DNA from: Gemmatimonadota bacterium
GTDB lineage: Bacteria; Gemmatimonadota; Gemmatimonadetes; Gemmatimonadales; GWC2-71-9
Length of the DNA: 64,000 nucleotides
Assembly (NCBI GenBank): GCA_039588295.1
Contig: JBDHAB010000019.1
Location: forward strand, 1-64,000
Direction: 5' to 3'
A program made the translations under genes and the position numbers. Of the stretch, positions 1 through 64,000 are shown piece by piece. The first letter of the stretch is position 1. Every line of letters starts with the position of its first letter. The notes beneath the pieces are model-generated. The model was not told where the DNA came from. It was given only the letters and a program-made list of their open reading frames with translations, and made no database searches.

Positions 1-1161
1 CGTCACATCCACCGTGAACGCCGCCGCCACCGCATTGTCCAGCGTCACCGTGAACCCGAGCCCCGTCCCCTCGCCCGCCGTCACATCCGCCACCGTCAGC
101 GCCGCCCCATCATTATCGGTGATGGTTACCGTGTGCACCGCCGGGCTCCCCAGCGTCGCGTTGGTCGGCGTCCCCAGCGTCACGACTACCGTCTCGGCCG
201 GCTTGACCACCGCGTCATCCACTACCGTCACGGTGAGGTCCGCACTCAACTGCCCCGCGGCAATCGTCAGCGGACTCGCCGGCAGCGTATAGTCGTCCGG
301 CGCGGTCGCCGTGCCGCCCACCGTGTACGGCACCGTGACCGTCACCGGCGAAGTTGCGGACAACGCCGCCGTGATCGTCGTCGTCCCCACCGCCTCATCC
401 ACCGTCTGCGCTGCAGTGGTGAAGCTGACGACTCTCAGCGCCTCAATTGTCACGGTGGTCGTGTCCGCATGGCCCACCGGTGGCGGGTCGGACACGGGAA
501 CCGTCGGCAGCTGGGCCACAACTCGGGCGACGCCCTCGGTCAGCCCAGCTACCACCACTCCTTCTCTGACGTCCGGGACGGTGACCAATGGATCCAGCGC
601 GATCCACCCGATCGGCGCGTCCGGCATCACGTTGCCGTTGTCGTCGACCGCAACGGCCGTCAACGTCGTGGTTTCTCCGGGGAGGACCCGCACGTCGGTC
701 GTCTGAATGCGGACGGCGGCGGCGTTCGCCCCGTAGCCGACGTACTTGAGCGGTACTTCAACAACTACCTCGGTGTCGGCCGCCTCTATTTCGAACGTGG
801 GGTCATCACGGTCTTCGTAGACCGCCGCATCCGCCGCATCCATCACGACGAGATCGAGACGGAACTGCTCGACCTCCTCAACAGCGCTGACCGAGAGCTG
901 GCACTCGAACGTTTGATCCTCGGTGTCTTGCTGAATCTCACATTGACCTTCGAACGCGACCCCGTCTCGTGTGCGCGTGACAACGATATCCATGCTCGCA
1001 ACATCGACGATGCCGGCGGCGGTGGAGTTGAACATCGGAGCGATGACGAGCTGGGTATCGGCGCCCGGCGGCCCCACCGACTGGTCGCATGTGGCGAGGC
1101 CCAGCGCCAGCGTCACCGACGCCAATGGGCGAAGCGGGATTGCCAATCGAGACCAACGCAT
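1..1161 (-). CDS. Surface lipoprotein with Ig-like (Big_2) and Calx-beta domains; runs off the left edge of the window
   Basis: Not in the ORF track because it has no stop in the window. Manual translation from ATG 1161: MRWSRLAIPLRPLASVTLALGLATC (lipobox), a Big-like segment (GETTTLTAVAVDDNGNVMPDAPIGW), then Calx-beta text (DYTLPASPLTIAAGQLSADLTVTVVDDAVVKPAETVVVTLGTPTNATLGSPAVHTVTITDND). Confidence 0.85.
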   Translation of the reverse strand, partial: MRWSRLAIPLRPLASVTLALGLATCDQSVGPPGADTQLVIAPMFNSTAAGIVDVASMDIVVTRTRDGVAFEGQCEIQQDTEDQTFECQLSVSAVEEVEQFRLDLVVMDAADAAVYEDRDDPTFEIEAADTEVVVEVPLKYVGYGANAAAVRIQTTDVRVLPGETTTLTAVAVDDNGNVMPDAPIGWIALDPLVTVPDVREGVVVAGLTEGVARVVAQLPTVPVSDPPPVGHADTTTVTIEALRVVSFTTAAQTVDEAVGTTTITAALSATSPVTVTVPYTVGGTATAPDDYTLPASPLTIAAGQLSADLTVTVVDDAVVKPAETVVVTLGTPTNATLGSPAVHTVTITDNDGAALTVADVTAGEGTGLGFTVTLDNAVAAAFTVDVT

Positions 1162-1212
1162 GCGCGTCGCTAACCCCAGACCAGTCGACACTGACAGGCG
1201 ACTGACACTGCC

Positions 1213-2331
<1,119 letters not shown>

Positions 2332-2335
<4 letters not shown>

Positions 2336-3684
2336 GGCACCCGGATTCGTACGGTCACAGGTATCAAGCGCGCGACATTCACTACCGTAGGTTGGGGGTC
2401 TCCTATGTTGCTGCCGGCGGCCTGCTGTGTGGGCCCAGCGGCTTGCCCCGTCGTCGTGGTGGCTTGCTCGCCCTGCGTTCCGGAGACGTCACCGATGGCC
2501 GAGGCCATCGCGTCCCCAACCGATCCGGCGTCCGGTGGCGGACCTGCGGCTTCAGTCGCAGTAGCCACGACGGTGACATCGCCTGGCGCCGCCCCGCTCA
2601 CCACCTCGGCACCCACAGCGGCACTCTGTCGTTCACGAGCCGCACTGAAGCCAGGATCTGCTTGGACTGCCTGGGAGAAGTACTGTGTGGCTAGGGCGTA
2701 GTTCCCGGTCTCCTCGGCCGCCAAGCCGGACGCATAGGCGAGAAACGCAACGAGATTCTGCGTGCCGTTCTCGAGGATGCGTTGCCGTTCCGCCGTGGAC
2801 AGCTGATACCCAAGCTGATTGGCAATGCCGAGAACCAGCTCCTTTTCCAGTCTGAGGAGATTCGGGAACTCACCGCGGGAGGACGTGGGACCAATGATCT
2901 CCCCCGTGTGCAGCACGATGTTGGCCTCCAACACTGTCTCACCGCTTGGAGGGATCGTTGCTGTCCCTTGAATTAGGCGCCCGGCACGCGCGAGCCGCCC
3001 AAGCCGTGGGGCCGTTTCCGCCTGCACCAGGTCCGTCTCGGTGAGCCTGAGCTCGCTGACCAACGCCTGGAGTTGCAGACGCTCCACCATGCGAAAGCGT
3101 TGGAGCAAGCCCAGGTCCGCTGCAATCAACTCGGCGAGTCCGAGCGAGATAGGTTGATACGTGGAGTCACCGGCGACAAGCAACGGCAGCACGCCAACGG
3201 ACTGGGGGTCGGCCGGGATGGCAGCCAGGGAATCTTCCGCGGCGAGCCGGCGCCGAGCTACATCGGCCGCTTGCGCGCGGCGAGCTAGGGTCTCGCGGCC
3301 CCGAACGGCGTTGACCCCAGGAGCTCCGTGGTGCGTTCTCAGATACGTGCGATAGACGGCGACTGCCTCGTCGTAGCGCTCCGCTTGCTCGTAGCACTGT
3401 CCGATGACGAGTGGTCCCACAGCGCTCGCCGGGCGGAGTCTCACCCCGCGCTGGGCGACGGTGAGGGCGCTGTCGCAATTCCCAGCCGCGAACAATGCAG
3501 CCGCGTACCTCAGAACGAGTTCTCCGTTCCGGGGTTCCTTCACCAACCGTGCTTCGAGCGTGGGGATTTCGTTGGGCGATACCTGCGAGGGTCGACTGAC
3601 GCTGCAGCCAGAGAAGAATCCGATAACGACGCCAACCTGGACTACTGCGACGAATCGGGCCTTCAGCTGCATATCTGTTGCCAT
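2332..3684 (-). CDS. TPR + CsgG/HfaB-like domain lipoprotein
   Basis: Lipobox FSGC; TPR helices (VIGQCYEQAERYDEAVAVYRTYL); CsgG-like segment (DLGLLQRFRMVERLQLQALVSEL...APRLGRLARAGRLIQG); further C-terminal TPR. Confidence 0.8.
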
Positions 3685-3915
3685 CCGGTGTGAATTCGTG
3701 CCGCAGCGCGAACGTGCTTTTCGGTACAGTGCGTGTCAAGCAACAGCAAGCGCGATACCGGAGCACGTTTGTCGGGATTCTGGCGTTGCTGGGAATGCGT
3801 GGCTAAGCCCATTTCTTGCTTGCGTGAAAGGGGGAATGGTAGTCTTTTGGCTCTAGGCGCCCACCGCGCCAGTACGTGGACTGTGGCTGGACATCGGTTT
3901 TGTGGGGAGCGTCTC

Positions 3916-4614
3916 ATGAACGTGCGAACAGCACTCTCGACTGCGCTTGCGGCAGTCGTAATTTGCGCATCTTCGGCTCTTGGACAGGAAGAGACGAGGC
4001 CGGGCATCGCCGTCATGGCGTTGCAGAACGGGGGCTCGTATGGTGAGGCCTCCGAAAACTTGGAGGCCATGCAGGTTGGATTGCAGCAGATGCTTCTCGT
4101 CGAGCTCGATGTGAACTCGGCATTGCGTATCGTAGAGCGGAGCCAACTGAGGCAGATCCTCGAAGAGCAGAACCTGGCCAGGGACTCGCTGGTTAGCCCA
4201 AGGACTGCAGCTCGTATCGGTCAGCTCGTGGGTGCTCGGTACATGGTATTGGGCAGCTTCATGGTGCTCTTCAAGGATTTCCACCTCAACGCGCGGGTAG
4301 TCGACACGGAAACCGGGGAGATCTTGGTGACGACACGAGTGCACGATACCCGCGAGAAGGTCTACGAACTCGTGGTCGAACTCGCCAGCCAGCTCACTGA
4401 TGCCGTAGACCTTCCGCCCCTCCCCAAGGACGTGCTGGAACAACGGCGCTCGCGGAACATCCCACGGGAAGCAACGGATCTGTACATTCGGGCGGTCTGG
4501 TTCCAGGAACAGGGCCTCAAGACGGACGCCATTGAACTGCTGAGGCGTGTGGCCGACGAGTTCCCCCAGATGACGGAAGCGCAGGAGGCGTTGCGGCAGC
4601 TCGAGACAACATAG
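3916..4614 (+). CDS. Secreted CsgG/HfaB-like protein with C-terminal TPR
   Basis: ATG 3916 after GGGGAG; signal peptide; LRIVERSQLRQILEEQNL...TAARIGQLVGARYMVLGSF...ARVVDTETGEI. Confidence 0.8.
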   Translation: MNVRTALSTALAAVVICASSALGQEETRPGIAVMALQNGGSYGEASENLEAMQVGLQQMLLVELDVNSALRIVERSQLRQILEEQNLARDSLVSPRTAARIGQLVGARYMVLGSFMVLFKDFHLNARVVDTETGEILVTTRVHDTREKVYELVVELASQLTDAVDLPPLPKDVLEQRRSRNIPREATDLYIRAVWFQEQGLKTDAIELLRRVADEFPQMTEAQEALRQLETT

Positions 4615-4761
4615 CCGTTTGAGCACAGACCGGCGTCAACAACAGTCAGCGTCGCGGAGCTGGCTGTGGCAAGCGGGGCACCGGCTGTGCGCACCCCCAC
4701 CCAGGCCCAGCCCGCAACTTGCTAGATTATGCGAGGCAGCGCCTACGGACCGCGCCCAACC

Positions 4762-7317
4762 ATGAGCGACTCGCTACCCTGCCCAGCCTGCGGCCGCCCG
4801 ATCGCCGCGAGCGACGTGTTCTGCGCCCACTGCGGAGCCACTGTCGACCGTGCGCCACCGGTGTGTCCTCAGTGCGGCAGGAATGTCGACCCGCGAGATC
4901 AGTTTTGCGCGCACTGCGGTGCTGCGGCTCCGGCTGGGGCCGCGGCGAGCGGATCCCCACCCGGCGCCGATGCCGGCTCCCCTAGTCCCCGAACGCGCGT
5001 CGCCGAAGCCGGCGAGGTCCAGAACCCGTGGGAAGCGGTGCTCGAGCAGCTGCGCGCGGTCACGCGGGGCCGGTTCGAGATCGAAACGGAGTTGGGCGAG
5101 GGCGGCATGGCTGCGGTGTACCTCGCGTACGAGCCGGCGCTGGATCGTAAGGTCGCCATCAAGGTCATGTCCCCTGCCGTGCTTATGCAGCACGGCATGG
5201 TGAGCCGCTTCAAGCAAGAGGCGGTCACGATCGCCGCACTGAAGCACTCCAACATCATCACGGTGCACGCGGTGGAGCATCACGATCAGCTCCATTTCTT
5301 CGTCCTGGACTACATCGAGGGTGGGTCGCTCGAGAGCGTGATCAAACGCTGCGGACCGTTGCCCATTCCGATAGTTGGGGCGTGGCTTGCCCAGGTGGCT
5401 GGCGCGCTCGAGTACGCGCACCGGCGAGGGGTCGTGCACCGCGACATCAAGCCGGCAAACATCCTGCTCGACATCGAGGGGAACGCCATCGTCACTGATT
5501 TCGGGATCGCCAAGGTCACGGAGAAACGTGGGCTCACTGCGACCGGCTCGACGATTGGCACACCGACGTACATGAGCCCTGAGCAGTGCCTGGGGCTGCC
5601 CGTGACCGGGGTGTCCGATCAGTACTCCCTGGGCATCGTCGTGTACGAGATGCTGGCCGGCGCGCCACCCTTCAGCGGGGCCACCTTCGCGGTCATGCAG
5701 GCGCACACGGAAGCGGCGCCCACCCCGATCGCGGATATCCGTCCGGACTGTCCGCCCGAATTGGCTCGGGCAATCGACTGCATGCTCGAGAAAGAACCCG
5801 CCCGCCGATGGCAGAGCCTGGCCGAAGTGATCGCCGCGTACGGGGGGGCCACACCCGGTCTGCACGATCCGGTCCGAGATCAGATGGCGGCAATGGCAAG
5901 AGGCGAGCAAGCTGTTGGAGACCTCGCGGCACTGACTACGCCCGCGAGGCCTGCCACCCCTGCCACGCCCGCAACCCCGATCCCCACGGGTGCACCCCCG
6001 TCGGCGGGGATCCGCAGGCGTGTGCTGCAACGGCCTGCCGGCGTACTCGGACTCGCCGTGGTCGGCGTCGCGGCGGCAGTCGGGGTAGTGCTGCTCACTC
6101 AGTCGCGGGCCCCGGAGACCAGGCCGGACGGCGGCACAGTGGCTTCGGTCGAGATCGCCTCGGTTTCCGGACCGTTGACTGTGGGCGATACAGTTCGCCT
6201 GTCCGCCATACTCCGTGACTCGATGGGCGGGGCGCTAGCCAACGAGCCGATCGTCTGGACCTCGAGTAGGGAGACCGTTGCCGCCATCGTGGATGGGCTG
6301 CTGACGGCACGCGGGGTCGGCGACGCCACCATTACGGCGAGTGGCGGCGGGCTCACGGAAACGGTGACCATCGTGGTCACCGCTCTGCGTGACTCAATCG
6401 GTCAAGATACCGGCCCCGGGGTGCTCGCATCGGTGCGGGTCACGCCGAGGACGCTCTCGCTCGCGCCCGGTGAGTCTCGGCTCCTGGCAGCTGCCGCGTT
6501 GGACGCGTCCGGCCGCGCTATCCGCGGACGCCGAGCTTCGTGGTCGGTGCGCGACGCGACCGTGGCGTCGGTCTCCGGCACAGGACAAGTCACGGCCCTC
6601 GCGGTGGGCGCCACCGAAATCTTTGCGGCCATCGATGGGACGCGCGGTGTTGCCAGGGTCACGGTCACGGTCAGGGCGGAGACCGTGGCGTCGGTGAGCG
6701 TAACACCGACGAGCCTGGAGTTGGAGTCGGGCCAGTCGGCACAGCTCACGGCCCTCGTGCAGGGTACCAGGGGCACGCGAATCACCGATCGCGCTGTCGA
6801 GTGGCGATCCACCGACCCCGCCGTCGCGTCGGTCTCTGCCGCCGGCCTCGTTACCGCGGCCGGGCAGGGCACTGCCGGCATCTCCGCAGAGGTGGACGCC
6901 AGGGCGGGCCAAGCGACGGTGACCGTGCGTGCCCGGGCGCCTGTAATCGATGAAGCGGAGGCCGCCCGTCAGATCCGCAGGTGGATCGAGACGTTTGTTA
7001 CGGAGCTGGATGCAGCCGTGCGCCGCAATGACCTAGCGGCGGTTCAGCGGGCCTATCAGGTGCAGATGCCGTCGGACGACGTGACCGAGTGGCGGCAGCG
7101 GCTCGCGCTCGACGCGCGATGGAAGGCGAGTCTGGCGCGTACCTACCCACCGAGTATGGTTGGCAACAACTGGGTGAGCGATTTCGAGGTCGATATCGAG
7201 GTCGAGGCCTCAGGACAGACGCGGCGAACCGTTCAGCGTTTCTTCGTGGTGTTCGAGCCGCAAGCAGGCGGACTCAGGATCGTCAATCTGGATATGCGAC
7301 TCTCGGTGGAGAGCTGA
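4762..7317 (+). CDS. Membrane Hanks-type Ser/Thr kinase: double zinc ribbon, kinase domain, TM helix, three Big_2 domains
   Basis: Four CxxC pairs; LGEGGMAAVY, VAIK, HRDIKPANI, DFG, GTPTYMSPE, SDQYSLG; TM (VLGLAVVGVAAAVGVVLL); Big_2 repeats (WTSSRETVA, WSVRDATVASVS, WRSTDPAVASVS). Confidence 0.92.
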   Translation: MSDSLPCPACGRPIAASDVFCAHCGATVDRAPPVCPQCGRNVDPRDQFCAHCGAAAPAGAAASGSPPGADAGSPSPRTRVAEAGEVQNPWEAVLEQLRAVTRGRFEIETELGEGGMAAVYLAYEPALDRKVAIKVMSPAVLMQHGMVSRFKQEAVTIAALKHSNIITVHAVEHHDQLHFFVLDYIEGGSLESVIKRCGPLPIPIVGAWLAQVAGALEYAHRRGVVHRDIKPANILLDIEGNAIVTDFGIAKVTEKRGLTATGSTIGTPTYMSPEQCLGLPVTGVSDQYSLGIVVYEMLAGAPPFSGATFAVMQAHTEAAPTPIADIRPDCPPELARAIDCMLEKEPARRWQSLAEVIAAYGGATPGLHDPVRDQMAAMARGEQAVGDLAALTTPARPATPATPATPIPTGAPPSAGIRRRVLQRPAGVLGLAVVGVAAAVGVVLLTQSRAPETRPDGGTVASVEIASVSGPLTVGDTVRLSAILRDSMGGALANEPIVWTSSRETVAAIVDGLLTARGVGDATITASGGGLTETVTIVVTALRDSIGQDTGPGVLASVRVTPRTLSLAPGESRLLAAAALDASGRAIRGRRASWSVRDATVASVSGTGQVTALAVGATEIFAAIDGTRGVARVTVTVRAETVASVSVTPTSLELESGQSAQLTALVQGTRGTRITDRAVEWRSTDPAVASVSAAGLVTAAGQGTAGISAEVDARAGQATVTVRARAPVIDEAEAARQIRRWIETFVTELDAAVRRNDLAAVQRAYQVQMPSDDVTEWRQRLALDARWKASLARTYPPSMVGNNWVSDFEVDIEVEASGQTRRTVQRFFVVFEPQAGGLRIVNLDMRLSVES

Positions 7318-7350
7318 GCGCGGTCGCGAGCCAAATCACCTCACCGCGAA

Positions 7351-10300
7351 CTACCGCAGCGTCACCCAAATGAAGCGCGGTTGCGCGCGCTCTCCACTGA
7401 TCTCCAACTGAGCGACGGCGTTCGCCGGCTCGTCCGCTGCCGTCTCGGGATTGACCGCCACTGTCAGGGTCGCCGGAGCGATCCTGTTGTCGAGCAACAC
7501 AAAGAGCCAGTCTGCTCCACTCACCTCCCGCACACGGAGTTCCCGCAGCGTGCCGCTCCCGCCGTTCTCGATGTTCACCGTTTGTGCCGGCGGGTTCGGC
7601 CGTTCGAAGGTGAGGCTGTCGGGCTCCAGCACGATGACGGGCGTCCTTCCCAGGTCGACGTGGTACCGGATGCCGGCCTCCACCACGCGATTGGGGTCGA
7701 GGCTGCTGCTGATGGTCAAGGTCGCCGCATAGGCGGTGTCGCTTGCCGGGAGTACGGTGTCCGGTCGAACCACAATCGTTGCAGACGCGGTATCCGCCCT
7801 GAGCCAGTCCCCATCCTGCACGCTCACGGTGAGCTCACCTGTCGGGCGGCCGACCGGATCGAACACGCTGATGACTTGCGAGTCCGGCGGCGCCCCGTCG
7901 CCGGCAATGGCTTGGAAGACCAGCGTCGTGGGCGAGATCTGGATCCTGGGCGGCGGCACAACCTCGAACGCGACTTGGACGGGGATGACGTTTGCAGCTT
8001 GGTCCGATGTGATGGTCACACTTCCCGGACCCGGGGTCACCGAGAGACCGCTGGAGTTGGCCTGTATGACCACCTTGGGCGGGCTGGTTGCGCTGTCCAG
8101 CTGCGCTGATAGCCACGGTGAGGCCGGGTCGGGAACCGGTGGGTTGAGGACGTCCAGTGGCCCGCGACCTGCGTTCAATACCAGGACTGAATCGATGACC
8201 GGCGTGGTATCGCCGGCGATGCCCACCAGCGTGAGCTCCTCCGGCGATGCCGCGATGGTGGGTCCTGCATCCACCTCGAAGACCACCTCCAGCTCGAGCG
8301 GGTCGTTGGCGGCTACCGGCGACCTGATCAGCACCGTGTCTAGGTAGGTGCTCGGCAGAACATTGGTGGTCAGCGGTTGGATGACGATTGGGGTCATCGC
8401 GTCAGTGGGAGGCAGCGCCTGAGCCGAGAACAGGCCCTTCACCGACTGCGGATCTGCGGTGACGGCGCTGAGCACACCGCTCGAGCCGTTTGACACGGTG
8501 ACGACCCGCGAGCCGACCGGTGTGCTCTGTCCTTGGTAAGCCCGAAACATGATTCTCGGTGCCGTCGCCACCATCAGGGGCTTGAGCACGGTGAGATCGA
8601 CCGGCAGACTGAAAGTTTCCGGAGCCCCGCCCCCGCCTTGCTCCCTGAGCGTCACCGTTCCCGGATAGGCCCCTGGATTCAGCCCGGTGGCGTCCACCGC
8701 GAGCGTCAGCAGGGTATCACCCTCCAGGTCGGCTGTGAGCCATGCGTTGTTCGGTGAAACAGTGGGCGTGGCCTGTGATCCCGAGTACTCCACGGCCAGT
8801 ACTGCGGTTGGCTGCTGCGCATCGGTCGAAACCCTGACGAACCGGACGCTGCTCGAGGAGACGGCGATAGTGTCGGGCGGTCCCGTCGGCGATGGGTCCA
8901 CCTGATACTCCACCGTCACCGTCGCGGGCGTGACGCCTGGCACTGCGGACGTGACGGTCACATCCGCCGTGTAGGTCCCGAGCGCGGTATCTGTCGTTGC
9001 TGGCTGCAATCGCAGTTCCGCCGGCGCGGCCTGAGGGCCGACCAGGACTGCGTTCAGCCATGCCGTGTCGCTCACTGTCAGACCTAGATCTGTCAGCGAC
9101 CCTTCTCCCCCGTTCGCAAGGGCCACCACCACCGCGTCCGGCATGTCCAGCTGTCCCGAGTCGGCGCGGAACGTCACGCGGTTGGACGAGAGTACCACCC
9201 TCGGCCCTGGCAGCACCGTGAGCTCCACCCGCACGGTGTCTTCGTAGGCGCCTGTGCCGGTGACAAGCAGGTTGGTCGATGCCGTGTTCAGTTGTGCCGG
9301 GTTCACCTCCAGGGTCAGATCCGCCGGCGCGGTGTCTCCGCTGAACACTGGTGTCTGGAGCCATGGTGGGGCCACCGCGTCTAGACCGGAGAGTATCCCG
9401 GCCCCGTCGTTCTCGATCCTCACCACCTGGGGCCCGGGAACCGGCCCCGTGCGATAGGCGGTGAACCGCACCGTGTCCATCGAGGCATGGACGGTGGCCC
9501 CCCGCCTGAGCCGCAGCGCGACCTCCACCTGCTGCGGGTTCCCCGTGGCAGACGCGACGGTCACCGTGTCCACGTACGTCGTGTCGCCCCGCGGGGCACT
9601 CAGGGTGGGGCTGGCGGGATTCGCGGCGATCGTCAGCGTCGTCGGGGCGCCCGCGCTGTCCAGTGTCGCTGCCAACCACGGGTGCGTACCGGGCTGCGGC
9701 TCTGCAGTCAGGCCGCTCAGCGGTCGGCCTTTCTTCTCGAAGAGGCGCACGTGTCGTTCAATCGCCGCGTCGCCTTCGACCGCATCCAACGCCAGGCGGG
9801 TGGCTGCCAACACGAGTTGTGGCGACTCGGCAACGATGAACTCGACTTCCACGCTGTCGCGGTTGGGGTCGGCGATCCGGGAGAACACGAATACCGTTGC
9901 GTGATACGTGCCGGGAGGGTAGTCAGTCGTATCCGGAGCCAACTCCAGTTGCGTGGGTGCGACGGTGGAGCCCAGCGACGTATCCAGCCAATCCCGTACG
10001 GCTTCCTTGTAGTCGATGCTCTCTACCAGAAGCTCGCTCAGCGTGCCGTCGCCACCGTTGCGCACCGCGACTGTCTGGGGCGGCGGCCGCGCACCCGTCT
10101 GAAGGGCACCGAAGGTGAGACTGTCGGTGGCGAGCTCGATTTGTTGAGTCTTGCCAACATCGAATGTGACCATGATGGTCCGGGGGCTGTTGCTGGCGCT
10201 CTCCAGCACCACGGACACCATGGCGGTGTACCGATCGACTCGCGGCAGGTTCTCCGCGCTCGCTATGAGGACGATCGTGCTGTCCCCTGGCTCTACGTCG

Positions 10301-10572
10301 AGCCATCCGGGTTCGCCCTCGAGATAGACAGGAGCGCTCACCGTCCATCCTGCGAGCGATCCGCTGCCGTTGTTCGAGACGCGCACCGTGTCCATGTCAG
10401 GTGTGGAGCTCGTCCGGGGGGCGAACAACACCACGTTGCGTGCTGAGATCGCGAGCACCGGCACGTCGGCGGGTGGGGTGACACCGAGGTCGCAGGCGAC
10501 GGTGCTCGCGATGATCACGAGGGCGCACCGCACACGAGGGATTCGACCGAGGAAACGCGTACCCATCGCCAT
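7351..10572 (-). CDS. Large lipoprotein of about 10 BACON-like Ig repeats (putative adhesin)
   Basis: ATG 10572 overlaps the upstream stop (TGATG); lipobox TVAC; ~100-aa repeats with N-x-G-x-G-x-L, WL and G-x-Y-x-A-x-V motifs (9 WL copies). Confidence 0.8.
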   Translation of the reverse strand: MAMGTRFLGRIPRVRCALVIIASTVACDLGVTPPADVPVLAISARNVVLFAPRTSSTPDMDTVRVSNNGSGSLAGWTVSAPVYLEGEPGWLDVEPGDSTIVLIASAENLPRVDRYTAMVSVVLESASNSPRTIMVTFDVGKTQQIELATDSLTFGALQTGARPPPQTVAVRNGGDGTLSELLVESIDYKEAVRDWLDTSLGSTVAPTQLELAPDTTDYPPGTYHATVFVFSRIADPNRDSVEVEFIVAESPQLVLAATRLALDAVEGDAAIERHVRLFEKKGRPLSGLTAEPQPGTHPWLAATLDSAGAPTTLTIAANPASPTLSAPRGDTTYVDTVTVASATGNPQQVEVALRLRRGATVHASMDTVRFTAYRTGPVPGPQVVRIENDGAGILSGLDAVAPPWLQTPVFSGDTAPADLTLEVNPAQLNTASTNLLVTGTGAYEDTVRVELTVLPGPRVVLSSNRVTFRADSGQLDMPDAVVVALANGGEGSLTDLGLTVSDTAWLNAVLVGPQAAPAELRLQPATTDTALGTYTADVTVTSAVPGVTPATVTVEYQVDPSPTGPPDTIAVSSSSVRFVRVSTDAQQPTAVLAVEYSGSQATPTVSPNNAWLTADLEGDTLLTLAVDATGLNPGAYPGTVTLREQGGGGAPETFSLPVDLTVLKPLMVATAPRIMFRAYQGQSTPVGSRVVTVSNGSSGVLSAVTADPQSVKGLFSAQALPPTDAMTPIVIQPLTTNVLPSTYLDTVLIRSPVAANDPLELEVVFEVDAGPTIAASPEELTLVGIAGDTTPVIDSVLVLNAGRGPLDVLNPPVPDPASPWLSAQLDSATSPPKVVIQANSSGLSVTPGPGSVTITSDQAANVIPVQVAFEVVPPPRIQISPTTLVFQAIAGDGAPPDSQVISVFDPVGRPTGELTVSVQDGDWLRADTASATIVVRPDTVLPASDTAYAATLTISSSLDPNRVVEAGIRYHVDLGRTPVIVLEPDSLTFERPNPPAQTVNIENGGSGTLRELRVREVSGADWLFVLLDNRIAPATLTVAVNPETAADEPANAVAQLEISGERAQPRFIWVTLR

Positions 10573-11921
10573 CAGAACTTGAACTGCGCGCCGGCGGACC
10601 AGACGATGCCGGGGCGCAGGCCACCACTGTTGAGTGGAATGACGACGCTCGTCACGAAGGTCACGCCCTTGCCCAGATGCGCGCCCTTTGCGCAGAAGGT
10701 TGGCCACTCGGCCGTGCACGGAACTGACCACTTGAAGCCGAGGGTTAGGTCGATCCGGTTGTCGCGTCCGTCGGGGATCGTCGTCGCCGGGACCGTGCGC
10801 GTGAACGGCTCCGTGTATTGGATGTCCGGGGGGACGCGAAGCGCACTTCGGTCGAGTTCCAGTTCCGACAGGAGATCCACGGCCAACGTGACGCCTTCGG
10901 TGAGCAGGTGGTCGAACCCGAGCATCGCGACGACCGCATGGTTCTGCAGCGAGTCTGCGCGCCCGCGGTACAGGTATCCAAGGTTGACGTGGGGTGTGAA
11001 CCGTCCAATCTCTGCAGACGCGACGCCGAGACCACGCGCCGCGACCGTCCCGAGCCCGAGCAAGTTCTCTTCACTCCCGGTGGGGAGCCGGACGTCGCCC
11101 TGGAGTGCGAGTCCTACGGTGCCGGCCTGGCGCAGGCTGAGCTTGAGCCTCACCCCGATGTCGCCGATCCCGACCGCGGACCCTTCCTGGAAGCTGGTTT
11201 CGCGTACCTTGGGATCCTCGGCCGGACCGCCGAAGCTGTAAACGGAGCTCGAGCCGAAGGGCACGATCTGGGCCTCGCTGCGGCCGCTGAGCGACGTGTA
11301 GACCACCGGGATTGCCACGCCGACATCGAACGCGTTCGTTATCCCGTACGTGGCGAAGAACGACGCGGCGAACGTCTGCACCGCCAGCTCGGTCCTGACC
11401 TGCAGGATGTTGTTCTCCTGGATCGGATTCCCGAGCCCCGGCGTTCCGGGGATGTCGATGTGCCGGAAGTTGAAGACGAGGTCGCTGATGGGGACGCCGC
11501 GCAAGTTCTGGAAACCCAGCTGCGACAGCAGGACGCCCATCAAGAGCTTGCTCCGTCCCAGCGACGGTGCGCGTTCGGCGTAGATGGGACCGCCGGAAAT
11601 GATCCGCGTCTCGATGCGGCCGCCCGGCGTGAACTCCACGACGCTGCCCGAGCTTGTCGCCGGTGTCGGAATGCTCGCGACGCTCAAGCTGATGGCGTCG
11701 CTCACGAATCCGATCAGGAGGTTGTTGCCGCTCTCCAAGGCATCCGAGAACGTGAGCGCGGCGTCCTGACCGCTGGTGTTCGTCAGGCAGAGGAGTGCGT
11801 CGGTCCCGCAGTCGCCGAAGCGGAACAGATTGAGCACCTTGTCGCGGAGACTCTGCCCCGCGAGCGGCGGCGCAGCAAGAACCAAGAAACAGCAGAGGGA
11901 GAGACCCGTCCGTCGTACCAC
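10572..11921 (-). CDS. Putative outer-membrane beta-barrel (transporter / MetA-pathway phenol-degradation-like)
   Basis: Signal peptide ending LAG-Q; TYGITNAFDVGVAIP, GIGDIGVRLK and RLPTGSEENLLG motifs; C-terminal QFKF aromatic barrel signature. Confidence 0.7.
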   Translation of the reverse strand: MVRRTGLSLCCFLVLAAPPLAGQSLRDKVLNLFRFGDCGTDALLCLTNTSGQDAALTFSDALESGNNLLIGFVSDAISLSVASIPTPATSSGSVVEFTPGGRIETRIISGGPIYAERAPSLGRSKLLMGVLLSQLGFQNLRGVPISDLVFNFRHIDIPGTPGLGNPIQENNILQVRTELAVQTFAASFFATYGITNAFDVGVAIPVVYTSLSGRSEAQIVPFGSSSVYSFGGPAEDPKVRETSFQEGSAVGIGDIGVRLKLSLRQAGTVGLALQGDVRLPTGSEENLLGLGTVAARGLGVASAEIGRFTPHVNLGYLYRGRADSLQNHAVVAMLGFDHLLTEGVTLAVDLLSELELDRSALRVPPDIQYTEPFTRTVPATTIPDGRDNRIDLTLGFKWSVPCTAEWPTFCAKGAHLGKGVTFVTSVVIPLNSGGLRPGIVWSAGAQFKF

Positions 11922-12135
11922 CCCGACTCCTCACGCCCCCTCATCCTCCGGGGGCCTGTCTACTCCATCTGTACTATACGCGCTCTATCGGCGGTCGGCA
12001 AAGGTGAGGGGCAGCGAGGTCCACGGGTGTGAGTCGTGTCCGGGCGTGAAGGCTGTTCACTCCACCGCACCGGCATTAGCTTCGAACCCAGCACCATCAT
12101 TCCTCGTGGTGGGGTCACCCCGGAGGGAAGGCAGC

Positions 12136-13011
12136 GTGGGCGTCTTACATCAGGCCGGCAAAACCAGGCTGAGCATTCCGCAACTCCGCATCCCAGAGGA
12201 ACAGGAGGATCCGTTCCTTGCGGCAGTGCGTGAGGTAGCCGGTGGGGATTTCATGGTCTATGGCGAGATTGGGCGTGGCGCTGACGGCGGTGTCGCCTAC
12301 CTTGCCCGCGATCTGAGCCGAGAACTCCTGGTTGCCCTCAAGCTCTCGCCCCGCCCGGGGGTGGCGGACGATTTCGACCTGGAAGTGGTTCGGGAACTCC
12401 GAGACGATCTGCCGGCCAACTTGAAGTTCTGCGGAAACTGTGGCGCAGAACTCTATCACTGGGGGCGGTTCTGCCCCCAATGCGGCCATGAGATCTTCTC
12501 GGACGCGGGCCCGTGGTCGCCCGAGCAGCTCAGAAGCGCCGTGAGAGACTTCACGGGCGGGAAATCCGAGATCCTGGGTGAGATGCGTACCCAGGGCGGT
12601 AGGGTCTACTTCGTGCAGAACCAGAGTTCCGGCAAGATCGAGGCGCTGCGGTTGGAGCAAAAGGGAAAGGATGAGTTCGCCCTTGGCTTCACTGCCGTTC
12701 TCAAGCCCATCGTGCAGTCACCGGCAGCGCCGCCACCGGTGCAAGAGCGACCGGTTCCTCCCGCTGCAGCTCCGCGTCCCGCGCCCCCCCGCCCGCAGCC
12801 GCCACCTCCGGTGCAAGCCCCGGTCCGTCCGCCGTCGCCGCCTCCAGCACCGGTGGAGCCGCGTCCGCCGCTGCGAACCCCGCCGCCCCCTCCCAAGGAG
12901 GATTCCTGGCTACAGCTGGCGCGGGATCTCGTCGATCAGCCGGTGGTCGTGGCGGGTCTAGTGGCGAGCGTGATCCTCATCCTGCTGATCGTGCTCGTGC
13001 TGGTGGCGTAG
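12136..13011 (+). CDS. Membrane-anchored protein: two kinase N-lobe-like fragments flanking a zinc ribbon, Pro-rich linker, C-terminal TM
   Basis: GTG 12136 after GGAGG; GEIGRGADGGVAYLARDLSRELLVALKL; CGNC/CPQC; second copy EILGEMRTQGGRVYFVQ; hydrophobic tail. No HRD or DFG. Confidence 0.7.
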   Translation: MGVLHQAGKTRLSIPQLRIPEEQEDPFLAAVREVAGGDFMVYGEIGRGADGGVAYLARDLSRELLVALKLSPRPGVADDFDLEVVRELRDDLPANLKFCGNCGAELYHWGRFCPQCGHEIFSDAGPWSPEQLRSAVRDFTGGKSEILGEMRTQGGRVYFVQNQSSGKIEALRLEQKGKDEFALGFTAVLKPIVQSPAAPPPVQERPVPPAAAPRPAPPRPQPPPPVQAPVRPPSPPPAPVEPRPPLRTPPPPPKEDSWLQLARDLVDQPVVVAGLVASVILILLIVLVLVA

Positions 13012-13085
13012 AACCCGGCGAAACAGAGGTGCGTGTTCGACCGGAGGTGCGGCCGGCTCGCGAAAACGCAGACGGCTACGGGGGG

Positions 13086-13559
13086 TTACGGACAGTTCTC
13101 GGGCCGCCTCCGCCGCTCGACGAACTGGACCTGCTTGTCACTGCGCGACACGCGAACCACTTCGACCGGGTACACGGCGATATCGAACTGCTCGCACGCT
13201 TCGGTGACACTCACATAGGCGAGGAGCACGTCACTGCGCACTCCCACGCTGTCGACATGAATCTGGTCCCCTGACCGCATCTGGCCGGCCGCCACCACGA
13301 GGACCATCTCCTGGTCGAAGTCGACCGGGGGCCGGCCCGGCGGGTTGGGCTGTGCCGAGGTTACACGCTCCCAGATCGCCTGCCACGACAACTCGTCGGT
13401 TACCGCGAGATGCATCGTGTCCTGGACACCGCCCGCGTCATCTTTGTAGAGGAGCGCCATAGATGGAAGTGGCGGCAGAGGCTCGGGCATCCCCCCGCCC
13501 TGGCAGGCGATGACTGGGAGGGCAGCTGCCGCAAGGAGCATCATGGTTGAGGATCGCAT
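13086..13559 (-). CDS. Lipoprotein with PrcB C-terminal-like domain
   Basis: Lipobox VIAC; PPVDFDQEMVLVVAAGQMRSG and YPVEVVRVSRSDKQVQF resemble PrcB_C; co-oriented 69 bp downstream of tssM. Confidence 0.7.
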   Translation of the reverse strand: MRSSTMMLLAAAALPVIACQGGGMPEPLPPLPSMALLYKDDAGGVQDTMHLAVTDELSWQAIWERVTSAQPNPPGRPPVDFDQEMVLVVAAGQMRSGDQIHVDSVGVRSDVLLAYVSVTEACEQFDIAVYPVEVVRVSRSDKQVQFVERRRRPENCP

Positions 13560-13628
13560 GTCACACCTGTGGCTTCTCTGGTTTCGATTTGCGGACGCCG
13601 GCATGGCTGCGTGGCAACGGGGCGTCCC

Positions 13629-16600
13629 TCACCGCACGATCTGGGAAACGCATGTCAAACCGGACATATAACCTGGGTTGAGAATCGGGTCTCCAACCGG
13701 CGTGATCTGTCCTTCCACGACGTAGCGACTTCCCGTCTGGGGCTCGAGGCTCCAAATCACCCGATAGCGCTGGCCCAGTTGCTCCCATTGCGCTTCCTGG
13801 AACAGGCGGAAGAGCGCCCACGGGCCGCTGAAGCGAAGGAGGTCCACGTTTTGGCCGCCCACCGTGACCCTCAGCAAGACGTCTCGCGCGCGCTCGCCGA
13901 CCCACTGAAAGTTTACACTCGTCCGGACGGTTTGTGTGAACGTCGCCGGGCGCCCATCCAGGGCAACAGTGACCGCGGACGCTCCGGCTGGCGGCGACAG
14001 TTGCAGGGCGAAGCCAAGCCGAGGCCCGGCTCCTTGATCGTCGAATAGCGTTTCGGACACGGCGGCGGCGCGCCGGAAGAATTGGACGAAGCGCGACTCG
14101 GGCTGCACGGCGGCACTGGGGTCTCGGCCCCAGCGTCCGGCTCGTCGTACCATCGCATTCCCGAGCTCATCGCTGTTGAGCCGCATCAACAGGCCGTCCT
14201 GTGGATGGAAGATGTCCGCAACTTCCGCTATCGTGGCCTCGTCGCGTCCGCTGGGGCTGAAAGGATACTTCGCGATGAGCCGACTGAAATCGCGACAAAA
14301 CGCACTCCCACTCGCATTGACCCGGTTCCGCGGCCCAGCTCTGATCGCTCCCTCGAGCATCCGCTCGACTCGCACGATTGGATTCTCGATGAGCCGTCGC
14401 ACGTCCCCGCTGACTTCTGCCGCCTCTTCGCTCCCGCTGAAGGTGCTCACGAGCTGGCTTGCGACCTCGCGTGCCCTGCGCGCTTGGCTGAGCGCCTCCT
14501 CGCGCGCAGCGGCATCCTCCCGATCCCGCGCCGCGCGCTCGAGCGCCCTACCCAGTTCGCCAAGTTGGCTGGTGTACTCGCGGTTCTGATCCACGATGAG
14601 TTGGTCGCCGATGGGCGGAGGCGTGACGGCGTGCACGGGCTGGAATCCCCGTGCGAAGGTCGAGTCCAAGGTGGTGTCGGTGTTGGCTGCCGCGTCAGCG
14701 AGCATCCGCAGCAGTGGTGATCGATTCCCACCCAGCGCAGCGATACTGCGAGCGGCACCGCTGACACCGCCGGAGACCCGCACTTGTGCGGACCGGAGAA
14801 ACGTGCGCCACTGCTGCGCGTATTCGCCTTCGTAGCGCGCTCGCAGCGTTCCGACCAGACTCGCCATGTTTTGTTGGCCGAGCGACTCGCATCCGATTGT
14901 CTCGAAGACCCAGCGTTCGCCGCCAGGTGACAAGTCGCCGCTATCGAACTCCGCGTGTATGGCCGTCCATCCGTCGGCAGTGAACGCCGCAGGTATCACG
15001 TGGGGATTCACCACCCACTCGTCATCGAACCGAATTGCTGAGCTGGCGGCCGCCCCGCGTGTGAGGAGCGACTGGTACACACTTTCCTCGTCGCTCAGGC
15101 CGGCCAACGCTCTGCACGCGGCGCCCGAGAGGTTCGGGTCGTGCGGGACGGCACAGAGATCGGTCGTGCAGAGCCCTCCACCGTAGAACAGAAGCTGGCT
15201 GCCGGCGCGCTCTCGATCGGCGTCCCCGAGCCGCCGAGTGTCTGGCCAGTATCCGAGTAACGCGGCAGCAGTGTCCTCGGTCAGGCGGTCGGGACGAGAG
15301 GTGGTGACCAGGTGGTTGGCCAACAGCCGATGCACACGGGCGAAGGTCGAGCGTTCGGGATTGGCCGTCACGGCGCGGAGCTCAGTGAGCAGCGAGTCGC
15401 GGATCCCCCCGAGCATGGCGTCCTGGAAAGCCCGCCAATAGACGCTTCGAGCGGGCCGTGCGAGGGACGTCCCCGTGTACAACCCCCACCGGAGCCGCAG
15501 CGGGGGACCTCCCCGCTGGTATCGTGTGAGCCGGTCGAGTTCGAGTCGCAGGTCCTCGAGTCCGGCGAGCGCCGTGGAAACCGACTCGGACGGTCCCAAC
15601 GCGTTGACCGCCCGTGCTGCTCGGCCTACCCGGGCTTCGAGCCGCCGGTTGGCGATGAAGGAGACTGTGAAGCCGAGGGTCAGCAACACCGCCACGGCTG
15701 CGAGCGTCGCGAACGCGACGCGTCGTAGCTGCTTGAGCCGGTACCCCGATTGCGTTACGCCGAGCGCAACTTTGTCGCGCAGGATGACCCGATGGAACAG
15801 GTCTGAGAGGAAGAGCCACTGCGGCACGCGCCTCGTTCCCGCGGCCGCAGGAGGTGCCTGTGGTGGTGGGGCTCGGTGCTCATCTGGGCGCAGCACCTGG
15901 GTAGCGCCAACCTGTCGCACGTCGGGGGTCACCGGCGCGGGGCGAACGGCTGCTTCCACCAGCACGGCGCGCACCCCTGCAAAGTAGAAGCCTCGCAGGA
16001 ACGGGCTCAGTTCCAGCTGCCGTGGCTTGCACAGCTCGACCAGGAACTGGGTCGCCAGCGGGGTGATCTTCCGCAATTCTCGAGGAAACTCGTAGGCCAG
16101 CGCTCGCTGTGCCACGTCGGTGTCGCGCGGCAACATGCGTAAGCGCTGCTGAGCAAGTGACTGGAGCAGCTCCTCGAACGCATCACTCACACGCCGGTAT
16201 TCCCGATCTGCGTACGAGCCCGCCGTGCTCGGGGGTGGGGTGCGCAACGTGGCACCGAGCACTTGGCGTGTCTCCTCATCCGCCAGGTTTCGCACGAATT
16301 CGGAGAAGCAGCGGAGGCGGTCGGCTTTGGTGAACACCACGTAGACCGGCAACCGGATGCCGAGCGACCGTGAGACCTCCATCAAGCGCTCGCGGAGTGC
16401 GCGGGCGGAAGCGGCGACGACCTCGGCGGCGTCACTTCGTGCCAGGTCCTCGCAGCTGTAACACACCACGGCGACGCGCGGTGCTTGGGGCCGCCCCGCG
16501 AGCACGGCAGCCAGGCGGGGCGCTCGGATATGATGAATCAGCCGCGACCAGCGGGACGGCTCGCCGAGGAGCGTTCCCCCGGCCTCGACCATGATGGTCT

Positions 16601-17048
16601 GGCGGACGTACCAGACATTCGCCGCCGGCGTGGGTGCCACAGCGTCTCCCCGGAACACCTCGCCTGCGAGCAGATCCGGCTCGAGCCCCGAACGAAGCAG
16701 CGTCGTCGTCTTCGCGCTGCCCTCCGGCCCCACGAGAAGGATCACAGGGAAGGCGCGGAGTTTCTTGGTGCCCTCCAGGCGCGCAGCGGCCAGGCGCTTC
16801 CGGGCATGCGAAAACGACGTGTCGATCTCGTCCCGCACCGGGCGCCCCCGGCGCCTCCTCTTGAGCAGGAACCAGACGATCAGCACCACAGCGATCCCGC
16901 CGAGCAACCACAGTCCTCCGCGCAGGATCCACAGGTCAGCGCCGCGCAGCCGCAGGAGGCTGCCCAGGAACCAGGCCACGATGGCGAACCCGCCGAACGC
17001 GGCGGTCCCGGTCAGCATGATCCTCGGTGTGCGGCGGATCATTCTCAC
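13629..17048 (-). CDS. tssM: T6SS membrane complex protein TssM/IcmF
   Basis: N-terminal TMs, Walker A-like GPEGSAKTT, LPVYVVFTKADRL, FLRGFYFAG, WGLYTG, C-terminal FSGPWALFRLF; 1139 aa. Confidence 0.95.
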   Translation of the reverse strand: MRMIRRTPRIMLTGTAAFGGFAIVAWFLGSLLRLRGADLWILRGGLWLLGGIAVVLIVWFLLKRRRRGRPVRDEIDTSFSHARKRLAAARLEGTKKLRAFPVILLVGPEGSAKTTTLLRSGLEPDLLAGEVFRGDAVAPTPAANVWYVRQTIMVEAGGTLLGEPSRWSRLIHHIRAPRLAAVLAGRPQAPRVAVVCYSCEDLARSDAAEVVAASARALRERLMEVSRSLGIRLPVYVVFTKADRLRCFSEFVRNLADEETRQVLGATLRTPPPSTAGSYADREYRRVSDAFEELLQSLAQQRLRMLPRDTDVAQRALAYEFPRELRKITPLATQFLVELCKPRQLELSPFLRGFYFAGVRAVLVEAAVRPAPVTPDVRQVGATQVLRPDEHRAPPPQAPPAAAGTRRVPQWLFLSDLFHRVILRDKVALGVTQSGYRLKQLRRVAFATLAAVAVLLTLGFTVSFIANRRLEARVGRAARAVNALGPSESVSTALAGLEDLRLELDRLTRYQRGGPPLRLRWGLYTGTSLARPARSVYWRAFQDAMLGGIRDSLLTELRAVTANPERSTFARVHRLLANHLVTTSRPDRLTEDTAAALLGYWPDTRRLGDADRERAGSQLLFYGGGLCTTDLCAVPHDPNLSGAACRALAGLSDEESVYQSLLTRGAAASSAIRFDDEWVVNPHVIPAAFTADGWTAIHAEFDSGDLSPGGERWVFETIGCESLGQQNMASLVGTLRARYEGEYAQQWRTFLRSAQVRVSGGVSGAARSIAALGGNRSPLLRMLADAAANTDTTLDSTFARGFQPVHAVTPPPIGDQLIVDQNREYTSQLGELGRALERAARDREDAAAREEALSQARRAREVASQLVSTFSGSEEAAEVSGDVRRLIENPIVRVERMLEGAIRAGPRNRVNASGSAFCRDFSRLIAKYPFSPSGRDEATIAEVADIFHPQDGLLMRLNSDELGNAMVRRAGRWGRDPSAAVQPESRFVQFFRRAAAVSETLFDDQGAGPRLGFALQLSPPAGASAVTVALDGRPATFTQTVRTSVNFQWVGERARDVLLRVTVGGQNVDLLRFSGPWALFRLFQEAQWEQLGQRYRVIWSLEPQTGSRYVVEGQITPVGDPILNPGYMSGLTCVSQIVR

Positions 17049-17058
17049 TCACCCTCGC

Positions 17059-17745
17059 TCAGCGCACGAGATTGTTGAGGCTCCCAATCGCTGAGCCCAA
17101 CGTCAGCTTGAAGATGACGAACAGCAAGACGGCAAGGCCGAAGAGGCCTGCTGCTAAGTACTGAAGGCGCGGGAGCCACAGGTCTTTCGACGCCACAGCT
17201 TGCTCCGCACGCGGAAGGCCTTCATTCGGTGAGAGATGAGCCGGCGCCCTGCGAACGCGTTGGATCTTGTCGGCCACGGCTGACAGGAGGGCATGGATCT
17301 CGCCGCCTCCGCCGGCGCTGTACCGTCCGCGGAATCCGAGCAACAGACAGAGCTGGTAGACCTCGAGCACGTCTGCTACATCCTCGGAATCCTGCTGAGC
17401 GAGGAGCTCTCGAAGGTTCTCGAAGAACGTCCGCCCACCCATGTGGTCGCCGAAGATTTCCTCTTGCAGCGGCATGCGGGGCCAGTCCGCAAACGCTGGC
17501 TGAGCGGAGTTCAGGACGGACTCGTCCAAGAAGGCGATGAACGCATAGATCGCGAGTCGCACGTCGTTCCCGGCATACCCGAGCTGTCGGCCCTCGCGAT
17601 CCGCCATCCCCAGCAGCTGCTTGATTCGCGCACGAAACGCGGTGGCGTCCGTCGTGACGTCACGACCGGAGCGCAGCCGTGCCGCGGCCGTGAACACTTC
17701 CTGCAACCGCAGCGCGAGCTGTCCTCGTCGGCCTTCCACGGTCAT
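17059..17745 (-). CDS. tssL: T6SS protein TssL/DotU (no OmpA extension)
   Basis: AFLDESVL, PLQEEIFGDHMGG, DVLEVYQLCLLLGFRGRY, C-terminal TM. Confidence 0.95.
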   Translation of the reverse strand: MTVEGRRGQLALRLQEVFTAAARLRSGRDVTTDATAFRARIKQLLGMADREGRQLGYAGNDVRLAIYAFIAFLDESVLNSAQPAFADWPRMPLQEEIFGDHMGGRTFFENLRELLAQQDSEDVADVLEVYQLCLLLGFRGRYSAGGGGEIHALLSAVADKIQRVRRAPAHLSPNEGLPRAEQAVASKDLWLPRLQYLAAGLFGLAVLLFVIFKLTLGSAIGSLNNLVR

Positions 17746-17835
17746 GTTCGCCCGTTCAGGAATTTCTCGCGTGCGCTCCTCGGCCGCGGCACACGGGCGA
17801 GGCCTTCTCCGGGGGGCGGGACGCCGTCCGCAGGC

Positions 17836-19191
17836 CTAGGACAAGACCACATCAATGTGGATCTCCTCCACGCGAACCGTGTCGGGAACGTAGACCCCGA
17901 CATCTCGGCCTTGCGTGATCGCCTGCCAGCAGGGGCCGTCCTGCTTGATGGCGAAGTACTGCCATCCGATCCTCGGGGCCACGGCCGCCGGTGGCGCCGG
18001 CAGGTGCTCGAGCTCCAGGGCCGGCAGTCCCTCCTTCACGAGCCGCACAATGTGGGCCCCCGAACACACCTTCACGAGCCGCGGAACCCCAGAGATGATC
18101 TGTGCGGCCTTCCCTTGTGCCGATACGCCGAGCACCCAACGCGATGGTCCGAGACAACGTGCATCCGCGACCTTGCCGGCGAAGAGAAACTCCCTCGTGC
18201 GCTCCAGGGAGATCTTGAGGCAATTCGTCGCGATGACGATGTCGAGGCTTGCGGTGATCTGTCGATCGAGCTCGGCGAAACACTGGCCAAGATTATCGTG
18301 GTCGTACAGCGGTAACTCTCGCGGATGGCCCTCGAGCGAAAACGTGTAGAGCGCGCCCGCGAGCCTGGCGAGATCCGCATACACCTGCTCGGGGCTGGAG
18401 CGGCCGGAGGCGAGATGGTGTCGCAAGGGCCCCAGGGCGGAATGGATGGTGTGAGCCAGCCAGAAACGCGCGACCTCGTGAGCGGCGAAATCCGCAAGCG
18501 GCTGCTGCTCCTCCCGGCGCTGGTGTGCCAGCGCCTCGCTCTTCGCGTCGAGCATGTCGACGACCCGTCCGAGCACCTCCAAGAGTCGTCGGCTTGCCCC
18601 CACTTGGAGGCAGGGGGAAATGAACTCCGGTTCGTACTCGAAGTGGCCGGTGCCATCGCGCCGAATCCGCGCGATCGGAAGTGAGACGGCATCGTCGGGA
18701 ATCTCGGAGCCAACGAGCAGGCGGAAGTTCTTGCGACCGAACTGGACCGGATTCTCCTCCCCGCTACCCAGCTCGTCGCTAACGGGTTGCGTCTCGGCAA
18801 CGTACCGGGCCTGGCCGTCAGTCACCGCCGCATCGAGCTCACAGTTCCGGCCGCCGGGGCGGTATGGTGGGATGACGAGCGCCACCGGCAGGCTGTGATC
18901 AGTGGGCGAGAAGAGTTCGCGGATGTCGCGGGAAGCGGGGAGCGGGTCACAATCGGGGAAGTGGAACGTGAGCCCGTCGGGCATGACCCCCCGGGCATGT
19001 ACCAGCGCGACCGTCCCGTTGCGCACGGCATCGGCATCGAGTTCGCAGCCAACGAAGCCATAGGGTCTGAAGAACAAGTGTTGGACCGCGAACGCCATCG
19101 AGTCCTCGAAGTAGCGACTCAGCGTTTGGAAGTGGTGCTGAGCGAGGTGCATCCCCTCGCTCCACACCAGGCGCGAGAGCAGCTTCGTCAT
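17836..19191 (-). CDS. tssK: T6SS baseplate subunit TssK (copy 1)
   Basis: VWSEGMHLAQHHFQ, GVMPDG, YDHDNLGQCF, LPALELEHLPAPPAAV. Confidence 0.93.
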   Translation of the reverse strand: MTKLLSRLVWSEGMHLAQHHFQTLSRYFEDSMAFAVQHLFFRPYGFVGCELDADAVRNGTVALVHARGVMPDGLTFHFPDCDPLPASRDIRELFSPTDHSLPVALVIPPYRPGGRNCELDAAVTDGQARYVAETQPVSDELGSGEENPVQFGRKNFRLLVGSEIPDDAVSLPIARIRRDGTGHFEYEPEFISPCLQVGASRRLLEVLGRVVDMLDAKSEALAHQRREEQQPLADFAAHEVARFWLAHTIHSALGPLRHHLASGRSSPEQVYADLARLAGALYTFSLEGHPRELPLYDHDNLGQCFAELDRQITASLDIVIATNCLKISLERTREFLFAGKVADARCLGPSRWVLGVSAQGKAAQIISGVPRLVKVCSGAHIVRLVKEGLPALELEHLPAPPAAVAPRIGWQYFAIKQDGPCWQAITQGRDVGVYVPDTVRVEEIHIDVVLS

Positions 19192-19331
19192 CGGCGCTGA
19201 CCTGAAGCTATCAATGCCATTCGATGTCTACGTCCTGGCTCGATCGTCTGAGGGCTGCGCACCAGCGTCGTCCCGTGGCTCATTGTGGGCTGCCTGACAG
19301 TAACCAGCCACCGTGCGTGCGGTCGAACGGA

Positions 19332-19352
19332 CCGTATCATATTATGTTACGG
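19332..19352. promoter_or_regulatory. AT-rich near-perfect palindrome in a divergent intergenic region; candidate operator
   Basis: CCGTATCATA-T-TATGTTACGG, 9/10 arm match, containing a -10-like TATTAT. Confidence 0.4.
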
Positions 19353-19454
19353 CTAGGCGCAGCCAGCAACCTGCCTGTGCGAAAGGAGGGTGAGCGCGAT
19401 GGCCAGGCACGCGGTTCCCGCCGACTCTACACTCGGTCCAGCACCGTGCAATCC

Positions 19455-21005
19455 GTGACGGGTCGCGAGTTTCACTCGAAGTATCAACTCGTCGAGGTGG
19501 TATCGGCGGGGCCCGTGAAGACGTACCGTGCGCGCGACGAGGCGGGTCGTGACGTGATGGCACATTTTCTCGGGCCGGCGGAGTCCGCTGGGCTCACTCG
19601 CCTGGCGCAAACAAGGCGGCTCCCCCCCTCTGTGCAGTCAATAGTACTCGAGTCGCTAACCGTCGATGGTCAGGTCGTGCTCGTCACGGAGGTCCTTCCG
19701 GAGTTCACCGAGTTCGACCGATGGCTTGGGCAGACCGTGGGACAGCACCCTCCAGCCTCGTTCGGACCGGACGACGCGACGCTCGTGAGCGACCAGCCCG
19801 GTGAGTTCACCAAGCTGTTTCAACCCCCGACGGCTGGTGGGAAGCCGGAGAGTGATGCGAGCGCTCCCACTGAGCCGGAGCCGACACCCGGAGTCGGTCC
19901 GGACGGCGCCCGCACGCCGGACGCTCCGGCCGCCAGTGGAGCCGGCGAGTTCACAAACCTGTTCGGTCCGATGCGCGCCCCATCCGAGGAAGCGGCCCAA
20001 GCCCCTGAGGCTGACGACGCCACTCGCAAACAGGCCGGACCTCGGCCCCCGGGGGAGAAGCTCGGCCAGTTTCAGCGGATCTCGCGCGTCGAGAAAGGCA
20101 GTACACCGCCGTCCCCGCGACGCCCCGACCAAGAGGCGCGAGGTGAGGGGGGCGGGGGACCGCCCCCGCGACGCCCCGACCAAGAGGCGCGAGGTGAGGG
20201 GGGCGGGGGACCGCGAATCGTCTGGAAGGAGTCGAAACCCGAGGAGGTTGAGCCGCCGCGGAAACCGCGCGTGCGCTGGAAGCCACCGGGTGGGGCCGAG
20301 GGAGTGGACGAGGCAGATCGACCACCGCCTCCGCCGCCACCGGCGCAGCGGCGGGAGGAGGCACCGAGTCCGCCTACTCCGCCGGTTGCTCCGCCGCAGC
20401 AGGGTCGGGGCGAGTTCACCGAGCTGTTCGGCCCGCCGGCGGGTGCCGGTGAGGCCAGTGTCGATTCTCAGCCCCCTCAGCCGCCGCCCGCACCGGCGCG
20501 CCCCTCGAACGGCTACCTGGAGGCGCTGGGCCGTCTCGACACTCCTTCTGTTCCGGAGCCGGAAGGCGTAGCACCGCCCGGCCCGATCGACGAGCCGCTC
20601 CCACTCGGCGAACCGGCGAAGCCTGCTCCTCCGTTCGGTGCCAGTGGGCGGGGCACCTCGTTCACCGAGATCGTGTCTGGCAGGCCCCAGGGTGGCCTGG
20701 CGGGTCAGACGCCCGGATCCGAGCCGCCGCGGGGTGCGGTGCCGCCGCCCAGTGCGCCGCCGCCCAGTGCGGTGCCGCCGCCCGGTGCCCCTCCGCCCAG
20801 TGCTGTGCCGCCGCCCCCCCATGCTGCCCCAGTCCCGGGCGCGTTCCCGGCGCCGCCCGGCGCGGCACCGGCACCAGCGCCGGCGCCGCTCGGCGCGGCA
20901 CAAGAGCCCGGCCCGTCTCAGGGGCCACCCTGGGCACTCGTGATTTCGTTGGCGGTGATCGGCCTGCTGGCCGTGGTGTTGATTCTGGTCTTCGCGCTGA
21001 AATAG
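19455..21005 (+). CDS. Pro-rich T6SS-associated membrane protein with degenerate kinase-like N-terminus and repeated GEFTxLF motifs
   Basis: KYQLVEVVSAGPVKTYRARDEAGRDVMAH; GEFTKLF, GEFTNLF, GEFTELF, TSFTEIV; C-terminal TM. Start codon uncertain (GTG 19455 chosen). Confidence 0.75.
   Translation: MTGREFHSKYQLVEVVSAGPVKTYRARDEAGRDVMAHFLGPAESAGLTRLAQTRRLPPSVQSIVLESLTVDGQVVLVTEVLPEFTEFDRWLGQTVGQHPPASFGPDDATLVSDQPGEFTKLFQPPTAGGKPESDASAPTEPEPTPGVGPDGARTPDAPAASGAGEFTNLFGPMRAPSEEAAQAPEADDATRKQAGPRPPGEKLGQFQRISRVEKGSTPPSPRRPDQEARGEGGGGPPPRRPDQEARGEGGGGPRIVWKESKPEEVEPPRKPRVRWKPPGGAEGVDEADRPPPPPPPAQRREEAPSPPTPPVAPPQQGRGEFTELFGPPAGAGEASVDSQPPQPPPAPARPSNGYLEALGRLDTPSVPEPEGVAPPGPIDEPLPLGEPAKPAPPFGASGRGTSFTEIVSGRPQGGLAGQTPGSEPPRGAVPPPSAPPPSAVPPPGAPPPSAVPPPPHAAPVPGAFPAPPGAAPAPAPAPLGAAQEPGPSQGPPWALVISLAVIGLLAVVLILVFALK
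20113..20214 (+). repeat. Perfect 51-bp tandem duplication, in frame (17 aa unit containing PRRPDQEARGEGGGGP)
   Basis: 20113-20163 is identical to 20164-20214. Confidence 0.95.
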
Positions 21006-21028
21006 GCTGGCGCGAAGAGCGGCCGCGC

Positions 21029-22384
21029 CTACTGCTCGTCCTTCGGGAGCACAATCAGGAGCTCCAACTGCGGGTCCGTGAGCTCCGCCGGGACGTACGC
21101 AGCCAGATTGCGCGCGAGCGTGATGCCGCGCCACTCCGACCCCGTCTTCTCCAGGGCGAAGTACTGATAGTCGAGCTTCACCGGCAAGGCGCTGGGCGGC
21201 TGTGGCACATGTGTCAGGACCACGCCGGGCAGAGCCTGCTTGATGAGATGCTGCACGCGGTCGGCCGCGCTCACCTTGACCAGTTGCGGGATCTTCTTGA
21301 GCGTGTCCACCGGGGCCGTGGAACTCACTGCGAGGTACAGTGCCGGAGCCCTCAGATACCGCTCGTCATCGAGAGCGGTCGCATACAGGGATTTCTCCAC
21401 CGAGCGCATGGGCAGGGAGACGTGGTACGCAGGGACAACGGTCTCCAGCAACTCACGAAGCTGCTCATCCAGGGCCGAGAAACATGCGGCGAGGTCCGAG
21501 TGATTGTAGGTCGGTAGGTCGCGCGGGTGCACACGCTGTGAAAACGTGGTCAACGCGCTGGCCAGGGACATCATGGCGGCATAGAGTTCCGCGGGGTGGC
21601 CGCGTCGGCTCTCCAACAGATGCCGCAGGTGGGGCACGTAGGTGTTGACCGTATAGAGCAGCCAGAAGTTGGCGACGTCCGTCACGCCAAACTGCGCCAG
21701 GCTCTGATTCTTCTGCCGCCGGGTGGCCGAAATCGTTGTGCTCTTGGCGGACAGCAGCTCGACCAACCGTCTGGTCAGCATCACGAGGTACTCGCTCGAG
21801 GAGAAGTCGATCAGGGGCGGCACAAAGTGCGCTTCGAGTTCGAAGCCCCCGGTTGCTATCCGGCGGAGCCGCGCTACGGGGAGCGCAGAGTTCCCCTCCA
21901 ACGACTCGCCTTCCACGAGCAGACGAAAGTTCTTTCGCGCGACTTGAATAGCCTTCTCGGCGAGCCCGCTGTTCTCGTCACGACGCATGAGAACGTCTGC
22001 CGAGTACCGTGTACTCCGATCGGTATGCGTTGACGAGACGTTTAATCCGCCGCGGCGGAACTCGGGAATGGCGAGGAAGACATCGAGCGTCTCTTGGTCC
22101 TGGTCCCAGCAGTCGTCCACTGGCCGCGGGCTGGGCGCCGTGTCCGCCTCAGGAATGTCGAAGAGCAGGCCATCCGGGAAGATGCCCGCCGCCGAGGTGA
22201 CCGAGCATACGCCTCCCGCCAGAGCTTCGTGATCCAGGGTGAGGCGGGCAAAGCCCCACGGGCAGAACGTCAGCGCGGAGAGTTGGAAATGGATCAGGTC
22301 CTCGAAGAATCGATCCTGCGCCTGCAAGTGCTGGGGCGTAAGAAGGACGCCTTTGGTCCACATGACCGGCTGGAGCTGCTGCAT
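21029..22384 (-). CDS. tssK: T6SS baseplate subunit TssK (copy 2)
   Basis: VMWTKGVLLTPQHLQAQD, GIFPDG, YNHSDLAACF, ALPGVVLTHVPQPPSALP. Confidence 0.93.
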   Translation of the reverse strand: MQQLQPVMWTKGVLLTPQHLQAQDRFFEDLIHFQLSALTFCPWGFARLTLDHEALAGGVCSVTSAAGIFPDGLLFDIPEADTAPSPRPVDDCWDQDQETLDVFLAIPEFRRGGLNVSSTHTDRSTRYSADVLMRRDENSGLAEKAIQVARKNFRLLVEGESLEGNSALPVARLRRIATGGFELEAHFVPPLIDFSSSEYLVMLTRRLVELLSAKSTTISATRRQKNQSLAQFGVTDVANFWLLYTVNTYVPHLRHLLESRRGHPAELYAAMMSLASALTTFSQRVHPRDLPTYNHSDLAACFSALDEQLRELLETVVPAYHVSLPMRSVEKSLYATALDDERYLRAPALYLAVSSTAPVDTLKKIPQLVKVSAADRVQHLIKQALPGVVLTHVPQPPSALPVKLDYQYFALEKTGSEWRGITLARNLAAYVPAELTDPQLELLIVLPKDEQ

Positions 22385-22489
22385 GGTTCGGTAACCTAGT
22401 GCCGCATCATCCACTGTCCAGGCCTGCCGGGCGCGGAGGCGTTTCGGGTCTGGCGCTCCGCTGGTTTAGGCGGCAGTTTACTCTATGGT

Positions 22490-24019
22490 ATGACGCGCGG
22501 TAAGCGGTACGACGTGCACCTCCACGCGGGCGACGAGTCCGTGCAGTCGGGGGTCGCTCGCGAAGCTCCGTTGCCCGATGGCCCACGCCAGATCGCCTTG
22601 CTTGGAGACTTCAGCGGTCGTGAGAACCGTGGTGCAACGGACCGCGGGGGGAATCTCGGCGCTCGCACACCGGTGCGGGTCGACCGGGACAACCTTGACG
22701 ACGTGCTTGCCCGCTGCGCACCGGAGCTGCGGCTCTCCCTGGAAGCCGAAGACGGTCCCACGGTTTCCCTGTGCTTCTCCTCTCTGGACGATTTCCACCC
22801 CGATGCGCTCTACCATGGTCTTGACGTGCTGCAGCCGCTCCGGCAGTTGCGTGACCAATTGGCCGATCCTCGGAACGTGGCTTCCCAGAGACCGCCCGAG
22901 GCACCTGAGGATCCTGACAAGGGCTCACCGGCGCACCTCGATGGCGTCCAGGATCTGCTAGGCAAGGTGATCGACCAGACGGCGTTGCCGCTCGCGGGAA
23001 GCGGTGCCGCCGGCTCCGACGACTTGCAGGCGTTCGTGCGCCGAGTGGTGGCACCGCATCTCGTGCCGGAGTCCAGCGACCAGCAACGGGAGCAGGTTGC
23101 CCGAGTGGACGCGGCGATCGAGGGACTGCTCCGCGAAGTACTGCACCACCCGGACTTTCAGGCGCTCGAATCGCTGTGGCGGTCGGTAGATTTCCTCGTG
23201 CGCCGCGTGGAGACCGATGCGCAGCTGCGGTTGTTCCTGATCGACGTAACGCAGTCCGAAGTCGCGGCTGACCTCGCCTCGGGCACGCCCGTGCAAGACA
23301 GTTCTCTGTGCCGGCTGCTCGTGGAGTCCACGGTCGGGACCCCGGGCGCGGAGCCCTGGGCCGTGATCGCGAGTGGCTACGTGTTCGGGCCGGACGCCGC
23401 GGATCTCGAACTGTTGGGGCGCCTGGCAACACTCGCGCGGATGGCTGGTGCGCCGTGGCTCGCCGCTGCCGACCCCCGCATCGCAGGTTGTCCATCGGTC
23501 GAAACGTGTCCGGATCCCCGTGACTGGGTGACCGAGCCGATTCCTCATTGGAGCGCCGTGCGACGCAGTCCGGAGGCGGAGTGGTTGGGTCTCGCGCTGC
23601 CGCGGATCCTGTTGCGGGTTCCCTACAGTCCGGACACCGAGCCGTGCCAGGCGCTGGCATTTTGGGAGATGCCGGAGTCACCGGTGCACGAAGCGTATCT
23701 CTGGGGCAATCCGGCGTTCGCCTGCGCCGGCCTGATCGCTCGATCGTTTGCGCCGTCCGGGTCCGGGCCGCAGCAGCCGGCTGGCCTCGAGATCGGTGCG
23801 CTTCCACTGCACATCTATCACCAGGGTGGGGAAGCTCGGGTGCAGCCGTGTGCGGAGGCGCTGCTCACCGAGCGCGCGGCGGTGCAGCTTCTGGACGCTG
23901 GGCTGATGCCGTTCGTGTCCCTCAAGGACCGTGACGTGGTGCGGCTGCTGCGTATCCAGTCTGTCGCCGAGCCCGCAGCCCCGCTGGCGGGCCCGTGGAA
24001 CCCCCGCCGAGGCGCTTGA
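22490..24019 (+). CDS. Single-chain TssB-TssC-like sheath protein lacking the TssC C-terminal domain
   Basis: TssB-like LLGDFSG, VDRDNLDDVL, FSSLDDFHPD; TssC-like VLHHPDFQALESLWR, LALPRILLRVPY, YLWGNPAF; ends shortly after VRLLRIQSV. Confidence 0.85.
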   Translation: MTRGKRYDVHLHAGDESVQSGVAREAPLPDGPRQIALLGDFSGRENRGATDRGGNLGARTPVRVDRDNLDDVLARCAPELRLSLEAEDGPTVSLCFSSLDDFHPDALYHGLDVLQPLRQLRDQLADPRNVASQRPPEAPEDPDKGSPAHLDGVQDLLGKVIDQTALPLAGSGAAGSDDLQAFVRRVVAPHLVPESSDQQREQVARVDAAIEGLLREVLHHPDFQALESLWRSVDFLVRRVETDAQLRLFLIDVTQSEVAADLASGTPVQDSSLCRLLVESTVGTPGAEPWAVIASGYVFGPDAADLELLGRLATLARMAGAPWLAAADPRIAGCPSVETCPDPRDWVTEPIPHWSAVRRSPEAEWLGLALPRILLRVPYSPDTEPCQALAFWEMPESPVHEAYLWGNPAFACAGLIARSFAPSGSGPQQPAGLEIGALPLHIYHQGGEARVQPCAEALLTERAAVQLLDAGLMPFVSLKDRDVVRLLRIQSVAEPAAPLAGPWNPRRGA

Positions 24020-24045
24020 CAGGTGCCATCGATGGGGCGTATTAG
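24016..24045 (+). promoter_or_regulatory. Candidate sigma70 promoter for tssB
   Basis: Perfect TTGACA (24016-24021), 18-nt spacer containing the palindrome CCATCGATGG, weak -10 TATTAG; GAGGAG RBS before ATG 24080. Confidence 0.4.
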
Positions 24046-24079
24046 GTAACAGAGAAGAATCATTTTAGAGGAGCAGCCA

Positions 24080-24625
24080 ATGCCGAAGGAAAGCGTTCAC
24101 AAAAAGCTAGAGCGCGTCCGTCCGCCCCGGGTGAACATCGCGTACGAAGTGGAGGTGGGTGGCGCCATCGAGACGAAACAGTTGCCCTTCGTCATGGGCG
24201 TGCTGGGAGACTTCACCGGTCAGCCGACGGAACCGCTCGCGAAGCTCAAGGACCGGAAGTTCGTCGATGTGACGCTCGACAACTTCGACGATGTTTTGCA
24301 GCGCATGCAGCCGCATCTGAGTCTGTCGGTGGAGAACAAGCTGAGTGATGACCCCAACGCGGGGAAGATCGGCGTGGACCTCTCGTTTGAGAGCCTTGAC
24401 GACTTCCAACCCGACAAGGTCGCCCAACGGGTCGAGCCGCTCAAGAAGCTACTCGACCTTCGGACGCAGCTCGCGGATCTCCGCGGGAAGCTCCAGGGCA
24501 ACGACAAGTTGGAGGAGATCCTGCAATCGACGCTCGGGGATGAAGAGAAGCGCAAGCAGTTGCAGGCTGAGCTAGACGCGCAACAGGGTGACAAGGAAGG
24601 CCCCGAGGGAGGAAAGGATGCCTAA
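24080..24625 (+). CDS. tssB: T6SS contractile sheath small subunit
   Basis: RVRPPRVNIAYEVE, LPFVMGVLGDFTG, FESLDDFQPD. Confidence 0.97.
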   Translation: MPKESVHKKLERVRPPRVNIAYEVEVGGAIETKQLPFVMGVLGDFTGQPTEPLAKLKDRKFVDVTLDNFDDVLQRMQPHLSLSVENKLSDDPNAGKIGVDLSFESLDDFQPDKVAQRVEPLKKLLDLRTQLADLRGKLQGNDKLEEILQSTLGDEEKRKQLQAELDAQQGDKEGPEGGKDA

Positions 24626-26102
24626 GAAACAGGAGCAGCAGGCGGCCGCCTCCGCCGAGAGCACCGAGGTCAGTCTGCTCGACCAGATCGTGCAACAGGG
24701 TCGCTTCGGCAAGCAAGCGGCCGCGCGCGAGCGTGGCAAGGACATGGTCAAGCAGTTCGTCTCGGAGGTCCTCGAGGGGACGATCACGATGGCGGCCGAC
24801 ACCGAGGCGATGCTCAACGCCCGGATCGCAGAGATCGACCAAGTCGTCTCTCGGCAGCTGAATGCGGTCATGCACGCGCCCGAGTTCCAGAAGCTCGAGG
24901 GGACATGGAAGGGGTTGCACTACCTCCTGTCTCAGAGCGAGACGAGCGACATGCTCAAGATCAAGCTCATGAACGTCACCAAGAAGGAGCTGCTGGACGA
25001 TCTGCGACGCGCACCGGAGTTCGATCAGAGCGCGCTGTTCAAGAAGGTGTACGAGGAGGAGTACGGCATCTTCGGAGGCTCACCGTTCGCAGCGCTGGTC
25101 GGAGACTACGAGTTCCGCAAGACCGGGCAAGACATGGAGTTACTGGAGAAGGTGGCCCAGGTCTCGGCGGCTGCCCATGCGCCGTTCATCTCCGGCACGT
25201 CGCACGAAATGTTCGGCCTGGAGAGTTTCACCGGCCTGGACGCGCCGCGTGATCTCGCCAAGGTGTTCGACAGCTCCGAGTATGCGAAGTGGAAAGCCTT
25301 CCGCGAGAGCGAGGACTCGCGCTACGTGGCGCTGACGGCGCCGCGGATGCTGCTGCGAGAACCGTACGGGAGCGAGACGGTGCCGATCGAGGCATTCCAG
25401 TACGAGGAACAGGTCGACGGATCGGATCACGACCAGTATCTGTGGGGGAATGCGGCATGGGCGCTGGCCTCACGGGTGAGCCAGGCATTTGCGAGCTATG
25501 GCTGGTGTGCCACGATTCGCGGTGTCGAGAGCGGCGGACTCGTCGACGGGCTGCCGGTGCACACATTCACGACGGACGCCGGCGACGTCGCGATGAAATG
25601 TCCGACGGAGACGCCCATCACGGATCGTCGTGAGAAGGAGCTTGCGGACCTCGGGTTCGCGCCGCTGGTGCACTGCAAGGGCACGCCCAACGCCTGTTTC
25701 TTCAGCGTGCAGTCGACGCAGAAACCCAAGGTGTTCCAGTCAGACGCGGCGACGGCCAATGCCCGGATCTCCGCGCAACTGCCGTACATCTTCGCCGTGT
25801 CCCGCTTCGCGCACTATCTCAAGGCTATGATGCGTGACAAGATCGGCGGTTACATGTCCAGGGACGAGGCGGAGAGCTTCCTCAGTCACTGGATCTCGAA
25901 CTACGTGGTCTCGAATGACGATGCACCGTTGGGAGTCAAGGCCAAGCGTCCGCTGCGCGAGGCCCGCATCGAGGTGCAGGACGTTCCGGGGAAGCCTGGC
26001 GCGTATCGCGCCGTCGCCTACCTGCGCCCGCACTTCCAGTTGGATGAGATCAACGTGTCAATGCGTTTGGTGGCAGACCTACCGGCGCCGGCGCAAGCGT
26101 AG
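24618..26102 (+). CDS. tssC: T6SS contractile sheath large subunit
   Basis: FQKLEGTWKGL, FDQSALFKKVYEEEYG, AAHAPF, YLWGNAAW, RFAHYLKAMMRDKIG, LRPHFQL. Confidence 0.97.
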   Translation: MPKKQEQQAAASAESTEVSLLDQIVQQGRFGKQAAARERGKDMVKQFVSEVLEGTITMAADTEAMLNARIAEIDQVVSRQLNAVMHAPEFQKLEGTWKGLHYLLSQSETSDMLKIKLMNVTKKELLDDLRRAPEFDQSALFKKVYEEEYGIFGGSPFAALVGDYEFRKTGQDMELLEKVAQVSAAAHAPFISGTSHEMFGLESFTGLDAPRDLAKVFDSSEYAKWKAFRESEDSRYVALTAPRMLLREPYGSETVPIEAFQYEEQVDGSDHDQYLWGNAAWALASRVSQAFASYGWCATIRGVESGGLVDGLPVHTFTTDAGDVAMKCPTETPITDRREKELADLGFAPLVHCKGTPNACFFSVQSTQKPKVFQSDAATANARISAQLPYIFAVSRFAHYLKAMMRDKIGGYMSRDEAESFLSHWISNYVVSNDDAPLGVKAKRPLREARIEVQDVPGKPGAYRAVAYLRPHFQLDEINVSMRLVADLPAPAQA

Positions 26103-26166
26103 AGCAACTGGTGCGTGCTGAGGAGGGCTCGGCGCGCACGGGACTTCGACGAGCAAGGAGGATCCA

Positions 26167-26658
26167 ATGGCGTTCGACGCGTACCTAAAAATCGATGGAG
26201 TCGAGGGCGAAGCGACGGATGAGGTACACAAGGGGGAAATCAACCTGCTCAGCTTCGATTTTGGAGCCACGCAACCCAGCTCGGCATCGATAGGGGGAGG
26301 ATCTGGGACTGGGAAGGTTAACATCCAGGACTTCGTGGTCAATAAGTATACCGACAAATCCAGCGCCCCAGTGTTTCAGGCCTGCTGTTCCGGGAAGCAT
26401 TTCCCGGAGGTCACCGTCACCCTGTGCAAAGCCGGTGGCGAGACCCGCCTGGATTTTCTCAAGTACAAGTTCAATGATGTGATGGTCACGAGTGTCCAAT
26501 GGGGCGGGGGCGCAGGCGGAGAAGAGAAGCCGACGGAGACCATGTCCTTCGCGTTCGGCAAGGTCGTGGTGGAGTATGTTGAGCAGACGGCGAAGGGCTC
26601 TCCGGGCGGCACGTATAGCGCGGGATGGGACCTGATTGCCAATTCCCCCGTCAAATGA
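26167..26658 (+). CDS. hcp: T6SS tube protein Hcp/TssD
   Basis: AYLKIDGVEGEATDEVHKGEI, KYTDKSS, GKHF, AGWDL. Confidence 0.96.
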   Translation: MAFDAYLKIDGVEGEATDEVHKGEINLLSFDFGATQPSSASIGGGSGTGKVNIQDFVVNKYTDKSSAPVFQACCSGKHFPEVTVTLCKAGGETRLDFLKYKFNDVMVTSVQWGGGAGGEEKPTETMSFAFGKVVVEYVEQTAKGSPGGTYSAGWDLIANSPVK

Positions 26659-26703
26659 AGCGGCCCGGGGAGGCCTTGAGGGTCTAGCGCGCCGACGACA
26701 CTT

Positions 26704-27420
26704 GTGAACGCCGAGGCGCTATTCCGCGAGGGCAGGCTCGACGAGGCAGTCGAGGCGCTTGGGACCGAGTTGCGGGACAACCCCACGAACGCCCAACTGC
26801 GGACGTTCTTGTTCGAGCTGCTGTGTTTTGCCGGCAACCACGAACGGGCGGAGAAGCAGCTCGACGTCGTAGCATCAGCCGGCCAGGGAGCCGCGATGGG
26901 CGCGCTCCTCTATCGGAGCGCGCTCCATGCGGACCGTATCCGCCAGGAGATGTTCCTCGACGGCAGGTACCCCCAGACCGAGGCGCCGGGCGCGGTTTCC
27001 GGCACGCTGAACGGAAAGCCGTTCGACTCCCTCGCCGATGCGGATCCACGCATCGGCGCGCGGCTCGAGGTCTTCGCAGCCGGCGAGTATATGTGGCTCC
27101 CTCTCGCACACATCGCGACGGTCCGTGCGTCCCCTCCAAAGCGCCTCCGCGACCTGCTCTGGATTCCGGCAGTGGTGCGCACCGGCCCGGGATTCAGCGA
27201 GCTCGAGCTGGGTGAGGTGATGCTCCCGGCCATGGCACCCCTCTCGTGGCAACATCCTGATGATCGGGTGCGACTTGGGCGTGTGAGCGAGTGGACGACG
27301 CTCAAGGGGGGCGGAGAGGCTCCGGCCGGGCAGAAGCTCCTGCTCGTCGACGGCGAAGAGCTCCCCATCCTCGAGCTGCGCGAACTCGATATCGCTTCCG
27401 CGTCCAGCCCGGCTGGGTAG
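26704..27420 (+). CDS. tagJ: T6SS accessory protein TagJ/ImpE
   Basis: RTFLFELLCFAGNHERAEKQL, ADADPRIGARLEV, LRDLLWIPA, RLGRVSEW, GQKLL. Confidence 0.92.
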   Translation: MNAEALFREGRLDEAVEALGTELRDNPTNAQLRTFLFELLCFAGNHERAEKQLDVVASAGQGAAMGALLYRSALHADRIRQEMFLDGRYPQTEAPGAVSGTLNGKPFDSLADADPRIGARLEVFAAGEYMWLPLAHIATVRASPPKRLRDLLWIPAVVRTGPGFSELELGEVMLPAMAPLSWQHPDDRVRLGRVSEWTTLKGGGEAPAGQKLLLVDGEELPILELRELDIASASSPAG

Positions 27421-27425
27421 GCCCC

Positions 27426-29279
27426 ATGCCGGTGCCAGAGGAGCTGCTCAAGCCCATCGAAGGGGCCAACCCCTGCGGTGCCAACCTCCGCTACGAACCC
27501 GCATACGACGAGATCAAGGAGGCGCGCCGCGAGCAGGAGGGCGTCCCCGAGTGGGACATCCGGCCGAAACCACCGGATTGGCCCAAGGTCATCGACTTGG
27601 CCAGCGACATGCTCGCATCCAAGTCGAAAGACCTCCAGCTTGCCGCGTGGCTCACCGAAGCGTGGCTTCGACGCGACGGCTTCGGAGGCCTCAAGGATGG
27701 GCTCGAACTGCTGCGAGGACTGACCGAGCGCTTCTGGGATAACCTCTATCCCGAATTGGAGGACGGCGACGCACAGTTCCGCGCCGGCCCCTTACAGTGG
27801 GTGGGTGACTACCTGGTAGACGGGGTCCTGGCAGGCCCATTGAACAAGGTCGGTCACGGATTCCTCGAGTACAAGGAGGCGCGTGCCCTCGGCTCTGAGA
27901 CCGATGCGGAAGGCGATAGCGCGAGGCAAGCCGCGCGCGCAGCCGCCATCGAGGAAGGGAAGCTCACGCTGGAGGAGTTCGACCGGGTCTTCGAGGAGAC
28001 GCCGAAAGCATGGTACAAGGTGCTCGTTGCCAACCTCGCAGGGTCTGTCGAGTCCTTGCGAGCACTCGAGGCCCTTGGGGACGAGCGGTTCGGCGAGGCA
28101 GCTCCGAGCTACATGAAGCTGCGTGGTGCGCTGGAAGACGTGCAGCGCGTTGCCGACGGCTTCCTCGCGCAGAAGCTCGAGGCTGATCCGGATCCTCCCG
28201 AAAGCACGATCAGTGCGGACGCCACCACGGCGCTGGGTGCGGCGGGTGGCGGGGTGGAAGGACAACCGGTCGAGCCCACAAGTGCCGAGGATGCCGCCAC
28301 TCGGATCGCAGCCGCCGCAGGGTACTTGCAGCGATTAGATCCGCGAAACCCCGCGTCGTACCTCATGTTGCGGGGATTCCGCTGGGGTGAGATTCGCGCG
28401 ACCGGGAGCCGGCTGGATCCCCGACAGTTGGCAGCCCCGCCCACGAATGTGAGGACGCGACTGAAGGGCCTGCTCCTCGACGCGAAGTGGGCGGAACTGC
28501 TCGCTGCGTCGGAAAATGTCATGGCGACGCCGTTCGGCCGGGGGTGGCTCGACCTGCAGCGATACGTGCTGACCGCATGCGAGCGCCTCGGGAGCGAGTA
28601 TGACCACGTTGCAGCGGCAATCCGGGGCGCCCTGGCCGCGTTGCTCCGCGACGTTCCGCAGCTGCTGGACCTCACACTGATGGACGATACGCCGACGGCG
28701 AACGCGGAGACACGTGAATGGTTGGGCGCGCAGGCGTTGGCCGACCTTGCGCCGCCCGCCGAAGTGACTGAAGCTCCCCGAGGGGCGCGGCACAGCATGG
28801 GTGTGGCCGCCCCAGCACTCGACCTCGCCTTCGAACGGGCGCTCCAGGAAATGCGAGAGGGCCGTCCTCAGAGTGGAATCGAGCTGCTCATGCGCGAGGT
28901 GGAACGGGAGAAGACCACCCGTGCGCGGTTCCTCCGGCGCGCCCAGGTGACGGGCATCATGGTAGATGCGGGACTGGAGTCTGTGGCGCTCCCGATCCTC
29001 AGGGAGTTACAGGAACAGATCGAGGGTCACCGCCTCGAGGAATGGGAAGCTGGAGAAGTGGTAGCCAAGCCGATGGGGCTGCTGTACCGCTGTCTGACCA
29101 TGTTGGAAGGTGAGTCAGCCGACACGCAGGAACTCTATCGCCGAGTCTGCCGACTGGATCCCCTGCTCGCTATGGGATTCTCCGGCGGCCAGGACCAGTC
29201 TCAGCAAAGTGCGAACTCGAGTGCCGAAGCAGCGACCGAGGCCCCCAGTGGAACCGACGACACAACTCTCGGTCCTTGA
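27426..29279 (+). CDS. tssA: T6SS protein TssA (ImpA_N plus VasJ-like C-terminus)
   Basis: LLKPIEGANPCGANLRYEPAYDEIKEARR, SKDLQLAAWL, FWDNLYP, GRGWLDLQR, LEEWE. Confidence 0.93.
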   Translation: MPVPEELLKPIEGANPCGANLRYEPAYDEIKEARREQEGVPEWDIRPKPPDWPKVIDLASDMLASKSKDLQLAAWLTEAWLRRDGFGGLKDGLELLRGLTERFWDNLYPELEDGDAQFRAGPLQWVGDYLVDGVLAGPLNKVGHGFLEYKEARALGSETDAEGDSARQAARAAAIEEGKLTLEEFDRVFEETPKAWYKVLVANLAGSVESLRALEALGDERFGEAAPSYMKLRGALEDVQRVADGFLAQKLEADPDPPESTISADATTALGAAGGGVEGQPVEPTSAEDAATRIAAAAGYLQRLDPRNPASYLMLRGFRWGEIRATGSRLDPRQLAAPPTNVRTRLKGLLLDAKWAELLAASENVMATPFGRGWLDLQRYVLTACERLGSEYDHVAAAIRGALAALLRDVPQLLDLTLMDDTPTANAETREWLGAQALADLAPPAEVTEAPRGARHSMGVAAPALDLAFERALQEMREGRPQSGIELLMREVEREKTTRARFLRRAQVTGIMVDAGLESVALPILRELQEQIEGHRLEEWEAGEVVAKPMGLLYRCLTMLEGESADTQELYRRVCRLDPLLAMGFSGGQDQSQQSANSSAEAATEAPSGTDDTTLGP

Positions 29280-29730
29280 CCGACTGATCGACTACGATCC
29301 ACGCAGCCAGGCGGAGCGGCAGCTCACCTGGGCGCAGTCGGTTCAGGTCGTGAAGACGGCGGTCCAACGGGACCTCGAGTGGTTGCTCAACACCCGGCGG
29401 GTGGTTCCGCCGGCTCCCGACGAATTCCCGGAGCTTGGCCGCTCACTATATCATTTCGGTCTTCCGGACATCAGTTCCATGAGCGCCGATTCTCCCGATG
29501 TGGCGGTCCAGCTGCGACGTCACGTGGAGGAAGTCGTGGAGCTGTTCGAGCCGCGGCTTTCCGACATCCGCGTCACCACCAGTGAAGCTGAGGACCTCGG
29601 AGGACGCCGGCTCCGATTCGTGATCGACGCGCTGTTGCGGATGGAGCCGAGCCCTGAGCAGGTGCAATTCGACACCGTGCTCGAGGTGTCGAGCGGCAAG
29701 TTCCAGGTGAGGGGAGACGGGAGTGCGTGA
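29221..29730 (+). CDS. tssE: T6SS baseplate subunit TssE (gp25-like)
   Basis: SVLDRLID, RDLEWLLNTRR, FGLPD, FEPRL. Start uncertain (GTG 29221 or 29248). Confidence 0.92.
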   Translation: MPKQRPRPPVEPTTQLSVLDRLIDYDPRSQAERQLTWAQSVQVVKTAVQRDLEWLLNTRRVVPPAPDEFPELGRSLYHFGLPDISSMSADSPDVAVQLRRHVEEVVELFEPRLSDIRVTTSEAEDLGGRRLRFVIDALLRMEPSPEQVQFDTVLEVSSGKFQVRGDGSA

Positions 29731-31561
29731 CGACCTACTCTACTATTACGAACGGGAGCTAGCCTACCTCCGGCGTCTCGGTGCCGAGTTCGCTGCAAAA
29801 TACCCGAAGATCGCCTCCCGTCTCCAACTGGAGCCCAGTAAGTGCGAAGATCCGCACGTCGAGCGGCTACTGGAGGGCTTTGCCCTCCTGACAGCCCGCG
29901 TGCACCTGAAGATCGATGACGACTTCCCCGAGATAAGTGAAGCACTGCTCAACATTCTCTATCCGCACTATCTGCGTCCTATCCCCTCGATGTCGCTGGT
30001 GCAGTTCCATTTGGATCCCGAACAGGGCAAGCTCACGACGGGTCTGGCGATTCCTCGTGATTCGGAGTTGCACTCTCGTCCGGTTGCGGGAGCCCGGTGC
30101 AGGTTCCGCACGTGCCATGCGACCACCCTGTGGCCGCTCGAGGTCGTCGAAGCCAAGTGGCTCACGCCAGACCAGTTGCGACCGGCGGTGAAGTCGACGG
30201 AGGCAATTGCGGCGCTGCGGGTAAGGCTGGAGTGTTTCGCTGATGTCCGGTTCGATCAGCTGGAGCTGCAGTCACTGCGGTTCCACCTGAGCGGCGAAGG
30301 TAATCTCGTCTCGACGCTCTACGAGTTCCTCTGCAACAATTGCGTTCAGATCTTGGTGCGGGATCCCGAGAAGCCGAAGCGCCCTCCCGTAACGTTGCCG
30401 GCGTCGGCGCTGCAACCCATCGGCTTCGGCGCGGACGAGGGGATGCTCCCGTATCCGCGGCGTTCCTTGACCGCGTATCGGGTGCTGCAAGAGTACTTCA
30501 CGTTTCCGGAGCAGTTCTCATTCGTCGACGTCGCGGGGTTCGACCAAGTGCGCGCAGCGGGGTTCGGGGCGAAGGCGGAGGTCGTCTTTCTCATCTCGCC
30601 GTTCGAGCGACGCGAGCGGGCCGAGGTGCTCGAGACGGGGGTTGCCAGCAGCACCATGCGGCTCGGATGTACGCCTGTGATCAACCTCTTCCCGCAGACG
30701 TCGGAGCCGGTCCTGCTCACCCAACGGACGCATGAGTACCCGGTCGTGGCCGACGCACGGCGTCGAGACAGTGTCTTGGTCTTCTCGGTCGACGAGGTCG
30801 TGGCAGTGACGTCCGAGTCGCCCGAACCCATCCGCTTTGAGCCGATGTACGCCTATCGCCACTCGTCGAACGGTGTGAAGCCGCAACACTTCTGGTATGC
30901 GCGGCGGCGGCCGAGTAGCTGGCGTACGGATGGAGGGACGGACGTCTATCTGTCATTCGCGGATCTCTCGAGCCGTGCGGCCACCCCGCCGTATGAGGCC
31001 GTGACGGCGCGGCTCACCTGTTTCAACGGTGATCTGCCCAGCCGACTCCCCTTCGGGGACGAGAGTGGTGATTTCCAGCTTCCGGGGGGTGGCCCGATCG
31101 CCAAGATCCAGGCGCTGGTCAAGCCTACTCCCGCCATCCAGCCGCCGCTGGGCAAAACGCAGTTGTGGCGGCTCATCTCACAGCTCTCGCTGAACTACAT
31201 CTCGCTGGTCGAGGGTGGGGTGGATGGCCTGCAGGAGCTGCTGCGGCTCCACAACTTCGGTGATTCGGGAAGTGCGGAAAAGCAGATTCAAGGTCTCTTG
31301 GACGTGCGCTCGAGTCCATGCTACTCCCGGATCGACAGTGAGCATGGCCTCACCTTCGCTCGAGGCCACCGGGTCGAGATCGATTTCGATGAGGAGCAGT
31401 TTGCCGGTGGCGGGGTGTACCTGTTCGCCAGTGTCTTGGAGCGGTTCCTTGGGATGTTCACGTCACTGAACAGCTTCTCGATCCTGGCGGCGCGCACGCG
31501 GCAACGGAAGGAGGTCCTCAGGGAATGGCCGCCGAGAGCGGGACGGAAAGTGCTACTGTAG
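29723..31561 (+). CDS. tssF: T6SS baseplate subunit TssF
   Basis: YYERELAYLR, DPHVERLLEGFA, PHYLRPIPSM, LQEYFTFPE, GCTPVINLF, WRLISQLSLNY. Confidence 0.97.
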   Translation: MRDDLLYYYERELAYLRRLGAEFAAKYPKIASRLQLEPSKCEDPHVERLLEGFALLTARVHLKIDDDFPEISEALLNILYPHYLRPIPSMSLVQFHLDPEQGKLTTGLAIPRDSELHSRPVAGARCRFRTCHATTLWPLEVVEAKWLTPDQLRPAVKSTEAIAALRVRLECFADVRFDQLELQSLRFHLSGEGNLVSTLYEFLCNNCVQILVRDPEKPKRPPVTLPASALQPIGFGADEGMLPYPRRSLTAYRVLQEYFTFPEQFSFVDVAGFDQVRAAGFGAKAEVVFLISPFERRERAEVLETGVASSTMRLGCTPVINLFPQTSEPVLLTQRTHEYPVVADARRRDSVLVFSVDEVVAVTSESPEPIRFEPMYAYRHSSNGVKPQHFWYARRRPSSWRTDGGTDVYLSFADLSSRAATPPYEAVTARLTCFNGDLPSRLPFGDESGDFQLPGGGPIAKIQALVKPTPAIQPPLGKTQLWRLISQLSLNYISLVEGGVDGLQELLRLHNFGDSGSAEKQIQGLLDVRSSPCYSRIDSEHGLTFARGHRVEIDFDEEQFAGGGVYLFASVLERFLGMFTSLNSFSILAARTRQRKEVLREWPPRAGRKVLL

Positions 31562-32556
31562 CGCGGTCGGACATCACGACCCGGCTCACCGAGGCGCCGA
31601 CATCGTTCGGCTTCTTCCAGGTCGTGCGCCTCCTGGAGCGCCTGTTTCCCGAACGAAAACGGGTTGGGGAATCGGGCGATCCTTCCGAAGAGGTCGTGCG
31701 TCTCACCGTCAATCCGGCTATCGGCTTTCCGCCGAGCGCGGTCCGGGTAATCGAGTTGTTGACCGAGCCGCCCGAGATGGCCGTCAACTTCATGGGATTG
31801 GTCGGTCCGCTCGGGGTATTGCCGTACCATTACAGCCTCTTGGTTGCCGACCGAGCGCGGCTCGGCGATCGGTCGATGAAGGCCTTCCTCGACCTGTTTC
31901 ATCACCGCATCATCTCGCTCTTCTACCTCGCGTGGGAACGACACCGGTTCATGGTCGCGTACGAGCGAGATCGACGCGATCGCGTGACCGAACATCTGCT
32001 CGACTTCATTGGGCTCGGGCTGCAAGGCTTCCAGAACCGGCTCCCCGTGGTGGACGAGTCGTTGGTGTTCTATGCCGGGCTGCTGGGTCCGCAGCAGCGA
32101 TCGGCAGAAGCGCTGCAACGTATGCTCGAAGACTACTTCGGGATTCCGGTGGAGGTCGAGCAGTTCATCGGGGGTTGGTATCCGCTGCCGGCCGCAACCC
32201 ACTGTACGCTCGGTGAGGAAACGGGCAGCTTCACGCAGCTCGGGCGGGGCGCGGTGGTGGGGGACGCCGTGTGGGATCAGCAGGCTCGCGTTCGGATCAA
32301 GCTGGGACCGCTCACGAGAGCCCAGTACGAGGAGTTTCTTCCCGAGAGAGAGGCGTATCTGGCCCTGCGAGCCTTGACGAGATTCTTCAGCGATGACCGC
32401 TTTGACTTCGAGGTGCAACTGATCCTGGCCCGCGGCGACGTGCCCGGCTGCACACTCGAGATGGACGACGGCGCCGGCCTGCGGCTTGGCTGGTTCACCT
32501 GGATCAGCTCGAAGCCGTTTGCGCATGACCCGGACGATACGATCCTCAGCCTCTAG
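31525..32556 (+). CDS. tssG: T6SS baseplate subunit TssG
   Basis: FGFFQVVRLLE, FMGLVGPLGVLP, FLDLFHHR, GPLTRAQYEEFLP. Confidence 0.96.
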   Translation: MAAESGTESATVARSDITTRLTEAPTSFGFFQVVRLLERLFPERKRVGESGDPSEEVVRLTVNPAIGFPPSAVRVIELLTEPPEMAVNFMGLVGPLGVLPYHYSLLVADRARLGDRSMKAFLDLFHHRIISLFYLAWERHRFMVAYERDRRDRVTEHLLDFIGLGLQGFQNRLPVVDESLVFYAGLLGPQQRSAEALQRMLEDYFGIPVEVEQFIGGWYPLPAATHCTLGEETGSFTQLGRGAVVGDAVWDQQARVRIKLGPLTRAQYEEFLPEREAYLALRALTRFFSDDRFDFEVQLILARGDVPGCTLEMDDGAGLRLGWFTWISSKPFAHDPDDTILSL

Positions 32557-32571
32557 CGCGAGGGAGCCGCT

Positions 32572-35268
32572 ATGAATGTCGATCTGCGATCTCTGATTGG
32601 AAGACTCAACCATGAGGCGCGAAATGCGATCGAAGCCGCGGCGGGTCTGTGCCTCTCGCGCACGCATTACGACGTCGAAATCGAGCACTACTTGATGAAG
32701 GTGTTGGACGCAAGCGACGGGGACGTGGCGTTCATTCTCAAGCACTTCGGGGTGGACCGCTCGCGGCTGGCGAAGGACGTCACGCAGACCCTGGACCGGT
32801 TCAAGACGGGCAATGCCCGAACGCCATCGCTGAGTCCCAGTCTCGTCAAGATGCTGTCGGAGGCCTGGCTCCTGGCGTCGGTGGAACATGGGGCGTCGCA
32901 ACTCCGCACCGGTCACACCATGCTCGCGCTGGCAGTGAGCGAGGAGCTTCGGCGGCTGGTGCTGGAGACCAGCCGGGAGTTCCAGAAGCTCTCGGGCGAA
33001 GCACTGCGCCAGGACTTCGCGACGATCGTGGGGGAGTCCGTGGAGGAGACGGCGGCAGCCGCGGCACCGGTCGAAGGAGCGCCCCGCCCCGGGGGCAAGA
33101 CGCCCAATCTCGATCAGTTCACCGTCAACCTCACGCAACGGGCCAGGGACGGACACCTGGATGTGGTGCTCGGTCGGGACTTCGAGATACGGCAAGTGGT
33201 GGACATCCTGACTCGGCGACGCCAAAACAATCCGATCTTGGTGGGTGAAGCCGGGGTAGGGAAGACGGCTGTCGTCGAGGGGTTCGCCATGCGGATCGGG
33301 CAGGGGGATGTGCCGCCCGTGCTGAAGAACGTCACGATCCACACACTCGATCTCGCGCTCCTCCAAGCCGGGGCAGGGGTGAAGGGCGAGTTCGAGAATC
33401 GCATCAAGAGCCTTATCGAAGAGGTGCGCTCATCGGAGACGCCCATCATCCTGTTCATCGACGAGGCGCACACGATGATCGGTGCCGGGGGGGCCGCCGG
33501 TCAGGGGGACGCAGCCAACCTGCTCAAGCCGGCGCTCGCCCGCGGTGAGCTCCGAACGATCGCGGCAACGACCTGGTCGGAATACAAGAAGTATTTCGAA
33601 AAAGATCCGGCGTTGGCCCGGCGGTTCCAGTTGGTCAAGGTCGACGAGCCGACGGAGCCGTCCTGCGCCTTGATGATGCGCGGCGTCGCCCCGAGTCTGG
33701 AGAAGCACCATGGGGTGCGGATCCTCGACGACGCAATCGACGCCGCCGTGCGGCTGTCACATCGGTATCTGCCCGATCGACAGCTTCCCGATAAGGCCGT
33801 ATCCGTGCTCGACACCACGTGCGCCCGACTCGCACTTGGGCAGAGTGCGACGCCGGCAGCCATTGAGGACGCGAGGCGTACGCTCGACGACTTGGCGGTC
33901 CAGACCCGAGTGCTCGAGCGGGAGCAGGCAGTGGGCACGGACCATTCGGAGCGGTTGACCAGCCTCGCCGAGCAACGAGCAGAAACGGAGGCGAGACTGA
34001 CGTCCCTCACCGGACAGTGGGAGCAGGAGCGCGAGCTGGTGAAGCGGGTTCGGGAGTTGCGCGGGCAGCTCGAAGCGAGTGTCGCCGAGGAAGCGAAGCC
34101 GGCCAAGAAGAAGAGCGCCAAGAAGGATCTCGCTGCTCTCCGCGACGAGTTGGCAGGACTCACGGCGGAGCTCGACGCATTGCAGGGAGAAGCAGCCCTG
34201 GTGCCCGTAACGGTCGATTCCGACTTGGTGGGACAGGTCATTTCCGGATGGACGGGGATTCCGGTCGGCAAAATGCTGCGAGACGAAGTGGCGACCGTTC
34301 TCCGCCTCGAGGAGCACCTCGGACAACGCATCATCGGGCAGTCGCACGCGCTGGAAGGGATCAGCCAGCGCATTCGCACCTCGCGTGCGGGGAGCGAGGA
34401 TCCGAACAAGCCCGTTGGGGTCTTTATGCTCGTCGGCCCCAGCGGGGTCGGCAAGACCGAGACGGCCCTGGTACTCTCGGACTTGCTGTACGGCGGTGAC
34501 CGCAACCTCATTTCGATCAACATGTCGGAGTTCCAGGAGGCACATACCGTCTCGACGCTCAAGGGGTCGCCTCCCGGGTATGTCGGATACGGTGAAGGTG
34601 GTGTCCTGACGGAGGCGGTGCGGCGGCGGCCGTATTCCGTGGTGTTGTTGGATGAGGTCGAGAAGGCTCACCCAGACGTGCTCGAGCTGTTCTTCCAGGT
34701 CTTTGACAAGGGGGTCATGGAGGACGGCGAGGGTCGGCAGATCGACTTCAAGAACACGATCATCATGTTGACGACCAACGCGGGGACTGAGACGATCATG
34801 ACGCTGACGGCAGATCCGGAGACGATGCCGGATGCCGCCGGGCTCGCCAAGGCCCTGAAACCCGAGCTGAACAAGACCTTCAAGCCGGCGTTCCTTGGCA
34901 GGCTCGTGATTATCCCGTACTTCCCGATCCGTGATGATGCGATGAAGCACATTATCCGGCTCAAGCTCGGCAAGATCGAGCGGCGGCTCGCGGAGACGCA
35001 TCGAGTCACTCTGAAGTACGACGACACCATGATCGACGAAATTGCGGGGCGGTGTACGGAGGTTGAGAGTGGGGCGCGAAATGTCGACAACATCCTCACG
35101 AATACGATGTTGCCCGAGGTTTCTCGGCACTTGCTCGAATCTCTCGCGGAGGGAGCCAAGCTGGACATCATTCGAGTCAGCGTCGGTGACGGCGGCGCGT
35201 TTCAGTACTCGATGGAGTCAGCGGCAGGTGGGAGCAGCCGGGCTGCAGCGACGGGTGCACTCGCCTGA
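32572..35268 (+). CDS. tssH: T6SS AAA+ ATPase ClpV/TssH
   Basis: Two NBDs (GEAGVGKT, GPSGVGKT); ClpV-type GSPPGYVGYGEGGVLTEAVRRRPY and RRRQNNPIL. Confidence 0.97.
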   Translation: MNVDLRSLIGRLNHEARNAIEAAAGLCLSRTHYDVEIEHYLMKVLDASDGDVAFILKHFGVDRSRLAKDVTQTLDRFKTGNARTPSLSPSLVKMLSEAWLLASVEHGASQLRTGHTMLALAVSEELRRLVLETSREFQKLSGEALRQDFATIVGESVEETAAAAAPVEGAPRPGGKTPNLDQFTVNLTQRARDGHLDVVLGRDFEIRQVVDILTRRRQNNPILVGEAGVGKTAVVEGFAMRIGQGDVPPVLKNVTIHTLDLALLQAGAGVKGEFENRIKSLIEEVRSSETPIILFIDEAHTMIGAGGAAGQGDAANLLKPALARGELRTIAATTWSEYKKYFEKDPALARRFQLVKVDEPTEPSCALMMRGVAPSLEKHHGVRILDDAIDAAVRLSHRYLPDRQLPDKAVSVLDTTCARLALGQSATPAAIEDARRTLDDLAVQTRVLEREQAVGTDHSERLTSLAEQRAETEARLTSLTGQWEQERELVKRVRELRGQLEASVAEEAKPAKKKSAKKDLAALRDELAGLTAELDALQGEAALVPVTVDSDLVGQVISGWTGIPVGKMLRDEVATVLRLEEHLGQRIIGQSHALEGISQRIRTSRAGSEDPNKPVGVFMLVGPSGVGKTETALVLSDLLYGGDRNLISINMSEFQEAHTVSTLKGSPPGYVGYGEGGVLTEAVRRRPYSVVLLDEVEKAHPDVLELFFQVFDKGVMEDGEGRQIDFKNTIIMLTTNAGTETIMTLTADPETMPDAAGLAKALKPELNKTFKPAFLGRLVIIPYFPIRDDAMKHIIRLKLGKIERRLAETHRVTLKYDDTMIDEIAGRCTEVESGARNVDNILTNTMLPEVSRHLLESLAEGAKLDIIRVSVGDGGAFQYSMESAAGGSSRAAATGALA

Positions 35269-35307
35269 CCGACGCATCACCACATTTGGCAAGGAACGAG
35301 GCAGCGT

Positions 35308-37281
35308 ATGCCGGAGTACTCTCAGGCCAATCGCCCCATCCGAGTCGAGACCGCGCTAGGCGAAGACGTGCTGCTGTTGGAGGCATTCTCCGGTGAGGAG
35401 CGTGTCTCCGCGCCGTATGCGTTCACGCTCGAGCTGGTGTCGCAGGATGCCGCCATAGAGCCGGTGAAGGTACTGCGGTCTCCGGCAGCAGTCATGATTG
35501 ACTTACCCAACGGGGAGAAACGTGCCATCCACGGGTTGATCAGTCGGTTCGTGCAGCTGGGACAGACTGGAGGCGCGGACCTGACTGCGTATCGTGCGGA
35601 GTTGGTTCCGTGGCTCTGGTTTCTCTCTCTGTCGTCCGACTGCAAGGTCTTCCAGAACATGACCGTTCTCGAGATCGTGGAGCAGGTGTTCAAGGACCTG
35701 GGTTACTCCGATTTCGAGATCAAGTGCGTGAAGAGCCACCCCAAGCGAGAGTTCTGTGTCCAGTATCGGGAAACGCATCTGAACTTCGTGTCTCGGCTGT
35801 TAGAGGAAGAGGGCATCTTCTACTTCTTCAACCACACGAGCTCCAAGCATGTGTTGACCCTGGCCGACGACGTCAGCGCCGTCAAACCGTGTCCCGGCCA
35901 GGCGGCCGCGCGGATGGCGGTGAAGTCGGGTGGGTGGCAGGAGGAGGACGTCGTCACGGCGGTCGAGCGGGAACATGCAGCGTATATCGGGAAGGTCACC
36001 CTCCGCGAATTCGACTATCTGCAACCGTCACTTCGATTGGAAAGCTCGGTGTCTGGCGACGGGCACGGGGAGATCTACGACTACACGTTTCCGGGGAACT
36101 TCAAGTCGCCAGACACCGGTGATCAATTGGCACGCCTGCAACTCGAGGAACAGGAGCAGTGGCATGAGGTCGTGCGAGGTGACGGCACGTGCCGCTCATT
36201 TCAGAGCGGCTGCCGCTTCGACCTCAAGGAGCACTACCGAGGTGAGGTGAATCAAGCGTACCAGTTGCTGCGAGTCCACCATGCGGCTCGAACGGGGGGC
36301 TACCGCTCCCGGACCGAAGACGAGTTCGACTATCGCAACGGCTTCGTCGCAATTCCGCACACCGTGCCATTTCGCCCACCGCGCATCACGCCGAAGCCGG
36401 TGGTCCAGGGCTCGCAGACGGCGCTGGTGGTGGGGAAGGCGGGCGAGGAGATCTGGGTGGACAAGCATGGCCGGGTGAAGGTGCAGTTCCACTGGGATCG
36501 GGACGGCAAGAAGGACGAGAACAGCTCGTGCTGGGTCCGCGTGTCGAGCACCTGGGCTGGCAAGGGGTGGGGCTTCGTGCAGATACCGCGTATCGGGCAG
36601 GAGGTGATCGTCGATTTCCTCGAAGGTGACCCGGACATGCCCATCATCACCGGCCGAGTCTACAATGCCGAACAGGTGCCGCCGTATGCCCTGCCGGCGA
36701 ATCAGACCCAGAGCGGGGCCAAGTCACGCAGCTCTAAAGGCGGTGGCACGGACAACTTCAATGAGCTCCGGTTCGAGGACAAGAAGGGAAGTGAGGAAGT
36801 CTACCTGCAGGCCGAAAAGGACCTCACAGCCAAGGTCAAGAATGACGCGTCGGCGCAGATCGGCAACGACCGCACGGTCGTCATCCAGAACAACGACACC
36901 TTGACCGTGGAGAAGGGAGACCAGGCCGTCGACATCAAGATGGGCGACCAGACGATCACCTTGGGCCAAGGGAATCAGAACATCGTCATCAAGATGGGCG
37001 ATCAGAATACCCAGGTTGACATGGGGAACATGAGCACCAAAGTGTCAATGGGTAACATCTCCACCAAGGCCGATCTCGGTGCGGTGGCCGTAGAGGGGAT
37101 GCAGGGAATCGAGTTCAAAGTTGGGGGGAGCAGCGTGAAGATCGATCAGATGGGAGTGACCATGAAAGGCATGATGGTCAAGATAGAAGGCCAGGTTCAG
37201 ACCGACGTCAAGGGTCTGATGACCAACATCAACGGCGACGCCATGCTGAAGGTCAAGGGTGGCATAACCATGATCAACTAG
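35308..37281 (+). CDS. vgrG: T6SS spike VgrG/TssI, no C-terminal effector extension
   Basis: CVQYRETHLNFVSRLLEEEGI, GRVKVQFHWDR, SSCWVRV, PRIGQEVIVDFLEGDPD, NELRFEDKKGSEE. Confidence 0.97.
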   Translation: MPEYSQANRPIRVETALGEDVLLLEAFSGEERVSAPYAFTLELVSQDAAIEPVKVLRSPAAVMIDLPNGEKRAIHGLISRFVQLGQTGGADLTAYRAELVPWLWFLSLSSDCKVFQNMTVLEIVEQVFKDLGYSDFEIKCVKSHPKREFCVQYRETHLNFVSRLLEEEGIFYFFNHTSSKHVLTLADDVSAVKPCPGQAAARMAVKSGGWQEEDVVTAVEREHAAYIGKVTLREFDYLQPSLRLESSVSGDGHGEIYDYTFPGNFKSPDTGDQLARLQLEEQEQWHEVVRGDGTCRSFQSGCRFDLKEHYRGEVNQAYQLLRVHHAARTGGYRSRTEDEFDYRNGFVAIPHTVPFRPPRITPKPVVQGSQTALVVGKAGEEIWVDKHGRVKVQFHWDRDGKKDENSSCWVRVSSTWAGKGWGFVQIPRIGQEVIVDFLEGDPDMPIITGRVYNAEQVPPYALPANQTQSGAKSRSSKGGGTDNFNELRFEDKKGSEEVYLQAEKDLTAKVKNDASAQIGNDRTVVIQNNDTLTVEKGDQAVDIKMGDQTITLGQGNQNIVIKMGDQNTQVDMGNMSTKVSMGNISTKADLGAVAVEGMQGIEFKVGGSSVKIDQMGVTMKGMMVKIEGQVQTDVKGLMTNINGDAMLKVKGGITMIN

Positions 37282-37283
37282 CG

Positions 37284-37886
37284 ATGAGCGATACACCGCC
37301 AATGCTCCGTTCGGGACGGACGGTCGCGGAAATCTGTGGGGCTTCGGAGTTGAGCGACGAGGCCTTGACGCTGCTCGCGGACCGTCAGGTACCCAAGGAG
37401 TATGTCGAGCTCTTGATGGAGCAGGAGCTCTATCCCGACGCGGTTCGGTTTCTGGCGCATGCGCTGCCCAAGCGGGAGGCCGTGTGGTGGGCGTGGGTGT
37501 GTGCGCGGCGGGCCGCGGGCGAAGAGCCGCCGGATGATATTCAGGCGGTGCTCGAGGCAACCAGGCAGTGGATTGCCGAGCCGACGGACGGGCATCGGCG
37601 TGCCGCCATGGAACTGGCCGAGCAAGTCGGGTTCGACAAACCGGCCGGGTCTGCCGCGCTCGCAGCGTTCTTCAGCGGAGAGTCCCTTGCCCCCGCTGAT
37701 GTCGAGCAGCCCGTGCCACCCGGAGAATACATGGCGGCCAAAGCCATCACAGGGTGCATTCTGTTGGCGACCGTTGGCACGGAGCCGGAAAGAGCGGGGG
37801 AGAAGTTCCAGGACTTCGTGCAGCAGGGGATGGAGGTGGCGGAGAAGATCGAACTGTGGAAGCCGCCGGAGGAGTCACGCGGATGA
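37284..37886 (+). CDS. Helical VgrG/PAAR-associated protein (DUF6931-like)
   Basis: AVRFLAHALPKREAVWWAWVC and WIAEPTDGHRRAA; starts 2 bp after the vgrG stop. Confidence 0.7.
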   Translation: MSDTPPMLRSGRTVAEICGASELSDEALTLLADRQVPKEYVELLMEQELYPDAVRFLAHALPKREAVWWAWVCARRAAGEEPPDDIQAVLEATRQWIAEPTDGHRRAAMELAEQVGFDKPAGSAALAAFFSGESLAPADVEQPVPPGEYMAAKAITGCILLATVGTEPERAGEKFQDFVQQGMEVAEKIELWKPPEESRG

Positions 37887-37918
37887 TTCGCTCTCGGACA
37901 CAGACGAGGTAGACGGCA

Positions 37919-38215
37919 ATGGGATTCCCAGCCGCTAGAGTGGCCGATATGCACGTGTGTCCCATGGTGACCCCGCCAGCCATTCCGCACGTCGGAGGAC
38001 CCATCCTCCCACCCGGGTGCGTGCTAGTGCTGATCGGCGGAATGCCGGCGGCGCGGCTGGGGGACATGGCCACGTGCGTCGGCCCGCCGGATGTGATCGT
38101 CAAGGGTTCGCCGACCGTGCTGATCGGTGGCATGCCCGCGGCCCGAATGCTGGACATGACGGTGCATGGCGGGACAATCGTCTCTGGGTTCCCGATGGTG
38201 TTGATCGGGCCGTGA
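37919..38215 (+). CDS. PAAR domain spike-tip protein
   Basis: Three PAAR motifs with H/C ligands (PAARVADMHVC, PAARLGDMATC, PAARMLDMTVHGG). Confidence 0.96.
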   Translation: MGFPAARVADMHVCPMVTPPAIPHVGGPILPPGCVLVLIGGMPAARLGDMATCVGPPDVIVKGSPTVLIGGMPAARMLDMTVHGGTIVSGFPMVLIGP

Positions 38216-38291
38216 CCTCCCTACGCCAGGGACCCTCCAATCGGCCCTCACCGTTTCGCCGGAGATAGCAGTCGGCCAAGTAGAGCTGAAT

Positions 38292-39113
38292 ATGTCCCTG
38301 CCAAGCACGATTCGAGACGTGGGTCGCGGTGTAGTTGGATTGACGCGTAGACCCAAGACGACACCCGGGGGTCTTGGCATGTGTGATGAGTTTGCCGGCT
38401 CTCGCAAAGGTACTCTCGTTGCGCAGGCCGCATCTCCGTTAGGGATTCGAGTCCTCGCGGAGTTTGACAAAGAGAATGGTGTCATCTGGGCAAACGAAGC
38501 CCTGCTGCAAGCAATGGCAAGGGCACGCAGTACTGGAACAAAACTGAGCGAGGCCAACGTCGCAACGCTCACCCATGAATTTGCTCATGTGTTGGACTAT
38601 GAGGATATCTTCGAAAAATTCAAAGACAGAGGGAGAATTACTGCCGAGTTAGCGGAAATCGCTTCTGCGTTACGAACCCGGCTGGCCGAAAAGGTGAACA
38701 ACACGACGGAAGTCCAGTTTATGCAACACTATCTCGCCAAGGAGAGGTCCGCGGAAGAGTATGCGAAGAAGATTACTGCAGAGCTCAGAGGGTATCATGG
38801 CAGCCTACGAGCATTCTGGGTGAGCCAAGCCCTGGATACATGGGCTCATAACACCAAAACAACGTATGAAGAGGATGCCCGCGGTACCTATAGGAGAATA
38901 AAAAGGCAACTTAAGGAACTCGGTAACTCTCCGTCGAAAGTGGCAGCCGAAGCGGAGAAGAAGAAGAAGTACAGACAAAAATTGCTGCCCGTTTATACAA
39001 TCGTCGATATCTTCCCTGGAAGAGAGGAGTCTCTCACGTTACACAACCTGTTGGAGATGATAAGCGAATACCATGTGGTGATAGTAGTATCGGTGCCTAT
39101 TGAATCGAGGTAG
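38292..39113 (+). CDS. Low-GC protein with HEXXH motif; candidate T6SS zinc-metallopeptidase effector
   Basis: LTHEFAHVLDY (HEFAH at 38574-38588), downstream ERSAEEYA; follows PAAR; AT-rich. Confidence 0.6.
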   Translation: MSLPSTIRDVGRGVVGLTRRPKTTPGGLGMCDEFAGSRKGTLVAQAASPLGIRVLAEFDKENGVIWANEALLQAMARARSTGTKLSEANVATLTHEFAHVLDYEDIFEKFKDRGRITAELAEIASALRTRLAEKVNNTTEVQFMQHYLAKERSAEEYAKKITAELRGYHGSLRAFWVSQALDTWAHNTKTTYEEDARGTYRRIKRQLKELGNSPSKVAAEAEKKKKYRQKLLPVYTIVDIFPGREESLTLHNLLEMISEYHVVIVVSVPIESR

Positions 39114-39189
39114 AAGAAGGGCTCGTTTCCGTATCGCGTCTGCGATCGAGTGGCGCTCGCATGCGCAATTGCAGGAGGCCGGAGCAATC

Positions 39190-39399
39190 ATGTCAATCTG
39201 GACTCGAATCTTCAGGAAAGTGGCCGACCCCCGGAACCAGCTGGGCCCGCGACGAGAGGAGCGACGAGAGGAGCGTCCGTGCTCTCCGACGCCTCCACGA
39301 GATCCTGAGCCGGTCCATCCTCCGGAAGCCGAATGCGCAACGGGGCCCGATCCCCGAATTCGTGCCCACCGGCCGGGGCGCCGCGGGAAGCTGCGGTAG
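39190..39399 (+). CDS. Possible small hypothetical protein
   Basis: GGAG RBS then ATG (MSIWTRIFRKVAD...). The distal part looks more protein-like in an alternative frame. Confidence 0.3.
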   Translation: MSIWTRIFRKVADPRNQLGPRREERREERPCSPTPPRDPEPVHPPEAECATGPDPRIRAHRPGRRGKLR

Positions 39400-39456
39400 C
39401 GGATTACTCCGCTTGCGGTCGCCGCCGGGTTCCCGAGGTCGCTCAGCGTCGCTCGG

Positions 39457-39900
39457 TCAAGTGCGGTCGTCGAAGGCCGCGAGATATGGCTGGTCCCAGG
39501 CGATGTCGAAGCGCTGGCAGCAGTCGTCGCAGCGCATCGCCTGCGGCCGCCCGATCGGGAGTTGCCGGTAGCGGCAGCTGGGGCACACCGCATAGCCCTT
39601 GGCCCAACGGGCCGGTATCACGGCCGAGTTGCGGGCACGTGACACGATGGTCCATTGGGCCGGCCGAGTGGCAACGAGCTCCAAGTGGCGGAGCGGTAAG
39701 GACCGCGGCTTTCCGTGCACGTCGAGCAAGACCTCTGTACGTCCCAGCGCCACGGTCCGGTACCACGCGCCTCGGCGCAGGCCGCAGTCGACATCCTCGC
39801 GCAGACGCGCCCATTGTGCGACGGGCAAAGCCTCAGTCTCCAGTCGAGAACAACTTCCAATTGAGCCGGTGGTGGACGGTAAGGCGGTGGGATACGTCAC
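39457..39900 (-). CDS. Hypothetical protein with C-terminal zinc finger
   Basis: GLRRGAWY...YAVCPSC...RCDDC; start uncertain. Confidence 0.65.
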   Translation of the reverse strand: MTYPTALPSTTGSIGSCSRLETEALPVAQWARLREDVDCGLRRGAWYRTVALGRTEVLLDVHGKPRSLPLRHLELVATRPAQWTIVSRARNSAVIPARWAKGYAVCPSCRYRQLPIGRPQAMRCDDCCQRFDIAWDQPYLAAFDDRT

Positions 39901-39936
39901 ACAATACGTGGAACGCGCACCCCTCGCTGCCGCCGC

Positions 39937-39975
39937 CGAGCGTTGCCAGAGACGAGCGTTGCCAGAGACGAGCGT
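39937..39975. repeat. 16-bp tandem repeat CGAGCGTTGCCAGAGA, about 2.4 copies
   Basis: Copies at 39937 and 39953, partial copy at 39969. Confidence 0.9.
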
Positions 39976-39991
39976 GTGCGCAGGAATTGTC

Positions 39992-40071
39992 AGGAGGGCG
40001 AAAGCGAAGCAGGCGGATAGTCACTCAGGCAAACGGTATTGAAGGCTTCCGTGTCGGCCTTTCGCCCTCCT
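39992..40071. repeat. Perfect 13-bp inverted repeat enclosing 54 nt
   Basis: AGGAGGGCGAAAG (39992-40004) / CTTTCGCCCTCCT (40059-40071). Confidence 0.85.
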
Positions 40072-40368
40072 CACTCAACGAGTGATGCAAGAGCCACGCC
40101 AAAGTGGCGTCCTCTGAGGTGTCAGCGTCGATGCTCGTGGTTGCGAATCTCGGTGGGAAGCACGGTGCCCCGACCGAGATACTTGGATATCACCCGTCCG
40201 TGGGGCTCCAAACGCGGTGTTCTGTCTGGAACGTGGGAATCCTTGACGTGAAGCCAAGGACGCCGAGGCACCGCACCTGTACGACCCCCACGCCACCGTA
40301 GAGTTCCCGCCGGAATGACCGCGACCTCCTCGCCTCGACCCCACGGTCGGACTAGCTTGCGGTGAGCC

Positions 40369-41037
40369 ATGCGCGACCCATCAAATCGCCTCAGGACCAG
40401 TCTCTTTGTGGCCATCGTCGTCAGCGGGTCCGCGGTCACCGTGAGCGCCGCATCCGCCCAGCGCGAGGTGCACGGCACGATCCTCACGTCGCCTGTCATG
40501 CCGGTTGCGCGTCTTGCGCTCGACTCGACGCTGTCGTACGTCGGGACCCAAACCGTCATGCTGTCGCCCACCACGCGGGCGGAGCAACACTTCTTCGTCG
40601 AATCCGACCGCGGTCGGGTCAAGCGGCTCTATTGGGTCCAGTTCGAAGGGAAGCTGGAGGGCCGAGGCCGGCCCTACGACTATTCGAACGATCCCACGAT
40701 CGAATTCGCCGGACAGGTGTTTCACACGAACCACCGGTTCTATCCCACGAGCGGATTCGCCGGGCGTGCCGGATCGGACGGAGACCACGCGCAGCAGCTC
40801 CTGGAGCGAGCGGGGTTGACCCTCGGCACCGACCTGATGCGGGTTCGGCTTGTCTGGTTACTGGACGACCCACCACGGAACGAGCTGATGATCATCTACC
40901 TCGAAGATTTGGCCGATCACGGGCTCACCGTGGTCGACCTGAGGAAGGAGCCGGAGCGTTGGGCGGACGTTGCGACAGGCCTCCGGCGGCGTGCGTTACA
41001 CGGCATGCGACTCGTTGCCACGCAACGTCGGCGGTAA
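40369..41037 (+). CDS. Secreted hypothetical protein
   Basis: Signal peptide ending ASA-Q; globular 222-aa ORF. Confidence 0.7.
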   Translation: MRDPSNRLRTSLFVAIVVSGSAVTVSAASAQREVHGTILTSPVMPVARLALDSTLSYVGTQTVMLSPTTRAEQHFFVESDRGRVKRLYWVQFEGKLEGRGRPYDYSNDPTIEFAGQVFHTNHRFYPTSGFAGRAGSDGDHAQQLLERAGLTLGTDLMRVRLVWLLDDPPRNELMIIYLEDLADHGLTVVDLRKEPERWADVATGLRRRALHGMRLVATQRRR

Positions 41038-41052
41038 CCGGACTCCGCACGG

Positions 41053-41370
41053 ATGGTTGGCCTCATCGTGGCTATCGGTTTTGCCGTGCTGTTCCATCGC
41101 ATGGCGGCGTATGAACGCTTGTCTCCGTGGATGTGGGCCGCGGCCAGCTTCGCGCTTTCAATGGTCGTCCTGCTCGTCATGGGCTTCGCACCGGTCCTCT
41201 TCGCACAGGTGGCCCTGTACGGAGTGATGTGGTGGTACAACGCACGGAAGGGCGGCAGACGCGAGCAGGATTGGGCGGCGAGGCGCGAGGAGCAACATCA
41301 CATCGAAGAGGAGCGGTGGCGCCGCGCGCAAGAGGAAATCCAGCGCGATCGCAAGCGACGCGAACGGTGA
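41053..41370 (+). CDS. Small membrane protein with charged C-terminal tail
   Basis: About three hydrophobic segments, then an R/E-rich helix. Confidence 0.7.
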   Translation: MVGLIVAIGFAVLFHRMAAYERLSPWMWAAASFALSMVVLLVMGFAPVLFAQVALYGVMWWYNARKGGRREQDWAARREEQHHIEEERWRRAQEEIQRDRKRRER

Positions 41371-41595
41371 GCTTCGCCGGTCCGCGGACCGGCACACAAC
41401 CGTTCAGAATTCGCCGGTAATCCGACGCCGCTCCCGCGAGAATCTCGCAGCTACCGACCCACGTACTACCCCCTGTTGTGATAGTCGTCACGGTACCGGC
41501 TCCGATCGCGCCGTAGCGTGAACGGAATGCGTCGAGCCCGGCGCGGGCGGCGGACAACAGGTCGGCCGCTTCCGACACCACGGGAGGAACGACTG

Positions 41596-42246
41596 ATGCA
41601 CATCGCACTGCGCACCAAGCGGGTGGTGGTGGCCACGGCGACGTTGACCCTGCTCGCCGCGCCCGCCTTGCACGCCCAGGGGGTCTCAATCGCGCCGTCC
41701 ATCGGCATCTACGCGCCGACGACCGACTTGGTGAACAGCTTGATCAGCGGCGGTAGCACCATTGCCTTCAAGCAGAAGGTCGGACTCGCGCTCGGTGGTC
41801 GTGTTGGCCTCTGGTTCAGTCCCCGGATCGGCGTCACGGCGACGGGTTCGTATGTCCCGAGCAAGCTGCAGGCGACGATTACCGAGACCGGGATCTCGCA
41901 AGACGCGGCGAGCAACACCACCCTTTGGTTCGGCACCGGGCGGCTCAACGTCTGGCTGCTGCCGCCGTCGAGCATTCTGTCGATTGGCGTGAACGGCGGC
42001 GTCGGCGTTGTGGGCCGCGGCGCGACGACTGTGACCGATGACAACGGCACGACCTATACCGACCAGTCGAGAAACGACATCGGCGGCGTCGTAGGCGGCA
42101 CCGTCGGCCTCAATCTCGGCGTCATCGGTGTGTTCGTGTCGGTGGACGACTACATCTACAATCCAAGCGTGTTCGAACAGCTCGGTGTGAAGTCCCGGAC
42201 CCAGAACGACCTTCAGTTCTCGTTCGGGTTCGGCGGGAAGTTCTGA
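41596..42246 (+). CDS. Small outer-membrane beta-barrel protein
   Basis: GGGAGG RBS, signal peptide ending LHA-Q, alternating beta-strands, terminal F. Confidence 0.75.
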   Translation: MHIALRTKRVVVATATLTLLAAPALHAQGVSIAPSIGIYAPTTDLVNSLISGGSTIAFKQKVGLALGGRVGLWFSPRIGVTATGSYVPSKLQATITETGISQDAASNTTLWFGTGRLNVWLLPPSSILSIGVNGGVGVVGRGATTVTDDNGTTYTDQSRNDIGGVVGGTVGLNLGVIGVFVSVDDYIYNPSVFEQLGVKSRTQNDLQFSFGFGGKF

Positions 42247-42290
42247 GCGAGCGTTTGACGGCAGCCCGTGCTGCCGCGACCGTCAAACGA

Positions 42291-42324
42291 ACCAAACGCC
42301 CGGCCCGTAGGCCGGGCGTTTGGT
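42291..42324. terminator. Bidirectional intrinsic terminator between convergent genes
   Basis: ACCAAACGCCCGGCC-cgta-GGCCGGGCGTTTGGT, perfect 15-bp stem; a second hairpin lies at 42252-42289. Confidence 0.85.
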
Positions 42325-42331
42325 GTCTCGT

Positions 42332-43498
42332 TCAGCTCGTCCCTCCAGCTGCCTCACGCAACAGGTTTCGCGCGATCACCAATCGCTGGACCTGATTCGT
42401 CCCTTCGTAGATCTGGGTGATCTTCGCGTCCCGCATGAACTTCTCGATGGGGTAGTCCTTGCAGTATCCGTAGCCGCCGAACAGCTGGACGCAGTCCGTC
42501 GTCACCCGCATGGCCACGTCGGTTGCCATGAGCTTGCACATGGCGGAGATCTTGGTGATCTGCTTGTGCCCCGAGTCGATGGTTCTGGCGGCGGCATGCA
42601 CGAGCTGGCGAGCTGCCTCGACCTGGGTCGCCATATCCGCCAACATCCACTGGATGCCCTGGAAGGAACTGACCGGCTGGCCGAACTGCTGCCGCTCGTG
42701 CGTGTACTGCATCGCCAAATCGAGCGCGCCTTGCGCGAGTCCCACCGCCTGCGCCGCCACACCGGGACGGGCCCGGTCCAGGGTGATCATGGCGTGCTTG
42801 AAGCCGAGGCCCTCCCGCTCCCCCAGCAGGTGGTCGGCCGGGACGCGGCAATCCTCCAGATGGATCTCGACGACCGGTACGCAACGGATGCCCATCTTGT
42901 CCTCGTGCTTGCCCACGCGATAGCCGGGGGTCCCCTCCTCGACGACGAACGCCGAGATGCCGCGCGCACCCCGATCGGGATTGGTGACCGCAAAGATGGT
43001 GTTGAACGCCGCAACCGCGCCGCCGGTGTTCCACTTCTTCTCACCGTTCAACACGTACGTGTCGCCGTCCCGCGCCGCGCGAGTGGTCATCGAGCCGGCG
43101 TCCGATCCGGCCATCTTCTCCGACAGGCCGAACGCGATCAGCTTCTCCCCCGCCGCGATCGGAGGTAGCCAGCGCTCCTTTTGCTCATCGGTCCCACCCA
43201 CGAGAATCGGGAACGAGCCCAACGCGTTGACGGCGAAGCCGACACCCATACCGCCGCAGGCCCGGGAGAATTCCTCTACCACAATGCACAGGTCGAGCAC
43301 ACCGCCACCGAGGCCACCGTACTCGGGCGGAATCCAGACACCGGACAGTTCGGCCTCCTTGATCGCCTTCTGGACTTCCCAGGGATAGGTCTGCTCGACA
43401 TCGTACTTGGCGGCCACGGGGCGCATGACCGTTTCGGCAAGCTCCCGAGCGCGTTCTCGAAGTTCGATTTGCTGGGCGGTGTAGAGCTCTTTGATCAT
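42332..43498 (-). CDS. Acyl-CoA dehydrogenase
   Basis: FGLSEKMAGSDAG, LNGEKKW, EDKMGIR, RQQFGQPV, FGGYGY, RDAKITQIYEGTNQVQR. Confidence 0.96.
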   Translation of the reverse strand: MIKELYTAQQIELRERARELAETVMRPVAAKYDVEQTYPWEVQKAIKEAELSGVWIPPEYGGLGGGVLDLCIVVEEFSRACGGMGVGFAVNALGSFPILVGGTDEQKERWLPPIAAGEKLIAFGLSEKMAGSDAGSMTTRAARDGDTYVLNGEKKWNTGGAVAAFNTIFAVTNPDRGARGISAFVVEEGTPGYRVGKHEDKMGIRCVPVVEIHLEDCRVPADHLLGEREGLGFKHAMITLDRARPGVAAQAVGLAQGALDLAMQYTHERQQFGQPVSSFQGIQWMLADMATQVEAARQLVHAAARTIDSGHKQITKISAMCKLMATDVAMRVTTDCVQLFGGYGYCKDYPIEKFMRDAKITQIYEGTNQVQRLVIARNLLREAAGGTS

Positions 43499-43645
43499 CG
43501 TAACACTCGTCTTCGGGTTCGCAGTCTTGGTGGACCAGGGGTCGCCCTGGGATCGTACAATAGTACGGGGTGTGACGCTTCGTCGCCTGTCACCCGGGCC
43601 GGGAGAATGCGGGTCCCGCCTCCGACCGCAGGCCTCGACGCTGTG

Positions 43646-43837
43646 CTAGCCGATCTTGCCGTCGCGGTTGAGGTCCTCGCCAATCGCCTGTTCGAGTCGC
43701 AGCAACAGCGCCTGCAGCAACTCCTGCGTGTGACGGTGCTCGACTTCGAGTCGCGCAACGCGGTCGTCCAGTGACGCCGATCGATCTTGCTGTTTGCTGA
43801 TCTGATTCTGTTGGATCAAGTCCCAGAACAGGCCCAT
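43646..43837 (-). CDS. Small coiled-coil hypothetical protein (63 aa)
   Basis: GGAGG RBS; MGLFWDLIQQNQI...GEDLNRDGKIG. Confidence 0.7.
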   Translation of the reverse strand: MGLFWDLIQQNQISKQQDRSASLDDRVARLEVEHRHTQELLQALLLRLEQAIGEDLNRDGKIG

Positions 43838-44209
43838 GAGTTGACCTCCGGCCAAAGCGTGCAGTTCCTGTCGCAAAATATAGTCGGGGACTGACCGATG
43901 TCCGGCCGGGCAACGCCGCACACGTATGCCGAAGGCGTGTTGTGAGTCCGCAACGCAGAAATGGAGAAGTGTTGAGACGTCGCGCTAGCGGGTCGGCTAC
44001 ACTTTCAAGCAGCCGCGAGCGCACACATAGCCGCCGCCGAGCGCGGAGGACGTGCCCGGGGAGTATTTAGTGGTCAGGAGGGCGAAGACGATCATGGCGG
44101 ACAACCAGCCAAGCAAGGGTGAGAAGGGGTCGGTCCTCGTCTTCGCCCTCCTCGGCCAACAGAATATGCAAGAAGCCAGCCACCCTCCGGCGCGAGGAGG
44201 TCTGCCGGC

Positions 44210-44410
44210 TCATTCGTCGGTGGGAAGCCCGCTCGGGCCCGATGTGCCGGTGGCTCGGCTCGCCAGTTCGAGCACCATGTGCCAGGGAAGCGTCAGGACT
44301 TCGGGATGGTACTCCGTGACTTGTACCTCCAGACCTGCACGGCCATAGCGCACGCAGAATCCTTCGCGGGGAAACTCGATGGTACCTGATCTCGGAGTGC
44401 GGCGGTTCAT
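44210..44410 (-). CDS. Small hypothetical protein (66 aa), possibly coupled to a 48-aa ORF at 44067-44213
   Basis: GGAGG RBS; protein-like composition; ATGA overlap at 44210-44213. Confidence 0.45.
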   Translation of the reverse strand: MNRRTPRSGTIEFPREGFCVRYGRAGLEVQVTEYHPEVLTLPWHMVLELASRATGTSGPSGLPTDE

Positions 44411-44589
44411 GCAATGCCTCCACCGTGTGTCGTATCTGCAAGGTAGCCGCCGAAGTACGTCGCCGCCGTCTTAGGGTCCGAGGTCACCGATCCGCCACAC
44501 CGATGCTATCTCGCTGTGCCCCATGTATGTTTCAACGTTAGGGTATAGGGGTGGACCGGCGGGGCCAACCACCAAGAAGGAGCGAGATT

Positions 44590-45252
44590 ATGAAGCGTGC
44601 CGTAGCGATCGTTGCGCTCTCGGCCATGACCGTGGGCTTTGTTGGTTGCGCGTCCAAAGCGCAGACCGGGACACTCATTGGCGCGGGTGGTGGGGCGGTC
44701 GTCGGCGGGGTGATCGGCAAGGCCGCTGGCAACACGGCTGCCGGGGTAATCATCGGCGCGGCCGTCGGCGGGGCCGCCGGAGCGATCATCGGCGGGTACA
44801 TGGACCGTCAGGCAGCGGAGATGGAGCGAGATCTCGAGGGTGCCCGGATCGAGCGCATCGGCGAGGGCATCAAGGTCACGTTTGCAAGCGGTATTCTGTT
44901 TGACGTCGACAGGGCCGACCTCCGGCCCGAGGCGCAGGCGGATCTCGTCAAGCTCTCCCGCATCGTTAACAAGTACGAGGACACCAACATTCTGGTTGAG
45001 GGTCACACTGACGCGACTGGACCGGAGGACTACAACGACCAGCTGTCGGTGCGCCGCGGTGAATCGGTGGCCAATTACGTGGTGGCGCAGAACGTCGCCA
45101 GCCAGCGGCTGAGTGTCGTGGGCTACGGTGAGCGCCAACCGATTGCGACGAACGACTCACCTGATGGCCGGCAACAGAATCGTCGGGTTGAGATAGCCAT
45201 CTGGGCGAACGACAAGCTGAAGGAAACGGCCAGCAGGCAAGCGCAGCAGTAA
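44590..45252 (+). CDS. OmpA-family lipoprotein with glycine zipper
   Basis: Lipobox FVGC, GAxxGA zipper, ILFDVD, EGHTDATG, QNRRVEI. Confidence 0.95.
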   Translation: MKRAVAIVALSAMTVGFVGCASKAQTGTLIGAGGGAVVGGVIGKAAGNTAAGVIIGAAVGGAAGAIIGGYMDRQAAEMERDLEGARIERIGEGIKVTFASGILFDVDRADLRPEAQADLVKLSRIVNKYEDTNILVEGHTDATGPEDYNDQLSVRRGESVANYVVAQNVASQRLSVVGYGERQPIATNDSPDGRQQNRRVEIAIWANDKLKETASRQAQQ

Positions 45253-45296
45253 CGACCACGGCCACGTCGGCTTCGCCGACAAACCGTCGACGTTAC

Positions 45297-45331
45297 ACAG
45301 CCCCGCAGCTCGAGATCAGCTGCGGGGCTGT
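45297..45331. terminator. Intrinsic terminator between convergent genes
   Basis: ACAGCCCCGCAGCT-7 nt-AGCTGCGGGGCTGT, 14-bp stem. Confidence 0.8.
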
Positions 45332-45355
45332 TCGTATCCGACACGCCACTCTCCG

Positions 45356-45568
45356 TTACGTCGGGCGGCTTGCAGCGCAGGCGGTCGCCACGGCCGCGGT
45401 GGGGCAGATACACTGGCATTGATTCCACGCGGCATCAGTGCACTCCAACGTCCCGTCCTGATACACCGCTTCGGAGCGGCTGCAGGAGTACTCGCACTCG
45501 ACCCCGGAATCGAGGCATGTCGTGGTGATGATCACCAGGGCGATCAGCAGCGCTGTTCGGCGGAGCAT
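45356..45568 (-). CDS. Small Cys-rich exported peptide or lipoprotein (70 aa)
   Basis: Signal-like MLRRTALLIALVIITTTC; 8 Cys; GAGGG RBS. Confidence 0.5.
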   Translation of the reverse strand: MLRRTALLIALVIITTTCLDSGVECEYSCSRSEAVYQDGTLECTDAAWNQCQCICPTAAVATACAASRPT

Positions 45569-45778
45569 CGTTGGACCCTCACTGGCAAGGCCGATCTCAC
45601 CTGCTGTACAGCTTGGGCACGGTCGATCCTCGAGTCAAGCGATTCACGGTGCTCCGGTTGTTAGTTCGCAAGGGTCAAGAGACGGTCGCGGAGGTGCCGA
45701 GCCGTTGCGCATCTTGGCAACCCCCCCATCCGGTGCGGTACATTTAGCTGGAGCCGAACCATGTGGTGGGAGGAACCG

Positions 45779-46192
45779 ATGGCCTACAAGATTCGCCGAG
45801 CCGAGTACTTCTATACCACGGTCCAGGATCAGCCAGGCGAGGGGTACGGCCTGCTATCCCAGCTCGCTGGCCTCGGAGTCAATCTGCTAGCCTTCACCGG
45901 CGTCCCCGTCGGTCCGATGCGGACACAGCTCACGCTGTTTCCGGAGGCCCCCTCGAAACTCGTTGCCGCCGCGGATAAGGCCGGCCTTTCGCTGGACGGG
46001 CCTCACCCCGCGCTGCTCGTGCAGGGCGACGACGAGCTCGGAGCATTGGCCCGTATCCACGAACAACTGGCGGACGCGGGCGTCAACGTCTACGCATCGA
46101 GCGGAGTGACCGATGGGCGTGGCAGCTTCGGCTACGTCCTGTACGTACGCCCCGACAAGTACAACCAGGCGGTCGCCGCAATGGACGTGTAG
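45779..46192 (+). CDS. Tandem ACT-domain protein
   Basis: DQPGEGYGLLSQLAGLGVNL and DELGALARIHEQLADAGVNV. Confidence 0.85.
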   Translation: MAYKIRRAEYFYTTVQDQPGEGYGLLSQLAGLGVNLLAFTGVPVGPMRTQLTLFPEAPSKLVAAADKAGLSLDGPHPALLVQGDDELGALARIHEQLADAGVNVYASSGVTDGRGSFGYVLYVRPDKYNQAVAAMDV

Positions 46193-46273
46193 CCGTGAGA
46201 CCCGAAGCGCCCGGCGAGAATGCGGAGCGCTTCGGTGTCGCTCGTTAGATCTTCTTCGAGGTGGAGCCGTGCC

Positions 46274-48451
46274 CTAACGGCGAGTGGCGTCTGCCTCTTC
46301 CTCCGTTTGGTACAGCTGCTGCGTTGTCAATTCCAGCACGATGCGATCGGCATCGTAGACATGGTCCATGGCGGCTTGGATCGCGCGGACGTCGACCATG
46401 ATATTCCGTCCCTGTTCCGGCAGATAGATGAAATCCCGGGACAGGCCCTGGATGTTGCGGTCGAAGTTGAGGCCGACGAGTTCCAACTCGGGCGTCACCG
46501 CCGGGGAGCCTGAGTTCCCGCCGTAGGTATCCGCGGTAGAGACGAAGTTGAGCGGCGTCGCGAGATCCAATCCCTGAGGGGGCATCTGCCAGCGCGTTGG
46601 CAGCTCCCAATCCCCACCCGACCCGTGACTCCGGGCACGGTCATAGAGGCCGTAGAACGTCGTGTACGCCGGTGCGAGCGTCCCGTTGTACTCGTATGGC
46701 TTGACGACGCCGTCGGTGATGCGAGGTGATCGGCTGGCATCTGGCGGCACGCTGGCACCGTACACGTCGAATCGGGCACGGCCCAGCTCGGCAGCAAGCT
46801 CCCGCTCCTGCGCCGAGAGCCTCCCCGCCTCGGCCTGGTACTTGCCAAACACGGGTTGCAGGGCGGCCGCGAGTCGTAGCGCCGGATCGGACATGCCGAG
46901 CGCATCGCTTTCGACGGCGTGGGCGGTACCTTCGGCACTGCCGAGTACCGAGTTCGCGATGAGTACTTGGGCGGCGTCCCACGGTGATCGGCCGTTGAGC
47001 GCGGTGACCGTGACGGGATGGTCGGCGCCGAGGTGACGCTCGAGGTCCATGAATCGCTCGGCGAGCAGGCGGTGCTCCAGCTCCGCCGGGTGATCGCTGA
47101 TGCCGAGGAGCGTCCTCCGGAGTCCGGAGACGGTCGTGGCGCCCGACTCCCGGGCCGCGAGGTACGCCAGCGCCTCCATGCCACGCCGCAACGTTGCGGA
47201 CGAGAACGTCGACTGCAACGCGAAGAACGCGGCGTACTGTGCACCAAGCGACCGCTTCTGTCTCTGGATCTCGGTGATGCGATCGAACACGTCACCGTAG
47301 CGGCCGCGTAGCTCCGCGCGCGATTGGATCCCCTCTCGCAAGAGCCGCTCCGCATCTCGGCGTTTGGCCACGATGACCGGGGTGTTCAACGCCTGCAGCC
47401 TCCCGGTCGATGCCTTGAGTGAGTTGGACAGTCCGAACATCCGGTTGCGGAACCCGAGCGCCTCCGCGCGTTCCGGATGGGCCGCACGAAAGTCGCCGAG
47501 TGCATCGAGGCGGCTGCTCAGGAAGTGCACGGCCGCGGGAACCTGCACGTCGCGCTGATACTCGAGTTGCGCGACGGTGGCAAGACGGTTGGTTGGTCCG
47601 GGATTGCCGATCACGAACACCACATCGTCCTCTTCGACCCCCTCCTCGCTCCAACCGAAATAGTGATCGGTCTGGAACGGTTCGCCGGCGCGGTCGTAGA
47701 CGCGGAGAAAGGCGAAGTCCAGGGCATACCGGGGGTACGTGAAATTGTCCGGATCGCCCCCGAAAAACCCCATTTGGAGCTCTGCGGCTGCTACCAGTCG
47801 GATGTCTGTGAAGCGGCGGAACACGTAGGCGGAATACCGTCCGCCGTTGTACAGGCCAATCACCTGCACGATCACCGAGTCGCCGAGATCGGCGTGACGC
47901 TGGCGCGCCCGGTCCGTGATCCGTTCGATGACCTGGCTCCGCGCCTGGTCGCGCTCGGCGTCGCTCGTCGCACGATCCAGCGCCGCAAAGACCTCGTTGG
48001 ACACGTCCTCGATGGCAATGAGTTGATCCGCCCGATACCCGGGAATGCGGCGCTCCTCCTCCAACGACGTTGCGTAGAACCCGTCATCCAGGAGGCCCTC
48101 GCCCTCGCGAGTCACACGAGCCACAACGCCGCGCACACAGTGGTGGTTGGTGGCCAGCAGTCCATGCGGTGAGACGAACGAGGCGGAACAGCCGGGAATT
48201 CTCAGCGCCGCGAGCCGCGCGCGCTCGAACCAGGCGTCGTTCGCGTCGAATCCGTAGGTCTCCGTGAAATACTCGGAGGGGGCATACTCGAACGTCCACA
48301 TCTTCCCGTTGTCGAACCGGCCGGCCCGAGCCGTGTCGAGCTCGAACTGGGCGAAGAGGGGGTTGGCAGACGCCGCCGCCGCCGCCAGCGAGACTGCCAG
48401 GCAGAGGGTGCGAGGCGAAACCGTGAAGTACCGATGCGTTGTGGGTCTCAT
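46274..48451 (-). CDS. S46 family dipeptidyl peptidase
   Basis: GKMWTF, GCSASFVS, TNHHC, FGGDPDNFTYPR, catalytic GGNSGSP, GLNFDRN. Confidence 0.93.
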   Translation of the reverse strand: MRPTTHRYFTVSPRTLCLAVSLAAAAASANPLFAQFELDTARAGRFDNGKMWTFEYAPSEYFTETYGFDANDAWFERARLAALRIPGCSASFVSPHGLLATNHHCVRGVVARVTREGEGLLDDGFYATSLEEERRIPGYRADQLIAIEDVSNEVFAALDRATSDAERDQARSQVIERITDRARQRHADLGDSVIVQVIGLYNGGRYSAYVFRRFTDIRLVAAAELQMGFFGGDPDNFTYPRYALDFAFLRVYDRAGEPFQTDHYFGWSEEGVEEDDVVFVIGNPGPTNRLATVAQLEYQRDVQVPAAVHFLSSRLDALGDFRAAHPERAEALGFRNRMFGLSNSLKASTGRLQALNTPVIVAKRRDAERLLREGIQSRAELRGRYGDVFDRITEIQRQKRSLGAQYAAFFALQSTFSSATLRRGMEALAYLAARESGATTVSGLRRTLLGISDHPAELEHRLLAERFMDLERHLGADHPVTVTALNGRSPWDAAQVLIANSVLGSAEGTAHAVESDALGMSDPALRLAAALQPVFGKYQAEAGRLSAQERELAAELGRARFDVYGASVPPDASRSPRITDGVVKPYEYNGTLAPAYTTFYGLYDRARSHGSGGDWELPTRWQMPPQGLDLATPLNFVSTADTYGGNSGSPAVTPELELVGLNFDRNIQGLSRDFIYLPEQGRNIMVDVRAIQAAMDHVYDADRIVLELTTQQLYQTEEEADATRR

Positions 48452-48853
48452 GCGTCTTCTCCGAGCGCAGGCCGGGACGTTGGCAGTGAAATCGGTGTGA
48501 AAGATACTCAGGCAGCCACGGAGGTGACGGGCTCCTGCCGAGCGTCGCGGCCAGCCGATCGAGCTATCGCAACACGGATCGCCGTGGCATCTTAAGTACT
48601 GCAACGTACGCTCTTCGAGCTGAGCCGTAGCCGACAACCTCTCGATCGTGACCACCGTGCTGATCGACGAATCTGAACAACACCGTCCACCGCGCGTACG
48701 GGGATTTGCCCAACAGTGCGTACATCATCGCGCGGGTTTGCACCATTGTACCCAAGGACCTTTGCGCGGACTCAACCGACTGGCGTTGAATCCTATGAAC
48801 GGCTCTCGAAGGGCGGCCATGGCGGTGAGCTGGCTGCGGAAGGCTCGATAAGC

Positions 48854-49297
48854 GTGTCGTCGCATCAACCCAGGCTCTCCGCCCGCGCCCGGGCACAGCT
48901 CGGTGTGCTCCAGGAAGCGCGACATAAGCTGGATCGCATGCGGGCGCTCGTGGAGCAGGCCAAGGCAAGAAAGTCCGGCGTCTTTCGACACGGCGGCGGG
49001 TCGTCGAGCTCCGCCGATCGGGTCGCCCAGACCCTGCTTGCGCAGGTTGGCCGCACGGCGCTCGACGTCGGCAAGCTCTTGGAGGAGCGCGGGTACAAGG
49101 GTCTCTCCGAGCAGCTGATTGAGTTCCAGCAGCTGGCGCGGCGCAAGGGGAACGTGCCGCTCTCCACCTACCACCGCATGCGTGAGATTGTGAACGCGGT
49201 CCACGGCAGCATCGATGTGGCGGAGCGAGAGATCAACCAGGAACGCTGGTCCCAGGTCGACGTCGAGCGCCCGCCGGAAGGAAGCAGTGAGGGCTAG
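48854..49297 (+). CDS. Helical hypothetical protein
   Basis: Amphipathic helices; start uncertain (GTG 48854). Confidence 0.6.
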   Translation: MSSHQPRLSARARAQLGVLQEARHKLDRMRALVEQAKARKSGVFRHGGGSSSSADRVAQTLLAQVGRTALDVGKLLEERGYKGLSEQLIEFQQLARRKGNVPLSTYHRMREIVNAVHGSIDVAEREINQERWSQVDVERPPEGSSEG

Positions 49298-49968
49298 GGC
49301 TCCCCGCCTTGATCGGTGAGAACCGAGTTGGCTACAAACCCCACCCGCTCACCGTCCACGAACACCGACCACCACCCAAGCCGCAGCATCGCCACCTCGA
49401 CCCGCTCCCCGGGCTGGAGGACCCGTATTACAGCAGACGGCACGCGCGGTGCCCCACGGAGGTTCGCCCAGGTTGTGGCCCAGCGTGTCTGCGTGGGTGG
49501 CAGTTGGGGCGTTTGGGCGGCCGGCAGTTGGGCAGGGCGCAGTTCCGCCTCCATCAGTGGTGCGGACGGGAGTGACTCGACGGTCGGTTGCGGCAGCGGA
49601 CGTACGACGGATTCGGGAGTTGCGCTGGGCGGCGGTGAGGGCTCGCCCAACGAGGGCGCCGGAGGCGTCGTGGTGCCTCGCTGCGCGGTGAGCGCCCAGA
49701 GGCCCCACGCCGCGAGCACGAGCGCGCCGATTCCGGCGGCAGACCATATGGCGAGGCGCAGGCGTCGGCGGAACTGCCGCGGGTACCCGCAGAACTTGCA
49801 CTCCGCCGTCGATCGGGCCACGAGCTTCCCGCAACGGCGGCACTCGACAACCTGCCCGTCCTCGCTCTCTGACATCGGATTCTGCAGGAGGAGGTGCGAG
49901 CACTTGGGGCAGACGGAGGCCACGCTCAGCACCGTCTGCCCGCACTTCGGACACTTGATCAATGCCAT
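49294..49968 (-). CDS. Double zinc ribbon - TM - Pro-rich - bacterial SH3 protein
   Basis: Four CxxC pairs, TM, ANLRGAPRVPSAVIRVLQPGERV...GFVANSVL. Confidence 0.8.
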   Translation of the reverse strand: MALIKCPKCGQTVLSVASVCPKCSHLLLQNPMSESEDGQVVECRRCGKLVARSTAECKFCGYPRQFRRRLRLAIWSAAGIGALVLAAWGLWALTAQRGTTTPPAPSLGEPSPPPSATPESVVRPLPQPTVESLPSAPLMEAELRPAQLPAAQTPQLPPTQTRWATTWANLRGAPRVPSAVIRVLQPGERVEVAMLRLGWWSVFVDGERVGFVANSVLTDQGGEP

Positions 49969-50007
49969 GGGGGGCGTCTTGCGGTCTGCAGGCCCGAGGT
50001 CCGGTGC

Positions 50008-50244
50008 CTACACCTCGCGGCGCCAGTCGCGGCGGAAGACCTGCACGTGGCCACAGTGGTCACAAGCCTCGACGTGCCAGAGCACATCCGGCTCAGCGCT
50101 TGTGACGCCCAGTTTCGCCAGTCCGCCGGAACCCGAGTAGGCATCGGTCTCCAGGCGGGTTGCATAGACGCCTTGCAGACATACCCCGCAGGGTCGTTCC
50201 GGCAGGGATCGCCGCTCACGAGCTGGTGTCTGGGTTGCCGTCAT
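50008..50244 (-). CDS. Small zinc-ribbon protein
   Basis: CGVC...CDHCGH; GGAG RBS. Confidence 0.65.
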   Translation of the reverse strand: MTATQTPARERRSLPERPCGVCLQGVYATRLETDAYSGSGGLAKLGVTSAEPDVLWHVEACDHCGHVQVFRRDWRREV

Positions 50245-50406
50245 GGGTGTGCTTCTCCGTCTGGACGGGTGGAGGTTGCTACCGGAACCTTAACCCGTCG
50301 CGGGGTCCTGGGCAAAGTAATCTCGGGACCCCTTCATGCGACCTTCATGGAGGCTTCATGGCAGGTGATGAAGCTCGATGGGGTCCTACCCGCCGGAGGG
50401 AGCGGC

Positions 50407-51669
50407 ATGTCCGCGAATGAAGTCGAGCGATCGCTGACGCTGACGGCGAACCCCTGGCTCCGCACCGCCAGCTTCGTCACGGGCGCGGGCATGGTGGTCG
50501 CCTCGGTCGTGACCATGCAGCACTACTTCGCTGCCAACTTCCCATCATCCATCTTCGAGGGGTCGTTCTGCGATCTGAACGCCTTCTTCAACTGTGATAG
50601 CTCCGCCTACTCGGTGATCTCGGCCGTGGCCGGTGTCCCGCTGGGGTACTTCGGGTTGATGGTCGGGGGGCTCGTCATGCTCGGTGCCATGTTTCCATCT
50701 GCGGCATTCGAGCGCACCAACAAGACGATCGCTGTGGTGAACGGCATCGGCGTGGTGGCGCTCTTGGTCTATTCGGTCGCCGTGCTCAAGAGCCTCTGCC
50801 TTCTGTGCACCGGCTACTACGTGTTCGCGCTGCTGAGCCTTGCGCTCTTCTGGCGCTATGGCATTGATGGTGGCCGGCGTGGGCTTGCGCGACGGTTCCT
50901 GCGCCCGTCCACACCGCACCTCGTGGCGTTTGGCGTATGCCTCCTGGGCGGTGCATACGCGCTTGCGTTGTTCCACCGCGCCAAGGAACAGGCGCGATCG
51001 GGTGGGGTGGCTGCCAGGATCGTGGAGCAGTACATCAACCTGCCTCTGGTTCCCAACCCGAGCATCATCTCCCCGTTCATGACCGCCCGTGCTACGGAAC
51101 GGTTCGAGGACGCTCCAATTCGCCTCATCGAGTATGGTGACTTTCTTTGTTCGGACTGTCGCTACCTCAACGAACAGTTGGATCGCCTGAAAGAGGAGTT
51201 CCGGGGTCAGATCAACATCGCGTTTCAGTTCTTCCCGCTCGACGCCCAATGCAACCGCGTCGTGAACAAGGACAAGCATCCGGGCGCCTGCGACCTGTCG
51301 TACATGGCGGCATACGACCCCGCGAAGTTCGCCGCGATCCACGACGAGGTGTTCGCCAACATGACTGCCGCCAAGGATCCTGCCTGGCGCGCCGATCTGG
51401 CCCGCCGCTACGGGGTGGAGGCGGCCCTCGCGGACTCCGCTACCCAAGCGTTGGTGCTGCGCATGATCCAAACGGGGGCGGAGTACGAACAGACTTCGGA
51501 GCGGTACGCATACGGAATCAGATCAACGCCAACGTTGATCCTCAACAACCGCATGGTGATTGGCACGTTTCCCTACGAGCAGCTTCGCGCGATCTTCCAG
51601 GCACTCGTGAATGAGCACGAGCAGGGAGACGAAGGACGGTTTCTCGAGAACTGGGTGGACGACGGCTAG
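50407..51669 (+). CDS. VKOR - DsbA/thioredoxin fusion
   Basis: VKOR loop cysteines (FCDLNAFFNCD) and CLLC; thioredoxin-fold YGDFLCSDC and GIRSTPT. Confidence 0.9.
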   Translation: MSANEVERSLTLTANPWLRTASFVTGAGMVVASVVTMQHYFAANFPSSIFEGSFCDLNAFFNCDSSAYSVISAVAGVPLGYFGLMVGGLVMLGAMFPSAAFERTNKTIAVVNGIGVVALLVYSVAVLKSLCLLCTGYYVFALLSLALFWRYGIDGGRRGLARRFLRPSTPHLVAFGVCLLGGAYALALFHRAKEQARSGGVAARIVEQYINLPLVPNPSIISPFMTARATERFEDAPIRLIEYGDFLCSDCRYLNEQLDRLKEEFRGQINIAFQFFPLDAQCNRVVNKDKHPGACDLSYMAAYDPAKFAAIHDEVFANMTAAKDPAWRADLARRYGVEAALADSATQALVLRMIQTGAEYEQTSERYAYGIRSTPTLILNNRMVIGTFPYEQLRAIFQALVNEHEQGDEGRFLENWVDDG

Positions 51670-51735
51670 AACCGGGGTCCGTCGATCTCGGCTTCGAGGC
51701 CCTGCACGCTGGGATCCACCGATCCCGCCCGTTAC

Positions 51736-53133
51736 TCATCGCCACACCTGTCCGAGGAATGCCTGAACCTCCGGTACCCCACCCTGGAGGATGAGGTATC
51801 CGTCATGCGGTTCACGCTCGGTGGTCTCGCCGGCGAGCGTGGTCGTCATGAGCTCCTGCACGGCGCGCGGATCGCCGGGGTGCACGCCGAGTGCCCAGCA
51901 GAGTTTGACGAACGCGACCTCGGGCAGCATGTTGGCGAGCGGAACGACCCCGAGCTCTAGGATCTCCCGCCCCGTCTCGTACACGTGCATTTGCACGAAG
52001 CCCCAGAGGGTCTGCAGCGTCATGTACATGTGCACGCCGGCGTCACGTGCCCGCTCGAGTGCCGGGTAGATCTTGCGGTTCACGTGTCCGAGTCCGGTGC
52101 CGGCGATCACGATTCCCTGGTAGCCACGGTCGACGAACGCGTCAATGATGTCCCCGTGCATTCCAGGGTAGTAGTACATGAGCGTCACACGCTCGTTGTA
52201 CTTCGCGAAGATTGTGACGTCTCGATCCTCGCGTCGCGGAAGGAAGTCGTCCTTGAACGGTGTGATCGTGTCGCGATCGACCATTGCGAGGGGGATGTCA
52301 CCCAACGTACGGAACGTGCTTCGGTAGGAGCTGTGCATCTTGCGGACACGGGTGCCGCGGTGCAGCAGGTTGTAGCGATCGGACGTCGGGCCGAACATGC
52401 AGACCATGACCTCGGCAATCGGCCCGTGCGCTGCCGTCCATGTGGCGTTGATGAGGTTCTGCGCCGCGTCGGATGACGGTCGATCGGAGGATCGTTGGCT
52501 CCCCACCAGGACGACCGGCACCGGTGGCCGCTGAACCATGAAGCTCAGTGCGGCTGCTGTGTGATGCATGGTATCGGTGCCATGGCCGATCACGACTCCG
52601 TCGTATCCGTCGGCAATCGCATCACCGATCTTCTCCGCCAACACCAAATACTGCTCCGGGCCCATGTTCTCCGAGAAGACACCGAACAACTTCTCGGTCT
52701 CGAGATTGCAGATGTCGGCCAACTCCGGCACCGACCCGTAGAGCTCTCCGGGGCTGAAGGCGGGGATCACCGCACCGGTGCGATAGTCGAGCCGTGACGC
52801 GATCGTGCCCCCGGTCCCAAATAGCTTCACGCGGGGATTGGCAGGGTCGACCGGAAACGCCTTCTCTGGAATCCTGTAATGCGCCTCCCGATACCCGACC
52901 TTCTCGATCTCGAGCACTGTGTCGTGACGGATACCGACGTTGTACCCGCTCCCCAGCTTGAGCACCAAGTGTAGGTCATCGCTCGTTTCCGAGCGTGGCA
53001 GCAACAGCCCCTCGAAGTCACCGCGGGTCGTTCGTGCCACGACCTCGCACCACACGGTGATTCCGGAGCGTGCCATCAGGTCGCGCGTCGGGCCGCGATA
53101 GCCGCGGTAGGGATCGCTCTGCTGGTCGCTCAT
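51736..53133 (-). CDS. gatD: Glu-tRNA(Gln) amidotransferase subunit D
   Basis: GatD N-domain (LVLKLGSGYNVGI), GTGGTIASRLDYRTGAV, HGTDTM, GSQRSSDRPSSDA, RKMHS; ATGA-coupled to gatE. Confidence 0.92.
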   Translation of the reverse strand: MSDQQSDPYRGYRGPTRDLMARSGITVWCEVVARTTRGDFEGLLLPRSETSDDLHLVLKLGSGYNVGIRHDTVLEIEKVGYREAHYRIPEKAFPVDPANPRVKLFGTGGTIASRLDYRTGAVIPAFSPGELYGSVPELADICNLETEKLFGVFSENMGPEQYLVLAEKIGDAIADGYDGVVIGHGTDTMHHTAAALSFMVQRPPVPVVLVGSQRSSDRPSSDAAQNLINATWTAAHGPIAEVMVCMFGPTSDRYNLLHRGTRVRKMHSSYRSTFRTLGDIPLAMVDRDTITPFKDDFLPRREDRDVTIFAKYNERVTLMYYYPGMHGDIIDAFVDRGYQGIVIAGTGLGHVNRKIYPALERARDAGVHMYMTLQTLWGFVQMHVYETGREILELGVVPLANMLPEVAFVKLCWALGVHPGDPRAVQELMTTTLAGETTEREPHDGYLILQGGVPEVQAFLGQVWR

Positions 53134-55202
53134 GACGCATGCTCGGGGGCGGGTTCTCGCAACGCGGCAGCCAGACGCTGCCGAATTGCCTGAGGGTCGA
53201 CTCGGCCAAGAAACGCTGGTACGACTTGGCCCATGGCCCACCGCAGCCTCGCGTCGAGAGAGCGTCCGTTGAGCTCGAGCGCCGTTGCCGCAACCTGGGC
53301 AATCCGCTGGTCGAGTCGCGCACCGTCTTGAGGTGCGGGCTGATAGCCCACGACGATTTCGTCGGCGCCGACGTCGGGCTGCCTAGTGAGGTCGTCGAGC
53401 ACCCGCGCCGCTGCCTCGGGGCGGAGCGCGCCGGCTTCCAGCGCGCGGGCAAGGGGACGAAGTCGCGCCGCGTCGGGCAGGGAGGCTGCGCCGCGGCGGG
53501 AGTGGTAGGGCCACCGCTTCTCGAGCGCAGTGGCGAGTCGCCGTGCGGCACTGCGTGACGCCGGCCGTACCTCGTCGTACACATCCGCCCACGGTGCGCT
53601 GGCAAGCCGGCGTGCGCCCCGTGCGTCGAGCCCAAGGTCACGGTACCGTGCCTCCCGTTCCCACGGTCGCTCCGGCAAACGCTCGCGAATCTCCGTCACG
53701 GCGGCGTCGGTGATCGGTAGGGGCGGCGTATCCGTGTCCGGGTACATTCGGTCCGGACCCGGCAGGATCCGCTCGAATCCCGTCGTGCTGTCCGCGTGGG
53801 CCTGGCGCGTTTCGGCAGGCACGCCCACCAACGCTTCGCCGGCGCGCAGCAGCACCTCGCGGGCGGCGGTGGCTGCGTCCGCGTCATCGCCCCACACCAG
53901 TACGAGCGCATCACCGGACTCGGCCCCGACTTCCCGACCGAGGCGCTGCCACACGAGCGGGTCCAGGCCGCCGCGGTCATTCCCGGAATGGGCCAAGAAC
54001 GGGCGGTGTACCGGGCAGGCAATCACGCGCACGCGTTCTGCCAGCTCGTTGGCGAAGGTGGCCCCGGGTTGGGTCGGGTGGTCGAGGAGCTGGTTGAATC
54101 CCGGGAGCCGCACGACACAGATGCGATGTCCGCGGCCGAGCGCCTCGAGGATAGGCCGAGCCGTACACGCACGGAGCAATGAGGCGGCGTCCCCAACCAA
54201 GTGCGACACCTCCCAGGGCCTTCCGGTGGATGGAAGCGCCAGCATCGTCGGTTCGACACCACGCCGGTCGAGCGCGTGCTTGATCCGGAGCAAGTTGAGT
54301 TGGCGAAACGCCTCGACGTGGACCAAACGTGGCAGCCCGCGATGGTGATGTACACCTTTGATCTCGACCCGCCGGCCACCGGCGATCGAGACGTTCACGT
54401 CCTGGCGGGCTGCGCCAGGCCCCCGTCGCACTTTGCCCGTGGCCTGCGCCACTCGTGCCAGGAGCCGTGCACCGGCCTGCAGCTCGAGCGGGGTCAGGAA
54501 CTCTGGTTCCGTGACTGTCTCGGTGAGCGGCATGCCGAGGCGATCGGTGCGGAAGGTGATGCGATGACCGATGTCGGAGACTTCGCGACAGGAGTCCTCC
54601 TCGAGCGACAGCTGCCTGATGCTGAGGTCCCGATCCACACCGAGCTCCGGGGCTCGGAACGGAATCCGCCCGGTCAGACCCACCATGGCCGTTCGCTGGA
54701 AGCCGGTCGGGATCGACCCGTCGAGATACTGCTTGCGCATCACGTGGAGTTCCGAAACCAAGTTGAGATTGAGGAGCTGGGCGACCTCGAGGGCGATACG
54801 CACCGCCTCCCCGTCGATCTCAAACGGCGGGGTATCGTCCATTTCGTAGGTGCAGACCGATCCGCGCTCGAGGAGGTAGACAATCTCCTTGCGTGTCTTG
54901 AACTCCATCAGCGCCGTCCCGTCGTACTCCCCCAACTCGCTCAACGTCGGTCGCATGTGTCGCAGCACTTCACCGTCAACACGCGTGACCCGATGACCGG
55001 GTGGACAGCGGCAGAACAGCTTCGATTTGGTGTGGAGCTGTTGATGCACCTCGAGGCCACCCATGAAGCCCAGCACCTGGTAGTCCTCGTGGCGCAGTTC
55101 CCCGTATGCCCGATCGGGAAAGTCGAGCACGGGATCATGCCGCGGATTGACGTCCCCGGGGGGGCGGACGCCGTGGTTGGGTGCCCCGTTAGGAGGCGTC
55201 AA
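53130..55202 (-). CDS. gatE: Glu-tRNA(Gln) amidotransferase subunit E
   Basis: GLEVHQQL..KLFCRC, MRKQYLDGSIPTGFQRT, LEEDSCR, GKVRRGPGAARQDVNVSI, VEIKGV, long insertion, PGPDRMYPDTD, YqeY-like tail. Confidence 0.92.
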   Translation of the reverse strand: MTPPNGAPNHGVRPPGDVNPRHDPVLDFPDRAYGELRHEDYQVLGFMGGLEVHQQLHTKSKLFCRCPPGHRVTRVDGEVLRHMRPTLSELGEYDGTALMEFKTRKEIVYLLERGSVCTYEMDDTPPFEIDGEAVRIALEVAQLLNLNLVSELHVMRKQYLDGSIPTGFQRTAMVGLTGRIPFRAPELGVDRDLSIRQLSLEEDSCREVSDIGHRITFRTDRLGMPLTETVTEPEFLTPLELQAGARLLARVAQATGKVRRGPGAARQDVNVSIAGGRRVEIKGVHHHRGLPRLVHVEAFRQLNLLRIKHALDRRGVEPTMLALPSTGRPWEVSHLVGDAASLLRACTARPILEALGRGHRICVVRLPGFNQLLDHPTQPGATFANELAERVRVIACPVHRPFLAHSGNDRGGLDPLVWQRLGREVGAESGDALVLVWGDDADAATAAREVLLRAGEALVGVPAETRQAHADSTTGFERILPGPDRMYPDTDTPPLPITDAAVTEIRERLPERPWEREARYRDLGLDARGARRLASAPWADVYDEVRPASRSAARRLATALEKRWPYHSRRGAASLPDAARLRPLARALEAGALRPEAAARVLDDLTRQPDVGADEIVVGYQPAPQDGARLDQRIAQVAATALELNGRSLDARLRWAMGQVVPAFLGRVDPQAIRQRLAAALREPAPEHAS

Positions 55203-55475
55203 TGGTCTCGTCCATTCGTACGACCATGCGCGCTGCGCCCGTGAGGCGATCCGACCGAGGTTCCGTACGGCACGCCTGAAGATACACGGGGAAGGGAGCG
55301 ACGGTATCGGTACTTGCTCTGTGTCGGTGCGTCGGTTTGTGGCTCAGCGCACAGCGCTCGGTGGTGCGGAGTGGCGCTATTGTGTCCCGGAGTGAGCGAT
55401 GCGACCCCAGCGGCAGGGGTGCGGAACTCCACGGTTGCGAATAGCTTTGTGTTCTCCGACGAAGGACCCACGAGG

Positions 55476-56159
55476 ATGGCCAAAGGCAAACCACCCCAGA
55501 ACCGACATGATGATTTGATGGCGGCGGAGGTCGACAAGCTTCTGAAGAAGCTGCCTCATGCCGACCCCTCCCTGTCGGGGGAGCGCGTGGCGCAGCCCGA
55601 GCCAGGCGCTGCGCCAGGTAGGCCTCCGGTGTCTGGTCACCGCCGTGAGATCCAGGGAGGTGCGCCGAGGGTACCGCGGCCGCGCACACCTGAAGAGGAA
55701 CGCCGAGCGAATCTCGGTGTCTGGGGCCTCGTGGCGCTCGGGGTCGTGCTGGGGGTAGCGTTGACCCAGTGGCCGTACAACGCGGCGTGCGGTCTTGCGT
55801 TGCTGTGGTATGTGGGGGCCGTCGCCACCATGCTCGTCGTCGGTGGGTGGTGCGCTTTGTCATCGTGGGACCAGCGGCTTGGGGTCGCGCACGTTCTGTC
55901 CCTCATACTCGTGTTCTGGGGAATCGTGCTGTCCGCTGAGGTGATTCTCCCTCGCATCGGGTATTCCGTCGACAAAGCGACCTGGCGTTGTCGGGTGGCT
56001 GAGCCCGCACGTCCGTCAGCGACACCGGTCCCGGTCGTTCCGCCGTTGCCCGCTCCCGCGCCGGCCGATCTGGAGGTCGATTCGACCGTCTCGACCGAAC
56101 AGCCATCGCAGCCGGGCACCGACTCCATCGTAGCTGAGCCGGGCGATTCGATAGGATAG
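55476..56159 (+). CDS. Hypothetical membrane protein (3 TM)
   Basis: GAGG RBS; EVDKLLKKLP, WPYNAACG, ILPRIGY. Confidence 0.75.
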   Translation: MAKGKPPQNRHDDLMAAEVDKLLKKLPHADPSLSGERVAQPEPGAAPGRPPVSGHRREIQGGAPRVPRPRTPEEERRANLGVWGLVALGVVLGVALTQWPYNAACGLALLWYVGAVATMLVVGGWCALSSWDQRLGVAHVLSLILVFWGIVLSAEVILPRIGYSVDKATWRCRVAEPARPSATPVPVVPPLPAPAPADLEVDSTVSTEQPSQPGTDSIVAEPGDSIG

Positions 56160-56210
56160 ACCGAAGACGCGACGCACAGGGCCCCGGCGCCGGGTGTCGC
56201 GCCTGACGGG

Positions 56211-57986
56211 CTAGTGCTCCCGGACCTTCTGAATGAGCGCCAGGGGGTGGATGGGTTTGCGGAGGATGGATTGGATCCGCAGATCCGCCACTTCCTCGGC
56301 GACGCTCACGGGCTCGCCGCTCGTCACCAACACGATACCGGTGTCCGAAGCGTATTGCCGTACTTGCTCCATCGTGCTCCGCAGCGTGTCTCCAAGTTGA
56401 TCGGCGTCGAACACCGCCGCCGCGATGGTGTTGCCGTGCACCCGGAGGAGGTCGACGGCGGCCTGAACGGTATCTGCGGACAAGACCTTGAGCCCGGCCG
56501 CCGCAAGCCCGCCGCGCGTTTCCGCCAGATCGGATCCTCCGTCGGCCAACACCACGGTGCCCTCCAGCTGGACCTCGGGTTCACCTGCCACCGATTCCCG
56601 CTCGTTGGGCAAGTTCAAGGGGCGGACAATGCACTGGTAGCCACGGATCGACCCGTCGGTACTTGCGCGGCGAGTCGCTGAGAGCAGCGCCTGAAACGTC
56701 GCTCCACTTTGGGTGGTGAGTTCGACTTCGAGATCGCCGACGGCGCCGATCGTGTTCATCTGAACCTGGAATCGGCGAATATCGACTTGCCGCGCGAACA
56801 GCCTCCGTGCGTCGAGGCCGACGAGTTCGTCCCGTTTGTATCCGAAGAGCTCGACAGCCGCGGCGTTGACCGCCTCGATCTCACCGTCACGAGCCGTGAG
56901 GTAGATCGCGTCCCAGCACTGTTCGAACAGACTCTGGTATTGTTCCTCGCTCTGGTGTACGGATTCCTCGAAGGCTCGGCGTGCCTTGACGTCGCGCGCC
57001 ACGGCGAGGACGAACTCCTCGGAACCGATCCTGTGGTGCGCGACGGCGATCTCCACCGGAAAGCTGCTTCCGTCCCGCCGTCGATGCTCGCCTTGCAGCA
57101 TGAGCGGCCGCCGGGTGTCACGCGTGTCGGTGAACTCCAGCTCGGCCTCCACCGGGGGCTGCACGGGAAACTCGAGTTGGAGCTCGTGGAGACGGTGTCC
57201 GATCACCTCTTCCCGGGCGCGGCCGAGCCAGCGGGCCGCCGTTTCGTTGACATCGATGACTTCTTCGGTGCGGGGATCTGTAACGAAGATTGCGTCGCCC
57301 GCATGATCCATCAGGGTGCGAAACCGTCGCCACAGCTTCTCGCGTTCCGCGCGGCTGCGCGTTTCCTCCTGAATGGTCGCGTTTGCCCGATCGAGGTCGG
57401 CGGTGCGCTCCTCGAGCGAGCGCTGCAGGTCGCGACAAGCTCCCTCGAGCCGCTGGACGGCGCGCACATACTGTGTGATGTCGTGCGCGACCAGGGTCGC
57501 GGACACCACCCGGCCGTCGCGGATGTTCGGCGTGATGCGGCAGTCGTACCACGCGTCGGGATCGTGATTCTGTAGACCGGCCAGCTCGTGGTGCTGCGAT
57601 AGGCCGGTCTCGAACGCCTGTGCTAGCGATTCAGCCACGCCTTCGTGCTGATTCGGTGGAATCCAGTCGAAGATGCTTGACCCAATGAGCTCGTCTTCAG
57701 ACCGATCGCCGAGCGCGCAATTGGCGAATAGGATCTCGCCGGTCTGCCGCACGATGAACACTGGATCGCGCGCGTCCGCCCGCGTGGCCGACGCCTCGAG
57801 CGGCGGGGGTGCGGGGCTGAACGCACTGTCCCGGATGCCACCGATCCGAGCGGGGGGCTTCAGCGATTCATCGCTCCCGCTTGGTTCGGAGCTCGTCTTT
57901 GTCTGACCCAGCAATGGGTAGCGTTCAGTCATCAGTCTCACCGAAAAGGGCCGGCTCGCCCGCGACTCGCTGTCGCGCTCCGTCAT
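56211..57986 (-). CDS. PAS-PAS-PAS plus receiver-like protein without a histidine kinase core
   Basis: Three PAS/PAC units (e.g. HRRRDGSSFPVEI, VNAAAVELFGYKRDELVG) and a C-terminal REC (VFDAD, LVTS, RKP). Confidence 0.8.
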   Translation of the reverse strand: MTERDSESRASRPFSVRLMTERYPLLGQTKTSSEPSGSDESLKPPARIGGIRDSAFSPAPPPLEASATRADARDPVFIVRQTGEILFANCALGDRSEDELIGSSIFDWIPPNQHEGVAESLAQAFETGLSQHHELAGLQNHDPDAWYDCRITPNIRDGRVVSATLVAHDITQYVRAVQRLEGACRDLQRSLEERTADLDRANATIQEETRSRAEREKLWRRFRTLMDHAGDAIFVTDPRTEEVIDVNETAARWLGRAREEVIGHRLHELQLEFPVQPPVEAELEFTDTRDTRRPLMLQGEHRRRDGSSFPVEIAVAHHRIGSEEFVLAVARDVKARRAFEESVHQSEEQYQSLFEQCWDAIYLTARDGEIEAVNAAAVELFGYKRDELVGLDARRLFARQVDIRRFQVQMNTIGAVGDLEVELTTQSGATFQALLSATRRASTDGSIRGYQCIVRPLNLPNERESVAGEPEVQLEGTVVLADGGSDLAETRGGLAAAGLKVLSADTVQAAVDLLRVHGNTIAAAVFDADQLGDTLRSTMEQVRQYASDTGIVLVTSGEPVSVAEEVADLRIQSILRKPIHPLALIQKVREH

Positions 57987-58385
57987 CGCAGCGGACCCGC
58001 CGGACGGGGCTCCGCCCCGCAGGGGGGCCGCTCACGGGGATGGAGAGGAGGGTTACACGACCCTCGGCCTATACTGCGCCAGCCTCCCCAGGTTCGCCAG
58101 CTGCTGTGGTAATGTTGCAGCAAAATCTTTGCCGCCTGTAGGACCCGGGTCACGTTCCGCGCGAGGCGTTTCCGGGAGCTGTTCACATAACTCATTGTCT
58201 CAAAAGGGTTTATGGGAACGGCTCGTGCTGATCGGCGGCTCCGGGGTTGCGGGGATGCCGGAACATCGTATGCTGAATATTCGCAAGACCGAGCGAAGCG
58301 AAGTGCCACACCATGTGGCGGAGAACGTGAGAGCCCGAGGCGTTCCCTCGGGCTCTGTCGCTTGACAGGCACCCCGCTGGAGCGC

Positions 58386-59471
58386 ATGCGTACGATCCAG
58401 TCGGAGATGCCGATGCCGTTTCCAGCCCCCACGCCGAGGTGCCGCGCGGTCGCGGCCGCGGCGCTCCTCGCGCTGGTTCTTCCGAGTTGTGACAACGCCG
58501 TTGCGCCCGGTACGATCGAGCCGATCGGCGAAACCGCGCTGCGCAGGCATCTCGACGTTCTGGCGGACGACAGCCTCTACGGCCGAGCTGCAGGATGGTT
58601 GGACGAGCTCCGGGCGGCCGAGTATGTCCGCGATCAGTTCATCGCGGTGGGCCTGAGCCCAGGGGTCGACGGGTATCTCCAGACGTTCTGGATCGGCGAG
58701 CAGCCACCCCCCGCGACCCCTCCTGACGCCGGTATCGGGAGCGGCGACCACGATGGTCCGCGCGGCACCCCGGCAGACGACCCGATCCGCCCCGAGCGCT
58801 TTTGGTCGCAGAACGTGCTCGGTGTGCTTCCGGGCCGGGGTCGGCTAGCCCGACAATGGGTCGTGCTGGGCGCGCACTACGATCATATCGGGTGGACCGT
58901 GCCCCTGCCCGACTCCGTGGTCGTGTACAATGGCGCTGACGACAACGCCTCGGGAACGGCAATGCTTGTCGAGCTGGCGCGATACCTGAGCGCGCTGCTC
59001 ACGACGAGCGAGTTGCAGAGCGGCGACCGGCGCTCGATCATGTTCCACGCCTACGGTGCGGAGGAGATTGGGCTGGTGGGATCGCGGCACTTCTGTGCGC
59101 ACCCCACCGTGCCGATGGATAGCGTCGTCGCGATGGTCAACCTCGATATGGTCGGGCGCCTGCGCGACGGTGTCGTCACAGCCGTGGGGACGTCGACGGC
59201 CCCGTCATTGTGGCAGCAGCTCCTGGAGGCAGCCAACGAGGACGGGCTCGAGTTCAACTTGCAGGACAAGGGTAGCAGTGATCATCGGTGCTTTGCCGAG
59301 GCAGGCAGGCCGGTGCTGCACTTGTTCACGGGCCTTCATCAGGAGTACCACACGCCGCTGGACGACGTGTGGTTGCTCAACGTGCCCGGCATGGTGCAAG
59401 TCGGAAACCTCGCGGCGGGTGTCCTCGTCGAACTGGTGACCCGGCCTGACCTCAGCTCCGTCGGGAACTGA
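58386..59471 (+). CDS. M28 family peptidase, lipoprotein
   Basis: Lipobox LPSC; GAHYDH, GADDNASG, AEEIGLVGS, NLDMVG, SDH, YHTPLD. Start may be 58407 or 58413. Confidence 0.92.
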   Translation: MRTIQSEMPMPFPAPTPRCRAVAAAALLALVLPSCDNAVAPGTIEPIGETALRRHLDVLADDSLYGRAAGWLDELRAAEYVRDQFIAVGLSPGVDGYLQTFWIGEQPPPATPPDAGIGSGDHDGPRGTPADDPIRPERFWSQNVLGVLPGRGRLARQWVVLGAHYDHIGWTVPLPDSVVVYNGADDNASGTAMLVELARYLSALLTTSELQSGDRRSIMFHAYGAEEIGLVGSRHFCAHPTVPMDSVVAMVNLDMVGRLRDGVVTAVGTSTAPSLWQQLLEAANEDGLEFNLQDKGSSDHRCFAEAGRPVLHLFTGLHQEYHTPLDDVWLLNVPGMVQVGNLAAGVLVELVTRPDLSSVGN

Positions 59472-59680
59472 CCATCCACCGGCCGCGGTGGGTAGGGGTC
59501 GGTCGCCGCACGCGCTCCCGGTGATCGGTCCAAACAAGTGGGAGAGAACCGCTCGCATTAGACGCGGCCCACCGCATCGCGTTCGACCGTCGAGGTTCAC
59601 GCGGGTTTCACAACGGATTTACCTGCGTCGGTGTAAGCTGTAGCGGGCGATGTGCGCAGCTTTTAGCAGGAGCGAATACC

Positions 59681-60190
59681 ATGCGACACGTTGCGCTGCC
59701 GGTCTGTTGCCTACTTGCGGTGGTCACGAGTGGTGTGGCGGCCCAAGAGCAAACCCTCGATGAGACGCTCGTGTTCATCAACACCGCTCTGCGCGACAAC
59801 GGCTTTCAAGATCATGAGGGGAAGCCGACGGTCTCACAGGTGAAGCTGGTGGCTGGTGGAAAGCTCGTGGTCGAGATCGCCAAGACGGAATCGGGCAATC
59901 GCTTCACCAACGTGTTATCGGTGGCACTCGGCGATCTGGATGTGACTCGAGTCAAGGCGCACCAACGGAGCGGACACACGGTGCTATCACTCGGCGCGAC
60001 GGGCCTGGTGACGGCACGTCTCAAGTGTGTGATGGCAGCAGGGACGCGACACGAATGGGACCTGCCCAGCACCGACGAGGTTGCCGTGGAGTTCGCACCA
60101 GCTGATGAGCTGGCACGCACGCTGACGGCCGCGTTTGTCCGCCTGATTACGTTGGCTCGTGAGGACACCCGCTACCGCGTGTCCTCATAA
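59681..60190 (+). CDS. Secreted hypothetical protein
   Basis: AGGAG RBS, signal peptide ending VAA-Q. Confidence 0.7.
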   Translation: MRHVALPVCCLLAVVTSGVAAQEQTLDETLVFINTALRDNGFQDHEGKPTVSQVKLVAGGKLVVEIAKTESGNRFTNVLSVALGDLDVTRVKAHQRSGHTVLSLGATGLVTARLKCVMAAGTRHEWDLPSTDEVAVEFAPADELARTLTAAFVRLITLAREDTRYRVSS

Positions 60191-60217
60191 CTAGGCACGT
60201 CCGGTCCGTACCCTCCC

Positions 60218-60253
60218 GAGCGCCGGCGCCCGTGGGCGCCGGCGCTCCTGTTT
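60218..60253 (+). terminator. Probable intrinsic terminator
   Basis: GAGCGCCGGCGCC-cgtg-GGCGCCGGCGCTC followed by CTGTTT. Confidence 0.6.
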
Positions 60254-60295
60254 GGGGCTTTGCGTGGGCGTCGGCACCGGTGTATTCTCGGTCTC

Positions 60296-60769
60296 ATGCT
60301 TGCCAAGTTCCTACTCCCGTGCGTTGCCATCGGTGCCGTGGTCGGAATCGTCGGCCTGCCCGATCCCCAACAGGACAGTTCCATGAAGAAGCTCTCACCT
60401 GTGATCTTCGTCGAAGAGATCGAACCATGTCTAGGTTTCTGGATCGACCGGCTTGGCTTCGAGCGAACCCTTGAGGTGCCGCACGGAGATCGGCTGGGGT
60501 TTGCGGCAATGGTGCGCGACAACGTGGAGGTCATGTATCAGAGCCGCGCCAGCATCGCGGAGGACCTGCCGGTTTTGGCCCAGGGTCCGTTCGACCGCTC
60601 GGGTTCGGTGTTGTTCATCGAGGTCGGCGACCTCAATGCGATTCTGCCAAAGCTGGAAGGCGTGGAGGTCGTGGTTCCGGAGCGCACGACGTTCTATGGC
60701 GCCCGAGAGATCTTCGTGCGAGCGCCATGCGGCACGGTAGTCGGTCTCGCCGAGCTGACTGGCGAGTAA
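60296..60769 (+). CDS. VOC/glyoxalase family protein
   Basis: LSPVIFVEEIEPCLGFWIDRLGF...RTTFYGAREIFVRAPCG; alternative start 60383. Confidence 0.85.
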   Translation: MLAKFLLPCVAIGAVVGIVGLPDPQQDSSMKKLSPVIFVEEIEPCLGFWIDRLGFERTLEVPHGDRLGFAAMVRDNVEVMYQSRASIAEDLPVLAQGPFDRSGSVLFIEVGDLNAILPKLEGVEVVVPERTTFYGAREIFVRAPCGTVVGLAELTGE

Positions 60770-60922
60770 AGCGTTACGGCCGGCGCCTCACTCCCGCGCG
60801 AATCGAGGGTCGCGGCGTCGCCATCCAAACCGCGGGGGTGTGAGATTACGCGCATGTGACCGCATTGAGAGCGGGCGCACGACGGTGGGGCTCGTCGGGC
60901 GCCGGGGATGCAGGAGGGAACG

Positions 60923-62536
60923 ATGACGAAGCCTCAGTACCAAGACCCTTTTCCGCTGGCGCCCGACCACACGGCGTACCGATTGGTGACGCCAGACTAC
61001 GTGTCGGTTGAAACCTTCGACGGACGGGAAGTGCTCAAGGTCGAGCCGGCAGGGCTTACGTTGCTGGCGCGCGAAGCGCTTCGTGACGCGTCGTTCCTGC
61101 TCCGTGCAGCACACCTGGAGCAAGTCGCTGCGATTCTCGACGATCCCGAGGCGAGTGACAATGATCGTGGCGTCGCACTGGCAATGCTGCGCAACGCGGA
61201 GGTCGCTGCCGGTTACGTACTCCCCTTCTGCCAGGATACCGGTACGGCAACGGTCGTCGCCAAGAAAGGTCAGCAGGTGTGGACGGGCGGCGGGGATGCC
61301 GCGGCCCTGACAGAGGGGATCTTCGAGACCTACGCCACGGAGAACCTGCGGTACTCGCAGACGATACCGCTCACCCTGTACGAAGAGCAGAACTCGGGTT
61401 CCAACCTCCCGGCACAAATCGACATCTACGCGACGGACGGGATGGAGTACGCTTTCCTCTTCGTCGCCAAGGGTGGAGGATCTGCCAACAAGACCTATCT
61501 GTTTCAGGAAACGAAAGCACTGCTCAACCCCGAGCGGCTCGAGGCGTTTCTCACGGAGAAGATGAAGACGCTGGGGACGGCCGCGTGTCCGCCGTATCAC
61601 CTGGGGTTCGTCATTGGTGGTACCTCGGCCGAAGCCTGCCTGAAGACGGTCAAGCTCGCGACGACCGGGTACCTAGACGGCCTGCCGTCGGCAGGGAACG
61701 CACACGGGCAGGCGTTCCGTGACCCCACGCTCGAGGCGGCGCTGCTTGAGGCGGCGTACCGCACGGGGATCGGTGCCCAGTTCGGCGGAAAGTATTTCGC
61801 CGTCGACGTCAGGGTGATCCGGCTACCACGGCACGGTGCGTCCTGCCCGATCGGCATGGGCGTGTCGTGCTCCGCGCACCGCAATGTGAAGGCCAAGATC
61901 AACCGTGAGGGGATTTGGCTGGAAGAACTGGAGCGCAATCCGGGGCGCTTCATACCGGCGCACTACCGTGATAGGGAAGAGCGGGGTGTCGTGAACATCG
62001 ACCTGAATCAGCCGATGCCGGAGATCCTCGCCGCATTGAGCAAGCACCCCATCAAGACGCGGCTGGCACTGACCGGCACGATGGTCGTTGCCCGTGACAT
62101 CGCACACGCGAAGATCAAGGAGCGACTCGACGCCGGTGACGGATTGCCACAATACCTGAAGGATCACCCTGTGTACTACGCCGGGCCGTCGAAGACTCCG
62201 GACGGCATGGCGTCGGGTTCGTTCGGTCCGACGACCGCCGGTCGGATGGACTCCTACGTGGATCCGTTCCAGGCCAACGGTGGCTCGATGATCATGATCG
62301 CCAAGGGGAACCGGAGCCGGCAGGTGACCGAGGCATGCCGGAGGTACGGCGGGTTCTATCTCGGGTCGATTGGCGGACCCGCGGCGGTGCTGGCGCAGGA
62401 GCACATCAGAAAAGTCGAGGTGCTCGAGTATCCCGAGCTCGGTATGGAGGCGGTGTACCGGATCGAGGTCGAGGATTTCCCGGCGTTCATCCTCGTCGAC
62501 GACAAGGGGAATGACTTCTTTGCCGGGTTGTCCTAA
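60923..62536 (+). CDS. fumA: Class I (Fe-S) fumarate hydratase
   Basis: [53 protein letters not shown]. Confidence 0.95.
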
Positions 62537-62581
62537 CGCGCAAACACGCGGCCACGGTGGAGCGTACCGCCAACCGGGTTC

Positions 62582-63688
62582 CTAGTCGTCCACCATCACG
62601 GTGAAGTTGTACGAACGCACGTCGCTGCCCGCCCTGATCGCGCCACGGATGCGTATCTGGGCGGGGAATCCGGTCAGGCCCTCCACCGACCAACTCCAGC
62701 TGGTCAGGACGACCGTGGGTACTCCTCCGCCAATCGTCAGACTTCCATCGAGCACCATCGTCAAGCGACCAGCGTCGACGTCGAACTCCCCCCACGTGAA
62801 GCCAAACTGTCCGCTCGCGAACAAGCCCGGGATCAGATGGCACTGGTCCCACTCGTTGTCGATTCGGGGCGTCACGGCATCGACGTGGCTCACGGAACTG
62901 GTGCCACAACCGAGGTCGTGGGTGTGCGGCGGTCGGCCGATCTCGAGGGTCTCGTCGAACAGAAACGATGCGAGTCCGATTCCCGCGTGGTACGCGAGGC
63001 GCTTGAGATCGGCCTCGGAGAGCGCTCCGAGCGACCCACCGGGATTGGAGAGCGAGTTGATGTGCAAGCCGGTTGTATCGAACACCTGGGCTGGAAGACT
63101 CGGATCGGAGACGGTCACCGACCGGTCACCAAGGGTCGCGACCAGCGAACGGAGGCCGAGCTCCCCGGTGAGCGGGTTTGGCCCCTCCGGCAGGGGATCG
63201 CCGAAGGGCTGCATGTCGATCTGCGCGACCTCGAACCCCGGGACCAGCACGGTCGTGCCGTCTATCTCGACACGAAGATTGCCCGACCAGGACGCCTGTG
63301 GAGCGCAGGGTGGTGACGCGCCGAGAACGCAGAATGGGTCCCGGTCCACGGCCGCGGGCCCGACCCACGTCAACTCGCCGTCCCCGTTGACCACGATGGC
63401 GTCTCCGACCTCGCACCCACTGAAGGTGACCCGACGCCCCGTCGCAGTGTTCGAGTAATCAGCGACCCCGCGTCGCGTACAGGGGAGGAAGTTGTCAAAG
63501 AAGCTCCGGCCCTGCGGACCCACGGCTACCGAAAGCGCGATCACGGCCGCCCGAGCGAGCAGACGATCCTGTTGCGCGTCCGTGAGGGTGTCGAACGACA
63601 CGACCTCGGTGGGCCCGTCGCCGCACTGGGTCAGAACGGTGAGGCCGAGCACCAGGCCGGTCGCGGCTGAGAACTTGCTCTTGAACAT
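62582..63688 (-). CDS. Hypothetical lipoprotein
   Basis: MFKSKFSAATGLVLGLTVLTQCGDGPT; beta-rich with several Cys. Confidence 0.7.
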   Translation of the reverse strand: MFKSKFSAATGLVLGLTVLTQCGDGPTEVVSFDTLTDAQQDRLLARAAVIALSVAVGPQGRSFFDNFLPCTRRGVADYSNTATGRRVTFSGCEVGDAIVVNGDGELTWVGPAAVDRDPFCVLGASPPCAPQASWSGNLRVEIDGTTVLVPGFEVAQIDMQPFGDPLPEGPNPLTGELGLRSLVATLGDRSVTVSDPSLPAQVFDTTGLHINSLSNPGGSLGALSEADLKRLAYHAGIGLASFLFDETLEIGRPPHTHDLGCGTSSVSHVDAVTPRIDNEWDQCHLIPGLFASGQFGFTWGEFDVDAGRLTMVLDGSLTIGGGVPTVVLTSWSWSVEGLTGFPAQIRIRGAIRAGSDVRSYNFTVMVDD

Positions 63689-63868
63689 GTGTGCCAGGTC
63701 GGCGGTGGCGACTCGTAAATGGTAACACGGCGGACGCCCGGCGTGCCGCCGCCGCCGGCTGTGGCGGAGGCCCAATACCTGAGTGGTCTTGTCGCAACAA
63801 CGAGGGAGACTTCACAGTTTCTTCACGCGCTGGGTGATACCCTGCGCCAGCGATCGTCAGGAGTCGGG

Positions 63869-64000
63869 ATGCAGGAGCAGCGTTGCGGTGTGCCCGTGCC
63901 GCGTAAGTCGAAGGTCATCCGAGACCGGATGCGCAAGATCGAGATGGAGCTTGGCACGCTCAATCCCGAGGAGGGATATGAGTGGCCGCAGCCGGAGGAC
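63869..64000 (+). CDS. Start of a hypothetical protein, truncated by the window edge
   Basis: AGGAG RBS, ATG 63869, open to the end (…PRKSKVIRDRMRKIEMELG…). Confidence 0.45.
   Translation, partial: MQEQRCGVPVPRKSKVIRDRMRKIEMELGTLNPEEGYEWPQPED

Follow-up and report, generated by a model that had tools for sequence, protein, structure and literature searches.

How does a T6SS that encodes no TssJ reach and hold the outer membrane? The systems of Acinetobacter and Agrobacterium are TssJ-less, as are those of 27.5% of the non-Acinetobacter T6SS genomes in one survey (PMC10564176), and TssJ-less systems function in Agrobacterium (PMC3702570) and Acinetobacter (PMC10564176). Their attachment to the outer membrane is presented as an open question in two papers (PMC10564176, PMC12949010). 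The same question is raised by a T6SS locus within the window, i.e. the whole analysed stretch of 64,000 nucleotides.

A first-pass annotation had described this locus as a set of 12 core genes plus tagJ and PAAR, split over opposing strands, with two TssK and a fused sheath protein. When 30 selected ORFs were scanned against Pfam and NCBIfam, all of these genes were recovered at the coordinates given earlier (Table 1), and the T6SS-i gene set is represented by TssA, B, C, Hcp, E, F, G, ClpV, VgrG, K, L and M plus PAAR. Open frames are present for tail and baseplate components as well as for TssL and TssM; TssM passes three Pfam cut-offs and scores 365 against a TIGR03348 cut-off of 388. As annotated, TssL carries no OmpA extension. 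The pair of DUF6931 gene and PAAR follows vgrG in 9 of 15 right flanks of relatives, and the DUF6931 protein is likely a spike adaptor; the contents of the slot occupied here by the candidate effector differ among relatives. Genes to the left of position 13086 are also found next to the T6SS in some relatives, and a homolog of the zinc-ribbon protein adjoins the lipoprotein gene in two of them (L021, L027). A scan for promoters and terminators gave a result at chance level.

Table 1. Positions of the T6SS genes and neighbouring features in the window
Feature	Position	Strand	Remark
Zinc-ribbon, Pro-rich protein, C-terminally anchored	11776..13011	+	degenerate kinase-like segments
PrcB_C-like lipoprotein, candidate TssJ stand-in, 157 aa	13086..13559	-	leftmost gene of locus; alternative upstream ATG possible at 13604
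Lipoprotein residues 36-42 (LLYKDDA), first strand	13434..13454	-	main predicted TssM contact (complex model)
tssM (IcmF), 1139 aa	13629..17048	-	Pfam/NCBIfam scans
TssM residues 1039-1046, C-terminal beta-domain loop	13911..13934	-	predicted lipoprotein pairing
tssL (DotU), 228 aa, short form	17059..17745	-	DotU only, without OmpA domain; Pfam/NCBIfam
tssK2	17836..19191	-	paralog within tssK-tssL-tssM-lipoprotein unit; Pfam/NCBIfam
Pro-rich GEFTxxF-repeat protein	19224..21005	+	true start uncertain: 19224 or 19455
tssK1	21029..22414	-	second paralog; start likely 22384; Pfam/NCBIfam
TssB-TssC fusion, 509 aa	22490..24019	+	domain scan
tssB	24080..24625	+	Pfam/NCBIfam
tssC	24588..26102	+	start likely 24618; Pfam/NCBIfam
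hcp	26167..26658	+	genome's only match to the hcp query used
tagJ (ImpE)	26704..27420	+	domain scan
tssA, long form, ImpA_N + VasJ domains	27291..29279	+	start likely 27426
tssE	29110..29730	+	Pfam/NCBIfam
tssF	29723..31561	+	Pfam/NCBIfam
tssG	31525..32556	+	Pfam/NCBIfam
clpV (tssH)	32572..35268	+	domain scan
vgrG	35308..37281	+	genome's only match to the vgrG query used
DUF6931 protein	37284..37886	+	domain scan
PAAR	37919..38215	+	Pfam/NCBIfam
Candidate cargo effector with HEXXH motif	38292..39113	+	weak Peptidase_M43 match, below cut-off

The lack of TssJ, noted before for the window, extends to the genome, which is 96.3% complete: PF12790 found no match at E<=10, and the best TIGR03352 score was only 10.5 bits (cut-off 31.6) in a segment with internal stops. 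Of 67 related T6SS genomes, 65 likewise yielded no TssJ; the two positive relatives carry another, different tssJ-K-L-M system. The membrane complex likely differs, as previously suspected. The gene plan is common to Gemmatimonadota and Acidobacteriota, and the closest titled relatives, Gemmatimonadales/Gemmatimonadota, agree with the host phylum presumed by the annotation. A quick tree of TssC (not TssB), for which the references were only two i4b and seven other TssC sequences, united the two phyla in one clade (98 SH-aLRT) that is not nested among these few proteobacterial sequences. On sequence grounds the system is a TssJ-less variant of T6SS-i and not of the canonical TssJLM type. The earlier notion of a lineage-specific variant thus stands with respect to the lineage-wide lack of TssJ and the separate TssC clade, but has to be widened to two phyla, and a missing TssJ is not unique to them. 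Of the two observations named beforehand as speaking against it, a tssJ elsewhere in the genome and a TssC inside a characterised proteobacterial subtype of equal gene content, neither was made with the genome and the few references sampled.

The best proteobacterial matches of TssK and TssC belong to subtype i4b (Ralstonia, Paraburkholderia), on a branch of which one Gemmatimonadetes and one Acidobacteria plasmid T6SS have been placed (PMC9113992), and the divergent arrangement of tssK-L versus tssB-C-hcp-E-F-G-clpV is also i4b-like. However, the i4b loci read contain tssJ-tssK-tssL with a single tssK, one of them (L127) additionally tagF and an OmpA protein, whereas tssJ is missing here, tssK is duplicated and TssC forms a separate clade, as judged against only two i4b references. 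The T6SS of the Granulicella tundricola plasmid pACIX901 (NC_015057.1), for which no experimental study was found, has the same gene order and two tssK that flank a divergent hypothetical gene, and its annotation lists no tssJ; in contrast, PP2C is located behind its tssM, no lipoprotein is annotated there and the fusion gene is absent.

The ORF behind tssM, whose identity had escaped the first-pass annotation, encodes a small lipoprotein with a signal peptide, the lipobox VIAC (Cys19, Gln at +2), a subsequent linker of about 25 residues and a conserved Cys122/Cys156 pair. The lipobox cysteine is present in 144 of 150 family rows, in none of these 144 followed by Asp at +2, and the genome contains LolA. 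Applying the +2 sorting rule, which is borrowed from E. coli, the lipoprotein would be acylated and sorted by the Lol machinery to the outer membrane. Neither this protein nor any of the 150 family members matches PF12790 or TIGR03352, and the profile comparison with Ralstonia TssJ yielded a probability of 0.8% for an alignment of the lipobox only, compared to 99.4% (hhalign; E 1.3e-21, 141 columns) for a protein above the PrcB_C cut-off (L114). The Atlas score versus PrcB_C is 0.93-0.94. The name PrcB_C-like is used because the PF14343 gathering cut-off is not reached by the window lipoprotein; four of 150 members match weakly (best E 0.026). Its monomer model (pLDDT 94.6) retrieved no Foldseek match at E<=0.001, and a VIA fold search over 48,161 chains gave a best Z of 2.8, listing neither TssJ, whose family has a transthyretin-like fold, nor a clear match, which does not imply a new fold; a sequence search of the PDB returned one chance match. 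By sequence, kinship to TssJ thus appears undetectable. A very remote TssJ homolog within a rearranged canonical T6SS might be indicated by the shared build of a small beta-rich lipoprotein with helical insert that contacts the TssM beta-domain (PMC3213119 for TssJ; the model for the protein here), but the profile data and the position behind tssM, unlike tssJ-tssK, render this reading highly improbable.

A complex model of the lipoprotein and TssM reached a score of 0.78, compared to 0.00 for the best of three controls, which were unrelated proteins and included neither a generic PrcB_C paralog nor a lipoprotein-less TssM. The mark set for this score was attained for 116 out of 157 solved complexes, as against 2 out of 215 pairs of mismatched proteins, and is roughly applicable to our models, which used own alignments. 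Contacts agreed between runs to at least 98%, and the pLDDT of the partners was at least 89. In the predicted interface the first strand of the lipoprotein with its YxD[DN] motif, of which Tyr38 and Asp40 are at least 90% conserved (150 rows), pairs with loop 1039-1046 of TssM and the sheet next to it. This surface falls inside the IcmF_C beta-domain identified by the Pfam scan, and TssM ends soon after it; the C-terminal beta-domain of TssM is also the domain bound by TssJ (PMC10564176). Recall of a solved pair by the modelling is less likely, as no solved look-alike of the lipoprotein was found by sequence or fold. The model predicts binding of the lipoprotein to the TssM beta-domain, and we consider it probable that TssM is tethered in this manner to the outer membrane in place of TssJ.

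Comparison with the canonical TssJ-TssL-TssM complex of enteroaggregative E. coli Sci1 (PDB 4Y7O, 6HS7, 6IXH) revealed a homologous TssM C-terminal region (E about 1e-21) and an equally long aligned loop (19 residues, Asp to Trp), the predicted contact segment being aligned to E. coli residues 1005-1012. The lipoprotein is predicted to bind the same beta-domain. In contrast to Sci1, TssJ is absent, a PrcB_C-like partner has its gene behind tssM instead of before tssK, and the TssM tail is ca. 20 residues shorter. The Acinetobacter complex (TsmK, TslA, TagX, TssM GS-linker) is likewise TssJ-less and compensated by lineage-specific envelope proteins; these factors reside in the inner membrane or the periplasm, and attachment to the outer membrane is called unresolved (PMC10564176, PMC12949010), whereas here the candidate is a lipoprotein. 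The GxxGxxxGxxG linker of Acinetobacter was not seen in TssM (C-terminal alignment, by eye).

In Gemmatimonadota, 36 of 59 non-duplicate loci have the lipoprotein gene behind tssM, versus 0 of 23 Acidobacteriota loci; its distance from the tssM stop is 14-71 nt (13 loci measured). The gene occurs in 39/39 rows of a single deep-branching, well-supported clade, among them records titled Gemmatimonadales and Longimicrobiales. Among 301 genomes of the phylum its profile reaches at least 180 bits in 15, all DotU-positive, 14 of which had built the profile; in the 268 DotU-negative genomes it never exceeds 132 bits, the value of the copy in G023. The TssM contact loop of 19-20 residues bears a [TS]x[TSV] motif, defined post hoc after the data were seen, in 39/39 lipoprotein-bearing TssM versus 1/47 others. 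Two of five genomes with open or discordant lipoprotein status possess an FTRT loop and carried the gene at the beginning of a different contig; in the other three the lipoprotein remained unmatched. Since all lipoprotein-bearing systems form a single clade, co-occurrence and loop signature amount to one evolutionary event with a single independent pair, and their co-variation was dropped as independent evidence.

Neither TssJ nor the lipoprotein is found in 23/59 Gemmatimonadota and 23/23 Acidobacteriota loci (46 of 82 scored), and no unlinked lipoprotein copy was present in 29 searched genomes of this kind, whose completeness is not given. As sister systems have neither protein, the clade can apparently operate in the absence of both, and the lipoprotein may be an additional component. 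It might then bind TssM as a late accessory for stabilization, positioning or sensing, with anchoring of the Gemmatimonadota-Acidobacteriota clade by an older TssJ-independent route, in keeping with the working TssJ-less systems of Agrobacterium and Acinetobacter cited above. We regard this as rather unlikely, though less so than the other alternatives, as the lipoprotein was never lost in the 39 clade members despite long branches and its features and predicted site fit the role of TssJ.

Another function is suggested by the gene neighbourhood. Kinase, PP2C and FHA genes lie behind tssM in many relatives; here, their best matches form one cluster on a different contig (C8), which the first-pass annotation had not seen. 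Its statement that the window lacks FHA and PP2C proved accurate: none of the ten genomic FHA matches is on the T6SS contig, and the PP2C matches are confined to other contigs. In the Treponema dentilisin complex PrcB is a protease partner, and the lipoprotein might correspondingly serve the kinase-PP2C-FHA/trypsin module, its place behind tssM being inherited gene order. The frequent order tssM, lipoprotein, kinase, PP2C, FHA-trypsin and the generic PrcB_C-like family members in genomes without T6SS would be in line with such a role. However, the lipoprotein has stayed with tssM here although the module is on C8, loci such as L001, L013, L017, L019, L046, L063 and L088 have the lipoprotein and no kinase match behind it, and the TssM complex model passes its controls; we thus consider this explanation improbable.

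The module itself resembles the PpkA-PppA-Fha threonine phosphorylation pathway, except that it is unlinked in this genome, its FHA proteins are of the FHA-coiled-coil-trypsin and zinc-ribbon-FHA-FHA types and not TagH, and its likely, putative substrate is the GEFTxxF protein. Because a Ser/Thr kinase-PP2C-FHA module is present but unlinked, regulation probably follows a known scheme in modified form and is less unusual than proposed earlier. TagF had no match in the genome, nor in the control genomes, which makes that search uninformative. The kinase within the window (4729-7317) was rejected as the main T6SS kinase: among the matches listed, most T6SS-linked Gemmatimonadota kinases fit C8:42040-43000 best.

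Further peculiarities concern the baseplate and sheath. The two TssK are 36% identical, and their duplication is, judging from the sequences, ancient and conserved; the paralogs might split both trimer sites per baseplate wedge or form mixed trimers. Beside tssK2, 70 of 78 loci encode the GEFTxxF-repeat protein. Its copy in the window begins with a segment resembling a kinase N-lobe, contains the GEFTxxF motif three times and has a membrane anchor at the C-terminus; the protein would likely be a scaffold that is phosphorylated on threonine and recognised by the kinase-PP2C-FHA module. The fusion comprises TssB and TssC only to residue 370, without the C-terminal gp25-like domain. It was counted among the variant's traits, but is present in 12 of 50 loci, i.e. 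optional, and was rejected as a core part. Agrobacterium/Rhizobium also possess an extra divergent sheath-like gene, the second TssC (TssC40, ImpD), which is essential in Agrobacterium (PMC3702570). In ImpD-type proteins the C-terminal domain is retained and a TssB part is missing; this opposite domain loss excluded the fusion as an ImpD ortholog. As its single-sequence model (pLDDT 37) is unusable, its role is deduced from domain coverage and might be that of an optional cap or decoy rather than a sheath subunit.

We propose the following scenario: The lipoprotein would be acylated and carried by Lol to the outer membrane, where its first strand is predicted to pair with the TssM loop and adjacent sheet, and this binding would fix the TssM pillars in a TssJ-like manner. 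More tentatively, and with slightly less than an even chance, the PrcB_C-like lipoprotein of a structurally unsolved family may have been recruited once in an ancient TssJ-less Gemmatimonadota/Acidobacteriota lineage as an essential, non-homologous TssJ replacement at the same TssM site, which together with the specialised TssK pair and the GEFTxxF scaffold would constitute an undescribed T6SS-i membrane-baseplate architecture. The locus offers a concrete anchor candidate in the form of a small lipoprotein with an interface predicted at residue level. If true, a core T6SS part would have been replaced convergently and the PrcB_C-like subfamily would have its first binding partner, and the sister clades, having neither TssJ nor the lipoprotein, would provide a natural comparison.

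Pfam and NCBIfam scans of 30 chosen ORFs bear out the T6SS gene inventory of the first-pass annotation between 13629 and 38215, where tssM, a short tssL, two tssK, tssB, tssC and hcp are accompanied by tagJ, a long tssA, tssE, tssF, tssG, clpV, vgrG, a DUF6931 gene and PAAR, as well as by a TssB-TssC fusion. Single copies of hcp, vgrG and PAAR were detected in the genome by tblastn. The claimed lack of TssJ extends to the whole genome (4.5 Mb, 96.3% complete), which contains no PF12790 match at E≤10 and one 10.5-bit fragment for TIGR03352. FHA domains are missing from the window, as had been claimed; all 10 matches in the genome and likewise the PP2C genes are located on contigs other than the T6SS contig.

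Location of the T6SS-associated features in the window and in related loci
Feature	Location	Strand	Remarks
Envelope-gene cluster	1427-11921		302-aa and 449-aa barrel-like proteins, TPR-CsgG lipoprotein, CsgG-like protein, zinc-ribbon Ser/Thr kinase with Big_2 domains, 1126-aa beta-rich repeat protein
Lipoprotein	13086-13559	-	PrcB_C-like, 157 aa
tssM	13629-17048	-
tssK2	17836-19191	-
GEFTxxF gene	19224-21005	+
tssK1	21029-22414	-
TssB-TssC fusion	22490-24019	+	509 aa
PAAR	37919-38215	+
Post-PAAR ORF	38292-39113	+	HEXXH motif
Regulator unit, window's genome	L120:6881-11907 (G000:C8, ~38900-43900)		zinc-ribbon FHA-FHA, Ser/Thr kinase, PP2C, FHA-coiled-coil-trypsin
Post-PAAR ORF of a relative	L143:10007-10681		other HEXXH protein
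Methyltransferase of a relative	L008:14049-15569		MTS-type, ~505 aa; 26 like ORFs
Intermediate lipoprotein copy	L112:9618-10094 (G023:C9)		132 bits, contig end

The locus is a real, lineage-wide T6SS-i variant, as the proposal of a lineage-specific system had implied, and its gene order recurs in relatives. The TssL profile revealed 80 titled loci among 549 confirmed (ca. 720 estimated), 51 of them from Gemmatimonadota, 26 from Acidobacteriota and 3 from others; the nearest titled neighbours of the window locus belong to Gemmatimonadales/Gemmatimonadota. DotU matches are present in 33 of 301 sampled genomes of the phylum, and the loci of 31 of these were retrieved (the window's own genome and one match below the cut-off were omitted). 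Comparison of neighbourhoods, as had been suggested, indicated a common order of tssK1, divergent Pro-rich gene, tssK2, tssL and tssM in both phyla, which is also found on an annotated Granulicella tundricola plasmid. PF12790 is present in 2 of 67 T6SS-bearing genomes, both with an unrelated tssJ-K-L-M system and serving as positive control for the search. In a few genomes of the phylum (L028, L030 and L031) the T6SS is of another kind, with only one TssK, of 23% identity, and with tssJ in two cases. In a quick TssC tree with sparse references, a branch with an SH-aLRT of 98 separates 22 Gemmatimonadota and Acidobacteriota rows from nine named proteobacterial TssC. Among Proteobacteria, i4b systems match best; they carry tssJ and a single tssK instead of two tssK and no detectable TssJ. 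Two plasmid T6SS, one from Gemmatimonadetes and the other from Acidobacteria, had already been placed on a branch of i4b (PMC9113992). Surveys and reviews aside, no title among the literature matches listed, with subscription papers mostly outside reach, concerned this T6SS.

The two tssK copies are separated by a gene for a Pro-rich protein with a C-terminal anchor, repeated G[ED]FTxxF-type motifs and a start similar to kinase N-lobe-like clusters. Of 78 non-duplicate loci, 70 contain such a gene with at least two motifs, pointing away from tssK2; in the window's genome it is the sole ORF with at least two G[ED]FTxx[FI] motifs. TssK1 and TssK2 form clades of 26 members, each spanning Gemmatimonadota and Acidobacteriota, and the duplication is therefore old. 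Since every wedge carries a pair of TssK trimers, seated on two loops of TssG (PMC6300606), a division of labour between TssK1 and TssK2 is plausible.

The 11 rows of the fusion family form one clade. TssB is covered up to residue ~133 and TssC up to residue 370 (one row: 350), and the gp25-like domain is missing, in contrast to the ImpD-type second TssC, where it is kept. The fusion and a methyltransferase gene each occur in 12 of 50 loci and are nearly exclusive (co-present in one). This methyltransferase, encountered in both phyla, lies between tssB and tssK1 or adjoins the GEFTxxF gene; no match was found in the window's genome. The post-PAAR ORF, whose slot varies between relatives, likely encodes a T6SS cargo; the protein in the corresponding slot of L143 is BLAST-unrelated to this candidate effector. 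Homologs of the envelope-gene cluster adjoin the T6SS in five relatives' loci (L010, L043, L069, L081 and L148), and paralogs reside on contigs C6, C10 and C21 of the window's genome.

Of 59 Gemmatimonadota loci, 36 have the lipoprotein gene directly behind tssM, compared with none of 23 from Acidobacteriota (omitting duplicates, incomplete tssM, 3 other-type T6SS loci and 4 with <600 nt downstream). In many relatives the lipoprotein gene precedes kinase, PP2C and FHA-trypsin genes. The best matches of these regulators in the window's genome are clustered on contig C8 with the zinc-ribbon FHA-FHA gene. The product has a signal peptide with a terminal VIAC. The lipobox Cys is present in 144 of 150 aligned members, Asp at +2, the position considered in the Lol +2 rule, in none, and the linker has a median of 25 residues; LolA was found in the genome. 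The protein is grouped with PrcB_C clusters in the Atlas (0.93–0.94), and comparison of its profile gave 99.4% for a PrcB_C protein above the cut-off, against 0.8% for Ralstonia TssJ; Pfam PrcB_C itself gave only weak matches, in 4 of 150 members. PrcB is linked to dentilisin. PrcB, lipoprotein and type VI secretion were not found together in the literature searched, with subscription papers largely outside. Some match exists in 65 of the 301 genomes. Matches of at least 180 bits are restricted to 15, all DotU-positive, and 14 of these had been used to train the profile; in G234 the gene is split across two contigs. DotU-negative genomes reach at most 132 bits (G023), then 87, the former copy being intermediate between T6SS-linked and generic forms. 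The AlphaFold model (pLDDT 94.6) has no clear match in PDB fold searches.

A complex model of TssM 860–1139 and lipoprotein 28–157 scored 0.78, the best of three controls, all unrelated proteins rather than generic PrcB_C paralogs, 0.00. The score mark is roughly applicable, own alignments having been used; 116 of 157 solved complexes attained it, as did 2 of 215 mismatched pairs. At least 98% of the contacts agree between runs, with a partner pLDDT of at least 89. The predicted interface involves TssM 1012–1018, 1039–1046, 1093–1096 and 1112–1118, in and just past the IcmF_C match, and lipoprotein 36–42, 70–75, 96–99 and 121–131. The TssM contact loop corresponds in the alignment to residues 1005–1012 of E. 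coli TssM, which TssJ reportedly contacts according to Durand in 2015; a residue list of TssJ contacts on TssM was not found in the literature searched. Its 19–20 residue [TS]x[TSV] form, a motif defined after the lipoprotein correlation, is present in 39 of 39 lipoprotein-bearing TssM versus 1 of 47 others. Loop and lipoprotein agree in five genomes checked, as those of L049 and L077 (FTRT loop, locus ending early) contain copies of 205 and 206 bits at the start of other contigs and those of L038, L047 and L079 contain none. In 86 TssM rows a Cys near the C-terminus is invariant and Cys ~918 near-invariant; these residues likely form a disulfide that links the tail with the helical domain. 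The lipoprotein quite probably binds TssM, whose beta-domain is the part bound by TssJ (PMC10564176, PMC3213119 and PMC4374921).

In a tree of TssK, TssL and TssM (FastTree, 87 rows), the 39 rows with the lipoprotein constitute a single clade, and the lipoprotein and loop correlations therefore count as one event. In the sister systems TssJ and the lipoprotein are both absent, and a search of 29 of their genomes gave no unlinked lipoprotein copy. TssJ-less T6SS are known in Agrobacterium (PMC3702570), Acinetobacter and 27.5% of 1096 other genomes (PMC10564176); the lipoprotein may therefore be a supplement to an older complex that does not depend on TssJ. The assignment of the lipoprotein as a non-homologous stand-in for TssJ is the best-supported new claim and appears somewhat favoured: in these Gemmatimonadota it would take the place of TssJ by binding the C-terminal beta-domain of TssM.
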